A stretch of 64,000 nt of DNA, from the NCBI GenBank assembly GCA_963765895.1, contig CAVXZB010000048.1, forward strand, positions 32,001 through 96,000, in the 5' to 3' direction. A model generated the notes under the pieces. It saw only the letters and a program-made list of their open reading frames with translations. It did not search any database and was not told the DNA's origin. This document shows positions 1 through 64,000 of this stretch, piece after piece (the stretch's first letter is position 1; each line of letters begins with the position of its first letter). Origin of the DNA: an uncultured Nitrososphaeraceae archaeon. GTDB taxonomy: Archaea; Thermoproteota; Nitrososphaeria; Nitrososphaerales; Nitrososphaeraceae. The position numbers were made by a program, and so were the translations under genes.

Positions 1-289
1 AATGTCCGAGAAATTTTTTAATAAGTTAGAATTGAACAGGCATCAATATAAGACATCATTAAAAGAAGAGGGAAAGAACAGATTCGTCAATGTAGAAAAA
101 GGATCAGAAAATCTTCTAATCAATATAAGAATACTTTAAGAGAGTATAATACATACTTAAAAAATAAACATGAAAAAACCCTCAAGGAATACTCATTTTT
201 TTCTGATGTCTTTGAACTAATTTGTCCAATGCTTTTTGTAGAACATTAAGTGGATTTAATCGCTTATGCTAAAAATTACAATACTTTCT

Positions 290-627
290 TTCTTAATGCC
301 TCTGGCTTAACCTATGCCAGCTTGTGATTAAGCTGCATCATTGAGATAATCTGATTAAATCGCTGATTGGTCTCCTCACGAATAGTCTGTAGATTCTGTT
401 CGTATTTCTGCTTCATTGTTTGCATTTCTATATCCTTTTCAGATAATTTTGCTTCAATGCTCTTACCCCCGGCTTCTAGTGCAGTATAATCTAGAAATGA
501 AAAATATTTCATACACTTTGTGAGATAAATCTCTCTTCTCTCAGACTACTTCTTGGTATAATAGACGCTACCATTATGACCCAAGAACCATTCATTATAA
601 TCTCTATTAACCTCGTCAGAAATCACT
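290..627 (-). pseudogene. Tyrosine integrase C-terminal remnant
   Basis: Upstream of ORF 312..512 the frame reads NRDYNEWFLGHNGSVYYTKK*, matching the box II LGH and catalytic Tyr region. It ends NHKLA*VKPEAL, paralleling the C-terminus of the adjacent integrase (NPKLARVKPEAL). Confidence 0.75.
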
Positions 628-1803
628 ATTTGGTATTCTTTTTCATCAATGCTTCCGGCTTAACTCTTGCTAATTTTGGGTTATGTTGTATCATTGTTAA
701 AATCTGACTCATTTGATCGCGCATAGCCTGGATCTCCTCATTATGTTTGCTTTCCATAATTTCAATTTCATTCTTCTTTTTGGTTAGCTCATCAACTTTC
801 TTATGCAAGCGGCACTCTTCATTTATAGTTAGATCGTTAATTGCAGCGACATAGCCCTGTGTTTTATCATTACCCTCAAGCAATTCCATATCTGTAAGTT
901 TGAAGTATGATTTGGTTAGGCCGCTTCTATGTCCCATTAGGTATTCGCTGTACAGTGGATTCATGCCGCTGTTGATACAGGTTGTTTTGAAGAATTTTCG
1001 TAGGCCATGAGTCTGCATTAGTTCGGTACGTTGTGTGTGGTTATTTGGTTGTAATCTTATTCCAGTCTTATATAGCAGTTTATGAACCACGAAAGCTACA
1101 ACATGAGTACTGACGGCTTTCGGTCTGTTGTATTCCGTTGCAGTATCAAATTCTATTCTGAATAGTGGGGAGTTAGGTTTTAGCTGCTCTCCTATCCTTT
1201 TACGCCAGTCTAGGTATTGGTCTATGTGTTTGGCGCACTCTGGAGGTACAGAACGTTGTATAGCTTTCCTGTTCTTTTTTGTATACGTTGATTTTATACA
1301 GGTTGTATTTGTCAATCTTTTGCAAGTCTCTTGTTCGTAGGTATGATAGAGCTCCACGACGTAGACCAGCACTAGACATTAACAGTATCATACACTTGTC
1401 TCTGAGTGGAGGCAGCGTCTACCAGTATCTTTATTTGGTCACGTGTATAGGGTTTATCCTCTACAACACTGTAATGCTTTGCTTTGAATTTCTTTAGTCG
1501 TTTCCAGTGTAGTGTGAAGCCGTTCATTTCGTAGAAGTGAGCGATAGGAGTTATGTAACTGGATACAGTTGTTGGAGCTAATCTTTTATCATGTCTTAGG
1601 TAAATAATGTAATCGCGTATTCTGCTTTCAAGGTCGCTTTCAGAAATTAGCACCATATCCTGATGGTTAGCTAAATTACAAAATTGTATGAAGTAATTAA
1701 ACTTTAGATTGTATTCCTTTTTTGTAAACTTGCTATTTATTGAATTGATAAAGTTGCTGTATGTTTCTGCTTCTGTTTGTTGTTGCTTCTGGTTTGGTAT
1801 CAT
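626..1803 (-). CDS. Tyrosine recombinase/integrase (~391 aa after removing two +1 frameshifts)
   Basis: Three overlapping ORFs supply the N-terminal domain, SAGLRRGAL (catalytic Arg), HGLRKFF (HxxR), LMGH and SYF (Tyr). Frameshifts lie near 1410 and 1243; 1178 nt minus 2 gives 392 codons. Confidence 0.9.
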
Positions 1804-1853
1804 TTCTCCCGTGCTTATACCAACGTAGCTCAAGCTATTAAGTATAGTATAAG

Positions 1854-2153
1854 CTATTCAATTATCCTAATTTGTCTAGCGCCAATCTGATCTACCATAT
1901 AAAAATCATTGGCCAATTGAATAATATCACCAATTGATATTTTATAATGACTTCTCCTTTTTCTCAGTGGTATTCCAAACGGTTTTTCTTCTTGTCTAAA
2001 CTTTATCCATATTCTGCCTACATTAAGTATATTTTTAAACTCGCATTCCCATATTAAATCATAAATCGTATCTAAGGCTTGTCTACTAAGATTGTCATGA
2101 CTTAGGATAATTTCTGGATCAGGCTCTTTACAGAAAAAAACTCTAACTTTCAT
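1854..2153 (-). CDS. Hypothetical protein upstream of the integrase
   Basis: 99-aa ATG ORF co-oriented with the integrase; no motif recognised. Confidence 0.55.
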   Translation of the reverse strand: MKVRVFFCKEPDPEIILSHDNLSRQALDTIYDLIWECEFKNILNVGRIWIKFRQEEKPFGIPLRKRRSHYKISIGDIIQLANDFYMVDQIGARQIRIIE

Positions 2154-2320
2154 ATTCTTACAACATTTAGATATTGTATTTCACATAGAATAATTACCAA
2201 ATTGATACGCATTTCAATCAGTCCAAATGAAAATTCCTGCTGATTAATCCGTATCTTCGATATTGAATCAAGCGAATCATAAGCAATGTCATCATATTAG
2301 TATATTATGTAAAATCATCC

Positions 2321-2569
2321 TTGAAAAAGATTCAGAAAAAGCTGGAAATATTCCGTAAGATAGAGCCTTATCTAGCATTTCTTAATGTCCATCAACTACA
2401 AAGACAGGGCGCAGACATACAAACCAAGATAGAAGAATTGAAAGAATTGGATCAATCACTAAGACAGCGTGAAAAGGTAAAGGATGATGCTATAGTACAA
2501 TTATCAGATCAACTTGTGTCTTTATCGGCTAGTTGCAGAAAATTATATTGGATCATCACTTTGCAGTAG
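2321..2569 (+). pseudogene. Integrase C-terminal coiled-coil remnant
   Basis: KKLEIFRKIEPYLAFL...KDDAIVQLSDQL resembles the post-catalytic tail (compare KCMKYFSFLDY at ~500). A homologous copy lies at 47920-48030. Confidence 0.6.
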
Positions 2570-2759
2570 CTTAAACTATTAGCTAATCATCTACAATCAA
2601 TGGCTTTGATTTGATTGAAGATTCATAAAATATTATCCATCTAAAGGTAAGGCCCAGTTCTATCGTTATTCTATGTTCATTAAATCTCTGTTTTAGCTAA
2701 ACTCAGACTATGGCTAGATGAGATGACAATAAGGAAAAAGAAACGTATGTTTATTAATT

Positions 2760-3788
2760 ATGTATAATAATGTTTCCATGTTGGTTGTAAATAATAAAGG
2801 GCTTTCACAGAAATCATTGGTTTTGAACTGTTTGCTCATATTAGCAATATCGGGGATGACATTATTCAGTGGAATCAGCATTAATTTGAATAATAATCAA
2901 GCACAAGCACAAGAGGATCAGCAACAACAAGTAGGGCATACAAAGGCCAACAGACTGTGGGAAACACCTACCAACTTAAAGAACCCAGAATCAGTAGCTT
3001 ATGCATCTAAACAAAATGTCTTGTTCGTTTCAAATGTAAATGGAAAACCAGATCAAAAAGATCAAAATGGATTCATTTCTAAAGTATCACCTTCTAATGG
3101 AAGCATAATTGAATTAAATTGGGTAAAAGGGCTAAATGCACCAAAGGGTATAGCTATTTCTAATGATGGCAGTAAATTATATGTTTCAGATATCACTGAC
3201 CTAGTAGAGATAGATATTGCTAGTGGAAAAATAATCAAGCGCTTCAATGGACCAGGAAGCTCTTTCCTTAATGATGTTGTAGCATATAATCTAGGAAATA
3301 TCTATGTATCTGATACAGGTACAAATACTATCTACAAGCTAGATACTAATCTTGGCAACAGTACATTATCTTCCTTACAAGTTTGGCTGCAAAACCCACA
3401 ATTAAATGGTCCTAATGGTTTGCATATAGACAATAACAAAAATAAATTAATCGTTGTTTCTTTAGGACCTTTAAGTAAACCTGGAGGAGGCATGGAGGTT
3501 ATCGATATAAAAAATAAGAAAATAAGCAGTTTAGGAAAAGCAGGAACCACGTCTCCTTTTGGCGGTCTTGACGGAATAGTATCAGATGTTACCGAAACAC
3601 ATTATTATGTTACTGACAATCCTGCAGGAAAGGTATATACCGTTAATGCTGATGGGACAGGGTATGTTACTTTGATAGATTTGCATACACAAGGGGCTGC
3701 TGACCTAGGATTTAGACCAGACCAAAGTACAATTATAATACCTCTTATGCAAGACAACAAACTTGTAGCTTACAAGTTAGTACAATAA
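2760..3788 (+). CDS. Secreted SMP-30/gluconolactonase-like beta-propeller protein
   Basis: N-terminal hydrophobic segment; propeller blade motifs NPESV, NAPKGIAI, FLNDV, GPNGL, GLDGI. Confidence 0.85.
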   Translation: MYNNVSMLVVNNKGLSQKSLVLNCLLILAISGMTLFSGISINLNNNQAQAQEDQQQQVGHTKANRLWETPTNLKNPESVAYASKQNVLFVSNVNGKPDQKDQNGFISKVSPSNGSIIELNWVKGLNAPKGIAISNDGSKLYVSDITDLVEIDIASGKIIKRFNGPGSSFLNDVVAYNLGNIYVSDTGTNTIYKLDTNLGNSTLSSLQVWLQNPQLNGPNGLHIDNNKNKLIVVSLGPLSKPGGGMEVIDIKNKKISSLGKAGTTSPFGGLDGIVSDVTETHYYVTDNPAGKVYTVNADGTGYVTLIDLHTQGAADLGFRPDQSTIIIPLMQDNKLVAYKLVQ

Positions 3789-3849
3789 ATATTTGAGTAG
3801 TCGAAATGTACCTGTACATCAGATGACAATATTCTTACCATTCAAATTA

Positions 3850-4523
3850 TTTATTGTAATCCTTTCCAAACATTTTCTGAAAAGCTGCCATACGTTCCTT
3901 CATACCTAAATTTGAGGCGATTGTTATTTACTAATAGTCTTTTTGTTGATGCTTGATCCATTCTAGTCGCTTCAATACCCTCAGGTAATTCTATTACTGC
4001 TCTATGGATCTTTCTTGTTACTGGATTTCTTATGGGTTCAAGTCATGCATCTACAATTTTATTACTTTTATTACTTTTATTGCCAATGGTCATGTGACTC
4101 CCTGATACCCTTCATTTCAAATCTAATATCTGCTCTTTTCACCTCGTCATGTTCTTCTATAATACTAGCATAAAGTGCAAAAGGACCACCATTACCTGCT
4201 TTTCCAATTATAATTCTTGATAGTACATCAAATTGTGCATCGTCAGCACGGTAATCTACATAGTATGATGCTCTTCCATGCCCTTCATGTATTGGTCCAG
4301 GCCAAGAACCAATAAATGCCATATTAAGTCCATCTAGTCTAATAGAATTGTTATGGTGACGATAACTACCATCTATTATATGAATTCCACTTAGCCCATC
4401 ACAGTTTCCGTAGGTCGGTTTTGCATTAAATTGACATGGACATCCCCAGCCGCAATTACAAGCATCCAAGTAGTATACATGCATCTTCCATTCTGATTTT
4501 GTGTTTATTTGTGGTCGTTTCAT
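3850..4523 (-). pseudogene. DUF1326-like protein, disrupted
   Basis: DACNCGWGCPC...PTYGNCDG and PGPIHEG motifs. The C-terminal part continues out of frame below 4077. Confidence 0.75.
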
Positions 4524-4735
4524 AATATTTTATCTTTGGCGTATCGTTATTGTACATATCTATCCTTTGCCTTGTTGTCTTAAATGGATGGATTAGATTT
4601 AATGACAGATTGTGTCCCCAGTCGGTCTAAAGATGTCATCGGTTTACACGATATGCCCTATAGGTACAACACATCATTTGGCGCTTGCCACTCGTGATCG
4701 AAATACAAAATAAATTATTTATCATCATAGAGATG

Positions 4736-4925
4736 CAAGTCTATATTGGACGCAGCATTCCCATAATATTTATAATCTCTCCCGCTGCATAGAAGACGCT
4801 ATTTCAAATATGATTATACTGGGATCTACAAGATTCCAATATTGTCGTTATTGAAACTTTGAGAATTAACAGAATTAAATAGAAGGACTCATCCACTAAC
4901 TGCTACTATCTATAGATATCAATTT
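4736..4925 (+). repeat. Dispersed modular non-coding element (modules C-E)
   Basis: ATTTATAATCT..GCTGCATAGAAGACGCTATTTC..., ending TACTATCTATAGATATC at 4904-4920. Confidence 0.85.
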
Positions 4926-4979
4926 AAGAGTAACATTAATGCGCTTTTATATTGCACTGTACCAACTAACGTAGGCCAA

Positions 4980-5174
4980 TTAGCCAAAAGTCTTTATTTT
5001 TAGTGCCCAAAAAACAGATTCTAGTAGATCAAGGCAATGTTGACATCTTTTCTTATCGGCATGTTTCTGGACTAGATCTAGAAGTTTAAGCAAGTCATTC
5101 ATCACCTCATTTCTGGTCATTAACTTTAATGGTGGTATGATTTTCTCGTTTTCTATATCAGTCACTATATTCAC
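4980..5174 (-). CDS. Small hypothetical protein with CxxC
   Basis: 64-aa ORF containing RCQHCLDLL. Confidence 0.4.
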   Translation of the reverse strand: MNIVTDIENEKIIPPLKLMTRNEVMNDLLKLLDLVQKHADKKRCQHCLDLLESVFWALKIKTFG

Positions 5175-5524
5175 TCTTGAAAGGGACCAATAGATGGTAT
5201 GCTCGCATATGATCCTTGCTTAGCCTCTGCATTTAAGCCAGAGGCCGCAAGGTTTTGCGCCTACTCGTAAATGAAACGTAAAGCTCTTTTAACGAGTTCT
5301 CCACATTGATAAAGTCATATGAAATGTTCTTTTGTTCTACTAAATTATTTTATAAGAACAAAAAATTTTATCCATAGCTAAGTATAGTCCTATCTGTGTA
5401 AAAGAACACATTATTGAGTGCGTGTTCATTGCTAATCTGGTAAATAGAGTTAATAATTGTCATAGTTATGACTATTACTCAAATTTATGCGCATCAAAAA
5501 AGTGGAATATTTTTTTTTTATTTC

Positions 5525-5812
5525 TTATATTTTTGAAATCGCTTTCTTCAAATCGTCCAAATTCATTGCAGGATGTATTTCCACGTTGGCATCGAATCCC
5601 TGAAATAAAGGTTCTACAATAGTCGGGATCATATCTGGACTTGGCAAATCCAAGACAAAAACCATAGTTCTGTTTCCATTTACTTCAGTAAAGTATGCAG
5701 CCTCACAGTTGAACTTCTTGATATAGTCTTCGATAGTCTTCAAGAAATTAGGATCTTTGATCGCCTTGTTGCCGGCAGTTGTTGGAATCATTGCTCTAAC
5801 TAATACTCTCAT
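5525..5812 (-). CDS. Conserved small ferredoxin-like-fold protein (GYD/DUF3303-like)
   Basis: 95 aa with EAAYFTEVNGNRT and VEIHPAMNLDDL motifs. Confidence 0.7.
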   Translation of the reverse strand: MRVLVRAMIPTTAGNKAIKDPNFLKTIEDYIKKFNCEAAYFTEVNGNRTMVFVLDLPSPDMIPTIVEPLFQGFDANVEIHPAMNLDDLKKAISKI

Positions 5813-6007
5813 ATCAATTCGTCATCGTAAGCCGGTCGTGCCATGATAATTAATCTTTCTATATGAATCCAGAATGATTATGGAATGAGCATAATTCCTA
5901 GACATTATCTTTTAGGTGCGTCTTCTCAACATTAGTCAAGTTTCCTATCAGTATAAGCAGAAGTTGAGCAGGTTTTTACCAGGTAATAAAAAGATAGAAA
6001 ATATTGA

Positions 6008-6145
6008 GACGTCAGTCTATACATAGGAAGCGGCATTTTCAATAGTATTTATAATCTCCCGTGCTGCATATTGTTAATAGAATCGGCTATTTCAGAAATA
6101 ATTATATGTATTTGAATCCGAGATTGTTACTGTCTCGATAATCAC
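6008..6145 (+). repeat. Dispersed modular element (B partial + C)
   Basis: GACGTCAGTCTATACA...ATTTATAATCTCCCGTGCTGCATATTGTTAATAGAATCGGCTATTTCAGAAATAATTAT. Confidence 0.8.
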
Positions 6146-6260
6146 TTTGTACTCATGTCCCACCTAAAACTGATTATGTATACTGTATTTAAGGTCTGAA
6201 TTGACCCTAGAATAATCAGATAGAACAAAAATTCTTCTATCTGACTGCTATACTGTTACT

Positions 6261-6480
6261 TCATTTTCCTGTTGCATTGAGGGCTAATTGGGCAATCTCT
6301 TGTGGATGTGATTCAAGTGACGCATGGCTAGCCGGAAGTGAGATAGTAGTAGCATTCATCTGTTTTGTGAACATGTGTTCGACAGCAGGAGGGATCATGG
6401 GGTCACTCTCAGAGACCTGGTACCAAGTAGGAACTTGCTTCCAAGCCGGAGGGACAGATTTTTCAGCAAAATTGAAGAAA
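6261..6480 (-). pseudogene. Alpha/beta-hydrolase C-terminal fragment
   Basis: The minus strand reads PPAWKQVPTWYQVSESDPMIPPAVEHMFTKQMNATTISLPASHASLESHPQEIAQL; there is no N-terminus. Confidence 0.8.
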
Positions 6481-6574
6481 TTCCCTTTTTATCTTAATAT
6501 AGATGTTAAAAGGTAGACTATGAATGGAATCGTTATCGACAATCGCTTTATCTAAAGAAGTGCTTTGTTGCGTG

Positions 6575-6667
6575 ATTCTGAACCTACATTGCGATCATGT
6601 AAATGGCGCCACTTGTTTGGGCTATCAGTTTGCCTTGTTCCTCACAGTTAACGGGTTGTCTAGACAT
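6575..6667 (-). pseudogene. 5' remnant of a SWIM zinc-finger gene (paralogue of 26876..27124)
   Basis: MSRQPVNCEEQGKLIAQTSGAI versus MPRRLVNREEQGRLIAQTSGAI; shared DNA GCGCCACTTGTTTGGGCTATCA. Confidence 0.85.
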
Positions 6668-6680
6668 CTATGTATTCAGC

Positions 6681-6830
6681 TGCGCGCCTCATGATTGACA
6701 TGCATCTAATTTTTATGAACATACCAAGTCTGTACATTTGATCTCTCAATTCAGAAAACCTCTTTAATGTGATATATTTCATAACGTAAATTAGACGACA
6801 TTGTTTCCGACATTATTGATAGCACCAGTT
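6681..6830 (+). repeat. Dispersed modular element (A+B+C variant)
   Basis: GCGCGCCTCATGATTGACATGCA...TACATTTGATCTCTCAATTCAGAAAA...TTTCATAACGTAAAT; close match to 26660-26800. Confidence 0.85.
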
Positions 6831-6831
6831 A

Positions 6832-6948
6832 AATAAGAAATTTTTGAATTGTTTTCACAGACAAGTAATGCGGAAAACCTTTGTTAAGCTCGACTATTAG
6901 ACTACAAATTGTAAGCAGGTTACCACTTGGTGACTAATAACCGTAATA
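6832..6948 (+). repeat. ~115-bp direct repeat, second copy at 20806-20921
   Basis: AATAAGAAATTT.TGAAT...AAGTAATGC.GAAAA...TTACCA..TGGTGACTA...CCGT.AT is present in both copies. Confidence 0.75.
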
Positions 6949-7175
6949 TGCCGCACCGATTCTGTCTTACCATGTCTTGGTATGTTTATGTATAGTATTA
7001 AATGAACCAGCCATAAACACTCTAAATATAGTATACACATAGTTTAATTTTTAAAAGAGAACAATTATCGAAGCATTCCAGAGAATTTCTAACCTATAGT
7101 AATAGTCTTTTAGGCATTTTGGAAGGCAATGCAAGCATAGAAAAACTTATTAAAATACCTTTACATATCCCTCTG

Positions 7176-7595
7176 ATGTCATCAGTAGAGTCTTTAAGAG
7201 GAGTTGTCCGACGATTGGAAGACACGTTTAACGATCCACAGCGTAGAGAATTATCTTATTTTGATTTTTATGATGATTCCTTGACTTTTCATGATTTTCC
7301 TCCAAATCAACCAGCCAACAAGGAAGGTTTTAAACAGTTTATTTATCTCCTATGGAAAGCATTCCCTGATATAATAATCACTTTTGATGATATCGTAATC
7401 GAAGGAAATAAGGTGGCATGCAGATACAACTTATCTGGAACCCACAAAGATCAATTTGAGGATCTTCGGCCAACCGATAAACAATTCAGGGTCAATGGTA
7501 TGACCGTATTTTCTTTCCGTAATGCAAAAGTCATAGAACGTTGGAATGTGGTAGATATGAAGTCATTGATGGAACAGTTGAGGACCCAATCCTGA
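7176..7595 (+). CDS. SnoaL-like ester cyclase (NTF2 fold)
   Basis: AFPDI...EGNKVACRYNLSGTH...PTDK...KVIERW. Confidence 0.85.
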   Translation: MSSVESLRGVVRRLEDTFNDPQRRELSYFDFYDDSLTFHDFPPNQPANKEGFKQFIYLLWKAFPDIIITFDDIVIEGNKVACRYNLSGTHKDQFEDLRPTDKQFRVNGMTVFSFRNAKVIERWNVVDMKSLMEQLRTQS

Positions 7596-7687
7596 GCCAT
7601 GTTTGTCATTCGCATAGATCAACACCGGCGGTAAGTTGGACAAACCTAATGTTCTAAACAGATACTGTCCTTAACATATTGAATGAG

Positions 7688-7945
7688 GGTGCCTCATGAT
7701 AGATATGCACCTAATTTTTGTCATCACAACAAGGCGTCAGTCTATGCATTTTATGTCTCGATTCAGAAAAGGTTTATAATCTGGCGCGCCGCACATCTGT
7801 AATAGAAGACGCTATTTTCGAGATAAATAAATTAGATCTGCTGCAAAATCTGAAATACTCAGACGTATTAAAATTACTGGACATTAACATAATTAATTAG
7901 TCAGTTTACATGGATTAATTGTTACTACTATCTATAGATATCAGA
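7688..7945 (+). repeat. Most complete copy of the dispersed modular element (A-B-C-D-E)
   Basis: In order: GTGCCTCATGATAGATATGCAC; GTCAGTCTATGCATTT..ATTCAGAAAA; TTTATAATCTGGCGCGCCGCACATCTGTAATAGAAGACGCTATTTT; TACTATCTATAGATATC. Confidence 0.9.
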
Positions 7946-8250
7946 TTCTCGCAAATCAGAGCTAAAATTTAACTGGTCAGTCGGCTCTTAGGTTCTATTG
8001 TAGAGGGGCAAAGCCATTAGCAGGTTGGTTAGTATCATGGGGGATCTGGTACCAGGTGCAGTTTCTGGGGCTGATATGTAACCCAGGCGCTATAGTTTTG
8101 GCACAGCTGTCACTATTACATCCACAATTTTATCATTTCGAAGATACAGCGCAAGCGCAAGACAAGATCAATATTAAGAAGCTTGTTGTAATAATAGTGG
8201 TGATCATAATAATGAGCGAATTTGCATTCTTCCGATTTAGAAGTCATAAT

Positions 8251-8529
8251 ATGCTAACTATAGAAGAAGAACAGCATAAGGATGAGATCGTTGAACTAAC
8301 AGAAGAAGTTCTAGATACAAAAGGTATGGAATGTGATTCCAAAATATCAAAGATCTCTGAGGAACAATTAAGAGAAATTCTTGAAGAAGTAAGGAAATTA
8401 CGAAGGAAAAGAAAAAGACTACTCTCAACAGCAGGTGATAGTACAGAAAAAGAAGAAGAAGTAGAACATCCGAATGAGAAGAAAGCCCATATATCAGATA
8501 GTGGCTATATATCCTATAGAGGCGCTTGA
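8251..8529 (+). CDS. Small charged hypothetical protein
   Basis: ATG at 8251; MLTIEEEQHKDEIVELTEEVLD...; followed 9 bp later by the next ORF. Confidence 0.6.
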   Translation: MLTIEEEQHKDEIVELTEEVLDTKGMECDSKISKISEEQLREILEEVRKLRRKRKRLLSTAGDSTEKEEEVEHPNEKKAHISDSGYISYRGA

Positions 8530-8538
8530 ATTCCATAG

Positions 8539-8907
8539 ATGGTAGAAAGCCTTACAACCCGCTGGCTTTTAGCTCTTGGCTTAGCTACGTTATGTTTTGG
8601 AATATTTCTATTTGTGTTGCGAATTCCAGTACGAACAATAGGCATATTTTTTGCGTTAGGAATACCTTTGATTTTATTATGGCTATATGTTGGTGATAAA
8701 TCAAGACAACAGCAGCCAAATGATGGGAAGACAATTAGTGATCTTGGTAGTAGTAATAATCCTGACCAACACCAACTACAACAGCAATGTATATGTCCTA
8801 TCTGCAAACATGAACAAGCAGGAGTATGTCTGAATCAAAAATGTGCATGTTGTACTATAATGAAAGGAAATAAGGTAGTCGGACATAGCATTAATCCATT
8901 GCAATAG
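8539..8907 (+). CDS. Two-TM membrane protein with Cys-rich C-terminus
   Basis: Two hydrophobic helices, then CICPICKH...CLNQKCACC. Confidence 0.7.
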   Translation: MVESLTTRWLLALGLATLCFGIFLFVLRIPVRTIGIFFALGIPLILLWLYVGDKSRQQQPNDGKTISDLGSSNNPDQHQLQQQCICPICKHEQAGVCLNQKCACCTIMKGNKVVGHSINPLQ

Positions 8908-9356
8908 ATAGCACTGTAGATAGTGATGTTGTATTACACGATTGTCACAAATATACTATACTATTAATGAAGGGGCGCGCCTTTCCCTAACTAGCCTTTG
9001 ATTATGACATTGCTGCTATCACAACATAAGCTTATTGAATGGTTAAGTGATAAAATATCGAGGAGTGTTAGCTTAACCAAATGGGCAGCTCCTGAATAGA
9101 CTCGAGCAGTCATCATCAAATAGTGGATCTCAAACATCATATATTATTATTTTATTTAAAATCATCCGAATAACCCTTACATCTATAATTATTCATAGTT
9201 TAGGTTGGCCTACATTCATCAAAAGTAAGTAAAAAATGGTAGCCTATCTGTATTAATAGTAAGATAAAGAAAAGGCTGTAGTTTGAAATACTATTCAATT
9301 GACTATTATTTAGATTTTGAATTTTGATTTTAGCCAGATAATATTTATATAAAATA

Positions 9357-9704
9357 TTGAGAATGGCTTTCCTAATGAGAAAGAACACTGTATTGTGTGT
9401 AAGTCTCCTGCTTTCAGTAGCACTCGGATTCTCTATACTAGCCAATGCTGGTTTCAGTGGCGCGCCGTCAGTATTTGCACAGACAATAACACCGAAAATG
9501 CACTTGGAGGAAGGGCTTAAGGCATTAAAAAGTGGCGATAATCAAGGAGCAATGATGCACTTGAATGCAGCAGATCAGGGTCTTACTAGTGCTTCCGATC
9601 AATCTGCAAAGATGCACTTGGATCAAGGAATTCAAGCGTTAAAGAATGGAGACAATCAAGGAGCAATGATGCACTTGAATGCAGCAGATCAGGCTCTTAA
9701 ATAG
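9357..9704 (+). CDS. Secreted helical tandem-repeat protein
   Basis: Signal-like N-terminus (VFAQ) and two copies of KMHL..G..ALK.GDNQGAMMHLNAADQ. Confidence 0.8.
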   Translation: MRMAFLMRKNTVLCVSLLLSVALGFSILANAGFSGAPSVFAQTITPKMHLEEGLKALKSGDNQGAMMHLNAADQGLTSASDQSAKMHLDQGIQALKNGDNQGAMMHLNAADQALK

Positions 9705-9816
9705 TATAAATTAGTCCAAGAAATAGAGCTTATTTCAGGATAAATTTTTTTCATTTTGGACGTACGCCGACAACTGACATACAAATGAAGTTTAACCTCA
9801 TTAGTGTCTATGTATG

Positions 9817-9960
9817 AGGTCTATACAGAGAACGGCTTATCTTAGATAATGCTTATAATCTCGTATGCTGCAATCTGTATTAGAAGACACTTTTCCGATA
9901 TAATTATGCAGGATCTGATATGTTATCCGATTTAGTCTGATTCGGATTACTAATATGAGA
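9817..9960 (+). repeat. Dispersed modular element (B partial + C + D)
   Basis: GTCTATACA...TTATAATCTCGTATGCTGCAATCTGTATTAGAAGACACTTTTCCGATATAATTAT; abuts the stop codon of the PriX-like remnant. Confidence 0.85.
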
Positions 9961-9973
9961 GTCGGTTATCTAC

Positions 9974-10200
9974 CTACGGTTTAGCCAACACATTGTACAA
10001 ATATCTATTTTCTATCTTTAATTTCCCAAACCTTATAGGTAGATAACCATTCATCTTTGCTGTACTAACATTATATTTGATCATATAATTGGGATTAAAG
10101 TCTAGTCTCATCAGAGAACTACATCTGTCAAGCCAATTCGGTATTGCACCAAAAGCCTCATCAGGAAAAGATTTTCTAATATTAATATGATATGAAACGA
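9974..10200 (-). pseudogene. PriX-like primase-domain protein, C-terminal remnant
   Basis: HINIRKSFPDEAFGAIPNWLDRCSSLMRLDFNPNYMIKYN...GYLPI resembles the PriX helical domain. Confidence 0.7.
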
Positions 10201-10581
10201 AAATATGCACATTGCAAATTTTTCCCATGATTCCAATATGGTGTTGCACGTACACCATTAACATCGAGCGATGTATCTGGAAATGCACCTGCCGTTTAGT
10301 CTAGACTATGTCCGGCTTATTCTCGGACGAATTCAATAAGGTAATCTAGGGAAGATGCATTCTGAGTATATCTTACGTACGCACGCATGTGCATTGCAGC
10401 ATACTGAATTTTTATAAAACGCAATAAATACAGTCAGAAGTACCAAGTAACTGATAAGCTAGAATGATTATTTTATTTATTAATACAAAATAAACAGTGA
10501 ATATGATTAGAACACATTATAAAATTGTGTGCATTCACTATAGCTAGGAATCCCCAGCGATTTCTCTTCGGTATTGACATT

Positions 10582-10628
10582 ATAGGGCGATCCGGGTGGA
10601 CAACTGGCCCGGTCGCTCTATCTTTTCT
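10582..10628 (+). terminator. GC-rich hairpin followed by a short T-tract
   Basis: ATAGGGCGATCCGGG pairs with CCCGGTCGCTCTAT (one G-U, one bulge), followed by CTTTTCT. Confidence 0.45.
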
Positions 10629-10823
10629 AGTTATAGATGTTATTACACTATAGAAAAAATCGAGGTGATATCGATAATAGGAATTTTGAATACCAATTGA
10701 GAACTCAGACTATAGTGCCCAGATATTACACTGGAAGATTCATGCTCCAATAATTGGAGGTATGATATCAATTGGGTAACAGCGAGATCAAATTAATAAT
10801 TAGAAGATCTAGTATCATCAACA

Positions 10824-10932
10824 CCCGAGATACCCGGCTATTTTGACTCTTGAAAGATTTTAGTGATATATAGAAGACACAGAATAAAGTTTAATTTATA
10901 ATAGAATTCAAATCTATCCAGGACATCTCGGG
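10824..10932. repeat. ~110-bp element with imperfect inverted ends (MITE-like); similar copy at ~34645-34762
   Basis: CCCGAGATACCCGG ... CCAGGACATCTCGGG, with internal TAGAATTCAA. The second copy reads CCGGGGTATCCCGGGCTAT...TAGAATTCAATAATATCCCGG. Confidence 0.45.
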
Positions 10933-11409
10933 CGCAATTATATCATATCAGTATAGTTTAAAGCAGGTGAGGCTATCTATAATAGGTATAATAAGGATAA
11001 AAGTGGTAACAAACGCTAGTTATTAATCAATTCTGTTTATGATGAATACAAATATTCTACACAAAATCTTATTGTGATATGAGCGAATCTCATCGCCTAT
11101 CTAACATTCTCATCTTCAAGAAAGGACTAGAGCGCATGAATAAAGTGGCGCAGCAGGTGGGGTTAGAAATAGGGAAGGAAGTTATAACATCGCTCTGTCG
11201 AATATAAAGAATGTTTTACCAGAATTTGTGAAGTGGCAATTGCCAATCTATCTGGATCGTCCTGATAGACAGGCATCTAATTTGTATCAACATTCCAAGG
11301 CATCAGACTATACATTTGATATCTCAATTTGGTATAGAGCAAGTTCTTACCATGTCCACTTGATATATTGAATCCTCCTGTTCTATAGGTTAAAGGCTAT
11401 TTTGTTTTT

Positions 11410-12027
11410 TCATCGACATATATAGTACCTACTTATCTTAAGAGGTTCTTCTATAGATTCATCCGTGATTAAATTGACAAAATGATATCTTTTATCCTCA
11501 GTATTGTAAATTATTATACTTGGCGTATTCTCAATCTTATTTTCTATATTTGGAAAGTTCCTATGTGCTGTACCAGGATTGAGTACTTGTATTCTCTTGA
11601 TAGCTGCCTCATTTTTCAGAGCTATCTCAACTGTTTCATTACGCCGCTTGTGTGTATGACCGTGAATAAAGACATCATAAATTCCACTCCGAATAGCGGC
11701 CTCCCTGAGATTTTCGCTTGTTCCATGATAGATTCCAAACCTAGAGCTTGAGATCTCTCTATCATCAAATTCAGCCTTCAATTCGCCACCTATTTCTATA
11801 AATTTTTTGGATAGCATTAACTTTTCCCCATCATTGTTACCCAACACTCCGATGACTCTAACCTCCGGTAACACGTCCTTCAAATTCTTTAATTCATCTA
11901 CCACTCCAGGGAATACAAAATCACCTGCATGAATGACTAGGCTTATGCGTTCTCTTTTGAATATTCTGATGGCTGATCTAAGACTGTCAAGATCATCGTG
12001 GGTATCCGAAATAATACCTATCTTCAT
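11410..12027 (-). CDS. YfcE/MJ0936-family metallophosphoesterase
   Basis: SDTH, HAGD, GNND, YHG, HGHTH and NPG motifs. Confidence 0.92.
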   Translation of the reverse strand: MKIGIISDTHDDLDSLRSAIRIFKRERISLVIHAGDFVFPGVVDELKNLKDVLPEVRVIGVLGNNDGEKLMLSKKFIEIGGELKAEFDDREISSSRFGIYHGTSENLREAAIRSGIYDVFIHGHTHKRRNETVEIALKNEAAIKRIQVLNPGTAHRNFPNIENKIENTPSIIIYNTEDKRYHFVNLITDESIEEPLKISRYYICR

Positions 12028-12284
12028 AAGGACGTTAACTAGCCGTAGTCATTATTTCAACTTTAAGTACAATAAATTAGTTAATTTACAAACTCAAATA
12101 GATGATGTCTCCAGCAAAAGTCCCTCGCAATAAGGACATTTTTCAATCAAGTCCAAATTCAATCTGTCGTTATCTATAAGTGCATGGCAGTGTCGGCATT
12201 GTATTGTCAATTTTATATACCACTCTTCTATAGAAGACTATGCCATATAATCCTTTAATTGTATATTTTCTTTATATACTAACA

Positions 12285-12568
12285 CTAAGACTTATAGAAA
12301 ACCGCGCTCGAAAAGAGGATATTGATGTGACACTTCTCCTTTTTGACCGTCTCAAACAACCGATCGAGATCAGCTAGGTTGCCGGCATCACCCTGCACGC
12401 CGGTGATGTTCATATCAATTTCTTCGACTGCATTATCAAGCCTTTTGGCTGCTGGCCGGTGATGAAGACATACGCACATTTCTCGATGAATAATTTCGCG
12501 GTAGCAAGCGCCATACCGCTGGTCGCTCCTGTAATGACAGCTACTCTATTCTCTAATTTTTTTGACAT
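12285..12568 (-). pseudogene. Short-chain dehydrogenase, frameshifted and truncated
   Basis: VAVITGATSGMALATAK, then GVQGDAGNLADLDRLFETVK in another frame; the catalytic half is missing. Confidence 0.85.
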
Positions 12569-13076
12569 GGATAGAGGCATTCCGTTTCCTCTTTTATGGA
12601 GATCATCCATTATCCCTTATCCATTATTCACAACCCACTCCTTATCACTACATTAAGAATTGTAATTATATAAGTTGATAATTCGAGGTCTAACCATTAG
12701 GTCTGGATGATAAGGTGATGGAAGATATAAAATCGTCTACTTTCTATCTGTTCCAGTATAGAAAGTACCTTTTGATCCCAAGCATCTCCTATTACCTGAA
12801 CCACACAAATTGTCGAGTCGGCAACTGGTTTTGGAAAATAAAGAGCCATTTTACCTAATAGTTTATTGCCTATAGAATCTCCCTTGCAGCTTTAGCAAAT
12901 TGACAAAGTTACAGATTATTTCTGACTGGCAACGTATCAGGGAAATTATTTTAATTGGTATAGTATTGAGGCTTTAATAAGCAAACTAAACATGTTACAG
13001 AATATAGACTTGGTCTTCTTCAAGATCCTGTCAATATTTATGCAACTTTTTTATTCCGTGTTGTATAATGGAAAGA

Positions 13077-13557
13077 TTACATAGCGTTACGTATCTTTGT
13101 AATTATCTCTTGATTTGACGAGGTAGACTCTAAATATATACAAAGATATCTATCATTTCTAGCTGTTAGCGAAGCTATAGCTATTTTTAGTAACCCATGG
13201 ATTTGTACAAGTTCGACTCGATGAGCCGAATCCTTGCTCTTTCCTATCTGAACGTAGCGTATCATCTTTTATTCTCTTCAATGTACTAGCTAAGTAATTT
13301 GTATAGAAAAGATAATTCGTATTGTAATGGCAAAATGTAGCTGAAGCCTTTAGACTATGTTGCCGATACTCTTTTGTTTCTGCAGAAGATAATTGGAAAA
13401 GTCTAGTTTTGATTAGACTGTTATTGATATTACCATCCTTACACTGTTTTCCAGCGATTAGTTTCCCGTTAGTATCTGTAACAGCCGCAAACCTTACTTC
13501 TTTGCTTATGTCAAGAGCAACCAGACACATTTCATCAAAGAAGTCATATTCTTCCAA
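13077..13557 (-). pseudogene. DUF6659/roadblock-like protein, frameshifted
   Basis: LDISKEVRFAAVTDTNGKLIAG resembles 30249..30602; the C-terminus is in ORF 13077..13265. Confidence 0.55.
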
Positions 13558-13778
13558 TTTTATCGTAGATAGGGTACATTACGATATATTAACTATTTGG
13601 AAGAAATATTACATACAATATTCTTATGTGTTTATCTTATATTAAAAGAAGAAAAACTAATAATATTTTGATAAATATAGAAATAAATTATGAGATATGT
13701 CTCCATCAACTAGCCTTTTCCTGCCCAGTACAATATGTAAATAGTAAGACGTCAATTAATCGTCAGTAGGTTTGCAAA

Positions 13779-14072
13779 ATGACTTGTAAAGGCATATGTA
13801 TACGTCACAAGGCACAAAAACCAGTTGGCTCTGGCCACTACGCTTTAGGACAGAGGCGATGCCAAATTTGTGAAATATTCATCAACTGGGTTGGATTGTG
13901 GTGTCCTTGCTGTGGCTATAGACTGAGAACAAGGCCACGAAATTTGAAGTATAAGGATAAGCTTAGAGCAAGAAAGAAAAGAGAGGAGGCAGATATGCTC
14001 ATTCAACAACAGCCAGCGTCTCAGATACAAAAACCAGGTAAGAGTATTATGCATAAATCAGTTGACCGCTAA
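13779..14072 (+). CDS. Small Cys-rich zinc-finger protein typical of Nitrososphaerota
   Basis: MTCKGICIRHKA...RCQICEIFI...CPCCGYRLRTRPR. Confidence 0.8.
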   Translation: MTCKGICIRHKAQKPVGSGHYALGQRRCQICEIFINWVGLWCPCCGYRLRTRPRNLKYKDKLRARKKREEADMLIQQQPASQIQKPGKSIMHKSVDR

Positions 14073-14461
14073 TAAGTTAAAGTAATACTCAGCGATGTAT
14101 GTATGATTGCTACTAATTCAGAATATGTGTTACTCTAACTATAGAACTACTAAATAGGTTAGCTAGCAGATTTGCAGCCATTATATTTATCACTCCATCT
14201 ATGTGAAATTCATTGACTATTGTCGAGTAACCATAAAAATATTAGCCATTACTGTAATCTCATTCTTATAGAGAGTAATAAACTTAGTTACTGAACATGA
14301 TGTGAAGATAATCAAGGTTTTAGTAAACGTGTTATATGGCGCGCGCCTAATCATGGACATGCAGCTTTTCATCTTGAGCACATGCTTATACGACTGGCCA
14401 TAATATAGTTAAGATATTACAGAATGTATCAACGCCACTCAATATTCCCATAAGCTCATCT

Positions 14462-15657
14462 TCATAGCCTGGTACTAACTCGTTTTAAAACGCGTTCATC
14501 ATACCGATTTTGTTTTACTAGTCTTGACATCTCAACCGCAGCACTTAAAGTCTTTATGATATCTTGTCGCATATGTTCATTATCTTTCATCTTATCAAAG
14601 TTGTTCTCTGTATCTTCAGCATACCAACCTCTTGTCCACCCTACAAATGGAAATTTGCCGAACACAAAACCAAGCTGGGACCAAAATGTGAGAAGCTCTT
14701 CTGCAACATGTTGTACATTGTCCTGACCTCCTGTAATTATAAATGCGGCAACTTTATCTCGAATAAGGTATCTCTCATTAGTAATATTCTGATTTTGTAC
14801 ACAATTCATCCTCTGAACCATCTGATAATAAAGTGAACTGGCACTACCACATCGAATAGGAGTAGCGATGATTACGACCTCAGCCCACAGGATAACTTTT
14901 TGATAAATCTCTATCATCCGATCTTCCTTATCCATCTCCGATATTGAACATGGAAATATGCATGCACTAGCATTTTTCGAGTAGTACCCCTCACAATGTT
15001 TGAAGTGCAAGTCCCTAAGCTTTATCACCTTAGTTTCGGCACCAAATTCATGTTTCGCGTAATCTAACGCATAATTTAAGGCATCTTCTGATGTACTTTT
15101 CCGCAGGGCAATCTTATCATTTGAGTTAGTAGTCGATATTCCTAGTATTCGTGTGGTCTTTTTAGTTTCCTTAATAATTTGCAGCTTACTATTCTTATCC
15201 ATATGGTTCAAATATTCTCTTACCGAATTTTGTAAGTCAGAATATTCTTTGTGTGGCTGTGTAACCCTTTTGCCAATATTAGTAGGAATGGAGTTCACAT
15301 AGAGCTTATCTTCAATTACCTTAGTCTCATAAGAGTCAACACTATCTCCTCCCTCGTGCGGAGCCTTGCCATCAATGATAGAATATTTCCAACCATGCCA
15401 CGGACAGGTTACAACTTTCTTTTTCTCATCTAATATGCCCTTACTTAGCGGCCCCCCTTGATGTTGGCATTTGTTTAATATACAGTAGTATTTGCATCTA
15501 CATTGAATACAGCGATTTGGATTTTAGCTCCTTCGTCATTGCTTACTACAAATTGTCTTGATTTACCAGCTGGTAATTCCTCAATTGTACAGAGATAACG
15601 AAAAATAGAGGATTTGTTATCATCATCTTTATAGTTGTCTATTCTCTTCATGCCCAT
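14462..15657 (-). CDS. Rieske [2Fe-2S] domain fused to a flavodoxin-like FMN reductase (one frameshift near 15490)
   Basis: CQHQGGPL...CPWHGW runs in frame into the 14462..15298 ORF (GISTT, ATPIR, ITGGQDNVQ). The N-terminus is in ORF 15475..15657. Confidence 0.85.
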
Positions 15658-16513
15658 TCTTACTTATCTTCTCCTATTCCATAATAGTTTTTATCGTAAA
15701 AATCCGTCGGAATATACTAAGTATCGCAATGAATAACTTCAAAGACATGAAAGAAACTCACTTCTAGTTGAGAATTTTTCTTTAAACCTTCAATACATAG
15801 CATTTATGGTAAATTCTGCATTGTTAGACCGTACTCAGTTTAGTATATATTTTATAACTTCACTATAGGAAAAGCGAGCAGATTGTGTTCGCAATAGAGA
15901 ATGAAACAAGACAATTGCATATTATCATTATCTCATCACAATCAGTAGTAGGCATAGTAAATTTTTCATAATTTCTCTTGCGTTCTAACTTCATTCCAAA
16001 TGATCGTATTCGATTTGTAGTCTCTGAAAAATCATGTACTTTGTCTCCTAACAAAATAGTCTTTTACATCTATATCGAAATCTACTTCAAACTTTATTCT
16101 TAGTCTTAAATTGCTAGTTTAACCATCGCCACTCAACTCCTTATATCTCCACTCTATACAAATTAGGATTATAGTTCCTATTCATTAAATGACACTCTAA
16201 TCTATATTATAATTATAAACTCGAAAACAATTAGCAATTATAAATAAATTTGATGAGGTAGTAGCGTCTACAATAGAATAGTCTTTAAACCTAAAAACAG
16301 TATCATCCAGTTTTTCTTGCGCCAATATTCATAACCTTCTTCGTGGTTAAGACCTATTTTCTAATTATGTTCTGGTGCAATATATTCTAGTTGTACATAT
16401 CAACGGCATGGTTTTTAAAATGAATACTGTCTTTTTATATAGCATATTCAATTGGTAATGTGGAACATGTGCTTGCGCGCGTCCATGTCTTAGGTGCAGT
16501 CGACAAGTAGGTG

Positions 16514-17075
16514 CTACCAACCCAACACCTTCGCAGATTTTGCAGCTGCACCTCGTGACGCTTGATTAGGATCCTTATTTTCAAATTGAACTTCGTAGAT
16601 CGCCTGTCGAATATTATCAGCTATTTGAGGGTATTCAGGAATTGATGGCCGTGTTCCTGCAAACGGAATCATGGAGACTAGTTGTCTATAATATGGATAA
16701 GATAAAGCAGTAGAATTTAATAAATCACTTTTACCCATGGATATTTGAGTTGGCAGTACCCCAGTTTGACGAAGATAAGGACCAAGTATCTTGGGCTCGA
16801 GGGTTAGTTCAATTAGCTTCCATGCAAGATCCTTATGAGTGGATGCCTTGGGTATGCCTAATGCATAGCCTCCCATCAATGTTGAAGTTTGATTATTTTT
16901 ATATGGAACTGGTAGCGCTGGGATAAAACCAATCTTGTCTTCAAATTCCTTTCCAGACTTGCTTTGAAGAAATGTTACAGGTAGCCATGATCCTTCAATC
17001 ATGACTGCAAACTCACTGTCTAAAAATTCCGCTCCCCCGAAATGATTCTTCTGTGGTTTAATTCCAGCATCGACA
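16514..17075 (-). pseudogene. Sugar ABC transporter substrate-binding protein, C-terminal fragment
   Basis: AVMIEGSW, MGGYALGIPK, RPSIPEYPQIADNI; no N-terminal half or permease genes nearby. Confidence 0.8.
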
Positions 17076-17319
17076 AATATCTACTATGCCAAGCCAAGAT
17101 ATGAAGAATTGAGAAGTTGGGTAAATAGTGGTCAAGTTGACGTATTGAGATTTAGGCATAATATGTAGAAGCAAACTCAGGTAGGTAACTAATTTCTTAA
17201 CAGCCTATACATTTCATATATTCCAAGGTGCATGGAATTTGAAGCATTAACTATCCATGAGTAGGAATATAAAAGAAACCTTAAAAACAATAAGGACGAG
17301 ACGAGATGGATGATGTTAA

Positions 17320-17499
17320 TTATTTCTTCAATGCCTCATTCAATAGTTTCACGTATTGTTCTAAAGCATTGTGCCTAGAAAAAAAGTCTACTATCACATT
17401 TCCATCTTCATAGTCATTTATCGCCTGCCTGCCAGGAAAGAAATCATCTACATCTTTGTCTATATTATAGAGTATTGTTTTCTTCATGGACTTAGCCAT
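17320..17499 (-). CDS. 59-aa hypothetical protein (below ORF-track cutoff)
   Basis: Manual translation MAKSMKKTILYNIDKDVDDFFPGRQ...YVKLLNEALKK*. Confidence 0.45.
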   Translation of the reverse strand: MAKSMKKTILYNIDKDVDDFFPGRQAINDYEDGNVIVDFFSRHNALEQYVKLLNEALKK

Positions 17500-17580
17500 A
17501 ATTTAATATCATATGATCGGAATACTATATAGCATCTACATAATCAAGAATAAATAAATCAAGAGATAGATTCCAATCAA

Positions 17581-17742
17581 ATGAATGAAGTGATGGTCTG
17601 CAGATGCAACCATTCCAAACTCTATCATATGTTTTCAACAATTACGAATGTAAGAACTGGAAAAATCATGCCAATTGAATTTTGTCTAGAATGTGAGTGT
17701 CATAAATTTATAGATAAAGAACAGGAACGATTGAATGAATAA
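17581..17742 (+). CDS. 53-aa Cys/His metal-binding microprotein
   Basis: MNEVMVCRCNHSKLYH...FCLECECHKF (CxCxH...H...CxxCxC). Confidence 0.6.
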   Translation: MNEVMVCRCNHSKLYHMFSTITNVRTGKIMPIEFCLECECHKFIDKEQERLNE

Positions 17743-18060
17743 GTAATAGTATTACCAAATTATGGTAATTCGCTATCAAAAGTGTCCATATATAATATGT
17801 ATATGTTTATCATATATTTTTATAGTGAGTACTATCTCCAATCTGTCGGTAATACTGTTGTCATCTTGATTATGGTCATCATAGCTGCCAATGTATTTAG
17901 CCATTTCAGGTACTGTTACTGGTAAGAAGGGCTTGGCTACTGAAAATAAGACTGGTAGTACTAATCACATAGGAGAGGCCGTTTGGCAGTTAACGATCCT
18001 GGTGCCGATGGACCAAAAAAGCCAGTTAAAAAATAAAGACTATTTCTTTAGACACCTTAT

Positions 18061-18252
18061 TCAGTGCTTCAATATACGCTCTACTTTTTCAAGTACTAAT
18101 TTCATCTCTTGATGCAAAGAACCACGCTCAAGGCTAACCATCATGAATCTTATTGAATCCTTTATAATCTGTAATTCTTTCTTGTTGAACTGACAGGGCT
18201 CAGACATTCTTTTTTCTCTTTTAAGCGATTCGTTAGTGCAATTACTGTTCAC
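18061..18252 (-). CDS. Small hypothetical protein
   Basis: Helical-looking ORF FNKKELQIIKDSIRFM...; no motif recognised. Confidence 0.35.
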   Translation of the reverse strand: MNSNCTNESLKREKRMSEPCQFNKKELQIIKDSIRFMMVSLERGSLHQEMKLVLEKVERILKH

Positions 18253-18748
18253 TGATTTTAGGTCATCTTACTTCAAGATGCGTCATTTGATATTTGTTAG
18301 CAATATCATCTAAACATATATTGGTAAGTGTAGAATGGAAATAGCCTCTTAGACTAGATTGATGCTGTCTGGGGAGCAAAGTGGAGAACAACCAAGACCC
18401 TCCGCCATCAAAACCAGCAGATGACAACGTGAATGAGTAACGTCTAAAAGTCCGCTCGAAAATGTCGAGGTCTGGAATCATACTTTATTTTTCTCTCATG
18501 TTAACTGATATTCGGAATCTTCGTTATCGAAGTAGTTGTGGATTAAATTGTAGACAGAACCAAAGATTTAACTTTTTATCCATGTAGCAAACCGCTCCAA
18601 GGCGTTCTTAGAGTGGCGTACATAATAAATTTACTTTTAGAATTTCAAATTAGATTATCGCTTACATTTTTTTCCGTTAATCAACTGTCTAGTACGGTAG
18701 GACTGCCCTTATACAAATTCACGAGAAAAGAGAGAATTTAGTTCTCAA

Positions 18749-19141
18749 TCATGCAGATATCTGACGATTTGCACCCATATAAAGCGGATTTTTGTCAGGA
18801 TCAACAAGAAAAATGAATACGCTTAATCCCTCATTAATAAAATCAGATGTAAAGACAACACCTTTCTCTTTGAGTTCTTTTACAGCAATCTCCAGATCTT
18901 CTTGACTCTCAAGAAGAATTCCTAGTGAAATACTCTCACATTTCCCGAGAGTCTGTCCAGGATATACTTGAGTTGTCAGGCTTATCCTTATTGGGAATCT
19001 AGAACCGACAGGTGTTTCTACAACTCCAAATTCAGAAGTAGGTTTCTGAGCTAAAATGAATCCAAGTGTTTCGGTATAGAATTTAAGTGATTGTTCTACA
19101 TTGGAAACAAGGATTCTCACAAAAGCGCCTTTATTCTCCAT
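18749..19141 (-). CDS. VOC/glyoxalase family protein
   Basis: VSNVEQSLKFYTETLGF, LKEKGV, DPDKNPL. Confidence 0.88.
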   Translation of the reverse strand: MENKGAFVRILVSNVEQSLKFYTETLGFILAQKPTSEFGVVETPVGSRFPIRISLTTQVYPGQTLGKCESISLGILLESQEDLEIAVKELKEKGVVFTSDFINEGLSVFIFLVDPDKNPLYMGANRQISA

Positions 19142-19549
19142 ACTTTTGGATATAAGGATTTGCTTTATATGCATTTATAATGGAAATAACAAATTATTAT
19201 TAAAGTTTAACTATATGTTCTTATTTTGAGACAAAATATTCGGTCGGAACCAATCGTAGTAACAGCTTTAGACGAATAGCTGAAGTATATTCTAACGTAC
19301 CGTCAAGTATATTGGAATTAAGAAAGCAAGAATGAGATTTAAAGTAATTATTATCGTTTCGAACTGCGTGCACTTAGGACTTCGGGGCCGCTTCTGTCTC
19401 TCGTCATCATATAATTATATAATTATACTTCATTAATAAGCTCAGGATATTATTTGGCGTGCCTCATGATAGAAATTAGGTTTATGATATGCCGAGGTAT
19501 AGGCCATATTTCTCGTTAGTATTGTTGGTAACGATGATCAAAAATGCAC

Positions 19550-20245
19550 CTATGGCTTCTTTGCCATAGTTGTAACAGGATGTATTTCTGTCCATTCACC
19601 ATGTTCCTTATCCAATACATATGATCCTGTAACTTGAACGTGGCTACTTACTGGCTGAATATCTATGTCTTGATGGAAATTCTGACAAGCCGAAATTGCA
19701 GTTGCCTGGGTTACTTTTCCTATACAAATAGGCTCTAGGACTAGATCCCCGAATTGGTTCTCTTGATTAGCCGGATTTACTAAATGTGCATGGGGGGGAT
19801 CAGGCTTTAATCGTATATGCAGGTCACCATCTCGTTCGGTTCTGATGCTATCAATAATACCTGTTACGGTTATGCATGATTCGGAAGCTATTACAATTGA
19901 TGGCGACGATGGCGCAGAGGTTGTGGTACCGGCTAATGAGGAGGAGAAACTATTGCTTCTTGTATCCTTGCTATTTTTAGAAGGAATACCGCTTAGTTCA
20001 TCGTCATTATTATTATTATTGTTATCACCATTACTGTTATTATTATCCGCGATCCTTTCACAATCTCCATCAGGGCTACGGTGAAAGCCGTTTGGGCATC
20101 TAGGTAGCATTCCTTCATGAGGAACTACTTGTTCACAATCTCCACTTGGATTTTTATGATAACCATTTGGACACCTTCCGTCAGCTTGTTGGGGAAGGAA
20201 AACATAGGGAACAGTAGTAAGAATAATGGTTAAAGATGTAAACAA
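19550..20245 (-). CDS. Secreted protein with tandem Cys repeats and an OB-fold-like C-terminal domain
   Basis: RCPNGYHKNPSGDCE / RCPNGFHRSPDGDCE, an N/S-rich linker, then DGDLHIRL...VTGSYVLD.EHG.WTEIHPV. Confidence 0.7.
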   Translation of the reverse strand: MFTSLTIILTTVPYVFLPQQADGRCPNGYHKNPSGDCEQVVPHEGMLPRCPNGFHRSPDGDCERIADNNNSNGDNNNNNNDDELSGIPSKNSKDTRSNSFSSSLAGTTTSAPSSPSIVIASESCITVTGIIDSIRTERDGDLHIRLKPDPPHAHLVNPANQENQFGDLVLEPICIGKVTQATAISACQNFHQDIDIQPVSSHVQVTGSYVLDKEHGEWTEIHPVTTMAKKP

Positions 20246-20275
20246 AAAGGATGATTACGCACATTGTCATGGTTG

Positions 20276-20494
20276 TCATGTATTTACTCTATCTATTCTC
20301 GTTTTGGTTACATTTTGCCAAGCATTCTTAATTTCATCTGGCACGAATTCTAATAATATCTTGTCTGCCCTTTCATGAGCATCTGATAATTCCTTATTAT
20401 TTGCTAGTTCTTGTAAATTTTTAATCAGACGAGTGACAAAATCATCAGATAACTGAATTATCGTTTCATTGTCCTTATGTAATGAGTATGTCAT
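20276..20494 (-). CDS. Small hypothetical protein
   Basis: 72-aa ATG ORF containing DAHERADKILLE. Confidence 0.5.
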   Translation of the reverse strand: MTYSLHKDNETIIQLSDDFVTRLIKNLQELANNKELSDAHERADKILLEFVPDEIKNAWQNVTKTRIDRVNT

Positions 20495-20594
20495 TTGGGA
20501 TTGCTGTTTACTATCAAGTAGTTATATTAAAGCGATTGAGTCAGAAAATAATTGCTGAATGGGACTATTTAACAGCCAACTTCACTAATCACTA

Positions 20595-20773
20595 CTAGCC
20601 TGAGCCTTGTTATACAATAACTGTTTTCTGTCTTTAATTTTCCCCAGACTTATCAGTAAATAACCATCCTTTTTGCAGAATTAATATTATATTTGATCAT
20701 ATAATTGGGATTAAAGTCTAATCTCCTTAAGGAATCACATCTGTCAAGCCAATTCTTTATTATATTAAAAGCC
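20595..20773 (-). pseudogene. PriX-like C-terminal remnant
   Basis: AFNIIKNWLDRCDSLRRLDFNPNYMIKYNINSAK; a 35-nt stretch is identical to the ~10070-10104 copy. Confidence 0.8.
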
Positions 20774-20943
20774 TAATACTAGTCTTTAGTGATAGTATAA
20801 GTTCAATAAGAAATTTCTGAATGCAATTCATAGAGAAGTAATGCAGAAAATCTCTCAAATTAAGCACGAATATTAGGTTACATAAGGTAGCAAATTACCA
20901 TCTGGTGACTAGCACCCGTGATCCTCTGCTTTTTATATGAAAT

Positions 20944-21066
20944 TTATTTATTATATCTGAATGCAAGGTGTTCTCCATTGTGACACAGTGGACAATCTTT
21001 GTCTCTCCTTCGTTCCAAGTCAAAAACGACTCCGCAATTCCTGCAAATGCGTATATTTTTTGCCAT
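20944..21066 (-). CDS. 40-aa zinc-ribbon microprotein
   Basis: MAKNIRICRNCGVVFDLERRRDKDCPLCHNGEHLAFRYNK* (CxxC-13-CPxC). Confidence 0.65.
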   Translation of the reverse strand: MAKNIRICRNCGVVFDLERRRDKDCPLCHNGEHLAFRYNK

Positions 21067-21400
21067 GCTAATAGAATGTCATTGCTTACTTAAGGGCTAT
21101 GTAGACAATCCTGTAAGTCCACATTGTAAATTATCTCTGGTTAGTTTCTGATGAGTTTTGCTATTCATCATACGATTTATTAGCATTCGATATCACCAAC
21201 ATAAATTCGCTAATTTGCTTACCTAAACTTATGCATAAATGCGTCTGATTTTAATCACAATATTTGACGGTACTTTTATGATTTATTTGATAATCGTCAT
21301 AAATCTCGCATTTTGACCAGCTAATATCTCTTCTATACCTCCATCATCGTTCTTCAACAGTATAAGAAATAACAAAAGCAATCTCATTTTATTAATTCAT

Positions 21401-22363
21401 TCATTTTGATTGATTTTGTTGTTGCTGTAAGAGAGATGAAGACGACCTTGACTGTGGCAATTGGAAAAATGGGACTGCTCCTCCTTCCTGTCCTCCACCT
21501 AGAGAATATGGCAATTGTCCATTCCACCTATTGATTGCCTGCCACTGAAGATATTGAGGATCTTGTCTTAACTGCGATGTAATAATTCTAATTGCTTGTG
21601 ATTCTCCACCAGCCTTTGCTATATTAGCTTTAGCCTGTGCTTGAGCTTGTACAACTGTCTGGTTAGCTACTACCTGAATTCCTCTCAAATTATTCAATTC
21701 TGTCAAGTACTTTTGAAAAGCTACCACTTTATCTTCAACCTGGCTAGAGAATGATGGCGAGAACCTAAAATCAGTAATAAATATAGTCTCTACCACAATA
21801 TCTTTTGCTGACAAGGAGGTTCTTATCGTATTTGCTATAACATCCTTAACAATGGCTCTTTTTGTAATTAACTCCTCAGCGTTGTATTTTGCCACACTTG
21901 CTTTAACTGATTCTTGTATTGTAGGGGCTATTACTTTATCTGCATAGTCTGGGCCCAACTGTTGGTAAACCTTATTTACATCAACAGGATTCAGATGGTA
22001 ATTTAACGCTATCACAGTTTGTACTTGTTGTAAATCATTAGATGCAGCCGAAGCATTAGCCACGAATTTGAGTGTACGTACTTCTAATGGTATGACCTGC
22101 TCTGCAAATGGTATTATGAAGTGTACACCTTCACTTAATACTCTGTTCTCGACAGCACCAGCATATAGTACAACTCCTCTGTGTCCTGCCTGTACTATGA
22201 CTACTGATTCAGACATTATCAAAATAATAATGATAAATGTAACTATTGCTGCTATAATTAACAATTTGTTAGACCCTCTAACCAGACCTGATCCTACAGG
22301 TTCAAGAGGTTCCCCTTCAGGTGTCCTCTTATTATTAGCTGATTTCTTGAACGGATTTTTCAA
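21401..22363 (-). CDS. SPFH/prohibitin family membrane protein
   Basis: TM segment, AGHRGVV, EGVHFIIPF, ASNDLQQV, AEELITKR, RWNGQLP. Confidence 0.93.
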   Translation of the reverse strand: MKNPFKKSANNKRTPEGEPLEPVGSGLVRGSNKLLIIAAIVTFIIIILIMSESVVIVQAGHRGVVLYAGAVENRVLSEGVHFIIPFAEQVIPLEVRTLKFVANASAASNDLQQVQTVIALNYHLNPVDVNKVYQQLGPDYADKVIAPTIQESVKASVAKYNAEELITKRAIVKDVIANTIRTSLSAKDIVVETIFITDFRFSPSFSSQVEDKVVAFQKYLTELNNLRGIQVVANQTVVQAQAQAKANIAKAGGESQAIRIITSQLRQDPQYLQWQAINRWNGQLPYSLGGGQEGGAVPFFQLPQSRSSSSLLQQQQNQSK

Positions 22364-22570
22364 TGAATACCTCTACTCATTTGATCATATTAATCAATAA
22401 GATATAGTACACTCTCATACCTATAAGCACCTTTTGAATCTGGTAGTAATATAAAAAATATTATCAAGGATATCATTTTAGATGAATATAATCATCTATT
22501 TTTCTTTTTTATACTATTAACATGCGGTATGCCAACTATATCTATAAAGGATACAAAATTTTCATTTCCT

Positions 22571-22957
22571 TTACTTACTTCTCTTTTTTGTCCAACTTAA
22601 TCTCTTATTATTCAATAACTCAAAATTTTCATAGATATGAGGTCTCTTGGTTCTCATTCCTTCTACTGTTGGTTTGGCTTTATTCCAAAAAGGAGTAGGA
22701 TTGAATGTATCAAAATAGAGGTTTTGATCCATCAAACCATGACTTACAAGAACACCCGATAATTCAAAAAAACCACATACAGCTATGAAGTAGGACCGTT
22801 CACTAGAAGCACCAGGATATTATTCCAAATATTCATAGTCCTTTGCATCCAGTCCTTCCAGAAATCATAAGATAGCATTTCTATGGTTATCATATATTTG
22901 ATATAGATTTAGTAAGGTGTCTGTGTTGCTGGCTCTGGGATCACCTTTACTTTTCAT
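22571..22957 (-). pseudogene. DUF4760-like protein with two in-frame stops
   Basis: LLNLYQIYD...IL*FLE...E*YP...VCGFFELSGVLVSHGLMDQNLYFD...IYENFELL. Confidence 0.65.
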
Positions 22958-23002
22958 TCTGTACTTCTAATCCATATCTACATTTACTCTGGCAGTTAAA
23001 AC

Positions 23003-23090
23003 TTGTGATATGCTTCCATATTGTTATTAGAAGACACTTTCTGACATCATTTATGTTGGACTTAAGTGTCGCTGCGATTTCGATTTAAAC
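23003..23090 (+). repeat. Dispersed element (module C partial)
   Basis: CATATTGTTATTAGAAGACACTTTTCTGACATCATTTATG. Confidence 0.65.
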
Positions 23091-23122
23091 CCCTAATAAT
23101 TAGATTAGAACTTTTGTGTTCC

Positions 23123-23637
23123 TTAGGTACCAGATAGGAATATATCAGGCAGTATTATTTCCACCAACGCATCTATAATAACTGGGAGATTTACTGGTAA
23201 AGTCTGTACTCATATAGCTGAGCGAGCATGCATACCTACTTTTGGGCCATACAATGTAAGGATTAATCAGAAAAGCCATCAGCTACATCAGCTGTCTTGG
23301 TAAATCCCTCTACTGTATTTATCATAACTCTAACCTGGAGCCATGCTGCCACTTTGTCTAGTCTACCTAGTTCATGTTTAAGGCTGCCTAATATCGATAA
23401 ACAAGCTAATTTTGCAGATTCATATCCTTGCTCAACAGACACATCGTTTGTTCCTACCTTGCCATAAGGTCCAGCAGCAACAGAACCATCATGATTTTGC
23501 GGTCAATGACCTAAGATATATGCTTTATCTCCTCGAAGCCGAACCCATACAGAAGGGGTTTTAACGTCTGATGGTACTTCTAGTGATTGTGGAATTTTGA
23601 GAGCAAGAGAATTAAGTTTAGATTCTATTTGATCCAT
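23123..23637 (-). pseudogene. RidA/YjgF family protein, disrupted
   Basis: MDQIESKLNSLALKIP...AYILGH*P...GKVG...ADGFSD, then GMHARSAI*VQTLPVNLPVIID after a frameshift. Confidence 0.8.
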
Positions 23638-23685
23638 GTAGCTACTATTATATTTCAATAATAGGGTTATTATTAAGTTCTGGAA

Positions 23686-24272
23686 CTATGTTAAAAATAT
23701 AATTTTATTATTTGATTCCCCTTTATTCATTTCAGATAGTAATGTTTGTAAATTGAGTGGCAACGCATCCATAACCAGCCGCCCTTCAGTATCTCGTGGC
23801 CATTCTTCGGAGGGCCTATCGCGATAGATTTCTATGCCATTATTTTTAGGATCTCGTAGATATAACGACTCAGTTACTAAATGGTCTGCAAACCCATCGA
23901 ACCGCATTCCAGACCCTTTGAGGGCAAGGTAGGTTGGCAGCGAGATCGCCCCTATCTGGAAGGAGTATTGCAAAGTAAAAGAGTCCTGCAGATCTAGGAG
24001 AAGGAATTTTTGCATCTGAACTGTGTTGGAGTGAAATTAGTGGTAAACTCAGATGAACCAGAGAGATGTCTGAAACCCAGGTCATAGATGAAACCTCCAT
24101 GATGGTCCTGGTATTTTCTGATTGGCTGTAAATCAAAATATCCCCCATAAAGCCTTAATTCTCTGTTAATATCCTTGACGAGTAATAATGGAGGTCCAAT
24201 TCTAATTCTACTACTGTACACGTGTCTATCCATAGCATTCACTGTTGAGTTTCCTATTCTACTAGAGGTCAT
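23686..24272 (-). pseudogene. Catechol-2,3-dioxygenase-like (CatE) VOC protein, frameshifted
   Basis: AGLFYFAILLPDRGDLA and DHLVTESLYLRDPKNNGIEIYRDRP are spread over three frames. Confidence 0.85.
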
Positions 24273-24414
24273 GTATTAACATAAAGATAAGATTGTTTTT
24301 GGGTATTATGCAAGCTAAGATTAGTTTTGGTGTAAATTTTCTAATATTTGTCTGATTTTATTGTCCAGTTATAAAACAGTCAAACTGAGCAAACAAGTGT
24401 AAAAGTAGCTTCAC

Positions 24415-24580
24415 ATGCTAAGTTTGTTGGTTCAAGCCTTGACTGCTACATTGCTAGAGAGAATGGTTCTACAGAATGACTGTATACTGACAACGATTAT
24501 GGCTATACTCAATTCTATAAATCAGTGGATACCACTATGATGGGTAGGTTAACCTATGACAAGTTCTTACATTCTGGTTT
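24415..24580 (+). pseudogene. Dihydrofolate reductase/RibD-C family N-terminal remnant
   Basis: SSLDCYIARENGSTE*LYTDNDYGYTQFYKSVDTTMMGRLTYD. Confidence 0.75.
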
Positions 24581-24688
24581 GACGATCATCATGAAACTAA
24601 ATAGCGTCCATAGAATATCATGGAAAGAGGGGAGATCTTTATCAACGTGTTGGGTCGATCATAAGCATAAGAGAGTGAATCAATAGCC

Positions 24689-26429
24689 TTGGCAAAAAGA
24701 GTCGCAGATATAATAGTCGACTCGCTAATAGCGTCTGGAGTCAGGAGAATATACGGAGTATCTGGAGATTCTTTAAATGGGATTACAGATGCTGTCAGAG
24801 ATCGAGGCAAAGAAAAAATCTCTTGGATTCATGTTCGCCATGAGGAAACAGCTCGCTTTCGGAGCCGGAGCCGAGGCTCACCTTACTCGAGAGCTGGCGG
24901 TATGTGCTGGCAGCTGCGGGCCAGGGAATACGCATTTGATAAATGGACTATACGATTGTTACAGGAGCAGAGTTCCGGTCTTGGCAATTGCTGCACATAT
25001 ACCAAGCAGAGAAATTGGAAGCTCATACTTTCAAGAAACACATCCAGAGCTTTTGTTCAAAGAGTGTAGTCACTATTGCGAGCTTGCCTCACATGCAGAC
25101 CAAATTCCGCGCATTCTTGATATCGCAATAAGGACGGCCCTTTCACTCTCTGGAGTTTCTATCATTGTCCTTCCGGGCGATGTCGCACTACAAGAGGCTG
25201 TATCTGCTAGACCTATTACACGTGTTAAACAATCCAAGGTAGTAATTTGTCCCAGTCCGCAAGGAATTGCGGAGCTTGCAGAAGTTCTCAATTCGGCAGA
25301 AAAGGTGACTATCCTAGGTGGTGCGGGTTGTGCTGGGGCACATTTGGAACTGATCAAGGTTGCAGGCATTTTGCAGGCTCCAATAGTTCATGCTATGAGA
25401 GGAAAGGAGTTCATAGAATATGAAAACCCATACGATGTGGGAATGACTGGATTACTCGGTTTTTCTTCAGGATACTATGCCATTATGAATTCTGACTTGC
25501 TGCTCATGCTTGGCACTGATTTTCCGTATCAGCAATTCTATCCTTCTCATGCATACATAGTTCAGATAGACATTCGAGGCGAACAGATAGGTAGGCGTAC
25601 AAAAGTGGATTTGGGATTAGTCGGAAATGTCTGTGAGACGCTGATAGCATTGATACCATTGCTTAAACAGAAAGAGCCAGACAAAGGTAATCGTCATCTG
25701 AAGAAATCCCTTGACCACTACAGAGAGGCACGGAAGGACTTGGACGCGCATGCAATCGGCAAGATAGGGCAGAAGCCAATACATCCTCAGTACGTGGCAA
25801 AGCTAATTGACGAGCTGGCATCACCTGAGGCGATATTTACCTGTGATGTAGGTACCCCTACCATCTGGGCTGCGCGTTATTTACGCATGAATGGTAAGCG
25901 GAGGCTGCTAGGATCTTTTTCACATGGCTCGATGGCAAATGCTCTGCCACAAGCAATTGGAGCACAAGAAACTTTTCCAGGTCGTCAGGTTATTTGCCTC
26001 TCTGGAGACGGTGGGTTCTCTATGCTCATGGGGGACTTTATCTCATTAAAGCAATTAAAGATGCCTATCAAAGTAGTTATCTTTAATAATAGCTCTCTGA
26101 GTTTTGTAGAACTTGAAATGAAGGCAGCCGGATTCCTCTCCCATGCAACTGATTTGATAGAAACCGATTTCTCAAGGCTGGCTGAAGCGGTTGGAATTTT
26201 GGGGCTACGAGCTGAAAGACCAGAGCAGGTAAAGACGGTACTAAGTCAGGCCTTAGAGCATGAAGGTCCAGCCTTGGTTGATGTAATCGTGAATAGGCAA
26301 GAGTTGGCGATGCCGCCAACGATTACTCGGGAACAAATCAAGGGCTTCACGCTCTATATGATAAAGGCGGTACTGAATGGCAAAGGAGATGAAGTTGTAG
26401 ACCTAGCGAAGACAAACCTGTTCACATAA
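24689..26429 (+). CDS. poxB: ThDP-dependent pyruvate dehydrogenase/oxidase (quinone); one +1 frameshift near 24853
   Basis: GVSGDSLNG, VRHEE/AAFGAGAEA, GSCGPGN, YFQETHP, HGSMANALPQAIG, GDGGF...NN. Confidence 0.92.
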
Positions 26430-26659
26430 CATTAACTCTATTCTTTCCTGCTCAATCATTATGCTTGCGACTATATTGATAAACTATTTGACTCTCTATA
26501 TTCAAGAGAGCTGTGGCTTACCTTCATTCAAGCCACACTGCTAGTGTTGATTATCCTCTGATTCAAAAATTTTTTTGTAATTTGTAATTGCGATATTATT
26601 TTCTGAGGGGAAATTACACTACAGAAGTCGGGGATTTTTTTCTTTTTGTAATTGCTATA

Positions 26660-26800
26660 TGCACCTCCTGATAGATATGTAAATGAATTCTTGTTGTCCT
26701 AACCAGACTCGGTTCTATACATTTGATCTCTCAATTCAGAAAAAACCATTTTTAATGCGATATGTTTCATAACGTAAATAGAAGACACTATTCCTAGATG
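26660..26800 (+). repeat. Dispersed modular element (A+B+C variant)
   Basis: GCACCTCCTGATAGATATG...CTATACATTTGATCTCTCAATTCAGAAAA...TTTCATAACGTAAATAGAAGACACTATTCC. Confidence 0.85.
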
Positions 26801-26875
26801 ACTGGACCCGGGATTTAGAGGTATAACAGACTGTTTATTGGTGTAGGAGAGATGGTAGTTCATCTACTGCTTGAT

Positions 26876-27124
26876 TCAATGATTAAATGTCGTGCTTTGA
26901 CGATGATAAAATTCAACTGCATATACATGCTTGCATTTGGTATTGTGACGAGCGTAATCTGGACATGAACAAACCCATCCAGATTCAGTTGCAATGACAG
27001 TATAAGTGTTATAGCCGGATTTTGATCTTACCCTATAACTTGATTCATTGATCATCGAAATAGCGCCACTTGTTTGGGCTATCAATCTGCCTTGCTCTTC
27101 ACGGTTGACGAGTCGTCTAGGCAT
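26876..27124 (-). CDS. Stand-alone SWIM zinc-finger protein
   Basis: WVCSCPD...KCKHVYAV (CxC...CxH). Confidence 0.85.
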   Translation of the reverse strand: MPRRLVNREEQGRLIAQTSGAISMINESSYRVRSKSGYNTYTVIATESGWVCSCPDYARHNTKCKHVYAVEFYHRQSTTFNH

Positions 27125-27598
27125 GTTTAGCCAACCGTGCGCATCCTAACCGCAGGAATTAGTTTCTCGTCTATTGCCTCATCAAATCTTTTATTAGGAT
27201 ATTCTTGGCATTCTCTTCTGATTCTAGTCACTCCATTCAGGTCTTTCGTGTATATGCGCATCAAAGCGTTTTGCCCATCTTCCCATGTACTCTCGAATCT
27301 CTCTCGAATCTCTCACCAGCATATTCCTTATAAGAATCAGAACCAAAATGCCAGATAGTGACAATCCAAGAATCATGATCTGGAATGGATGATAATGACA
27401 ATGACAGTGATGAGGGCGCGTTCTATATATCGTAGCGTCGCCTATACACAAGTTAATACATTAGAAAGTCGAACCAGAAGTATAGCAAGGTAGGAAACGA
27501 TAGAGCTCGAGATCCTAATTTGGTAATTCACTGAAAATATTATTTGATAACGTTACTTGATCTAGCCTATTTGTGCGGCGAAATGTCAGTGTAGTAGA

Positions 27599-28177
27599 TT
27601 ACTTGTATCTATTTTCTAGATCGTTTCCATATTTCTGAATTAATTTGCGTACTTTGGGATTAATGACAACACTGCAATATGGAGCATCCTGATGTTCCTC
27701 ATAGTAATTTTTGTGGTAATCCTCTGCAACATAAAAGTTTTTAAAAGCAGTAATTTCAGTCACAATTGGATTTTTGTAAACATCCGCTTTTTCAAGATCC
27801 CTTTTTGACTTCTCGGCAATTTCTTTTTGTTTTTGATCATGATAAAAAATTGCAGATCTATACTGTGTGCCAACATCGTTGCCTTGTCTATTAAGAGTAG
27901 TTGGATCATGAGTATGCCAGAAAACATCAAGGATTTTTTCATAAGGTATCACTGTTGGATCAAATTCTATTTGAATTGACTCTGTATGCCCTGTTTTTCC
28001 TGTACATACTTGCTCATAAGAAGGATTTTCTACTATTCCTCCTGAATATCCAGGTAGAACCGATTTGACGCCTTTGAGCCTTTTGAAGATTGCTTCGCTA
28101 CACCAAAAACACCCATTAGCAAGCGTTGCTATTTGCACTGTCATGTTATTGTCATTGTCACTGTCATTATTATTCAT
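27599..28177 (-). CDS. msrA: Peptide-methionine (S)-S-oxide reductase
   Basis: GCFWC, GYSGG, YEQVCTGKTGH, RQGNDVGTQYRSAIF, AEDYH. Confidence 0.96.
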   Translation of the reverse strand: MNNNDSDNDNNMTVQIATLANGCFWCSEAIFKRLKGVKSVLPGYSGGIVENPSYEQVCTGKTGHTESIQIEFDPTVIPYEKILDVFWHTHDPTTLNRQGNDVGTQYRSAIFYHDQKQKEIAEKSKRDLEKADVYKNPIVTEITAFKNFYVAEDYHKNYYEEHQDAPYCSVVINPKVRKLIQKYGNDLENRYK

Positions 28178-28300
28178 GTATTATTCTCTTAGGTAGCCGT
28201 CTAGCCCGCCTTAAATGGCGATTTTCAAATTGAAATATGAATAGTGCCATTGAGGAAAAGCGTATTCTCGGCATCCGAGGACTTAACATAGTCACCCAGA

Positions 28301-28410
28301 ATATTTATAATCTGGCGCGCCGCACATCTGTATTATAAGACAGTGTTTCCGATATAATTACACGGGACATGTCAAAATCCGATACTGTCCGATGTGTTAA
28401 GACTTGGCTA
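28301..28410 (+). repeat. Dispersed element (modules C+D)
   Basis: TTTATAATCTGGCGCGCCGCACATCTGTA is identical to 7773-7801, followed by TTTCCGATATAATTA and ATCCGATACTGTCCGATGTGTT. Confidence 0.9.
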
Positions 28411-28456
28411 TAGATTGAATTAGAGGACAGATTATTAGGTTATAATATAATTTAAC

Positions 28457-28855
28457 TCAATGTTCTTCTAAAAACTTCTTCAAATTGTTAACTTCTATAT
28501 CAAATCCTTTAAGTTGTTCCTGAAACTAATCATCTAAAAGTCCATCTGGTCTCATAAACATCCATGTGGTCGTAGAACCTTCCTCATTAGGGACTACTCT
28601 CATGTATACATTCCATTCTAATCCTCCACCTACAAATGTATGGTCAAGTATCCCCAGATTTTGAAATGGTTTGACTTTTACCTTTGATTTACCTGAAACA
28701 ATATGATCAAACTGCCACCAATCATCATCACCTCTCGTAACTGATTTTATTGCACCTCCTTTCTCCATATTCTTCACATAAGAAAAGAATTCAAATACAT
28801 GATTTGCAGGTTTGTTAACGGTTAGGACTTTTACAATAACTTGCTTGGGAGCCAT
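28457..28855 (-). pseudogene. SRPBCC/polyketide-cyclase-like protein with an in-frame TAG at 28526-28528
   Basis: LGILDHTF...MRVVPN...RPDGLLDD*FQEQLKGFDIEVNNLKKFLE. Confidence 0.7.
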
Positions 28856-29444
28856 GGTCTACTATGACATCCGTTTAGTAGGATATTTATTCCTTAATTC
28901 CATCCAGGAATGGTTAGTACATTTGATTATACCCATTGGCGGCAACCTATGAATTAATCGATAATTAGATACTCGCCAGTCACCACCATTATAACGTTCG
29001 GGCAGACCGGCGCAATCTGACCAGCGGTTTAAAATGGCTCAAGCCTACCTAGGTACGCATGCCAACCAGGGACAAAACGTAAAGCAGGTTCCTCCGCGAA
29101 AATTTGTCTTGCAGAGTTTAAGAGTTCACTGACCAGTCTGTTATTATCGGTCCATATATTGTTTCAATAATTTGTGGTGATAATCAAATTAGAATGTGAA
29201 ACTTGCTTAACCAAAGTGACATTTATTGTGCTTGACTCAGCAAGTGAAAAATTTTAAGGAGTTTAATATGCCTCATTTGCTTATTATGGCCTTCGTATCT
29301 AGAAGCTCGAGATCTTAGTCTCTTCTCTTACCTCATAATGATTAATAATTAGAAACGCTTGGGGTTACTAAAGCGATAACGACAATCAGTATACTTTTGA
29401 TCCTTTGTATATTTATAAACTGCACTCTATATATTATTGCGAGT

Positions 29445-29937
29445 ATGCAGAAAATAACTCCATGCTTGTGGCTCGATTATAAAGCAGAGGAGGCGAGCAA
29501 AGTTTTATGCCTCCATTTTCAAAAATTCAAAGATTGGTGACGTTACCTACTATGGGAAAGAGGGATACGAGATTCATGGAAGAGAAGAAGGTTCAGTTTT
29601 GACTATGGAATTCGAAATTGAAGGACAAAAATTTGTAGCACTCAATGGTGGCCCAGTATTTAAGTTCAACGAAGCCATTTCATTTCAGATTCATTGTGAG
29701 ACTCAAGAAGAAGTGGACTATTATTGGAAGAAACTTTCTGAGGGTGGCGATGAAAAAGCGCAGCAGTGTGGTTGGCTCAAGGATAAATATGGAGTCTCGT
29801 GGCAAATTGTTCCAATAGCTTTGATCCAGATGCTAAAGGACAAAGACACTGAGAAATCAGAGAGAGTCATGAAGGTAATGCTTCAGATGCATAAGCTCGA
29901 CATAAAAACTCTAAAGCAAGCATATGAAGGAAATTAG
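29445..29937 (+). CDS. VOC/PhnB-like protein; one +1 frameshift near 29496
   Basis: MQKITPCLW...AEEA/AKFY, ALNGGPVFKFNEAISF, QCGWLKDKYGVSWQIVP. Confidence 0.88.
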
Positions 29938-30016
29938 TAAACAGTAAGATAGCAGCAGATCTACAAGAGATATAGGATGCTACTATTAGACCATAGATGG
30001 GTAGCATAGAGGGTGA

Positions 30017-30100
30017 TTGATTTCACAACATAAATAGAAGATACTATTCCGATACCTATCTTGGATCTGATAGTATCCGATATTGGTCTAAATTAGATTG
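30017..30100 (+). repeat. Dispersed element (C partial + D)
   Basis: AAATAGAAGATACTATTCCGATA...GGATCTGATAGTATCCGATATTGGTCT. Confidence 0.7.
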
Positions 30101-30248
30101 ATAGTGCAAGAATAAGTTATGAGTGCCTAAAATTACCTTTACATTCTATAATGATAATTAATCGCCCGTGCAACAAGGGCTTATTTTTTAATAATATCAG
30201 AGAAAATATGTTTAATTATTTTTATATTTGATCGTCCAATCAATAATT

Positions 30249-30602
30249 ATGGATTACCGTAAGTTATGTGAAGACATTCTTAACTTGGATCCAAGGGTGC
30301 GTTTTGCGGGGGTCTGTGATGATACTGGCGAAATAAAATATGGTGGACAACGCGAAGGTGTTAAGAACTTGCTTATGCCAGAAGAAACAAAAAAATCAAA
30401 CATTCAAGCAATAGCTATGTGGGGATTGCGTAAATCTCTTGCGTCACGAGTTGGAAAAGGTCTATACGCTATGGCTGAATATGAGAAAATAAAGCTTATA
30501 ACGTTTCCACTAGAAAACGATCATTTCCTTCCTGTCACAACAGAGGTAGAGTCAGATCATAACAATATCATAAGCAATGTTCTCAAATTACTGAAAAGCT
30601 GA
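30249..30602 (+). CDS. DUF6659/roadblock-like protein
   Basis: LCEDILNLDPRVRFAGV, GGQREGV, YAMAEYEKIKLITFPL. Confidence 0.8.
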   Translation: MDYRKLCEDILNLDPRVRFAGVCDDTGEIKYGGQREGVKNLLMPEETKKSNIQAIAMWGLRKSLASRVGKGLYAMAEYEKIKLITFPLENDHFLPVTTEVESDHNNIISNVLKLLKS

Positions 30603-30699
30603 ATCCAAGTATTGAGAATTTCAAAATTCATTCTGACCTTTTATTAGTAACGATTCATTTAAATGTCTTTTTCTAAAGGACCAACTTATGCCATTGCTA

Positions 30700-31015
30700 C
30701 AAGTGACAATGCACCACACAACAAATTTCCTATAATCAACCAATGGAGTTTGCAACAGTTTTTCTATCCACCCAGATTTTAGTTGAATTTGTGGTCTGGG
30801 CGCGCTCTCTATTAGTATACCTAGATTGTACGAGTTTTGCATCTATGAGCCATCTTTTAAAATAGCGCAGTAGATAGTTTATCGCAGGCCTTTGACCATC
30901 CCACCTTTGCATGATTGTGACTACCTGCCCGCATTTTGAATTTATCATTCCAGGAATGCTACGATAAGAGGTTTTAATCTTGCTGAAGGAGTATTTGAAG
31001 TATCTATTGCACGCT
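30700..31015 (-). pseudogene. PriX-like protein, central remnant
   Basis: SIPGMINSKCGQ...QRWDGQRPAINYLLRYFKRWLID...TTNSTKI / WIEKLLQTPLVDYRKFVVWCI. Confidence 0.75.
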
Positions 31016-31035
31016 GAGTACGATATTTTATGGAA

Positions 31036-31977
31036 TCATACTTTTTTAGCCTTCAATAATATATAGTCGATAAGTCCCTGACTAGAATCAACCTTCATTT
31101 CTAAAAGTGATTTGTAAAGAATAGCTTCAAGAAATATTGGGTATTCTCTAACTATCATACTCTTTAATTTATCTCTGTTCTGAATATAATAGTTCGCTAA
31201 TGGCCCATATACATTTTGGCCTATATACTGGATATCTTTGATTTCGAAACCATGTGTTTTAACTATCGATTTGACGTATTCTAACTTGTAATGTTCTGAG
31301 ACCCAGGTTACAGATAGTATTCCAAGTTTTATAAAAAGTGGTAATGATAACAGATTAGAGGCATTTGCTATAACTGGCATTGCCAATACCATAAGTCCGG
31401 AGGGTTCTAAGACCCTATTTGATTCTTGTATAAATTGTATCAATGGTTTAAAATGCTGCGCAGATTCTAAAGCAATTACTCTATCTACAGAAGTATTTCT
31501 AATTGGTAACATTGTGGAGGTCGCATTTATATGAAATATATTATTATTTCTTAAACTCTTTAGTGGGACTAACCCCACGCCATAATCTATTGTTTGACTA
31601 TTTGACTTGAAAGCGACAGCAATCTTTAATTGTTCTAAATTTATATTTATACATAGGATTTTCAGGAAACTATATTGTGATTTCCATTGAAGTGCAGGAG
31701 CAGAATATCCGCTCCCAACATCTACTAATCTTGTTGCTGTCTGCAAGGAAGCAAATTCTCCAATCATTTTAGAAAGTCTATATTGTGCCTGCAAAGGATA
31801 TTGAGTCTTGTCATCCCAATATCCAAAATTGAGCATATTTCCTCCAGTTGTAATTTGCATTAAGCCTGAAAGGGAATTGTAAAGATTGATAACATCATGT
31901 TCATTGCGTCTAAGAGTAGATAGAAATAGTTTAAGTAGATTAGTCAAAGGCAATATCAAAGCGATAGACAATTTCAC
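31036..31977 (-). CDS. Class I SAM-dependent methyltransferase
   Basis: MLNFGYW, LVDVGSGYSAPA, DRVIALESAQHF. Confidence 0.88.
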   Translation of the reverse strand: MKLSIALILPLTNLLKLFLSTLRRNEHDVINLYNSLSGLMQITTGGNMLNFGYWDDKTQYPLQAQYRLSKMIGEFASLQTATRLVDVGSGYSAPALQWKSQYSFLKILCININLEQLKIAVAFKSNSQTIDYGVGLVPLKSLRNNNIFHINATSTMLPIRNTSVDRVIALESAQHFKPLIQFIQESNRVLEPSGLMVLAMPVIANASNLLSLPLFIKLGILSVTWVSEHYKLEYVKSIVKTHGFEIKDIQYIGQNVYGPLANYYIQNRDKLKSMIVREYPIFLEAILYKSLLEMKVDSSQGLIDYILLKAKKV

Positions 31978-32161
31978 CTATTTAATTGAAATAGATGAAA
32001 GATTATGATCTTGACTTTATTATCTCGATGGTGGGAAGGGATAGATAACAATAATAACACTGGTATCTACATGAGTGAGAAGATCTACAATGTCGCTTTA
32101 TAGTTTCGTTTGGAAAATGAAAGCCCAAGATGATCATCGTCAACAAGTGAGCTAATTCAAT

Positions 32162-33328
32162 TTAATTATGTTCGAATATTCTGCAAGAATATTCAGACAA
32201 TTTTTTTAGAGCCTGAATTCTCTCATGTCTTTCTATTTCTGCACCTTCAATCGCAGACGCTAAATAGCTAATCGATCTATCGTAAGTCTTTCGCGCTATA
32301 GGATATGGCACTCCATCCTTGCCGCCATGAGCAAAGTTAAATTTTACAGGATCTTGCCATGATGCTTTAGTTCCGTAAATTAATTCTCCAATTAATGACA
32401 GAGATCTTACTGTAGCAGGACCAACTCCATGAATAGAAAGCAATTCTTCGTAATTTTGTGGGTGGATATCATAAATTCGTCTGAATAGATTCCAGTCCAA
32501 CTTACGAGGCATCTTATAATGCTCAATTAAATTATTATTATCAATCTGTTGACTATTCAAAACTAACATTTCTGGAATTAGCCAAGTATCTAATGTATTT
32601 CTTGTATCCGAAGTAAGTATGCTTGTTACTTTATGAACTGATGACCTTAGATTATCAATATTATCTGTTACCAAATCGACACAGATTCTTTGGTTCTCTT
32701 TTGAATTAATTGATGTCATATTGAGAACATTAGAACTTTTATATTTACTTATGATTGCAGAATGTGGTTCTAAAATGAAACTCTTGATCTTATCGGAAAT
32801 CCAGTGATACCTTCTTGCCATTCTATTAACTTGGTTCATACCTTGTTGAATGATTGCCCAATTCCCATTTTTGTCAAAAAAGATCACATGATGATATAAG
32901 GAGTAACCATCTTGTACTGCTGCGTTGTCAATTTTTGCTGCCATTCTACTTGCATATAACAAATCATTAATCTTTACAGAAGATAGATTGTAGTGCTTTT
33001 CGGCAAGCTTTGGAATATCATTTTTGGTTGTTGTAGATTTCTTTCCTTTTCCTCCAGCAATAGAAATTCCATGTACATCTTCTTTCAATGCCTGATTTAG
33101 AACGCCTGTTACCACAGTTGTAACTCCAGACGAATGCCAATCAAACCCCAGTACACAACCAAAAGCCTGAAACCAAAGAGGATCAGATAACCTTCTCAAA
33201 AATTCCTGTTGTCCATATTCATCAATCATTACTTTTGCTATGGAATAAGAAAGCTTAATCATTCGTCTAATTAAGTACTGCGGAGCATGTCCTCCATGCA
33301 GGGGCAGATTAATAATGGAAGTTTTCAA
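32162..33328 (-). CDS. DUF763 family protein
   Basis: LPLHGGHAP, SDPLWFQAFGCVLGFDWHSSGVTT, HhH motif GVGPATVR, FAHGGKDGVP. Confidence 0.92.
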   Translation of the reverse strand: MKTSIINLPLHGGHAPQYLIRRMIKLSYSIAKVMIDEYGQQEFLRRLSDPLWFQAFGCVLGFDWHSSGVTTVVTGVLNQALKEDVHGISIAGGKGKKSTTTKNDIPKLAEKHYNLSSVKINDLLYASRMAAKIDNAAVQDGYSLYHHVIFFDKNGNWAIIQQGMNQVNRMARRYHWISDKIKSFILEPHSAIISKYKSSNVLNMTSINSKENQRICVDLVTDNIDNLRSSVHKVTSILTSDTRNTLDTWLIPEMLVLNSQQIDNNNLIEHYKMPRKLDWNLFRRIYDIHPQNYEELLSIHGVGPATVRSLSLIGELIYGTKASWQDPVKFNFAHGGKDGVPYPIARKTYDRSISYLASAIEGAEIERHERIQALKKLSEYSCRIFEHN

Positions 33329-33595
33329 TGGTCATTTTATATAATGACATAATCTATATAATTATAGTTCCAGCTTCTAATCTGTCAGTATAAATTTTCT
33401 GAATTCGTCAATTGAGCGCGGATATAAAAGGATTGAAGGGGCTAATGCTTACAGTTTTTAGTCATAGAATATACTACTGAGGAGTTCAGTTAAGTCCGCT
33501 AATTGGGTAAATCGAGATCCAAGCAGTCTTTCCACATTACTCTTTGGGCTGAACTGTACTTATCTTGTCCTACTTTGCCCTATTCATTATGTCAA

Positions 33596-34193
33596 TTAAG
33601 CAGCTGGAATTGATGGTGGCCGCATAATTGATAATGATGAATTATCTGACGGTCGATGATTTGGTATAGTTGTACTACCAACTATCTCGAACTGCTGAGA
33701 TCCTTTAGGAAAACTGAAGATTATTGTTCTATCTAGCGTAGTTGAAGTCTCGTCAAGTGATTCTATGAGATTTCCATCTATTAGTACCTTAAAGTTGTTA
33801 TTAAATCCTATTAAAGATGTATTTGAATCCTATTAAAGATGTATTTGAATCCTCAGTATCGATTAAACCTCTAGGCAATTCCAAGGTAAATTTCCCTGGT
33901 GATGGTGAAGTAATATTTATAATGACTATTGAATTGTTTGCTAGTATCTCATTTAGTTTGTTACCAAAGCCAGTAATTTCATATTTCATAACATCGCCGG
34001 GCCTATTGGTTAGCACCCCTCCCTTCATCTGCTCCAGTTGATTTAAGGGCATAGGCGTAATTTGGTGTAGTGAAGAGTTTTGTAGGCCTAGTAGTAGGCG
34101 TAGACGTTGTAGGGAGGAGACAGCTCGATTAACAAATTGTGGTGGTGGTTTTTGCGGTATCGGTGTACTTGGATTATGCTGCAAGATCTGCAA
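33596..34193 (-). pseudogene. Surface-protein domain frameshifted by a 22-bp tandem duplication
   Basis: KYEITG...PGKFTLELPRGLID, then FKVLIDG...RTIIFSFPKGSQQFEIVGS in another frame. Paralogous to 47305..47817. Confidence 0.7.
33804..33852. repeat. 22-bp tandem duplication
   Basis: AATCCTATTAAAGATGTATTTG x2 plus AATCC. Confidence 0.95.
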
Positions 34194-34219
34194 AGAGTCA
34201 GATCGAGCCGCGCGTGGTT

Positions 34220-34317
34220 AAATAGTCAAATGTTGTCCGATGTGTTGAACTAATTACATATTAACAGACTTAGTATAGTGATTCGCATAGACTAGCTGAT
34301 ACTATCTATAGATATCG
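34220..34317 (+). repeat. Dispersed element (modules D+E)
   Basis: TGTCCGATGTGTT...TACTATCTATAGATATC at 34300-34316. Confidence 0.75.
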
Positions 34318-34883
34318 TCAAGGAGTTGACAGATCTAAGGTTCATTACCCGTCATAATGGTTTTACCTATCAATAGAATCAGCTGGTCCTGAGTCAGTTT
34401 GGATTTTTAATAACTCTTTATTCGCAGTCGGATCGTTGTACATGATATTATGCTCTATTGGATCCGGATAAGTTCATTAATTTAGATATAATTTGCAACG
34501 TAAGTCTCCTGCTTTGTAGCAATTATTGGATAGTGTGGCACGAACATATGCCCTTACATTTTCCGGCCAAGCGTACATCATTATTGTAGTGATTTGGTGT
34601 GTATTGAAAGATTATGTTATACAATCGAATAGAATTCATGAACTCCGGGGTATCCCGGGCTATCTTCTATCCTAATGAAGAATATAGGTGTATGATAGTA
34701 TCGTAACACAATAGATAATGCAGTAGTTGTATTAGAATTCAATAATATCCCGGTTATTCTAGATTCGCGATCTTATGTCAAGAGGAAAGAGGGTTCATAT
34801 GGCAGTATAAAAACTCCCGTAGTTTCTTTAACTCCACTTATTAGTCTGGTTAAACTCATTTCATTGGTAAGATAGACTAAGGC

Positions 34884-35210
34884 TTGGTGCTAGAAGACAA
34901 AGATATACTACAAGTTGATGCCACAATAATTACAGGTATACTAATTATGCTTAGCATTACAGGCTTTATTGGATCTGGCGTTGGCAAGACCAGTTTTACA
35001 GGTCTGGCGAGCCTAGTCTCCATTATATTAATTCCGTTTAGTGTATCTGCAGTTTTGGTAGTTCAGTTAGAACGCATGAAGCCGTCTTATGTGCGCCGCG
35101 TCAAATCGATAAGTTTGACTCTTATGGAATTCGGGTTTGTTGCTCTTATTTTTCTATTTATATTATACTTCTTGTTCCCTCAAATCCAATTAGAGCTTCA
35201 TTTAAGATAA
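34884..35210 (+). CDS. Small three-TM membrane protein
   Basis: DILQVDATIITGILIML followed by two further hydrophobic helices. Confidence 0.65.
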   Translation: MVLEDKDILQVDATIITGILIMLSITGFIGSGVGKTSFTGLASLVSIILIPFSVSAVLVVQLERMKPSYVRRVKSISLTLMEFGFVALIFLFILYFLFPQIQLELHLR

Positions 35211-35477
35211 ATATGAGGCTAAGTTTCGTCCCTTAATTTGAAGGGATTAAACCGGTTGATGGGTTAGGAAAGGCCCAACCAATAACCTATAGGAGATACA
35301 TGTGACCTAACCTGAATTGGTTCTATATCATCGGCAACCTCGATTTCATGACTTATGGTCTATGCATAATGACCAGAATAATATACCTGACGGGGTTATA
35401 GACCGTATATTATTAGGAATTTGGCACTCCTAATGATTGACATAGATAATGACTGGATTTATCCCAAGCTCAATTAA

Positions 35478-35882
35478 CTAATAGATCCATTCCCAATTTC
35501 TGGCAGAAGTATTGCCAATTCCATTTACTTCATATTCAAAGACTGCCACAATATTGTTAATAAAAGCAAGGCTTCCGCTTGAATCAGTATGATATATTAC
35601 TGAGCCACGAAATCTTATTACATGTGGAGTGGTAAAGCGTCCAAGGCCTTGCGCAATCCATGTTGCAATTTGACCATCTATAGTTGTTAAAACACCTTGT
35701 CCTTGTCCATACAAAGCTCCATCCGGCCTTGGAATACTCAAATAAGTTCCCAAGTCTGTAACTGCTATAGTTCGGAATGTTCCCTCAGCGGAGAAAGTGC
35801 TTTCTATTTTAGGTCCTTCAGCATCAACTATCCGCTGACCGATAATACGGCCAACCTCTTGTCCTAATTCTGCGCCTAGCAT
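35478..35882 (-). CDS. Conserved hypothetical beta-rich protein
   Basis: MLGAELGQEVGRIIGQR...RPDGALYGQGQG...FEYEV...WEW. Confidence 0.75.
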   Translation of the reverse strand: MLGAELGQEVGRIIGQRIVDAEGPKIESTFSAEGTFRTIAVTDLGTYLSIPRPDGALYGQGQGVLTTIDGQIATWIAQGLGRFTTPHVIRFRGSVIYHTDSSGSLAFINNIVAVFEYEVNGIGNTSARNWEWIY

Positions 35883-36306
35883 ACTATAATTATCATGAGT
35901 TTTGACTATTAAGATATTGTAAGCTATTCTAGGAATTTCTGATCTGTAATTATAATAAATTAGCATCCTTGCTACTACTGTTATTCTTAGCATTGTACAT
36001 AAGCTACTAGTGTAAACCAAAAAGTAGCAATTAAGGGAGTAAATTTCTTTCATCTATGGTTTCTCAAGTATCATAAATATCAATTACCTATAGTTTGCTA
36101 CAGATTGGCATGTCCTACACATTACTGTTCCTATTACACTATTGAAATTCAAAATTGAAAGTGTCTGGACTGGCGCATTGACTAATTGTCTGGAAATACA
36201 ATCAACGATTACGATAGTAATAAAATATCTCGCTAAATCCTTTACTAATACCCTCACGACCATTTCTTAGGACAACTCTGCATAGTATAGATACTTAGCA
36301 TCATGA

Positions 36307-36600
36307 TCACAAATTCCTAAGTATCGTGGCAGTTTGCTCAGCTGTAAATGCCTTGAGAGTCATAGTCGTAGAACTGCCCTGTTGGCTTTCATATGATAAT
36401 AGACTTGACATAATTGTTGCATCATCAGGAGCCTCTACAATGGATACACCATCATATTGTCCCAATGTATAGTATGTGCTAACCAACTTCCCTCCTGCTT
36501 TCTCTATACTGTTTTTAAAAGTTTCAGAACGTTTTGCAGAATCCTTCACAGTCCTTATTCCTTGTTCTGTGAACTTCCATAGAATAATGAAGTGAGCCAT
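36307..36600 (-). CDS. GYD domain protein
   Basis: FTEQGIRTVKD, YYTLGQYD, EAPDD, TLKAF. Confidence 0.9.
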   Translation of the reverse strand: MAHFIILWKFTEQGIRTVKDSAKRSETFKNSIEKAGGKLVSTYYTLGQYDGVSIVEAPDDATIMSSLLSYESQQGSSTTMTLKAFTAEQTATILRNL

Positions 36601-36855
36601 CTTTCTTTTTGGAAATCATTGTCAATTTGATATATATACCTATCTTGGTACTGTATTCAATGATGGTATAGTGTTTGTCTGATGCAACAGGTCTAGAGTG
36701 AAGATAGAGCGCAAGCAGCACCATCACCATATATGCGCTAAAAGAAGTATTTGCTATTTCTAATCCGGATTCATAGTCACTAAACTATGAATAGAGTCTA
36801 GCTGCAAATCCAATCCACTTCAGACGAAGATTTCAACCTAATTACATACGTGATT

Positions 36856-37732
36856 TCAGTATGCCAAAGATGGAAGAAAAGGCAGTCGTGGTTCTTGGTA
36901 AGGACCAATCGTCATGAGATTTGCAGGCCAACCTATTTGGAAGCGATTTTCAAGTAGCCAGTTAATTATCTCATGATTCCGGCCAGGTACTAAGAAGCCA
37001 GGACCAAGAATTGTAGAAGCATTAGCAATCAATGTCTTTAGATCATCATTTGATTTAGCAACCGCATGACATAGTATTCCTATACCTGCTGCGTAGCCAG
37101 TGACAGCACCATCTTGTTCTATCATAAATGCTACTCCTTGGTCTATTGCCTGGCGTAATTCCATTTCCCGTGAAAATCCATATGCTGAATTACAAAGCTC
37201 GTTGCACAAGGAAATATCATTATCATCTAGAACTAGGCGCGCGTTGCGATTGCTTGCATGATTGATTTCGCTTTTTAGTGGTTGCCCTTGCATCAAAAAT
37301 AAAGGTTCACGTAGAATGAATCCGCACTTTGTATACAATACGAAGGAACGAATATGACTCGGCGATTGTACTAACATAATCTGGTTATGGTTATGTCTAT
37401 GAGCTTGAATAAGTGGCAGCATCCATCAATTTTCTACCTATACCGCCACCCTCAGCAGTAGGATGGACTGTAAGCGGGCCTATGACAGCCACAGGCGAAG
37501 GCGGAAATTCATGGAGGAATACGCTTCCTAATATCTTGCCTTGACGCTCTGCTAAAACTCCCCATGAATTCGGATTACCAAGAAGCATTCTGATAAGCTC
37601 TATACCAAACTCCTCAGAAGGCTGCTCTGAGGGATAACCATGGGCTGAAGAAATGGTCTTGTGCGCTTCGTACCCGATCATGCCGCAGGATTCTACATCA
37701 TTCTGTTCAATGGGCCGTATAGTTAAACTCAA
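36856..37732 (-). CDS. GNAT acetyltransferase (one +1 frameshift near 37415)
   Basis: IGPLTVHPTAEGGGIGRKLM, then LYTKCGF in the second ORF. Confidence 0.85.
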
Positions 37733-37867
37733 TTACAAATTACTAGCAATTGATCTCTAATATTAAAAGTAAATTTGGTACGAAGACAAACTTTCATTAA
37801 CCTTATCTTGGATCGATAGAATGTCAAATATGTTCTGAGACCCTCATCGTCAAAAACATTTTCTAAT

Positions 37868-37983
37868 ATTATAAGGTATTGTGCTAGGATATGCCGTATA
37901 ACGTATTTTCTGTACTCATCTATCGGAGTTTTCACTAGTTTTTCTGTCCATCCAAATCTTAGAAGTTGTAGTCAGGGGCGCGC
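37868..37983 (-). pseudogene. PriX-like remnant
   Basis: WTEKLVKTPIDEYRKYVIRHILAQYLI; the right boundary is GGCGCGC, fused to repeat module A. Confidence 0.75.
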
Positions 37984-38005
37984 ACCTCATGGTAGACATC
38001 TACAA
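37977..38005 (+). repeat. Dispersed element module A (other short copies at 14338, 19456, 39170)
   Basis: GGCGCGCACCTCATGGTAGACAT; GGCGTGCCTCATGATAGA (19456); GGCGCGCCTTATGATAGATTTGCAC (39170); GGCGCGCGCCTAATCATGGACATGCA (14338). Confidence 0.75.
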
Positions 38006-38147
38006 AAATTTTACCATCATACACAGGCGTGTCACTATAGGAGTGGAACAAACCAATTAACAAGTTTTTAGATAGATATTATCAGATTAATAGCATTACA
38101 AATTCTCATCTAGCGGTGATAAAGTAACAAGCTCATTTTTTAAAATT

Positions 38148-38513
38148 ATGGACAACAAAAATCTTACAATCGTTGCTATTTCAATATTAGCATCATTGTT
38201 AGCAGGTTGTGTGTTTATGTCTTCAGAGATCGCATTTGCATGTGGACATCACCATTCTGAATCCATTCGGCAAACAGCTACACAGACTAATGCTTGTGGA
38301 AACGGAATCATGTCGTTAGACATTAATTGTCAAAATATAGGCCACCAGATTAACGGAGATCATAATGCAGACAATATGACAGGCATTCGGCCAAGTAGTA
38401 TCTTCGGTGGGTTTGATCATGGTAATGACGGCCATAATGGTCATAATGATCAGGGTAGCAGCCCAAGTGATTATATCCCCGTTGGTAATCCAATCACAGG
38501 TGCTGATCCCTAA
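38148..38513 (+). CDS. Small secreted protein
   Basis: Signal-like N-terminus, QTNACGNG..INCQN, and a His/Gly/Asn-rich tail. Confidence 0.7.
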   Translation: MDNKNLTIVAISILASLLAGCVFMSSEIAFACGHHHSESIRQTATQTNACGNGIMSLDINCQNIGHQINGDHNADNMTGIRPSSIFGGFDHGNDGHNGHNDQGSSPSDYIPVGNPITGADP

Positions 38514-38849
38514 GAATTCTTATAAAGAAGGTGCAGAAAATATAATTTTAGCGGATTCAAGATTTAATCCTGCAAGAACGAATGAACATATCAACAATCA
38601 ACAAGTTTGAATCGCATGATATGTAACTTTAATAAATATGACATAGGATAGACGGCTAAGTCGCCGAGAAGCGAGCGCGCGCCTACCTGTACAAGGGATC
38701 AAGCAGGTCTCTCTTAGGACAGATAAGTGCTAGCCATAAACAAATAGCGAACACTTTCACGAAGCAACATCTAGTACATTCCAGTGAATATACAATCCCC
38801 TCCGCCTCTCCCTTTGTGACAGTGTTGTTAAAAAGAAAGCAGACTTAAG

Positions 38850-39140
38850 ATGTTACTCGAAGTGTCCCAAAATGAACAAAATGAAAATGGCAACGACGAT
38901 ATCTTAGCTAAAGAGATCGAATCATGGAAAGACTTTAGGTATGCTCTAAGGGAAGAAAATGCAGTTCTATTTAATAAGATGCTTTCTGAGAGTGTGCACA
39001 ATAGAGGCTACGTCAAAGCTGCTATCTCCAAATGCGAAAACTATTCGGCTGAATCATTATTTATGCTCTTAATATTGCAGCAGCAAAAGATGATAAATGA
39101 ATTGATAGCCAAAGTATCCAAATTTAGTTACCCCTTATAA
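38850..39140 (+). CDS. Conserved hypothetical protein
   Basis: KEIESWKDFRYALREEN...AESLFMLLILQQQKMINEL. Confidence 0.7.
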   Translation: MLLEVSQNEQNENGNDDILAKEIESWKDFRYALREENAVLFNKMLSESVHNRGYVKAAISKCENYSAESLFMLLILQQQKMINELIAKVSKFSYPL

Positions 39141-39194
39141 TGCAATTTAGACTAGATGTATAAGAAACTGGCGCGCCTTATGATAGATTTGCAC

Positions 39195-39345
39195 ATAACT
39201 TACGCCATACTTCAAATTTTCTATAGTCATCTAACGGTGTTTACAATAACTTCTCAATCCACTAGATTTTAGTAGAATTCGTGGTCCAGGCGCGCGATTT
39301 ATTGAATTGTTCAAGTTATTCATCTATGAGCCATCTTCCAAATTG
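39195..39345 (-). pseudogene. PriX-like remnant
   Basis: RWLIDE*LEQFNKSRAWTTNSTKI*WIEKLL*TPLDDYRKFEVWR; DNA homologous to 30720-30857. Confidence 0.8.
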
Positions 39346-39761
39346 GTTTACTAGCTACAAGAAGATAATGAAATGAAGACATGAAACTAGTTTAGACTGC
39401 TTAGAGCCAAATGCCGGCAAAGCAAAGTATAATCATACACAATCATATCAAACTGAACCCCATTTACTACTTGAAGATATCTACGTCAAACATGATATAA
39501 GATGAGAGACACGTACACAGATATTCACTGTGTCGCATTGCTCGCATATTGTACAAGACGCTGAAGATCGGGGGAGTTCTGAGCAGTGTTTAAATCAACT
39601 ATTCCATCACATCCGATGGAAGGACCAAGAGAAAAGTTTTGTTCACTTGCGACTGCTTAAGTATAAAACGTCATGGTTTAGCTGCGATAAATAATCTATT
39701 TCATAGCTATGTGAGATCGATATGATGTGGAATCGAAGTTTGCGATATGGAGATCAAATAT

Positions 39762-39944
39762 TCATTTTACTGTTAAATGGTACCTTAAATCATTTGCGTA
39801 GCCTGTAGGGTCAACCTCTGACGGTGGAGTGCTCCCACTAACATGAACTGTATGAGATCCTAGAGACAAGGGCTTTAACATAACATACCAGCCGTCAGCA
39901 CGTGAGATGGCTGGGCCTCCTCCAGCTACCGGAAAAACAGACAC
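39762..39944 (-). pseudogene. C-terminal fragment of a secreted protein
   Basis: ADGWYVMLKPLSLGSHTVH...YHLTVK with no N-terminal part. Confidence 0.6.
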
Positions 39945-41250
39945 CTTAGCCAGAGGATATACAACATTTTGGGCAAGTTATCAGGATTATACAGCGATGG
40001 GAAGGTCAAAGACCTGCAATAAATTATCTATTGCGCGATTTCAGAAGGTGGCTCATTAATGAAAAGATGAAGCAGAGGTTAACAGATAATAGGAAGGTGC
40101 GCGGTCAGATCATTTCCTTTATGTATATATTGGTATTTTTTATAAAATTTGTCTACATATAGGCTTTGAATTCTTGCAACTTCATCAATTTCTCCTCTAT
40201 CCAACCAGACACCTTTACATGTTGGATAAAGATCAACTTCTACACTTATCTATGTATTAATTGCATTTGATTTAGGCAATTTGGACATTGCGATTCTTAA
40301 TAACCGATATCAAATACTTTTGAATATCATTTAATTATAACGTTTACTTTGTAATACAGAGTCGTGCATTCAACAGACATTATTCAATATAAATGATATT
40401 TTATTACTATGTAATTTGATAGGTACTGCTCATAGATATAAGGTTTAGGTTTTATCAATTTGCTAACTGTTGTACGTCTAGTCATAGGGGGCATGATAGA
40501 TATATACATGCACACTTCTGCTATTAGGAATTGCATTTCTGGATGAATCCTTAATCTTTAACGCTAACAGGCAATCTGTTAGTTGAAAGTGACCTATCAG
40601 CGATTGGCGTTTTGTTTAACTTTAACGTAGTTACCTATTATTCTAACCTTAGCATATAGCGGGAAGATAAGGGAAAATGTCTAGCCATTCTTCAAAATCT
40701 CCATATCAACCAGGATAGTTTTTCTTCATAGTTTCTTTTATTATAGGGGGAATATAATTTTGAGTTGATCTCTTAATCGTCAATTCTATTCTGTAATCAA
40801 TAAAATCATTTACATAAGGATTAGTTTCCTGAGGGTATATTATCATTATTATCAAAGTTACTTGTTTCCCTATTTATCATAACATTTTAGTATGACCTTA
40901 AATAAGGGTGATTCACAAAATCTATTAGGTTATTCAAGAATTCAAGAAATATTTTTCTGATTGCATTGTAATTTGCGATATCCGACGCTAATTCTATGTG
41001 ATACGAAAATTCAGATTGAATATTCTATTTATAGCATGGGAGATAACTGGGATTACCAACACCTGTACTTAACCTTAATATAGTTCACAAATTAAAAATT
41101 TGCTGCTATTATTACTAGATTAGTTTTCCTGTGCTCTTCTCTAGCTCTTCAGAAATCTAGCAATATATTTAATTGGATCAAGATAACAACAAATTAAGCA
41201 GTTAACTAACACGTCTACAATGCAACACACTGAAAACATGTTTGTAAAAT

Positions 41251-42282
41251 ATGATGACATACTTGATCTATATATTAATGGACATTATTTCCAATATTAC
41301 TATTATTAGTGGTAGTGATCACTATTCTATCTTGTGGATAATTTTCAGTATCATGATTGGAATCGCGTTAGCAGTAGATTTCGGTCTTTATAATAATATC
41401 AAATCTTTGATAAAGCGAAAACAAGGATCGAGTCAGCAGCAAACATTCAAGCATGCGCTCATATGGACAATTATTTGGATTTCTCTTGCAACAATATTTG
41501 CTGGAATAATATTTGTTACAGTTGGACATGATAAAGCAGTACTTTTTGTAACAGGATATATCATAGAAAAATCCTTAAGTATAGATAACATGTTTATCTT
41601 CCTATTAATATTTTCATTTCTAGCTATTCCTTATACATATCAATATAAGGTTTTGATGGTGGGTATACTAAGTGCAATTCTAATGAGAATATTCCTTATT
41701 TTGGCGGGAGTGTCACTACTTGAAAACTTTCATTTCATGATATACGTATTTGGAGGATTATTACTGTTTACTGCAATACGCATGCTCATACAGATAAGGA
41801 AAAGAGATGAAAAGATAGAAATTGAAAAAAATATTGCGGTCAGATTGATGAAAAAAGTTTTTCCAGTATCTTTTCAATTAAATGGAGACAAGTTCTTTGT
41901 CAGAAAAGATGGAATTATGTATGCCACTTCTATGATGATTGCTCTTGTAATAGTAGAAATGACTGATTTAATTTTTGCTCTAGATTCTATTCCTGCGATT
42001 TTGGCTATAACTTCAGATTCATTTATAGTAATAACATCGAATATATTTGCAATTTTGGGTTTACGAAGTTTGTATTTTCTGCTTGCAGGTATGATGAACA
42101 AGTTTTATTATTTAAAGTACGGTCTTATTGCAATATTACTTTTTGTTGGTGTGAAGATGAGTCTAACAGGATTTATTGAATTTCCCATTACGCTATCTCT
42201 AATAGTAATATTCGGAATATTGACTTTTACACTTGGACTATCTTTCATTAAAACTAGAAGAATATTAAAACAGACAATTTGA
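41251..42282 (+). CDS. TerC/Alx family metal-homeostasis membrane protein
   Basis: GYIIEKSLSIDNMFIF, EMTDLIFALDSIPA, TSNIFAILGLRSLYF. Confidence 0.93.
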   Translation: MMTYLIYILMDIISNITIISGSDHYSILWIIFSIMIGIALAVDFGLYNNIKSLIKRKQGSSQQQTFKHALIWTIIWISLATIFAGIIFVTVGHDKAVLFVTGYIIEKSLSIDNMFIFLLIFSFLAIPYTYQYKVLMVGILSAILMRIFLILAGVSLLENFHFMIYVFGGLLLFTAIRMLIQIRKRDEKIEIEKNIAVRLMKKVFPVSFQLNGDKFFVRKDGIMYATSMMIALVIVEMTDLIFALDSIPAILAITSDSFIVITSNIFAILGLRSLYFLLAGMMNKFYYLKYGLIAILLFVGVKMSLTGFIEFPITLSLIVIFGILTFTLGLSFIKTRRILKQTI

Positions 42283-42828
42283 TAGAGTCATATGACATGT
42301 AAATATATGAACAATAAGAAGGAATTAACACATCTTAATCAATTTCTCTTTTAATCTTTTCTTCCGGCTAGTAATGATCATTTCTACAATATATTATTGT
42401 TTAAACTTTTGGGTGATATGAAATACTCTACACATTATGTGCTATAGATTAATAAACTTATAGCTAAGACTTATAAGAAATAGTGATTGAACATCTGAGG
42501 ATATTATGTTATGTTATCTACTTCTATTGTAGTAATTATCTATTCTGTTCTCTTTATGTGACGGACGGATTATCTTCGATAAGTTTAGTTGAATAAGTTT
42601 CAGAACTGGTTTGTAGTATCATAATAGAAATTAAAGATTAGGGTCGGCCAAGTATGAAAAAGCTTTTTAGTAGGCCTATTTGTTGCCCATCATCTACAAT
42701 CAACATAGCATAAATCAAATTAAATCAATTTTGGCTGTTTTTGTAGGTCTATGCTTGACTTTTTAAAAAATAAAATTGCAAAATTTTTAATTCACTATCA
42801 GAAGAGAAGTAGATGTACAATAGGTATA

Positions 42829-43434
42829 TCAGCTAATATTTGAAATTCCAAATGAATCAATTGTTTGAAGCATTATTGGCAATATCTTTGTAAATGTTAT
42901 TGGATCAGCGCTAAAAGTGACAATGTAACCATATTTAATTCCCCTATGTTCTAGCCCGAATGTTCCAAGTTCTAAACTCTTTTGGGAATATCCATGAAAG
43001 GTATCTGTAAAGAGTAACCCATATGCTTGTCTGCCAGCAAGTAGTGAATTAGCACTTGACATAACAATATTAAAGTCTTTGGTATTAGAATTCGACATCC
43101 TAATTTCCTTGTTATGATCTAGAAAAGATTGTAACGTTGCATTTACTGATTGAGGATATTGCCCTACTACAACTGACGCAAACTCATTACCTGTACTTTG
43201 AATTGGTGGCGTCATCAAAACTATGCCCTGAAAAGGAGATGGCGAATTATTACTAGATATATTACTAGCATTCCAGCTAGCTGGATATTGAATAACCACG
43301 CCATAAGTAGAATTATAATAAACTTTCATTGGTATCGTAATTGTTGAAATAGTCTGGCCATGTACCACAGATGTACTGACAATTAGTAATGTTGATAATA
43401 TAAAAGATCCAATGACCAGCAGAAATATAGTCAT
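42829..43434 (-). CDS. Secreted PsbP-like protein
   Basis: Signal peptide, YYNSTYGVVIQYPASW, LAGRQAY, LPIMLQTIDSF. Confidence 0.75.
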   Translation of the reverse strand: MTIFLLVIGSFILSTLLIVSTSVVHGQTISTITIPMKVYYNSTYGVVIQYPASWNASNISSNNSPSPFQGIVLMTPPIQSTGNEFASVVVGQYPQSVNATLQSFLDHNKEIRMSNSNTKDFNIVMSSANSLLAGRQAYGLLFTDTFHGYSQKSLELGTFGLEHRGIKYGYIVTFSADPITFTKILPIMLQTIDSFGISNIS

Positions 43435-43556
43435 TTCTCATATATGATATCTTGGTGTTTATTAATTTTTGTATAAGTTAAATATTTGTTAGATCTATAT
43501 CAATTAGAAATTTGTTTGCTTAACATAGAAAATAGATATACTATTATATATACCTC

Positions 43557-44513
43557 GGCCATGTAGAAATCATCACAAAAATGACAATATTCGTTAGCCT
43601 GTGCATGTTATAGGCTATGCATCTGAATGATAGTTCCCTGTTCTGTGTTTTTACTAGCCTTGAAGAAATATATTCTCCAAATAGTCGTTTTATGACAGAC
43701 ATTATGGTCTCATCCTTGTTTCGTTGATTGTACAATAGTTCGTTATATCCACGTTTCATCTGCTTTCTATATCTGCCATGTGTTCTCCATATCGGTACAT
43801 GTTCATATCGAGCTGGAATAACACTGAATGCATGCAAGGTTTCTCTTACCAACTGATGATTATCTTCATTATCATATCCCTTATCAGCTGTAACTACGGA
43901 TAGTGGTAGAATTTCAGCTATTCTTGTAATGATTGGCTTGAAATCTACATTATCATGTCTTGTAGGAGCTCGTCTTATCCTTATGTTGCAGATAATCTGT
44001 TGTAATACATCAGCTCCAATAGATAATTTCGCATATTTTCTTCTTGCTTCTATTCGTTCATCATAATACTGTGAAGCATGAGTTATTTTAAATCCTGTTG
44101 AATCTATTCCTACAAAGATATGCTTCGTACAGCTAATTACAATGAATGACGAAATTATCTTCTCAAGCAGTGAATTGCTAATTCTGTCTGTCTGTAAACT
44201 TTTGCAATGTTGTAAAATGAGGAATACGTGACAATCGTAGGTACGATCTAAGGTAATGTGCCTCGACTAACCACTCGACAAACATCCTATAACTCTTACC
44301 TTCGGTACTGTCTTATTGTAAGTAATACTAAATGCTGCCATATCATAAATACATGATTGCTCTTTCTGTGAAGAAACAATGGTATCCTTGAATTTCTCAA
44401 GACACGGTACATAGTATTAGCCAGCCTAACATATCTTGATTCTTTCAACATCCATATTGGATCATACGTCTAGAAAGCTCTAACGGTATTCAGAACATGG
44501 TTTCTACAGAGCC
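43557..44513 (-). mobile_element. IS5-family insertion sequence (957 bp) with degenerate transposase
   Basis: Imperfect 18-bp IRs GGCCATGTAGAAATCATC / GGCTCTGTAGAAACCATG, 9-bp target duplication ATATACCTC on both sides, and DDE motifs GIDSTGF, ADKGYD, YNQRNKDET. Confidence 0.93.
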
Positions 44514-46342
44514 ATATACCTCAAATTCTTATTATATTAAATTTGTTATCAAATTTTATTATTATTGAGCTTTAATTTCCTCGATTCTTTGTATTTTAGC
44601 GTCATATCAATAAGATGATCGTTTTTCATTTGTAATCTCATAAATCCTGTTAAATCCAAACGCATAAGTCAGATTTTTTTTGCTAGTACATTAATGCTAG
44701 GTTGAAGTTAATTGAATAGGTTCTTTTTTGTTGTTATTGTTTCTCCTCCTTTGTCTGCTTCGTAGCAATTTCCTTATTTCTATTATAACACGAAAAACTC
44801 TTTTAATATTAGATTATATATTGTTTCATCTTATTAGATTTGGGATTAATAAGTTTACAAAAAATAGATCAAAGATGAGATAATATATAGTGATAGGATA
44901 AATAAGGTATTGTAGGCGCCAGTCCTAAATATTGCCTGCCGCATCTTTCAAACGGCTATTTGCCCACCTTGGATCTTCTAGTCCTGTTTATATGTACTTT
45001 AGTCGGCTCTCTTTATCATAAATATCATTAGTTGATAATTCTAATACACTCTCCCCAATTTACTTGTCTGACACTATTCCAATAGAATTCCCTCCTACAG
45101 AAGTAATTTCGCTGCTGCCATTGACTTCAAAACTTGGAGGATGCGACGAGGCGATCAATACAGATCTCTTATCAGTGACCAACTCAAAAACTTGGGTAGA
45201 ATATTTAGATAAGAGTTATGTCATCTCAAGTCTCATCTATTTAAGGTATGATATATCTCTTAATCTCATGTGTAGTTCACAGACGCCATCGAATATTCTC
45301 TCAACAACATCTGTTTATACATTATCTGTGGACCCATCCTCTAAGTTAGAGAATTCTTTAACCTTTCCAGCCAGATCAGATGGATCAATAACGAATGGTA
45401 CTATTTTTGTATATACTGCGGTACATAATCCCAAAGCTCCATCAGCCTATTACTCAGCTATCCAGATTTAGATAAATACATTAGGGGACCATTCAATCCA
45501 CATGGCTAACTGCCAGGTGCACTAGCAGATCGGCAGTGACGTCTGGTCTACTCCTTTCTTTCTTATTTTTGGTATCAAGATGGTTGAGTAGAAACCTATG
45601 CATTTAAGAACCCATCAAAAAATAGATAGATAGACATGTAGCTTGATTTTCGTTTAAGTGTGGCTTACAGTAGGATCAAATGGCTTCCAACAGTAAAAGG
45701 AATCCCTTATGAACTGTGGGATGAAACAAAGATGAAACCATTGTCTCGGTCATAAAATGACTGTTTGTAGAGTATCTTATGTCTAGATTGACTAGAACAC
45801 AGAACAGGGAATTAACATTCTGATGCATGACGTACAATATATACAGATATACATAGACTGACTAATCTGATAATATTGATGATGTTTTCTACGTAGCCGG
45901 TCCATAGGCGTTCTCAAATATACTATAATCAGTATTTGACTGGATTCTGTGCTTAGACGCTCTTCTGCCTGTTATCAAGAAGATACAGCCAAGACTGGCG
46001 GTACATTTATCAGTTTAATCTAATTAGGAGTAAATCATTATATGCAATCACAAGGTCCAAGCTCAGACGATAATATAGATCAGGCTAAAGGAATGTATCT
46101 TCATAATCAATAGCCAATCTCTTTGACTCCATTGGCGGCAAATTGATCAAATTTGAATAATCTTTTCAATTGTTTTATCTACTCTTATTATATAGAATGT
46201 TTTCATAAACAAAACATGCGAATGCAAATTTCTACCATCGTTGGAGCATTATCTATCTCCAAACCAATGGCTCACATTTGAGGTTCCATCTAAGATACTC
46301 CATGATTATCCACAAAAAATGATGACTAGATCTCTGGCCTTT

Positions 46343-46948
46343 CTATCTCCCGTGTTCTAGCGTAGTAGCAGTAGCAGTAGTTGAATTATATGTTCTTCTC
46401 TGATGACCCGATACAGCATATGCAACGCTTTGTATCCCTATTATTAGTAGGCTAATACCTAATATTAGCGTCAAAAGAAATACACCAAATGCTGGGTATG
46501 CAAATACGGTAAAAGATACTGCCAAAGACAAAATACCTACACCTACGAGAAAGCCCTTTGACCATTTTGAAATATTTTTATCCGAGATGCCATGAACAAT
46601 TCTAGCAATTCCTATGAAAAGCAGACCAAGAGCTAGCAAAGTAACTAACACGCCTGTTGTAAACAGAGGAAATGCTAAAACTGCAATTCCTAATAAAGCA
46701 GCTAAAGCACCTAGACCGATATTTCCATATCTAGATGACTTAGGTTGTTGTTCTGATCGTGCAAAGCCTGTAACTAACCTCTCAATTCCTACAACTAGTA
46801 ATGTAATAGAAAGAAGGATAGTTATAGTTGCAATACCAACTCTAGGACTTGAGATAACTGCAAGCGATAGCGCTATGGCAATAGCTCCAAGTACAATTTG
46901 TGAGATTCGAATACCTTTAGTAGATTTCATCGTGGCTTCAGTTTTCAA
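46343..46948 (-). CDS. HdeD/DUF308 family membrane protein
   Basis: Six hydrophobic helices with an internal repeat (LLVVGIERL, LLFIGIARI, LLIIGIQSV). Confidence 0.85.
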   Translation of the reverse strand: MKTEATMKSTKGIRISQIVLGAIAIALSLAVISSPRVGIATITILLSITLLVVGIERLVTGFARSEQQPKSSRYGNIGLGALAALLGIAVLAFPLFTTGVLVTLLALGLLFIGIARIVHGISDKNISKWSKGFLVGVGILSLAVSFTVFAYPAFGVFLLTLILGISLLIIGIQSVAYAVSGHQRRTYNSTTATATTLEHGR

Positions 46949-47304
46949 AGTTATTCATATGCAAAAATTATGCAACTCCTTGATTATTAACATCATATAA
47001 GTATACGTGACTGTTGTAGTTAAACGTTCCTAATTATTGGTATCAAACCTTCTCAGTTTAACCTGATCTTTGTATCTAGGTCCACATGTTGCTCGCTAGC
47101 AAGATCTTCGTATTAGCTTTAGGTACATAATAAACCGAGTCTGAATGAGAGTAATAAAGTTATAAATTAAAAATTTATTTCTGTGTTGGGACCTATTACA
47201 TTAATTTTATTATTTGATCCATGCTCTAACTAGAAATAATTTTGACAAGAATTAATATGGCTTACTAAAGGTTTAAGATACGCTGCAACTTACTAGGTAC
47301 ACAT

Positions 47305-47817
47305 ATGCTGAAAAAGGAAAAACCTTCCGAATATCTAAAGAGTAACAGAACTAGCATGATAACATTGTTATCTATCGGGTCGTTCTTTGCAATTCTGATC
47401 GCTACTATGCCACTTCAGGCGGTAAATGCACAACTCAATCCTACAACTTTACAAAGTCTCTTAAAAACAGGATATACTAACCAATATGTATTAAGGACAC
47501 AACATGCAGGAGATCTTACAGTCAAATATAGCATTACTGGCGGGACACTAGTCGGAATAGTTCCAAACCCGGAATTAAAAGCAGGAGATATAATCATTAA
47601 TCCTGGAGGTACTGGCGGAATGCTGACTATTCAAATACCTAGATTTGCCCTCGATGCCAAAAATCCACAAGGTCAGGATATATCTTTTAAAGTTACAATA
47701 GACGGCCATGGAGCGAGCTGGAAGCAAATCCAAAGCACAAATACTGATCGAGTATTAGGTATTGCGTTCGGGAATAATAACAGATTCATAGAAATAACTG
47801 GCACACAAGTCGGATAA
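47305..47817 (+). CDS. Secreted surface-protein domain
   Basis: Signal-like segment; VKYSITGG, GMLTIQIPRFALDAK, FKVTIDG, IEITGT. Confidence 0.75.
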   Translation: MLKKEKPSEYLKSNRTSMITLLSIGSFFAILIATMPLQAVNAQLNPTTLQSLLKTGYTNQYVLRTQHAGDLTVKYSITGGTLVGIVPNPELKAGDIIINPGGTGGMLTIQIPRFALDAKNPQGQDISFKVTIDGHGASWKQIQSTNTDRVLGIAFGNNNRFIEITGTQVG

Positions 47818-47919
47818 AGCTTGTTTAACCAGACGAAAGAGAATATCTTTTTTTATTTATTTTAATCAGAAATTGCATCAATTATTAGTTTTATGATAAA
47901 TTGTATGTATTTATAACTC

Positions 47920-48030
47920 AATAACTGATGGTTGGTGCCTTCTCTATATCTCCTGTAACCTATCTGATAGACACAAGTTGATCTGATAGTTGCGCTATAG
48001 CATCATCTTTTACTCTGTCACGCTGTCTTG
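47920..48030 (-). pseudogene. Integrase C-terminal tail remnant
   Basis: RQRDRVKDDAIAQLSDQLV matches 2460-2520 (RQREKVKDDAIVQLSDQLV). Confidence 0.7.
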
Positions 48031-48668
48031 GCGAATTTTCTTACATTTTCCTACATTAGAAGGAAAGAGAATATAGTAACAAGAAATGTTTTGAATGCAA
48101 GGGTAGTACAGAAGTTGATAGACTGTTAAAAGAACCTATAGATATTTTTGGAGATACTGAGACGTCGAATTGTAAAAACTGTAAAGAAATTTTGCATAAA
48201 CGTGTTAGATGTAATAAAATGACTAAAAGGTCGATGTGGGTATATAACAGTGAAGTACCAGACGAATTCTATGCTGACGCTGCACAAAATGCACTAAATC
48301 TTTTTCAAGCGGTTCTTTCCAGCATAAAAATTAGTCAAGCAATAGCGCATAACGAAGATAAAAGTCAGACTATTAACAGGCATATAACCACTGTCACAGC
48401 AACAATCAAAGTACTAATCGCTTTATAGTTGCATCAAATATGAGATTTCTATATAAAGTCTGTCAATGCTCTAGCCCTCGATTTGAGACTTCGTTATTCT
48501 ATACATGTTAACATGATAAACCCATTCAAATAATAAATAATAGAATAAAAAGCCATTTATTAAATGAAATGATAAACCTAAGTAAAAGTACTATATCACT
48601 GATATTGCTATTGTATTCGTAAGATAGATTAGTATAGTAATCTAACTTGTATCTATCTATCTATCTAC

Positions 48669-49055
48669 CTACTTAGCATTTCGGTCACTTTGTATAATAC
48701 CAAACGAAATGCCTTCAGTGTCTTCACATATCGCTAAATATCCAATACCCGGAATGGCCATTTTGGGTCTCACAATCTTGCCTCCTTCCATAGTAATTTT
48801 CTTAGAGAATTCATCTACGGAAGGCACATCAATCGTATTTGTCACTCTGCTACCGGTATTGCCATTACTACCTTGATTCATTTTAGGAGTAAGTCCGCCG
48901 TTTATGCCTGGCTGGCTGTCTTCTCCTGTTTTTACAAGCCAGTATTCTTGAGGGCCATTCCACTTGTTGAACTCCCAACCAAAAACTTCCTTGTAGAATT
49001 TTATTGCTCTTTCCGGCTTATCTGCCACAATTTCAAAATGAATTACTCTTGGCAT
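48669..49055 (-). CDS. VOC family protein
   Basis: VIHFEI..DKPERAIKFYKEVFGW, GINGGL, DTEGISFG. Confidence 0.9.
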   Translation of the reverse strand: MPRVIHFEIVADKPERAIKFYKEVFGWEFNKWNGPQEYWLVKTGEDSQPGINGGLTPKMNQGSNGNTGSRVTNTIDVPSVDEFSKKITMEGGKIVRPKMAIPGIGYLAICEDTEGISFGIIQSDRNAK

Positions 49056-49654
49056 AACTATAAAGACCTGGTAGTCAATTATTTAAGTTTGATGATCGAG
49101 CGTGGTCTCATATTAACCATATATTCACACTAAATAATAGAAAGTTTGGAGTAGATATTCAATGATTCGCGAATATTGTCTCATGGAGAAAGAGAAACAA
49201 TAGTTATCTATGTGGAGAGTAGTGGATATACAACAGAATATTTTGGTCTTACTAGAGAGAAAAAATTAGTGAAGATAATTGGAAGACGCTTTAGGTGTAT
49301 TAAAGATGGAAGTTTAGTAATCTCTGGTATTCGGTATTTATGAATAATGACATATTGGATTAAGAGAGATAAAGTCTCATATACTATAAATAGTTGCTTT
49401 TCCATAACGAGAAACGTCTTTTAGTACTAAGGAGAAAATGACAATAAATGAAGTACTCTTACCAACAAGGCTTAGAGTTGCACGATGATATTGCGTAGGT
49501 ATAATCCAGCTGATCTGGATGCAATCGAATACCTTGATCAGCAGCAATTTAGTCGGCTCCACCATCTCCAGTTGGAGATGTTATACTGAAATAGAAATAT
49601 TAATTAATTAATTCTTGATATTTATTCATCTTGTATTAAAATTTTTTGTGATGC

Positions 49655-50059
49655 CTATATGTTATCCTTGATAATTACTTTTGTTCCATCTTTAATTTGA
49701 CTCAATATCTGATCTTTATCAGAATCTATAATTCTCCCTACAATATTCACAGCAGAGTACGCCAATATCATTCCGTTCTTACTTATGGGAGTCGGTCCAA
49801 AGAATAAACATAATGCTTTGCCTTCGGGCCAATAAGCAACATCTAATTTATTAACTTCGATCTTTGCACTGTCTTCTAGTCCTATAGATATCATAGTTCG
49901 ATCAGTATAGAGTTCATCTCCCCATCTATTGATATTAACTTCAATTGGTAGATTCTCAAATATTGCTTTGAAGGTCTTTGGCGCAAGAGAATCATCTAAT
50001 TCTATTCTAATCACTTTATCGTCGAGATCTGGGAATACAACAGCAATAATCTTCCTCAT
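49655..50059 (-). CDS. Cyclophilin-like fold protein (TM1367-like)
   Basis: APKT, RWGDELY, DVAYWPEGKALCLFFGPTPIS, VNIVGRI. Confidence 0.88.
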   Translation of the reverse strand: MRKIIAVVFPDLDDKVIRIELDDSLAPKTFKAIFENLPIEVNINRWGDELYTDRTMISIGLEDSAKIEVNKLDVAYWPEGKALCLFFGPTPISKNGMILAYSAVNIVGRIIDSDKDQILSQIKDGTKVIIKDNI

Positions 50060-50278
50060 AACTATATACTGGTGAAGAGATGTAATTGTACTCAAATATA
50101 TCTTATGTCTACATAACTAATGTACTTCTATCTAGCACTGATAACAAAAAATGTTGAATAGTTATAATACTTCAACACATATATGTGACAGCATCTTACT
50201 CGGATGGATTACACTTCTACTATCAGAATTGCATTTATAGATGAAATCTAGATTATGACATAAGTTTACATGTCGTGG

Positions 50279-50581
50279 TTAGTTAATCCTTTCTCCTTCT
50301 TGATTCCAACCACTAAGATCAACCTCAATGAATATTGATTCATTTTTCTTAGCAGCGACAACCCAGCTTTTTAGTTCTAGTTCCCAATTGATTTCATTTT
50401 CATCATCTATTATCTGATCATACGCATCTACAAACCTTGTAAATGATTCATCAACTTTTGTGATAGCCATAAAATTCTCATCTTTCTCTAAACCAATAGC
50501 GAATTCATTTCTGTTTTGATTAGTATAGATGCAAATTAGTGGTTTTCGAATATGAGATTGATTTCTATGATTTGACTTCAT
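50279..50581 (-). CDS. Hypothetical protein
   Basis: 100-aa ATG ORF with plausible composition. Confidence 0.5.
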   Translation of the reverse strand: MKSNHRNQSHIRKPLICIYTNQNRNEFAIGLEKDENFMAITKVDESFTRFVDAYDQIIDDENEINWELELKSWVVAAKKNESIFIEVDLSGWNQEGERIN

Positions 50582-51964
50582 TATTATTCCCTTTTTGTTA
50601 CTGTTACTTTATTACTTCTATAGACCAAAATAAAGCTATCATCTCTTCTCTTAGCACCATCCGATATGTAGATCTTTCTGAGATATATTTCTAGAAACAT
50701 CACATTGCAAGAGCGATCGGTAGTTTACGTTATGCTGAAAGATCTGAAAACAAACTGGTTATGTCTTCGTAGTTAAAGTTCAAAAGTGTACAATTATTAT
50801 TTACTAAAACTATGATATATTATTATAAAAATACAATTCTAAAACCCATAGGAAACAGGTCTAATTGTTTGTCTTCAAGCGAAAGGCCAGAAATGTATGA
50901 TGTAATGTATAATGAGCTTAATTGAAAACATCAAATAGTGCCGTAGTATAGTCATCATACTTGCAGTACTCATCGGCTGCTCCGGAGGAAGTTATTCAGC
51001 ATGACAAGGACATTTCTATACTATCAATCTAGCCTATTCCAAATCGTTAAGTTATTATTCTCAAGTTTTGACTTTCGAAATTGATTCTTATTTTTACAGG
51101 ATTCCTAATGTATTTACAGTAAAGAATTGGTCAATGAAGACTACAGACAATTTAGATTAGCTGTTAAATTTCCAAAAATCATAACTCATAAAGATTAAAA
51201 GATGTTGAAAAAAAGATCTGAAATTATTCTTTTCTTCTATAGTTTATCTTGAAGAAAAAAGTTTTAGCATTATTAATACAGCTATCATCCTCGATGGATA
51301 TGGTCGAAGAGTGGACACCTATTAGTTTACTACCAAAATTAATAATAAAACAATTGTGTTATCTAAAATGGCATTAATACACTTCGGTGAACTTTACAAA
51401 ATAAAGGAACAATCATGTTTTGCTGATGCTCGGAAATCTGAGAGATAGACTGTAAGTAGGACCGATTCAATAAAATACTGCGTATGTTAGGAAAATTAAT
51501 CGCACGATTCTTAAATATTCAGGACGAATAGCAATTTAACGCATAGCAAATCGTTTTTTCTTTTTGGAGTCATAAAAGCCTCAACTCGGATTTACTGATT
51601 TATCATATTTGCTCATATTATCAAATTTCGCATTTTTTTAGTTGAAATACAAAAATTAGGTTCAGTAGGTAGTGATGGGAGGATAAGATTAATGGATCTC
51701 CTGTTAACAAAAATACAAATCGGTCACATGAATTGAGTGTAAATCAGATTGCCTCTTTTAGCTCGATGGTGGTCAGAGTCTGTCGAAGTGGCTTACAGAT
51801 CCCTAGTTACATGATATAAAAGTACAAAATTAAGATAGAATAACCATTATCGCTAGTGATTTGTGATTTCTTTTCCTTCGAATAGAAAAAGAATATCCAA
51901 ATAATAGAAAACATTTATCAGAGATAGTAATAGAATGGTCTTTTAGGAATGGTAAATAATAATT

Positions 51965-53035
51965 ATGATGAAAGCCGCAAGGATCATTAAACCAAAGGAA
52001 TCGTTAGAAATACAAGATATTGAGATACCTAACCCCAAAGGGTCACAAGTCCTTGTTAAGATCCAGTCTTCTGGCGTATGTCATAGTGACATACACCTTT
52101 GGCAAGGCGGATACGAAGGTCCAGGAGGACAGTTCTTAAAGACAACTGATAGAGGAGTAACTTATCCACTAACACCTGGACACGAAGTATCTGGAATAGT
52201 AGAAAATATTGGCGAGGAAGTACAACAACAAGGAAGGATACTTAAAAAAGATAAGGTTCTTGTGTATCCTTGGATAGGCGAAGGACTTTGTCCTGCATGC
52301 AGACTAGGTGAAGAGAATCTATGTGACAATCCAAGATCACTAGGAATTTACAAAGATGGTGGATATGCTGAATATATTTTGATACCAAGTTACAGATATC
52401 TTGTAAAGTTACCAGAGCATATTGACATGGACGTAGCAGCAACTTTATCGTGTTCCGCGCTCACAGCATATGGTGCAGTTAAGAATGCTGATATGAAGCC
52501 CTACGATAATGTAGTTATTGTAGGAGCGGGCGGATTAGGTTTAATGGCTATGCAGCTGGCTAAAGCAGTATCTGGAGCAAAGATTATTGCTTTAGATTTA
52601 GATGATAAAAAGCTTAAGGTAGCAAAAGACAATGGTGCAGATGAGATAATCAATACTAATAAAGAGACTGATATTACCAAATCTGTAATGGAATTGACTA
52701 ATAATATGGGTGCAGATGCAGTTGTTGATTTTGTAAATGCGTCAAAAACCGTGGATGCAGATATGAAATTTCTAAGAAGGCGGGCTAAAGTTGTACTCGT
52801 AGGTCTTTTTGGAGGTGAACTGAGACTAAACTTGGTAACAATGCCAACAAGGGCATATAGACTAATTGGCTCCTATACCGGAACTTTAGCTGATATGACT
52901 GAATTGATATCGTTGGCAGATAGAGAAATAATTAAACCGGTAATATCTGATAAGTTTAAACTTAACCAAGCCACAGAAGCATTGTCTAAGTTAAAAGAGG
53001 GCAAAATTATTGGAAGGGGGGTCTTAAATCCGTGA
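51965..53035 (+). CDS. Zinc-dependent alcohol dehydrogenase
   Basis: GVCHSD, PGHE, structural Zn site E..C..C...C, GAGGLG. Confidence 0.95.
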   Translation: MMKAARIIKPKESLEIQDIEIPNPKGSQVLVKIQSSGVCHSDIHLWQGGYEGPGGQFLKTTDRGVTYPLTPGHEVSGIVENIGEEVQQQGRILKKDKVLVYPWIGEGLCPACRLGEENLCDNPRSLGIYKDGGYAEYILIPSYRYLVKLPEHIDMDVAATLSCSALTAYGAVKNADMKPYDNVVIVGAGGLGLMAMQLAKAVSGAKIIALDLDDKKLKVAKDNGADEIINTNKETDITKSVMELTNNMGADAVVDFVNASKTVDADMKFLRRRAKVVLVGLFGGELRLNLVTMPTRAYRLIGSYTGTLADMTELISLADREIIKPVISDKFKLNQATEALSKLKEGKIIGRGVLNP

Positions 53036-54489
53036 GATCTACTAACGAAAATATTCATAATAATGATAACAAAGAAGAAATACAAAATAATAGAAAATCA
53101 AAACTACAGACAATAAATCCTACAACAGAACAAGTTCTCAAAGAATATGAAATAATGAGCAAAGAACAGATAGACGACTCAATAAAAAAGGCAAGAAATG
53201 CATTCTTAGAATGGAAGAGAAATATTGATAAAAGATCAGATTTTCTTTATGCATTTGCAAAAGAGCTTAGAAAGAATAAAGAAAAACTTGCTAAAACAGC
53301 TACAGAGGAGATGGGAAAAGCAATAAAGGAATCAAGATCAGAAATAGAAAAATGTGCATGGGTAATAGAGTATTACGCGGATAATGGAAAAATTTTTTCA
53401 ACCGCTGAAGTTGTTAATACAGATGCAAGAAAAAGTACCATATCATTTGAGCCCATTGGAGTCATAGGTAGCATAATGCCATGGAATTTTCCATATTGGC
53501 AGGGAATAAGGTTTGCAGCTCCGTCATTGATGGTTGGAAACACTATTGTACTAAAACCAGCTAGTGCAACAATGCAATGTGGAATTGAGATTGAGAATAC
53601 TTTTCATAAGGCTGGAGTACCAGAAGGTGTTTTTCAAACGTTAACTGGAGACTCAACCATTGCAGAGACTCTTATCGATTCTAAGGGTATTAATGCCGTA
53701 ACGTTTACAGGCAGCGTACCTATTGGCGCAAAAGTTGCACAGAGAGCCACGTCACAACTAAAGAAGACTGTACTTGAGCTAGGAGGAAGCGATCCATTCA
53801 TAGTATGCGAGGATGCAGATATTGAAAAAGCTACAACTGGGGCGGTTAAAGGGAGGTTCATTAATTGTGGACAGAGCTGCATAGCATCTAAAAGGTTTAT
53901 TGTAGATAAAAGAATAGCAGACCAGTTTACTGAGAAGTTTGTTCAGAAGGCTGAAAAACTTAGAGTGGATAATCCATTGCTGGAGGATACAGATATGGGG
54001 CCGGTTGTTAATGCTAAATCTCTTGAGAATATAGATAGGATTGTAAAGGTATCTATAAAAGAAGGAGCGGAATTGCTTACAGGTGGGGAGAAAGTAAAAG
54101 ATAAAGGATATTTTTATCGTCCAACTATTCTCAAGAAAGTATTACCTAAAATGGAAATAGTACAAGAAGAAGTATTTGGGCCGGTTGCACCAATAATTGT
54201 CACTAATGATGAAAAGGAAGCTATAAAGGTTGCAAATGATTCCAAATTTGGCCTTGGTGCAAGTATATGGACACAAGATCTTGAAAAGGCAGAAAAATTA
54301 TCTGCGATGATGGAATCTGGAATCGTCACCGTAAATAATATGGTAGTATCTGATCCAAGAGTTCCATTCGGTGGCGTCAAGAAAAGTGGATTTGGTAGAG
54401 AATTATCAAGATATGGTATGCTGGAATTTGTAAATATAAAATCAATTCGACTTTACGACCAACTTCTCTATAATCATCATGTAGAATAA
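53032..54489 (+). CDS. NAD(P)-dependent succinate-semialdehyde dehydrogenase-like aldehyde dehydrogenase
   Basis: IMPWNFP, FTGS, LELGGSDP, GQSCIASKR, EEVFGP, PFGGVKKSGFGRE; GTGA overlap with the ADH gene. Confidence 0.93.
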   Translation: MRSTNENIHNNDNKEEIQNNRKSKLQTINPTTEQVLKEYEIMSKEQIDDSIKKARNAFLEWKRNIDKRSDFLYAFAKELRKNKEKLAKTATEEMGKAIKESRSEIEKCAWVIEYYADNGKIFSTAEVVNTDARKSTISFEPIGVIGSIMPWNFPYWQGIRFAAPSLMVGNTIVLKPASATMQCGIEIENTFHKAGVPEGVFQTLTGDSTIAETLIDSKGINAVTFTGSVPIGAKVAQRATSQLKKTVLELGGSDPFIVCEDADIEKATTGAVKGRFINCGQSCIASKRFIVDKRIADQFTEKFVQKAEKLRVDNPLLEDTDMGPVVNAKSLENIDRIVKVSIKEGAELLTGGEKVKDKGYFYRPTILKKVLPKMEIVQEEVFGPVAPIIVTNDEKEAIKVANDSKFGLGASIWTQDLEKAEKLSAMMESGIVTVNNMVVSDPRVPFGGVKKSGFGRELSRYGMLEFVNIKSIRLYDQLLYNHHVE

Positions 54490-54518
54490 AAATAATCAAT
54501 AAAAGTAGACGAATACCA

Positions 54519-54542
54519 TAAATAAATAAATAAATAAATAAA
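54519..54542. repeat. (TAAA)6 microsatellite immediately before the patatin start
   Basis: cataaataaataaataaataaataaatg. Confidence 0.9.
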
Positions 54543-55864
54543 TGTTCAAAATGGTAACGAAAACTAGCAACAAAACTTTCAGAGATAACAACGCCAATAA
54601 AGATAAATTGTCATCATTAGCATTAGCAGAGAACAACAAAAGAATTGAGAATGTATTAATACTTCAAGGTGGTGGATCTTTGGGAGCCTTCGGGTGCGGA
54701 GTCTACAAGGAACTTACAAAGAATAACATACATCTAGATATTATTGCAGGTACTTCAATCGGTGGAATAAATGCTGCAATTATGGTAGGTAGCAAAGACG
54801 AGAAACATCCGGAGCAACTCTTAGAACAGTTCTGGCTCGAATTAGCTGACAGCTATATAGATTTAGACAAAACAGCCCTTCCTCATCCCTCTGATTCAAT
54901 ATTCCAACTTATAGAACAGTTTATGCCATTTAGAAGCTACTATGATGACCTCAGACTATTGTCACAACAAGAAATCTATTTGACAAATGCAAATGAATAT
55001 GAGCGTAGAATTAAACAGCTAAAGGCATTTTATAGCTCTGCCATATTTGGAAACGATAAAATGTTCAGGCCAAGGTGGATGCATAATAATGCATTAGCTG
55101 ATCCAGAGTACTTTACACCTACAAAATGGACGTATATGTATGATCACTCACCTCTAGCAAAAACTCTTGAAAAATATATCGATTTTGATAAATTAAGGCC
55201 CAAGGGAAATCCAAATACGCGTTTGATCTTAACTGCAGTGAATATTTTAACTGCAGAGTCTCTAACATTTGATAGTTATAAGCAACAAATAACTCCAAAA
55301 CATATTCTCGCAACATCCGCTTATCCTTTATATAACTTTCCATGGATAGAAGTACAAGATGGTATATTCGCGTGGGATGGTGGCTTATTAAGCAACACTC
55401 CTTTAAGAGAGGTATTAGACGTATCACCAATAAATGATAAAATAATATTTTTGGTAGAAAATTATCCCAAAAAGGTTGATGCATTACCAAAGAATTTGCC
55501 AGAGGTTCATCACAGGGCAAGAGACATTATCTTTTCAGATAAAACTGAACACAATATTACATTATCTAAAATAATAACACAATATCTAAGGTATATAGAT
55601 GAATTATATCAAATAGTCGAAGAACACATCGAACCAGCAAAAATAGATAAACAACAACTAAAAAGAATCCGTCTGAAGTACAAAAAATATAAACAAGAGC
55701 ATGGAGCTGAAATAAAAGAGATCTTTTACATAACACGCAAGGAGCCATTTCCTCACATGTACGAAAATGCAGATTTCTCACCGGAGACAATCAGGAATGA
55801 AATCAAAGAAGGTGAAATGAAAGCACTACAGGCAATAAAAAATACGAACAAAATTAACTTGTAG
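54542..55864 (+). CDS. Patatin-like esterase (DUF3734-type C-terminus)
   Basis: LQGGGSLGAF, GTSIGG, WDGGLLSNTPL, DFS. Confidence 0.92.
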   Translation: MFKMVTKTSNKTFRDNNANKDKLSSLALAENNKRIENVLILQGGGSLGAFGCGVYKELTKNNIHLDIIAGTSIGGINAAIMVGSKDEKHPEQLLEQFWLELADSYIDLDKTALPHPSDSIFQLIEQFMPFRSYYDDLRLLSQQEIYLTNANEYERRIKQLKAFYSSAIFGNDKMFRPRWMHNNALADPEYFTPTKWTYMYDHSPLAKTLEKYIDFDKLRPKGNPNTRLILTAVNILTAESLTFDSYKQQITPKHILATSAYPLYNFPWIEVQDGIFAWDGGLLSNTPLREVLDVSPINDKIIFLVENYPKKVDALPKNLPEVHHRARDIIFSDKTEHNITLSKIITQYLRYIDELYQIVEEHIEPAKIDKQQLKRIRLKYKKYKQEHGAEIKEIFYITRKEPFPHMYENADFSPETIRNEIKEGEMKALQAIKNTNKINL

Positions 55865-56187
55865 AGTATGAAAGCTTTGTAACTAGATACTACAAAATCC
55901 TATTTGTCTACGTATATATTGATTTAGTTATCACGTGTCAGACATTAAAGAAAAAAGAGAAAATAAGAATAATCATAGATGATGTAAATCTACAAACTGA
56001 GACATCTTATGATTATTTGTTTTCTGACCTTCTTTTTCAAACTTAACAAAGAAGTACTCAGCTTTAAAACAATATTCTCCATTTCTATAAACCACATTAT
56101 AGTATATTTTAGGAATAACCTTCATTTTTCAGTATAGAATACTGATTAATGTAAATATTGCCTATAATGCTCTTAGCTAATGATTGA

Positions 56188-57004
56188 ATGATAGTAGAGG
56201 TTGCTGGGATGCACAGACATATGACGAGATTTCACGCTTAGTATAATATCAATGGGGTCTGCAGGTTTTAAAATGGCAAGAATGGAATGGAAAAGAAATT
56301 ATCATGGATGCTGGATGTGGTTCTGGTCTTCCTACCAAATTGCTAGCGAAGAAAGTTCCTAGAGGAAAAGTCTATGCTGTAGATATTGACGTCAATATGA
56401 TAAGACAGGCAAAAAGGAATCTGGGGGATTTACAAAATGTCGAGATAGTATTGGCCGATTCTTACTAAAGTAAAACTTGATTTAGAATTAGATATCATTT
56501 TTTCTAATGCTGTACTTCGCTGGGTTCATGATCACACCCAAGTTTTTCATCATTTTTGGAAGATGCTAAAGTATAACGGCTTGGAAAAAACAGAACTATT
56601 AATCCAGTGTGGAGGATATGGAAACTTACGAAGAACTCTTGCTGGTGTGCAAAAAATATGGAGTTAAAAGAATTCAGGGAGCATTTCTCAAATATGGGTA
56701 CCCTGTGGTATTTTACAAAACCTGATGACACGTCTAAGCTACTAAAAAGAATAGGTTTTACAAATACAAATGTTAATTTACATAATGATCGCATAAATCT
56801 AACTAATCGTAAACTATATGGTAGATTTGTAAAAACCGTAATAATGAAACCTTTCCTAGAGAGTTTCCTGAAGAAAAAATAAAGAATAAATATTTGGAGT
56901 CATTCTTGAATGAAGTTGAGAATAATAGTTCGAGTAGTAACGAATCTCAGACTACATGGTCATTAGATTACGTTAGGTTAAATATCATTGCTGAAAAGCC
57001 ATAG
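56188..57004 (+). pseudogene. Trans-aconitate-methyltransferase-like SAM methyltransferase, frameshifted
   Basis: WDAQTYDEIS, MDAGCGSG, IFSNAVLRWV, QCGGYGN and LDYVRLNI lie in different frames. Confidence 0.8.
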
Positions 57005-57305
57005 TATATATCATTCCCTCATCTTCACTATGAAAAGCTAGTAAGCAACAGAAATAAGCTATTTACAATTTATGAAGCAACAATTGTATATTTCTATCTC
57101 CTAATATTCCTAGTATATATCAAAGCCATGAATCATGTCCAGAATACTCGAACTTGGTAGTTCAGTTTCAAGTTGAACACCATATATAATAGGGAACAGC
57201 ATTAGTCAAAGTAGTTATTGATCTCGTAGCATAGGGATTTTATATTGACATCGAGCACTGTTCCGAGATATTTACGTGGATTCCTATTCAAATCTATTTA
57301 AATGA

Positions 57306-57927
57306 TTGTGTTTGGGATTAATAAAGTGTTCAGAAAAAACACAAAAGCTGAGAAAAAGATTCTTTGTCTGTCTTACAGGAATGCCTGGGGCTGGCAAATC
57401 CTCAGTTGCAGATTCACTTAAAGAAAGGGGATTTTATGTAATATCTATGGGCGATGTTGTACGAGACGAGGCCAGATTACAAAATATGGAGCTCACAGAT
57501 ACCAACTTGGGCAATCTAATGTTAAAACTAAGAAAGGAAATGGGACCGGGCGCCATATGCTCATCTTATCATAAAGAAGACGAGCTGTGAAGATAAGAAC
57601 TTGAGTAAAATTGTTATCATTGACGGTATTCGGAGTATTCATGAAGTTGAGATATTAAAGGATATTGGTAATGTTAAATTACTAGCTATCCACGCATCAG
57701 CAGATACAAGATTTAAACACATTAAACAGAGGGTAAGATCAGACAAACCTTTGAACGAGGAAGATTTTGTCGTACGAGATAAGCGCGAATTAACAGTAGG
57801 TATCAGTGAAGCGATTGCTTTATCTGATGAATCCATATCCAATAACAATTTAACAATAGAGGAATTGAAAGAAAAGGCATATGAAATAATCCAGAAATGG
57901 ATTAGTATGAATGACGCTGAACAATAA
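57306..57927 (+). CDS. Archaeal CoaE-like (UPF0200) P-loop kinase; one +1 frameshift near 57557
   Basis: TGMPGAGKS, SMGDVVR, IDGIRS, RDKRELTVG. Confidence 0.85.
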
Positions 57928-57971
57928 CTAAATAACTAAATATTTCAATCAGACAGATAGAATTGTAATAA

Positions 57972-58850
57972 GAACCTATCCGAAAACTCCTCCTCTTCTG
58001 TAAGTGATCCAAGCACAAGCAAAATGTAACATTGCAATATGATTCTCCACCTTTTTCTCCCATCTAATTAACAACCGTCTAAACCTGTTCATCCAAGAAT
58101 GGGTTCTTTCAACAACCCAATGTCTAGCTTTGTATCCAGGTATAACAATTCGTATACTTCCGGAAAGTCGTAACCCTTGTCAAGACACATGTACTGCTTA
58201 AATCTGATTGTTGGCTCAGGTCTATAGATTACTATGCTCTGAAGTGTTGCTTTACTCATTTTCATGTCATGTCTATTAGCACCATCTATAGATACGCCAA
58301 TAGGAACTCCTTTACCATCTACCAATACACTACGCTTAGTACCCTATTTACTTCTGTCTGTGGGATTTGGTCGTGTGCTTTTTTCCCCCAAGAGGTGCTT
58401 TTGTAATAACACCATCCATAGCCTGCCATTTCCAGTCTATTCTATTAGTATTATCATACATACACTGACAATCCATCGATCCACATACGTTTGAATACAC
58501 CTGCTTTCCTCCACTCCTGGAATCTATCATGTACTGGTACCTTGAAGCACCAAGACTTCTTGGTAGAGCATTCCACTGACAGCCTGTACGTAGGATGTAG
58601 AAAATAGCACCCATAGCCTTTCTGTCATCCATTCTTGGACGACCAGTCTTTTTCTTCCTAGGTATTGATGGTGACCGTAGCAATGCAATGATCCTATCCC
58701 ATATAACGTCAGGTAGGGAGTACCAGAAATCAACTCCTGTGTCCTCTGATATCAATACATCTCAAAGGAAATGCAGTACAGCTTAGCTTTATCGATTAAA
58801 GGCAGTTTGCATATAACTCAATTAAAATCAACTACTTTTCTGATAGGTTC
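57972..58850 (-). mobile_element. IS5-family insertion sequence (879 bp) with degenerate transposase
   Basis: 15-bp IRs GAACCTATC(C/A)GAAAA, TAA on both flanks, and motifs GRPRMDDR, LRTGCQW, AMDG, DKGYD, VVERTHSW. Confidence 0.92.
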
Positions 58851-59299
58851 TAAGTAGTATTTGTTTATTTGATATTTTACTAATTTCAAGTCTTTCATTT
58901 ACTTATTGTTACTGGTAGTATATAATTTTATTTTCATCGTCTCAAAATCCAGATTCATAATATCTTACTAGAAATATGTATCCTTAATATTTGGATATTC
59001 AGGTTGAATTCGTTCGTTATTCAAGATACTATTTAGTATACGAATTACAATATATACAATCATAGAGTACAACTCAACTCTTGTAATTGTTACTCACAGC
59101 AAATTGATTAGGATAACGTTACAAAATAAAATAGACCTACAATCATTATATACAACCAGTCTTGAATTATTAACCATAACGAACTAATTATTTTAAGAAT
59201 ACTAAATTATATATTCCATATATAAGAGTTTATGATTCATATAACCAACATACTGGCCTAAATGTTGATTTTTAGTGAAGATGAGTGGCAAGCCCTGAA

Positions 59300-59981
59300 C
59301 AACGTCTGTGATAGATTGGGAGAGGAGCATTTCTAATACTCGTTTCTGCAGATCTAGGATTAGAATAGTAGATTGTATTTGCTAGGATAATCTATAAAGC
59401 TTAGGGGTAACTCTAAACTAACAGCACCTCGCAAAGCGTTAGGGTCAGCCAAAGATTGTGTGAGATTTATTGATTTTAATATTTTATAAATACCTGTTGA
59501 TGACAGCTGATAAAGATATCCACTTAATTTTCCTGAGGCAACTACTACATAAAGATCATAATCAGCTCCATTGTATCCTGTCTTTGTATTGTAATCAGCA
59601 TCAATGAGCATTCCATAACTAATCTTTCTGAATGGTTGATTATAGACAGGAGCAGAAGAATTTTCAAAACCCGAAGCCAACCAAATTGTGGCATTTAGAA
59701 TTTTTCCATCACTGATATAATTAACTGCTAGAAATATCCGTATAATTAGATTTGAGATGTGCATCACTATTACCATAAGCTTGAATCCAATGACGATTTT
59801 CATTAGTTATTTCTTGAAGACCAAAAGAAGGTGATAAAGGAGGAGCTTGTTTATAAAAAGGATCCAAGGATAACAATAATAACAAAATAATGATCACAAT
59901 AATCGGACTAATAAAAAAATAATTTTTCGATTTGTGTTTGCACATTAGCTTATCTAATGATCTAAATTGCTTGAGAGGCAA
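59300..59981 (-). pseudogene. N-terminal half of a secreted/membrane-anchored protein, frameshifted and truncated
   Basis: TM segment, QEITNENRHW, then LAVNYISDGKILNATIWL, YGMLIDAD, YPSKYNLLF*. Confidence 0.65.
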
Positions 59982-60939
59982 ATAAAAAACTTTTCAATAT
60001 AATCTAGTATTATTGGAAGTACATTTTGCTAACGCCAATAAATCAGTACGTCGCGTAGACTACAATAATAAAACGTAGTGCCAATAATCAGAACTTATGC
60101 TTGTACAAATTGGCGTTGGATGGTCATACAAATAGACATGATAAACAGAGAATTTATTTTCAATTAACTTGACCGGATGCTAATTTCATGCTAACTCCAT
60201 ATATACACCATATTTATCATTGCTACCAATTAATACTTTGTAAACGTATAAAGCTTAAGTATTCTATACGTATTAAAAAACAGCTATAGAATAATAAATT
60301 CATAGGTGGGTTAAAACAAAGGCATATAGAGTTGTACATACACAATACTTGCTTGCTTAACAAACATCACTACATCATTTGGAAAATTATATGAAAATAA
60401 TACTACACGATAAGATGCAATAGTAGAAAAAGTTAAAACTTATCTTGTGAAAGTTTACTTAGTGACCTTCAATGACCTAAGGAAGAGAGGTAATCTAGAA
60501 GTATCACAACCTATGCTATATGAGAGACTTCAGAAGAGATGCTTCTGGATTAGGAATATTGAAGAGCATAGGCAAAAGATATTAGCCCTCCAATAATGAG
60601 AGGCGTAGGTAGCCCAAGAGCCATAGCTCCTACAGCCATTAGTATACTATTTCTAGTATATGATATACAGCAGAATCGTATAAGTCCAATGAAGTTAGAC
60701 AATTTACTAGCTTGGTAAATATTCCTCCACCCAAGCAATATAATGATAAGACAGGGACAAGAGCAGATAATTCCGGCTAGGATAAAATCAACTACGGGCT
60801 TTTCTAATGATGTTATTAATATAACTCTAGCCAGTAACAATAACAAATAATAATAATAATAATAATAATTATGATACAGCCTCAGGCTTTAACTCAAGTA
60901 ATTTGCATATAACTATAGAAAGAAACCAGCCACCTTTAT

Positions 60940-61311
60940 TTAGGATAGTTGTTCCTCAACAAACACCTTTAGGTATTTACACAATACCTCTGATTGTAAC
61001 AATACGCGAACCATCTATCGCCACACTAACAAAGCCAATATCCAATATCTATTAACACGACACGTGGAGCAGTAGATCCTGAGTTTGAACTATCTAAAAA
61101 ATATCCAACAGTTAGTTATCTAACCAAGCCAATAAACTTTACAGTATCAGTAATAACACCTATGAGTATTAGCGAACAATTTAAAGACTTTTGGGGAACA
61201 TATGGACAATTCATAGGATTATTTGCAGGCGGATTTGTTGGAGCATACGCTAAAATGCTGTTTGATAAAAGAAAAAAGAGGCATGAAGAGAATGAAGGAA
61301 GAAAGGATTAA
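60940..61311 (+). pseudogene. C-terminal fragment of a membrane-anchored protein
   Basis: PLGIYTIPLIVTI...TVSVITPMSISEQFKDFWGTYGQFIGLFAGGFVGAYAKMLFDKRKKR*. Confidence 0.6.
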
Positions 61312-61622
61312 TTTGCTGACATGTCTTTTCCAATATTCAGATATTAGTGATCATAGCAATATTCTCCATCTTCTAAAATCGAACAGTTCGTTAGGGACCA
61401 CCTCATTTGATCAACACTCCCTTCAAGGAAACGCAATCTACTCTTGCAGATCAATTTTATAGGGCTTTGATAATATTCGAAAACTTTGTATCAGAGGTTA
61501 CCAGATGCTTGTAAATCCACATAGCAGAATTAGTAATAGTGCATAGAATATAGAAGAATCTGGAGATTTCAAGATTTTGTATTGGGAATACAAAATCTTT
61601 TTTTTAATGAACAAAATATGGA

Positions 61623-61916
61623 TTAAAAAGTGTGGTAATCAGATTTTTGTGCCTCTTTACCAGATTTAATAACTAGGGTTAGATCCTCCATTCGATTATA
61701 TATTTGCAATAGACGCATACCTTTATCGGTTGTTCTATAGAAACGATTGCCTTCTTCGTGTCCTAATAAGCCATTTTCAAGTAGAAGTGTCACATACTCC
61801 TTTAACTGTGCAAACGATAAGAATGCTTTGTACATCAACTTTGATTTATTAGCCCCACCTCCATTCGCGGCCTCAAGTATCAATTTAACTATGTCAGTTC
61901 TACTTCTGTATTTCAT
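61623..61916 (-). CDS. Winged-helix transcriptional regulator
   Basis: MKYRSRTDIV..IL, KSKLMYKAFLSFAQLKEY..LLLENGLL, YRTTDKG. Confidence 0.9.
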   Translation of the reverse strand: MKYRSRTDIVKLILEAANGGGANKSKLMYKAFLSFAQLKEYVTLLLENGLLGHEEGNRFYRTTDKGMRLLQIYNRMEDLTLVIKSGKEAQKSDYHTF

Positions 61917-62124
61917 AATAGAATCAACTAGTAGAATGGAAAACGGGTATTTATGGGAAGCTTATATTAGTACTAAAATTATTTAGCTATTTTATCGATC
62001 ATAAATATTTGATCGTACAAGTGATCATTGTACTGAAGCTGGTGTACATTTTTACATGTTTAGTATTTTGACTTCAGATTGTTGGAGTTGTATAACTCAA
62101 GAAAATGTAGAGTAATAAGCGTAA

Positions 62125-64000
62125 TCAATCCATAAATTCCATTAACGTTGATTGTTCTTTTTTCTCTTCTTTGAAGGTCAGTTTCAATTCTGTCATCAAG
62201 GATTCTATTCTACTTTGAAGGTAATCATTCATTTTAAATTGATTACACATATTTACAGCAATATCCATGTATTTTTCTACTGATCCGCGGGTAACTGTTT
62301 GTAATAATTCATTATCACATCTAATACATCTACCAATAAGTGGCACTCTACGATATTTCTCTCCACAATAACTACATCTAAAACCTTGTGAAGAATACGA
62401 TCTCATATTACCCATAATATCAGGCAATATATGTGTAGTCAGTACCATTGATACCACTTCATCAGTATCTACTGCATTAATCAACTTTGCAGTTGCGATT
62501 TGCATATCCAATTTTTCATCCATAGTATTAAGAGTTGAGTATGCACTACGAGATACACTAGTTGTCAAAAAGTCTGTAATATGTGTAAACAAATAATCAA
62601 AGAACTGATTTTCCTTTCCAATCCTGTTTTTTACCGTCTCTATTTTAGAGACAAAGTCTCCAGCTTTGCCTCGTTTCCATGTAGCCTCATAGAATTCTAA
62701 TGGATAGATTTGAGAGATATCCAGGTTATGAGCCTGTCTTTGTACTTCATATGGCAATACTGTTGGTTGAATCAATAATGGAGCATCCATAAGACCACCA
62801 ATCTTATCAGGCAAAAAATCATTTGAGAAATTTAAGAAAGCATCCATCAATAGCATTATAGAATCTGCGTCACCATCACAATCCCTACGTTTTGCAGAAT
62901 GCCAGATTGGAGATGCCAAGCATACTTGAGAATTGGTAAAACCAATAATTCTTCCGACTATGCCTACGGATGTATGTGGCGCCAATCCAACAACAAGTTG
63001 GCCTATTAGATCATAAATAGAGGATGCGTTATAACAAGGCTCTAAATGATATATTTTTACAAGTTCTTCATCTACAAATTTGGCTACATTGAGTAGATGT
63101 TTGGCGCAATCAATAGGTATTACGACATCTTGCATTAATAGTTCAGCCAGTTGGTTTGGGGAAATCAATTCATGATCAAGATAATCTCTAGTATATCCCA
63201 AATCCTTCAGTTTTTCTATGTCAGTCATTATCCATTTGGGTTTGAAGTGAGTCAATGGTTCATTTGTTGCATCGAATCTGACAGTGCCATCCTTAAAAGT
63301 ATATATACTATGTTTTTTTCTCAAAATTCCTTTTTCCAATGGTTCTGCAGCCTTATCCTTACTCATAAGCATCTTAACTCCTTTCAGCGGCTCAGATACT
63401 TTGATACCAAGCTTTTGTTGTGCTTTTTCAATCACTACTTTTAGCGGATAGCTAACTGGGGAATAAGTTCTACAATCTTTACCACATCTACGACATCGCA
63501 TTCTACTCGAATTCTCAGTAACTTCCTCTTTACAAACTATACATAAATTCCGTATTGGAGTATCTGCACCACATTTACTGCAACTTATACCAGTAGACGG
63601 AAGTTTGCAGTTAATACAATATCTGTTTGCAATTTCTGCATAAAATGATTGATCCTTCAATGCTTTCAGAAGATCGCGTGTTGCACCGCCTTTAGATCCG
63701 ACAGGAAAGAGTACATGAACAGGAGGTTTCATTTTACGTTCAGCGGCTTTTTCAGGGCGGCCCACTCTTACTGCAATCGAGGAAGCAAATTTTGGCATAA
63801 CTGTGACACCAGAGATCTTAGACACAAATTCAGTTGCATTTTTTGTATACTCTATATTATTCCTAATAGAAGAGATCGGATTTTTCGTTTTATTTGTCTT
63901 AAAAAGCAATAGATTTTTTAGAGAATAGATTTGCTCCAAGTCATTGATCACTAAGATCGTATTCCTTATTGAATGATCAACTCCAAGTCGCTCCAAAATG
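62125..64000 (-). CDS. polC: DNA polymerase D large subunit DP2 (5' end outside the window)
   Basis: RVGRPEKA, FKDGTVRFDATN.PLTHF, GLAPHTS, KRRDCDGDAD, GGLMDAPL and a C-terminal Zn finger. Confidence 0.97.
   Translation of the reverse strand, partial: ILERLGVDHSIRNTILVINDLEQIYSLKNLLLFKTNKTKNPISSIRNNIEYTKNATEFVSKISGVTVMPKFASSIAVRVGRPEKAAERKMKPPVHVLFPVGSKGGATRDLLKALKDQSFYAEIANRYCINCKLPSTGISCSKCGADTPIRNLCIVCKEEVTENSSRMRCRRCGKDCRTYSPVSYPLKVVIEKAQQKLGIKVSEPLKGVKMLMSKDKAAEPLEKGILRKKHSIYTFKDGTVRFDATNEPLTHFKPKWIMTDIEKLKDLGYTRDYLDHELISPNQLAELLMQDVVIPIDCAKHLLNVAKFVDEELVKIYHLEPCYNASSIYDLIGQLVVGLAPHTSVGIVGRIIGFTNSQVCLASPIWHSAKRRDCDGDADSIMLLMDAFLNFSNDFLPDKIGGLMDAPLLIQPTVLPYEVQRQAHNLDISQIYPLEFYEATWKRGKAGDFVSKIETVKNRIGKENQFFDYLFTHITDFLTTSVSRSAYSTLNTMDEKLDMQIATAKLINAVDTDEVVSMVLTTHILPDIMGNMRSYSSQGFRCSYCGEKYRRVPLIGRCIRCDNELLQTVTRGSVEKYMDIAVNMCNQFKMNDYLQSRIESLMTELKLTFKEEKKEQSTLMEFMD

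Follow-up and report, generated by a model that had tools for sequence, protein, structure and literature searches.

Mobile-element relics in the window

The DNA analysed here is a stretch of 64,000 nt (the window; W before a coordinate), which is established as Nitrososphaeraceae DNA holding mobile-element remains, and its host is a soil ammonia-oxidising archaeon. Its accessory zone holds 11 copies of a module of about 165 nt, found by iterated nhmmer between 4688 and 38039 and all on the plus strand, together with six relics of an AEP/PriX primase gene, found between 10094 and 40075 by tblastn with the intact gene of a related contig, L023. The main features are as follows.

689-1788, minus strand: tyrosine recombinase gene, broken into three reading frames
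4688-4837, 6001-6121, 6684-6819, 7690-7852, 9773-9929 and 11257-11337, plus strand: module copies 1 to 6
6593-6667, minus strand: SWIM N-terminal relic
10094-10207, 20710-20772, 30702-30957, 37840-37950 and 39184-39354, minus strand: primase relics
23004-23065, 26661-26823, 28297-28382, 30014-30080 and 37982-38039, plus strand: module copies 7 to 11
26879-27124, minus strand: SWIM zinc-finger ORF of 82 aa
38862-39137, plus strand: ORF X, of no family, whose 3′ flank ends at the GCGCGC core at 39170
39971-40075, plus strand: primase relic

The zone also holds many gene fragments and cargo genes on both strands (SnoaL, glyoxalase, GNAT, GYD, MsrA and PhnB-like), and no tRNA or other identifiable target gene for integration was found in the window. 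The recombinase has a distant match to XerA, and an intact homologue of 385 aa lies at 372-1529 of the related contig L001. The primase gene, in which a PriX domain was detected, is intact in L023 and L026, and the module lies just downstream of the primase 3′ end in all three cases in which that end is preserved (L023, L026 and W9773-10300).

Enrichment of GCGCGC

The hexamer GCGCGC has 15 overlapping matches in the window, which make up 13 loci (starts at 6682, 7784, 8975, 9460, 14339 with 14341, 16475, 28315, 30800, 37237, 37978, 38675 with 38677, 39171 and 39290), at the positions that the earlier note had given. In 100 dinucleotide-preserving shuffles the count averages 1.57 and peaks at 5, never reaching 15, so that the window has an excess of about eightfold; under a third-order Markov model on both strands GCGCGC ranks first for over-representation among all 4096 hexamers (30 against 8.0). 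The exact octamer GGCGCGCC occurs five times (7783, 8974, 9459, 28314 and 39170) against 0.02 expected, one fewer than had been claimed, the sixth being probably the decamer GGCGCGCGCC at 14338-14347. Confinement to the accessory zone, also proposed earlier, is confirmed: the window is free of GCGCGC ahead of 6682 and beyond 39295, and the chance probability of all 13 loci falling within 4600-39400 is 3.6e-4.

Masking of each stretch with a detectable repeat or homologue removed 10.2 kb and kept 53.8 kb, in which six loci remain against 1.1-1.9 expected (P 0.0009-0.015), all of them within the zone (8975, 9460, 14339, 16475, 37237 and 38675). Copy number does not account for these six sites, which have no detectable homologue, and the excess thus persists after the masking that the earlier note had proposed as a check.

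The excess is a property of the hexamer and not of CGCG, since the G-CGCG-C context holds 15 of the 52 CGCG in the window and the remainder are equally dense in the zone (0.60/kb) and outside it (0.55/kb). This tells against a HIP1-like methylation explanation, in which CGCG would be the target of an orphan m4C methyltransferase and GCGCGC would be kept or generated for an epigenetic or repair reason. The motif is palindromic, like the sites of such enzymes, and many decayed copies differ from it by CG-to-TG or CG-to-CA, but C-to-T is the commonest change in AT-rich genomes anyway, and m4C is not known to be a deamination hot spot. Among 65 larger and 76 smaller reading frames of the window, none showed a domain of a DNA methyltransferase or restriction enzyme, and a genome-wide mark would not be expected to be missing outside the zone. 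Within the part of an archaeal restriction-modification survey that bears on this group, the persistent orphan m4C methyltransferase group HG12, with predicted target CGCG, the centre of GCGCGC, is present in 5/5 complete Nitrososphaera genomes and is thus typical of a sister lineage, but it is given there for Nitrososphaera only and not for the other Nitrososphaerales in the same table (PMC10609329). For the present organism HG12 is a lead rather than evidence; as the origin of the excess we consider methylation very improbable.

Aligned positions of the motif

Homologues exist for the DNA around seven of the 13 sites, and these seven fall at three aligned positions, namely the module left edge (class a), an internal module site (class b) and the primase linker (class c). 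The individual sites, to which no strand is assigned, are listed below with the decayed cores.

6682-6687: GCGCGC, class a; start of the SWIM-gene relic on the left, arm CTCATGATTGA and module on the right; ortholog at L001 3283
7687-7692: decayed core GGGTGC at the left edge of module 7690-7852; the orthologous position reads GCGCGC in L005 (1308)
7783-7790: GGCGCGCC, class b, within the module, 3 nt downstream of the TATA-like TTTATAAT
8974-8981: GGCGCGCC, intergenic; no homologue found by search
9459-9466: GGCGCGCC, in the signal-peptide region of a small-metal-binding-protein-like ORF (9357-9704, plus strand); no homologue found
14338-14347: GGCGCGCGCC, class a, followed by the arm variant CTAATCATGGA; PWM score 30.1
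16475-16480: GCGCGC, following the stop of ORF 16514-17002 (minus strand) at a distance of about 35 nt, with CATG on either flank; no homologue found by search
19457-19462: decayed core GCGTGC, followed by the perfect arm CTCATGATAGA
26659-26664: decayed core ATGCAC at the left edge of module 26661-26823
27137-27142: decayed core GTGCGC, with the SWIM ORF starting 12 nt downstream; the counterpart is GCGCGC in L018 (1969) and GCGCGT in L023 (4152)
28314-28321: GGCGCGCC, class b, in a 5′-truncated module copy
30800-30805: GCGCGC, class c, in a primase gene relic, within the linker that joins its AEP-like and PriX-like parts
37237-37242: GCGCGC, within an open frame (36859-37425, minus strand), with the arm 9-mer CATGATTGA 14 nt away; no homologue found
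37978-37983: GCGCGC, a junction of class c with class a; PriX side of a primase relic on the left, left part of the module on the right
38675-38682: GCGCGCGC, intergenic; no homologue found by search
39170-39177: GGCGCGCC; ORF X 3′ flank on the left, arm CTTATGATAGA and then a primase relic on the right; homology to L023 stops exactly at this core
39290-39295: GCGCGC, class c, within a primase relic

At the module left edge GCGCGC is present in 8 of 21 termini and the others carry close variants (for example GTGCAC, GCACGC, GCGTGC and GGGTGC), while nine matches to a left-terminus PWM in the window are all on the plus strand. The internal site reads GGCGCGCC at W7783, W28314, L001 2204 and L021 7645 and is decayed in the remaining copies, and the primase-linker column reads GCGCGC in each of the three window copies that extend across it, with a near-variant in six other rows. 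A DNA pattern derived from the module matched seven contigs, from Nitrososphaeraceae or Nitrososphaerales MAGs, and at the three positions GCGCGC or its decayed forms are also found in contigs of six other Nitrososphaeraceae MAGs. The seven related contigs, a sample of 45 kb chosen for carrying the module, contain 16 GCGCGC loci in 45.3 kb, a density like that of the window, whereas nine unrelated contigs with a GC content of 0.40 or less contain none in 72 kb. Most of the GCGCGC sites are thus copies, passed on by descent, of a small number of positions within repeated DNA. The earlier view that one repeat family does not explain the motif is borne out by three positional families and six sites without homologues.

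The placement of the sites within the module raises the possibility of an operator, with GGCGCGCC bound by an element-encoded regulator at the module's back-to-back promoter-like sequences and the other copies acting as further sites. The spacing of the internal site from TTTATAAT would be consistent with this, as would a left-edge site located downstream of an A/T-rich box on the opposite strand, by about 20-25 nt, and 12-20 nt ahead of the SWIM start codon in five contexts; the module's two sites are about 95-100 bp apart, and a perfect 8-bp palindrome would suit a dimeric binder. However, the promoters were assigned by eye, of about 17 copies that span the column only 4 have GGCGCGCC at the internal site, which is degenerate in the three copies adjoining preserved primase 3′ ends, and the remaining sites hold no constant place with respect to genes, with two within ORFs, three in a coding linker and several downstream of stop codons. 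An operator therefore seems to us improbable.

Joints and breakpoints at the motif

Where GCGCGC is followed by the 11-nt arm (GCGCGC-CTCATGATAGA), different partners join exactly at the motif. The arm flank has at least three partners, the SWIM gene start, the PriX side of the primase and the ORF X 3′ flank, and the last of these has three distinct right-hand partners of its own in the window, L021 and L023. In L023 the order is SWIM, GCGCGT, 255 nt, GCGACC and module, while at W6682 and in L001 and L026 it is SWIM, core and module, an arrangement that corresponds exactly to the loss of one inter-core segment. Alignments end within 8 nt of the motif at six of the seven window sites in homologous DNA (null mean 1.7, p ~0.002), which agrees with the breakpoint association that the earlier note had anticipated, although these ends are non-independent events and the test is flattered by the tendency of alignments to end right after a conserved GC-rich word.

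It is also possible that the motif hitch-hiked passively, having been present by chance in an ancestral repeat whose amplification inflated the count, with no dedicated function. The joints would then arise by ordinary end-joining or slippage repair, which would draw on a GC-rich 6-10-mer as the stablest microhomology that AT-rich DNA offers. The motif is similar in information content per position to the neighbouring arm and is lost in 13 of 21 module termini; being no better kept than its flank, it fits neutral decay as well as function. Nearby junctions use other microhomologies, CCCTC at the W37845/38798 breakpoint and GCAC in L005, where a deletion between GCAC repeats, as read from the sequence, explains the short form, and at one orthologous site (GC)n has either three or four units (W39171, L021 5604 and L023 621), as expected of slippage. 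The broken state of the window recombinase points the same way. What hitch-hiking leaves open is why the same rare hexamer stands at three or more separate places in an element family of 35-38% GC, and why a further six stand in DNA of the zone that is not repeated, with none beyond the zone; moreover, the co-orientation of all 11 modules and the one-sided arm point to a polar, site-directed process. On balance we regard hitch-hiking as rather unlikely.

A further alternative is that a small transposable element with terminal inverted repeats (MITE) targets GCGCGC and duplicates it, so that each insertion doubles the site. Candidate mini-elements with the arm at one end, an inverted arm at the other and a core-like hexamer on either side are seen at L023 4410-4638 (GCGACC ... 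GCGCGC; the inverted arm scores 16.0, just over the shuffle threshold), at L026 329-569 (GCGAGC ... GCGTGC) and, with a weaker inverted arm TTTATAATCTG, at W7687-7790 (GGGTGC ... GCGCGC). Yet those of L023 and L026 have common flanks and so represent one event, inverted arms are rare and no minus-strand terminus was found in the window. Orientation is non-random not only there but within each of L001, L021, L023 and L026, where the module copies keep to one strand. No clean empty site was found, the right flanks do not align and no matching transposase was found, so that we hold a MITE origin to be hardly probable.

Comparison with known systems

The HIP1 element (GCGATCGC) of cyanobacteria is spread genome-wide, core coding regions included. 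The present motif resembles it as a short GC-rich palindromic octamer far commoner than composition predicts, but its 13 sites are all confined to a single 33-kb zone of mobile-element relics, with none in the remaining ~29 kb of the window, and more than half are copies of three homologous positions. The analogy with HIP1 drawn in the earlier note thus fails on genome-wide spread.

The core of integron attC sites is GTTRRRY, which the present core does not match, and the repeat forms no single-stranded hairpin of the attC kind (z-scores -0.74 to +0.84). Cargo genes here lie on both strands, and no IntI-specific feature is in evidence. Nevertheless, the repeats separate small unrelated cargo genes and a tyrosine recombinase gene adjoins the array, and integron cassette arrays (attC with IntI), including those described from archaea (PMC9668308), likewise have co-oriented repeats with a conserved short core at one sharp boundary; no term starting with 'Nitrososphaer' occurs in the text of that paper.

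Modules flanked by dif sites occur on bacterial plasmids, and the present arrangement of a 6-bp central word beside a conserved 11-nt arm, with a recombinase distantly matching XerA, is reminiscent of them. There is, however, one arm only, and a significant mirror arm was found in none of 22 termini (p<0.05). According to the relevant passages of PMC2958812, a Xer/dif site has two 11-bp arms and a 6-bp spacer, and Thaumarchaea are without xerA.

Thaumarchaeota are described, in the sections of PMC6563490 that concern them, as having mobile elements integrated in tandem arrays through repeated use of a single attachment site. These arrays share with the window a tyrosine recombinase, direct co-oriented repeats that separate the element bodies, replication genes of AEP type and heavy mosaicism. 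The window differs in the absence of a tRNA or other identifiable target gene, in units that are short (0.7-5 kb) and thoroughly decayed, and in a repeat ending in a GC palindrome that is also found within element genes.

A proposed conserved joint of integrative elements

Our best reading is that GCGCGC is the conserved joint of a module family from integrative mobile elements of Nitrososphaeraceae, a hypothesis that we consider about equally likely to be right or wrong. The joint would often take the form GGCGCGCC, often with the 11-nt arm CTCATGATAGA on one side, and the excess would have two sources. In the ancestral element DNA, which would now persist as many diverged copies, the motif may have stood at several set positions, namely the module's left edge, a second site within the module and the AEP/PriX primase linker; recombination between motif copies may in addition exchange, lose or add segments, which would place the motif at block boundaries. 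We infer that the motif is the actual crossover point and that a tyrosine recombinase performs the crossover, the candidate being the family broken at 689-1788 and intact in L001.

Against a conserved joint stand the six sites without homologues, still in excess, the broken recombinase of the window, whose orientation relative to the modules differs from that in L001, and other recent breakpoints that do not involve the motif, including W8443, W36695 and W7106, which have no core. The site also matches no known recombinase-site architecture, having neither a mirror arm nor an attC-like fold. The recombination core suggested in the earlier note is genuinely supported by the exact switching of partners at the motif and the enrichment of breakpoints, but short-homology repair would look alike.

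GCGCGC is thus not a genome-wide signature here, and most of its sites mark joints of the repeated module and of the broken primase genes. The zone in which it is concentrated is a graveyard of mobile-element DNA, a decayed accretion of element pieces, of which the motif may be the conserved joint.

Abundance and distribution of GCGCGC

The palindrome GCGCGC is found at 13 loci in the window (15 overlapping matches), at the same coordinates as in the earlier note, against 1.57 expected, and 0 of 100 dinucleotide-preserving shuffles come close to this count. Under a third-order Markov model it heads all hexamers for over-representation in the window, where G+C is ~35% throughout. For the octamer GGCGCGCC, previously counted as six copies, the exact number is five, against 0.02 expected; the additional copy was probably the decamer GGCGCGCGCC at 14338, and tolerating one mismatch to the octamer yields just two more sites, 19456 and 35006. 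The third-order model, applied to both strands of the whole window, places CTATAG second among over-represented palindromic hexamers (78 vs 49).

Every GCGCGC locus lies between 6.7 and 39.3 kb (chance probability 3.6e-4), which bears out the earlier proposal that the word is confined to the accessory zone, a tract of decayed mobile-element DNA at ~4600-39400. The likeness to cyanobacterial HIP1 drawn at the same time holds for the strong over-representation against a Markov background, which is common to both, but HIP1 is a genome-wide word, whereas GCGCGC is zone-bound within the window; with 0 of 13 sites beyond 4600-39400, a HIP1-like spread over genome and core genes was not recovered on the window alone. 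Comparison DNA came from seven related MAG contigs, which hold 16 sites in 45.3 kb, a density like that of the window, while nine unrelated contigs of similar G+C hold 0 sites in 72 kb. Twelve of these 16 sites are intergenic or junctional; the other four fall within long frames, those of a patatin, a hydrolase, the primase and an ORF of unknown function. When repeats and homologues are masked 6 loci are left, against 1.1-1.9 expected, the masking set of homologues being small (window plus 45 kb).

The palindrome may be tied to CGCG methylation. In five of five complete Nitrososphaera genomes, the survey PMC10609329 lists an orphan m4C methyltransferase that is persistent and directed at CGCG. 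CGCG itself occurs 52 times in the window, 15 times with G/C flanks, and outside the G-CGCG-C context its density is the same within and beyond the zone; the over-representation is a property of the GCGCGC hexamer and not of the central CGCG. A Pfam search of 141 of the window's reading frames returned no domain of a DNA methyltransferase or restriction enzyme; it covered 65 frames of at least 80 aa and, out of 155 frames of 58-94 aa, the 76 that lie within 1-40.2 kb and clear of annotated larger genes.

Genes and relics of the zone

Genes are sparse in the zone; over the whole window, 65% of the DNA is covered by open frames of 70 codons or more, and DNA polymerase D large subunit is encoded at the window's right end. 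Hydrolase, dehydrogenase and DUF4760 genes survive in the zone as fragments, together with six relics of a single AEP/PriX primase gene, of which two related contigs carry intact copies. The features needed below are as follows.

Genes referred to in the text
689-1788, window: tyrosine recombinase, broken over three frames
372-1529, contig L001: tyrosine recombinase, intact, 385 residues
7305-7994, contig L023: AEP/PriX gene, intact
4936-5529, contig L026: AEP/PriX gene, intact
26879-27124 (-), window: SWIM zinc-finger ORF, 82 aa (relic at 6593-6667, -)
38862-39137 (+), window: ORF X, no family

Matches of the recombinase to family profiles are generic (Phage_integrase, E 1.8e-9; XerA-model matches far under cutoff). 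The rear part of the primase gene encodes a PriX-like helical domain (NCBIfam PriX, E 3.5e-12, with a Pfam PriX match and resemblance to PDB 4wyh), and the front part appears by eye to be AEP-like. The family comprises 1434 protein clusters (90% identity) at E<=1e-5, mostly of 250-360 residues and named, where a name is given, Primase X or hypothetical protein of Nitrososphaeraceae; this very large size suggests that the gene is highly expanded or mobile in soil Nitrososphaeraceae. Small cargo genes are interspersed among the relics: SnoaL, glyoxalase, GNAT, GYD, MsrA and a PhnB-like protein.

Several further features were observed. A SAM-methyltransferase frame at 31039-31977 (-) is followed, past one in-frame stop, by 99 open codons of primase relic (30739-31977 in all), and a 91-nt tandem duplication (9495-9585 and 9609-9699, 86% identical) lies within a small-metal-binding-protein-like ORF, 9357-9704. 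A 66-nt inverted repeat, 86% complementary (2456-2521 and 47969-48034, 45 kb apart), encloses the entire accessory zone. An IS-like unit at 43547-45846 has 124-nt inverted arms (43599-43722 and 45723-45846) with a DDE_Tnp_1 transposase frame, 43547-44266 (-), between or overlapping them; positions 58351-58761 hold a frame with a DUF4096 (IS4/5 N-terminal) domain.

A co-oriented module of ~165 nt

Ordinary repeat finding returned only a few short pairs, 74-86% identical, since decayed repeats whose copies are just 65-80% alike are missed by such tools. An iterated profile search recovered 11 copies of a ~165-nt module in the window, all 11 on the + strand, as are all nine left termini, and 12 more copies in the seven related contigs, in one orientation per contig. 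A DNA pattern derived from the module matched 28 contigs in a collection of species-representative genomes, from which matches the source genome was absent; seven are titled Nitrososphaeraceae or Nitrososphaerales MAGs and the other 21, from unrelated bacteria and one methanogen, are chance matches. Contig L001 matches window 5636-8443 at 95% identity, and a further related contig, L005, matches window 7106-7710 at 94%. In all three preserved 3' ends of the primase gene (L023, L026 and window 9773-10300) the module follows directly.

The module shows no detectable derivation from primase coding sequence (module profile against five primase segments, nhmmer, no match under E 0.19) and resembles no known RNA family, with no Rfam match at gathering score in the whole window or at E<=1 in 4000-40500; a tRNA/tmRNA search of the window found none. 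A possible short hairpin, GGAT(C)...(G)ATCC, is seen at its right end, e.g. at 7840-7860, 9915-9935 and 30060-30080. A 4-pair stem drawn there by us pairs in 83% of cells, a weak result matched by 37 of 500 shuffles, and RNAalifold predicts no structure at this end. In the left part (e.g. 7693-7780), translation of the + strand, starting at the ATG within the arm (the 11-nt word next to the core GCGCGC), gives similar short peptides, MIDMHLIF..., from the various copies, with several of the differences between copies at third codon positions; calculated by hand over seven codons, information content at positions 1-3 falls from 0.87 to 0.73 to 0.51. The sequence pattern is such that this part may contain a tiny ORF.

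The palindrome may, judging from the promoter-like sequences of the module, be a protein-binding site located there; a bacterial sigma-70/terminator scan was set aside as unsuited to an archaeon.

Aligned positions of the core

Seven of the 13 window sites occupy three aligned positions, which we term classes a, b and c.

Aligned positions of GCGCGC
6682, 37978, 39171: class a, left edge of the module, core followed by the arm CTCATGATAGA
7783, 28314 (also L001 2204 and 7645 in related contig L021): class b, inside the module, right behind TTTATAAT
30800, 37978, 39290: class c, linker of the primase gene

The site at 14339 shares the class-a arm, with a divergence too great for BLAST. Across window and relatives GCGCGC is present in 8 of 21 class-a termini, the remainder being 1-3 changes away (e.g. 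GTGCAC, GCACGC, GCGTGC, GGGTGC), and one and the same orthologous class-a site reads GGGTGC in the window, GGATGC in L001 and GCGCGC, kept, in L005. The class-b position is degenerate in all other module copies, and at the class-c position near-variants are found in six other copies, including both intact genes. Conservation of the core is no higher than that of neighbouring positions.

Joints at the core

When the flanks of 29 sites were taken one by one and clustered, the arm flank was found to meet, exactly at the core, the start of the SWIM gene, the PriX side of the primase, the 3' flank of ORF X or unique sequence. The ORF X flank has three distinct right-hand partners across three genomes, and at this site homology between the window and L023 ends at the final base of the core. 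The order in L023 is SWIM start, core, 255 nt, core, module, and at window 6682 and in L001 and L026 it is SWIM start, core, module, so that a single inter-core segment, lost or gained precisely, separates the two layouts. The primase gene at 37978 is interrupted at its own linker site and the module comes thereafter. An alignment end lies within 8 nt of the core in six of the seven window sites having homologues (mean for random positions in the same DNA 1.7, p ~0.002). This statistic is indicative only, given that alignment ends do not represent independent events and that a conserved GC-rich word is a place where alignments readily halt. Several recent breakpoints have other short homologies or none, with no core.

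That a recombinase cuts at the core is something we infer from the joints lying there; repair via the stablest short homology in AT-rich DNA would look the same.

A stretch of 953 bp in the window (37846-38797), flanked on both sides by the 5-nt direct repeat CCCTC, is missing from L023; it contains two of the 13 sites and an ORF, 38148-38513, that is His/Gly/Asn/Asp-rich, secreted-looking and without a family. The sites at 37978 and 38675 were considered as the target-site duplication of a 690-bp insertion in the primase gene, and this was rejected as the right flank fails to align with that gene. In a comparison of empty and filled sites for the mini-element of L023 and L026, the flanks of window 27395 and those of the regions upstream of SWIM fail to align with it, and no empty site was found.

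Comparison with known systems

Integrons have co-oriented recombination sites separating cassettes, which is matched here by modules (11/11) and left termini (9/9) all on the + strand. An attC-type hairpin was rejected, seven module segments folded as DNA being no stabler than shuffles (z -0.74 to +0.84). Integrons are known from archaeal MAGs with canonical folded attC, and the text of PMC9668308 contains no term starting with 'Nitrososphaer'. A dif-like site, with two inverted 11-bp arms and a 6-bp spacer, was likewise discarded, a mirror arm at p<0.05 being present in 0 of 22 termini. Inverted ends with a possible target-site duplication, as in a TIR transposon or MITE, are seen in L023 4410-4638 and L026 329-569, which represent a single event, and weakly at window 7687-7790. 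MITE copies occur either way round; the modules have a single orientation in every contig.

Tandem arrays of integrated elements share with this DNA co-oriented direct repeats bounding element genes (here modules and primase relics) and a tyrosine recombinase integrase (broken in the window, intact in L001). In such arrays the repeat duplicates part of a target in the chromosome, for instance a tRNA gene; none was identified here. Arrays that re-use an attachment site and carry AEP-type replication genes are known in this phylum, according to PMC6563490. Our literature search found no description of this palindrome, of GGCGCGCC or of the module, and, among the papers listed, nothing relevant on repeats with integrase in Nitrosocosmicus genomic islands. 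The palindrome and module are best filed as a junction repeat of integrative elements whose core is unusual in being palindromic and one-armed.

Interpretation and significance

The evidence best supports reading the palindrome as a joint between modules of integrative elements with a PriX-type primase and a tyrosine recombinase. We propose that such elements, whole or in pieces, accumulated in one orientation within this island, and that the high count has two reasons: element DNA bore the word at several fixed places and is now present as many diverged copies, and exchange between copies of the word deposits it at block boundaries. The six sites that have no detectable homologue are an unexplained excess, and the word may thus have a function beyond inheritance, in protein binding at the module or in CGCG methylation. 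If it is a mere inherited word in amplified junk, the case is a caution that a k-mer excess in one window can stem from decayed repeats that bear the word at a handful of positions.

A bolder hypothesis, to which we give only a small chance, is that soil ammonia-oxidising archaea possess an undescribed cassette-shuffling system, in which an element-borne tyrosine recombinase cuts and rejoins a one-armed site, GCGCGC plus the class-a arm, heading the ~165-nt module. Small cargo segments in genome islands would then be assembled, deleted and permuted, and in function the system would be the archaeal equivalent of integrons or dif modules, though built on another site architecture.

Little is understood of the way genome islands are built in soil ammonia-oxidising archaea, whose genomes are large and gene-poor. 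As a joining point, if it is one, the palindrome would offer a simple sequence handle for island boundaries, a candidate recombinase-site pair for in vitro work, and a means to trace stress and detoxification cargo genes as they move between Nitrososphaeraceae.

Follow-up and report, generated by a model that had tools for sequence, protein, structure and literature searches.

A primase-polymerase fragment joined to a promoter-like module at a GC palindrome among decayed mobile elements of a Nitrososphaeraceae archaeon

The genomes of soil ammonia-oxidising archaea are large and sparsely coding, and little is known of the mobile elements in them. In an uncultured Nitrososphaeraceae archaeon (assembly GCA_963765895.1), the 64,000-nucleotide stretch analysed here (contig CAVXZB010000048.1, positions 32,001 to 96,000 of the forward strand; hereafter the window) contains a place where PriX-like sequence gives way to a repeat, module A, at a GC palindrome. 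The original prediction read this switch as the footprint of a crossover at the palindrome, one of three GGCGCGC copies on the plus strand (30799, 37977 and 39289), all of which were confirmed by motif search. Is the switch real, what are the two sequences that meet there, and what kind of process would join them at so short a motif?

The PriX-like pieces of the window represent the beginning of a PriX domain that forms the C-terminal part of a primase-polymerase carried by mobile elements. Against the Pfam PriX family (PF18689), a 78-aa frame at 37729-37965 (minus strand) scores 19.2 bits (E 0.0015), below the cut-off of 25, and 30621-30842 (minus strand) has no match; the predicted PriX homology holds, but what had been called a PriX-like gene is a remnant of a longer gene for a primase-polymerase. 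A word-indexed protein search returned no longer relatives of the 78-aa fragment, and an exhaustive search of 1.84 billion representatives returned only four matches, all short. The alignment of these four proteins retrieved 55 loci from genome collections, mostly metagenome-assembled genomes of Nitrososphaeraceae and Nitrosocosmicus with several copies per genome, a set biased to copies that keep the PriX motif.

Intact relatives among these loci encode about 350 aa, comprising an AEP domain and a PriX domain, and it is their C-terminal 100 aa that pass the PriX thresholds: the intact relative at locus L002 reaches 44.8 bits in Pfam and 69.7 bits with NCBIfam primase_PriX (NF033412; cut-off 50), and phmmer matches an intact relative to PDB entry 4wyh (E 5e-9). 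The AEP part has no match in Pfam, PHROG or NCBIfam. Residues D94, D96 and H136, which we take to be the named AEP motif residues, are invariant in 14 sequences. In the AlphaFold (AF2) model of L002 (pLDDT 84.9), the AEP domain and a PriX-like helical bundle are connected by a flexible, disordered linker (residues 244-252). Foldseek superposes the C-terminal part on PriX 4wyh (TM 0.84, rmsd 1.7 over 96 columns) and matches the N-terminal part to RepB' 3h20 (E 3e-6), CAPP Prim-Pol 7nqd (E 2e-4) and S-2L PrimPol 6zp9. L002 is a member of the AEP superfamily with a PriX/PriCT-type accessory domain, like the AEP primases with a helical accessory domain represented by Sulfolobus solfataricus PriX (4wyh), RSF1010 RepB' (3h20) and the PriCT-bearing primases of mobile elements (Kazlauskas et al. 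2018, PMC5862659).

The window holds only fragments of such genes. A search with nhmmer and the intact-gene profile detected six of them and no intact copy, and in none is the AEP domain whole:

9979-10221, minus strand: primase fragment (nhmmer).
20606-20774, minus strand: primase fragment (nhmmer).
30705..30994, minus strand: primase fragment, native through the palindrome at 30800-30805, frameshifted (nhmmer model 515-801, E 1.7e-63).
37837..37977, minus strand: 3' primase-polymerase fragment with the start of the PriX domain, truncated at both ends (nhmmer, tblastn).
39193..39354, minus strand: primase fragment, native through the palindrome at 39290-39295 (nhmmer model 631-804, E 1.8e-25).
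39970..40112, plus strand: primase fragment whose 3' side is lost about 8 nt past a degenerate core, GTGCGCGG (nhmmer model 573-715).

The copies at 30799 and 39289 are PriX-like on both sides of the motif, as predicted, and in self-comparison 30714-30856 and 39205-39337 are homologous across it (74% over 143 nt, E 6e-16). The fragment at 39193..39354 carries TAG and TAA in frame and reads as a pseudogene.

The palindrome is a native part of the primase gene. It lies at about positions 702-707 of the primase profile, between the two domains, and is an exact GCGCGC in 5 of 11 intact genes and a GC-rich near variant in the other 6. Some copies read it as Met-Ala-Arg (MAR) and others as Glu-Arg-Ala (ERA); thus, it is the DNA word that is kept in the linker, and not the peptide. 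Conservation along the gene is lowest in the linker upstream of the core. Nine native sites with the order linker, core, PriX were recognised by eye, eight of which are also labelled by a regular-expression classification that misses L003.

The primase belongs to integrative elements with the order tyrosine integrase, 101-aa ORF, 851-aa protein, primase, modules B and A and, often, a SWIM zinc-finger gene. The L002 integrase (3975-5153) matches Pfam Phage_integrase (E 2e-10), and its relatives occur in eight further loci (L008, L011, L013, L014, L015, L023 and L039 among them) and, as a pseudogene, in the window:

632..1770, minus strand: remains of a tyrosine integrase from this element family, a pseudogene spread over three frames (three tblastn segments with the L002 integrase as query, E 4e-129).

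The 851-aa protein has no family in Pfam, NCBIfam or PHROGs, and PHROGs holds nothing for the primase, the SWIM protein or two further ORFs described below (ORF96 and ORF121). In this soil ammonia-oxidising archaeon, the window region is a graveyard of degraded integrative elements, and its analysis brings out a widespread family of elements, present in multiple copies, whose primase is an AEP-PriX fusion. The replication proteins described in the available text on thaumarchaeal integrated elements (PMC6563490) include no primase-polymerase with a fused PriX domain.

The second partner, module A, is a promoter-like spacer between the primase and the SWIM gene in the same integrase-bearing elements. 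It lies 130-230 nt past the primase stop, on the opposite strand and with its tip distal (L004, L005, L009, L039 and L008), and this far tip, at which the module starts, is normally GGCGCGCC. Among 15 module A matches that reach the model start in the related loci, 7 have an exact GCGCGCC, 6 have it with one mismatch and 2 have neither. Module A is a diverged family: the exact 16-mer by which it had been identified, ACCTCATGGTAGACAT, has no second occurrence in the window even when two mismatches are allowed. No Rfam family reaches its gathering score anywhere in the window, and none matches with E <=1 in 6500-8000 or 37700-39500, so module A is not a known RNA. The copies of modules A and B that bear on the junction are the following:

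6593..6763: native-type arrangement of SWIM, palindrome and module A (SWIM start 6593-6667 on the minus strand, palindrome 6682-6687, module A 6683-6763).
7688..7829, plus strand: module A whose start lacks an intact palindrome, then module B (nhmmer, site table).
28304..28360, plus strand: second module B copy, with GGCGCGCC at 28314-28321 (self-BLAST, site table).
37984..38040, plus strand: module A copy, its first about 57 nt (nhmmer, alignment).
39170..39177: GGCGCGCC core with the ORF96 module on one side and a short module A on the other (motif search).
39172..39203, plus strand: short module A copy, about 32 nt (nhmmer, E 0.012).

The original prediction had module A starting at the palindrome at 6682, 14338 and 39170, each time beside an unrelated left flank. 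This is correct for the start at 6682 and, with a short match, at 39170; at 14338 the match (at 14342) is not significant (E 1.2). The left flank at 6682 is not foreign, being the start of a SWIM gene, the usual neighbour of module A, and that at 39170 is the ORF96 module. The strong copies at 7688, 11254 and 26661 start without an intact palindrome, which was lost or never there. Beyond the tip of A-bearing cores, the SWIM gene start is found in 4 of 18 cases, at a distance of 10-25 nt from module A, and another partner in 14 of 18. These non-SWIM partners are of 13 kinds, namely PriX, the end of ORF96 and 11 that belong to no recognised class; the latter are mostly unrelated, with two homologous to each other.

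In module B, as seen in 7688..7829, GGCGCGCC (there at 7783-7790) lies between a TATA-like box and a right arm that is conserved. Module B sites retain both arms in all five copies and are never mosaic. The core-bearing ends of the A-B unit at 7688-7790 match at 17 of 21 positions in inverted orientation, and the unit was considered as a miniature transposon; this was rejected, because module B keeps its outer arm in 5/5 copies, so that end of the unit is not a terminus. No target duplication was seen.

At the junction itself, the core GCGCGC occupies 37978..37983 (GGCGCGC from 37977), with the primase fragment on one side and module A on the other. The primase profile, built from 11 intact genes, matches 37987-37837 at model positions 698-849 of 1022 (nhmmer, E 4.5e-23), the fragment at 37837..37977 corresponds to residues 257-294 of the L002 primase in tblastn, and the self-BLAST match between 30725-30805 and 37905-37983 ends at the last base of the motif, 37983. 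From the other side, a module A profile built from four other window copies (6682, 7687, 11253 and 26660), with the junction copy left out, matches 37981-38039 from its model position 2 (nhmmer, E 6.7e-5). Primase homology thus ends and module A homology starts inside the same 6-bp core. The predicted switch from PriX-like sequence to module A is confirmed: it is a genuine junction, and the motif is the exact place where homology changes.

Read in the primase sense, the reverse complement of module A is followed by the core and the first codons of the PriX domain, where native genes have the linker instead. Two extra bases (AC), absent from canonical copies, lie between the core and module A. 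Both parental configurations, linker-palindrome-PriX and SWIM-palindrome-A, were found, so that, as in a microhomology join, a single core copy is shared by two parents with identifiable contexts. The distal part of the module A copy at 37984..38040 doubles as the upstream region of the next ORF. The frame that reads through the join in the window meets a stop codon directly after the palindrome, and the PriX part ends early, at model position 849 of 1022.

The same join occurs in other genomes. A syntenic contig of another assembly (L037) has the junction within 1951 nt that are 93.6% identical to the window, and a protein of 89% identity (P0001), whose cluster has five members on five metagenome contigs, reads through the join as an open frame. 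The join is older than the split from the 94%-identical relative. Across it, the frame differs among the window, L037 and P0001, with a 2-nt indel beside the core; because these three known versions differ in frame, the scar encodes nothing functional. Together with the stop codon of the window and the early end of PriX, this identifies the join as a pseudogene scar and not a new gene.

Comparison with a further locus, L009, delimits the segment that carries the scar:

37846..38797: block that L009 lacks, about 952 bp long, with the PriX fragment and its palindrome, module A, ORF121 and the palindrome at 38675 (L009 comparison).
38148..38513, plus strand: ORF121, an ORF of 121 aa, His-rich, with a hydrophobic N-terminus and no family match (ORF list, family searches).
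38675..38682: GCGCGCGC core, with both flanks lacking relatives in the data (motif search).
38724..39169, plus strand: ORF96 module, with the ORF at 38850-39140 (L009 comparison).

In L009 a GNAT upstream region directly adjoins the ORF96 module (L009 17587-17344 equals window 37600-37845, and L009 17348-16967 equals window 38798-39176), where the window holds the 952-bp block 37846-38797. CCCTC stands on both sides of this block, which is an insertion or a deletion relative to L009. The homology of the ORF96 module to L009 in turn ends at a palindrome, with different partners beyond: the window has AAGAAACTG, GCGCGC and module A, and L009 (16965) has AAGAAACTG, GCGCGC and unrelated sequence. 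Homologues of ORF121 occur in L002, L026 and L037, and L002 has 37997-38545 in common with the window at 83%, without the palindrome. A related case at a separate palindrome is L020, where the similarity between a paralogous GNAT region and the window breaks off at a GCGCGC.

The linker palindrome is a repeated break point, with at least five further independent cases at or beside it. At L007-4999 and L023-12861 the core is followed by PriX, and the upstream sequence contains no primase. At L053-417 the core is followed by the PriX start with a deletion, and the other arm is common to L002-17313. L035 has a different module A subtype, a degenerate core and then a PriX fragment, and also has a stop codon. 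L037-3614, the orthologue of the 30800 copy, has a 5.1-kb deletion relative to window 30798-35933 whose break lies 0-3 nt from the core, and the window fragment 39970-40112 (plus strand) breaks off 8 nt past its degenerate core. Of 30 fragments whose 5' start lies inside a contig, 8 start at model positions 693-718, against an expectation of about 1; L016, L023-9858 and L055, three of these eight, are ambiguous and perhaps alignment-edge effects beside the variable linker. As evidence for breakage at palindromes generally, an end-point test is weak: 22 of 311 BLAST end points lying <=60 nt from a core fall within -2..+3 of its edge, with about 15 expected, so most module boundaries in these loci are not at palindromes.

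The motif is also frequent. GCGCGC occurs 15 times in the window where about 1.4-1.57 copies are expected (0 of 100 shuffles reach 15), and GGCGCGCC 5 times where 0.02-0.05 are expected. Counts in the related loci are as follows:

Close Nitrososphaeraceae loci: GCGCGC 80, expected 10.1; GGCGCGCC 15, expected 0.36.
Distant Nitrososphaerales loci with the same primase family: GCGCGC 1, expected 2.3; GGCGCGCC 0, expected 0.07.
Micrarchaeota loci: GCGCGC 22, expected 33.9; GGCGCGCC 2, expected 1.60.

The distant Nitrososphaerales relatives thus have a single GCGCGC in 166 kb, and an enrichment of about 8-11 times is confined to this Nitrososphaeraceae lineage.

What process left the scar? The reading we favour, to which we give about an even chance, is an old illegitimate join at a GC microhomology shared among decayed elements. 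Breaks would arise in AT-rich element DNA, where the rare, self-complementary 6-8 bp GC core would be the most stable microhomology on offer; core-bearing ends could then anneal and be joined, by microhomology-mediated joining or template switching, leaving one core, and a dedicated recombinase would not be needed. At the window junction, the palindrome of the primase linker and that of the module A tip coincide. The AC bases next to the core, the repeated CCCTC beside the 952-bp block and another join between L037 and the window at ATGATCA all speak for joining of this kind. Primase-driven microhomology end joining has been described in archaea (Xiong et al. 2025, PMC12019639); in the available text of that report, as here, one short shared copy is left and small numbers of bases are added, and the other joins in these genomes likewise lie at microhomologies of 5-7 nt. 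Short-homology end joining explains the junction at least as well as a crossover does. If no enzyme directs the process, the locus is a clean natural example of a rare GC microhomology that channels rearrangements in AT-rich archaeal DNA.

Three observations are left unexplained by plain microhomology: the conservation of the core as DNA in differing linker frames, the non-SWIM partners met by the A tip in 14 of 18 cores, and the lineage-specific enrichment. In contrast to ordinary microhomology use, the same 6-8 bp GC palindrome is here reused, conserved and enriched. Linker conservation, the variety of A partners and the enrichment together hint at a site-directed process.

Such a process could be site-specific recombination, with the GC palindrome as the crossover core of the tyrosine integrase that the elements encode in L002, its relatives and, as a pseudogene, the window. 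The primase-linker copy would then be a secondary attachment site, and the junction the scar of a nested integration or an integrase-mediated deletion. We consider this unlikely, though of appreciable probability. It would explain the conservation of the linker DNA in the varying frames of a disordered linker, the many partners of the A tip and the common orientation of the copies better than microhomology does. Module A ends exactly at the core against 13 kinds of non-SWIM partner, the core at the end of the ORF96 module leads to one partner in the window and to another in L009, and the order module A, core, PriX originated in each of two widely diverged sequence subtypes. All six significant module A copies of the window and the weak seventh are on the plus strand and five of six primase fragments on the minus strand, which fits tandem integration. 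Attachment sites of thaumarchaeal elements can be as short as 8 bp in the available text of Krupovic et al. 2019 (PMC6563490), whose integrated elements also resemble the present ones in combining an integrase with a replication module and in being piled up.

Against an integrase stand the elements themselves. L008 and L013 have intact gene sets and a single GCGCGC each, at neither end, and L002 contains no GCGCGC in the 10 kb upstream of its primase; a search for flanking direct repeats around these three intact elements gave no convincing attachment sites, a weak negative, since the element ends are undefined. In this they differ from the elements described in the available text of PMC6563490, since no intact element flanked by the palindrome was found here; GCGCGC is absent from the supplementary text files of that paper. 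The reciprocal product (linker, core, SWIM) was found in none of 33 loose linker-pattern matches, of which 25 are true primase linkers (24 native and the truncated copy at window 40046), in a data set biased against finding it. By eye, no inverted binding arms are evident around the core, although several of 25 GGCGCGCC-type sites have a GATAGA-like box 4-6 nt from it, within AT-rich flanks. The module B sites, with both arms in 5/5 copies, are never mosaic, the junction has two extra bases and a 2-nt indel, and the palindrome is missing in distant relatives of the element family. Of the predicted crossover footprint, the position at the palindrome stands, but a reciprocal or enzyme-directed exchange is the less probable reading, given the missing reciprocal product, elements that are not flanked by palindromes, the extra bases and the ordinary microhomologies at other joins.

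In its widest form, which is doubtful to the same degree, GGCGCGCC would be the crossover core by which a Nitrososphaeraceae family of integrase/primase-polymerase elements recombines site-specifically, with a second copy retained as a DNA word in the disordered linker of the elements' own primase. With core copies at the tip and in the linker, elements would integrate, excise and delete against one another at domain boundaries, shuffling promoters and gene halves and seeding the host lineage with the motif. If directed by an enzyme, this would be a very short recombination site for the exchange of such parts between elements.

Mere coincidence, by which the primase was truncated at random and its end fell on the motif by chance, or its homology simply fades in a variable linker, is improbable. 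The linker upstream of the core is indeed poorly conserved, and the general end-point test is weak. However, the sequence past the core is positively identified as module A from the first base of that module, the five or more further junctions lie at the same few bases, and diverged intact genes align through the linker (L027 28-921, L032 19-908).

Cutting by a restriction-type endonuclease specific for GCGCGC or GGCGCGCC, with religation of cohesive ends that restores the core and swaps the flanks, is about as improbable. It would account for the one intact core in every new junction, the free combination of partners and the lineage-specific behaviour of the motif, and known restriction enzymes presumably recognise both words. 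However, genomes tend to avoid restriction sites, and this motif is enriched about 8-11 times; there are also extra bases at the junction. No DNA methyltransferase or nuclease gene was found among the 49 of 62 listed ORFs (>=95 aa) of the window that were compared with Pfam. The sole methyltransferase among these is of the small-molecule type.

It is very improbable that the arrangement is native, module A being the promoter of a stand-alone PriX-domain gene, so that there would be no join at all. Module A in the same orientation does precede the SWIM start at four loci, P0001 is open across the join, and L035 provides a second case of module A, core and PriX. Yet the primase linker, and not module A, follows this position in the nine native copies. 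Also against a native gene are a PriX part that stops at model 849 of 1022, the frame differences among the window, L037 and P0001, the stop codons in the window and in L035, and the mere four matching proteins, all short, in the exhaustive search. An assembly chimera at a repeat has negligible probability: the region is rich in repeats, but the junction recurs in an independent metagenome-assembled genome (L037) with 6% divergence around it, and in the protein cluster on five further contigs.

On either the preferred microhomology reading or the integrase reading, the locus shows how mobile elements of soil archaea decay and recombine, with one 6-8 bp GC palindrome, present in a gene linker and at the tip of a promoter-like module, marking repeated break-and-join points. 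The scar is of a known sort, that of illegitimate or site-specific recombination; in the literature on the motif in archaea and on repeats and palindromes of Nitrosocosmicus, no description of this palindrome or of the element junctions was found, and both are apparently undescribed. The GC clusters of yeast mitochondrial DNA, like other short palindromic elements of AT-rich genomes, are GC-rich, lie in spacers, occasionally in genes, and are associated with rearrangement break points. Unlike these, the present core has only 6-10 bp, is tied to the modules of one element family and gives no sign of moving on its own. The window around the scar is AT-rich (35% G+C) and of low coding density; no tRNA or tmRNA was found in it, and a DNA polymerase D large subunit gene lies at 62125-63996.

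L037, a 4.2-kb contig from another genome that was retrieved as a primase/PriX relative, is a mosaic of window segments 33234-32130, 38446-35934 and 30797-30169 when compared with positions 30169-38446 of the window, with segment identities of 94-98%. One of its joins carries the microhomology ATGATCA; at the other, which adjoins a palindrome, window positions 30798-35933 are missing from L037.

The core of this palindrome, GCGCGC, recurs at 37978-37983, where it marks the junction between a PriX-like primase fragment and module A. When positions 1-40200 and 40200-64000 of the window were compared, all of its 15 sites fell before 39300, and a motif count over the whole window found none in the final 24 kb. 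The part with all of the sites is also the part with the integrase pseudogene, six primase fragments and copies of modules A and B, the promoter-like repeats that lie between the primase and the SWIM gene in this element family. The significant module A copies are listed by their starts:

6683, 7688, 11254, 26661, 37981 and 39172, module A

All six are on the plus strand, and five of the six primase fragments are on the minus strand. The element family has a single shared orientation over 40 kb of the window.

Further genes and gene fragments of the window:

36856-37732, minus strand, GNAT acetyltransferase, divided between a 188-aa and a 111-aa ORF that overlap
26876-27124, minus strand, 82-aa ORF with a SWIM zinc finger (E 8e-6 to Pfam SWIM)
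6593-6667, minus strand, 25 codons left of a second SWIM copy
9495-9699, two tandem 91-nt copies (86%) within an ORF

A GCGCGC lies at 37237 inside the split acetyltransferase, whose paralogous region in L020, another of the retrieved loci, holds one 290-aa ORF instead of the split pair. In several related elements, the primase is followed by the SWIM gene. The ORF with the tandem copies weakly matches a small-metal-binding-protein, and GGCGCGCC occurs at 9459 in its signal-peptide-like start.

Self-comparison of the window yielded a family of promoter-like modules:

4758-4791, 6048-6104, 7773-7829, 9853-9906 and 28304-28360

Their layout is TTTATAATCT followed by a GC-rich stretch of 8-10 nt and GCA(C/T)AT; only two copies contain GGCGCGCC within the GC-rich part. 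Other repeats and a transposase remnant are also present:

43599-43722 and 45723-45846, 124-nt arms of an inverted repeat, 2 kb apart and 74% complementary
2456-2521 and 47969-48034, 66-nt arms of an inverted repeat, 45 kb apart and 86-88% identical
58348-58755, minus strand, IS4/IS5-type transposase fragment (DUF4096, E 4.5e-14)

Among relatives outside the window, the Micrarchaeota loci L044-L052 and L054 encode single-copy proteins of ~310-330 aa that share a C-terminal WIEKLLQTP...PriX-like domain and have unrelated N-terminal parts; these loci show no GCGCGC enrichment. Two further relatives carry short tandem GTGTCGCA-type repeats:

L002, 8822-9066
L008, 9015-9114

In both, the repeats lie within the 3' portion of the gene for the 851-aa protein, directly upstream of the primase start.
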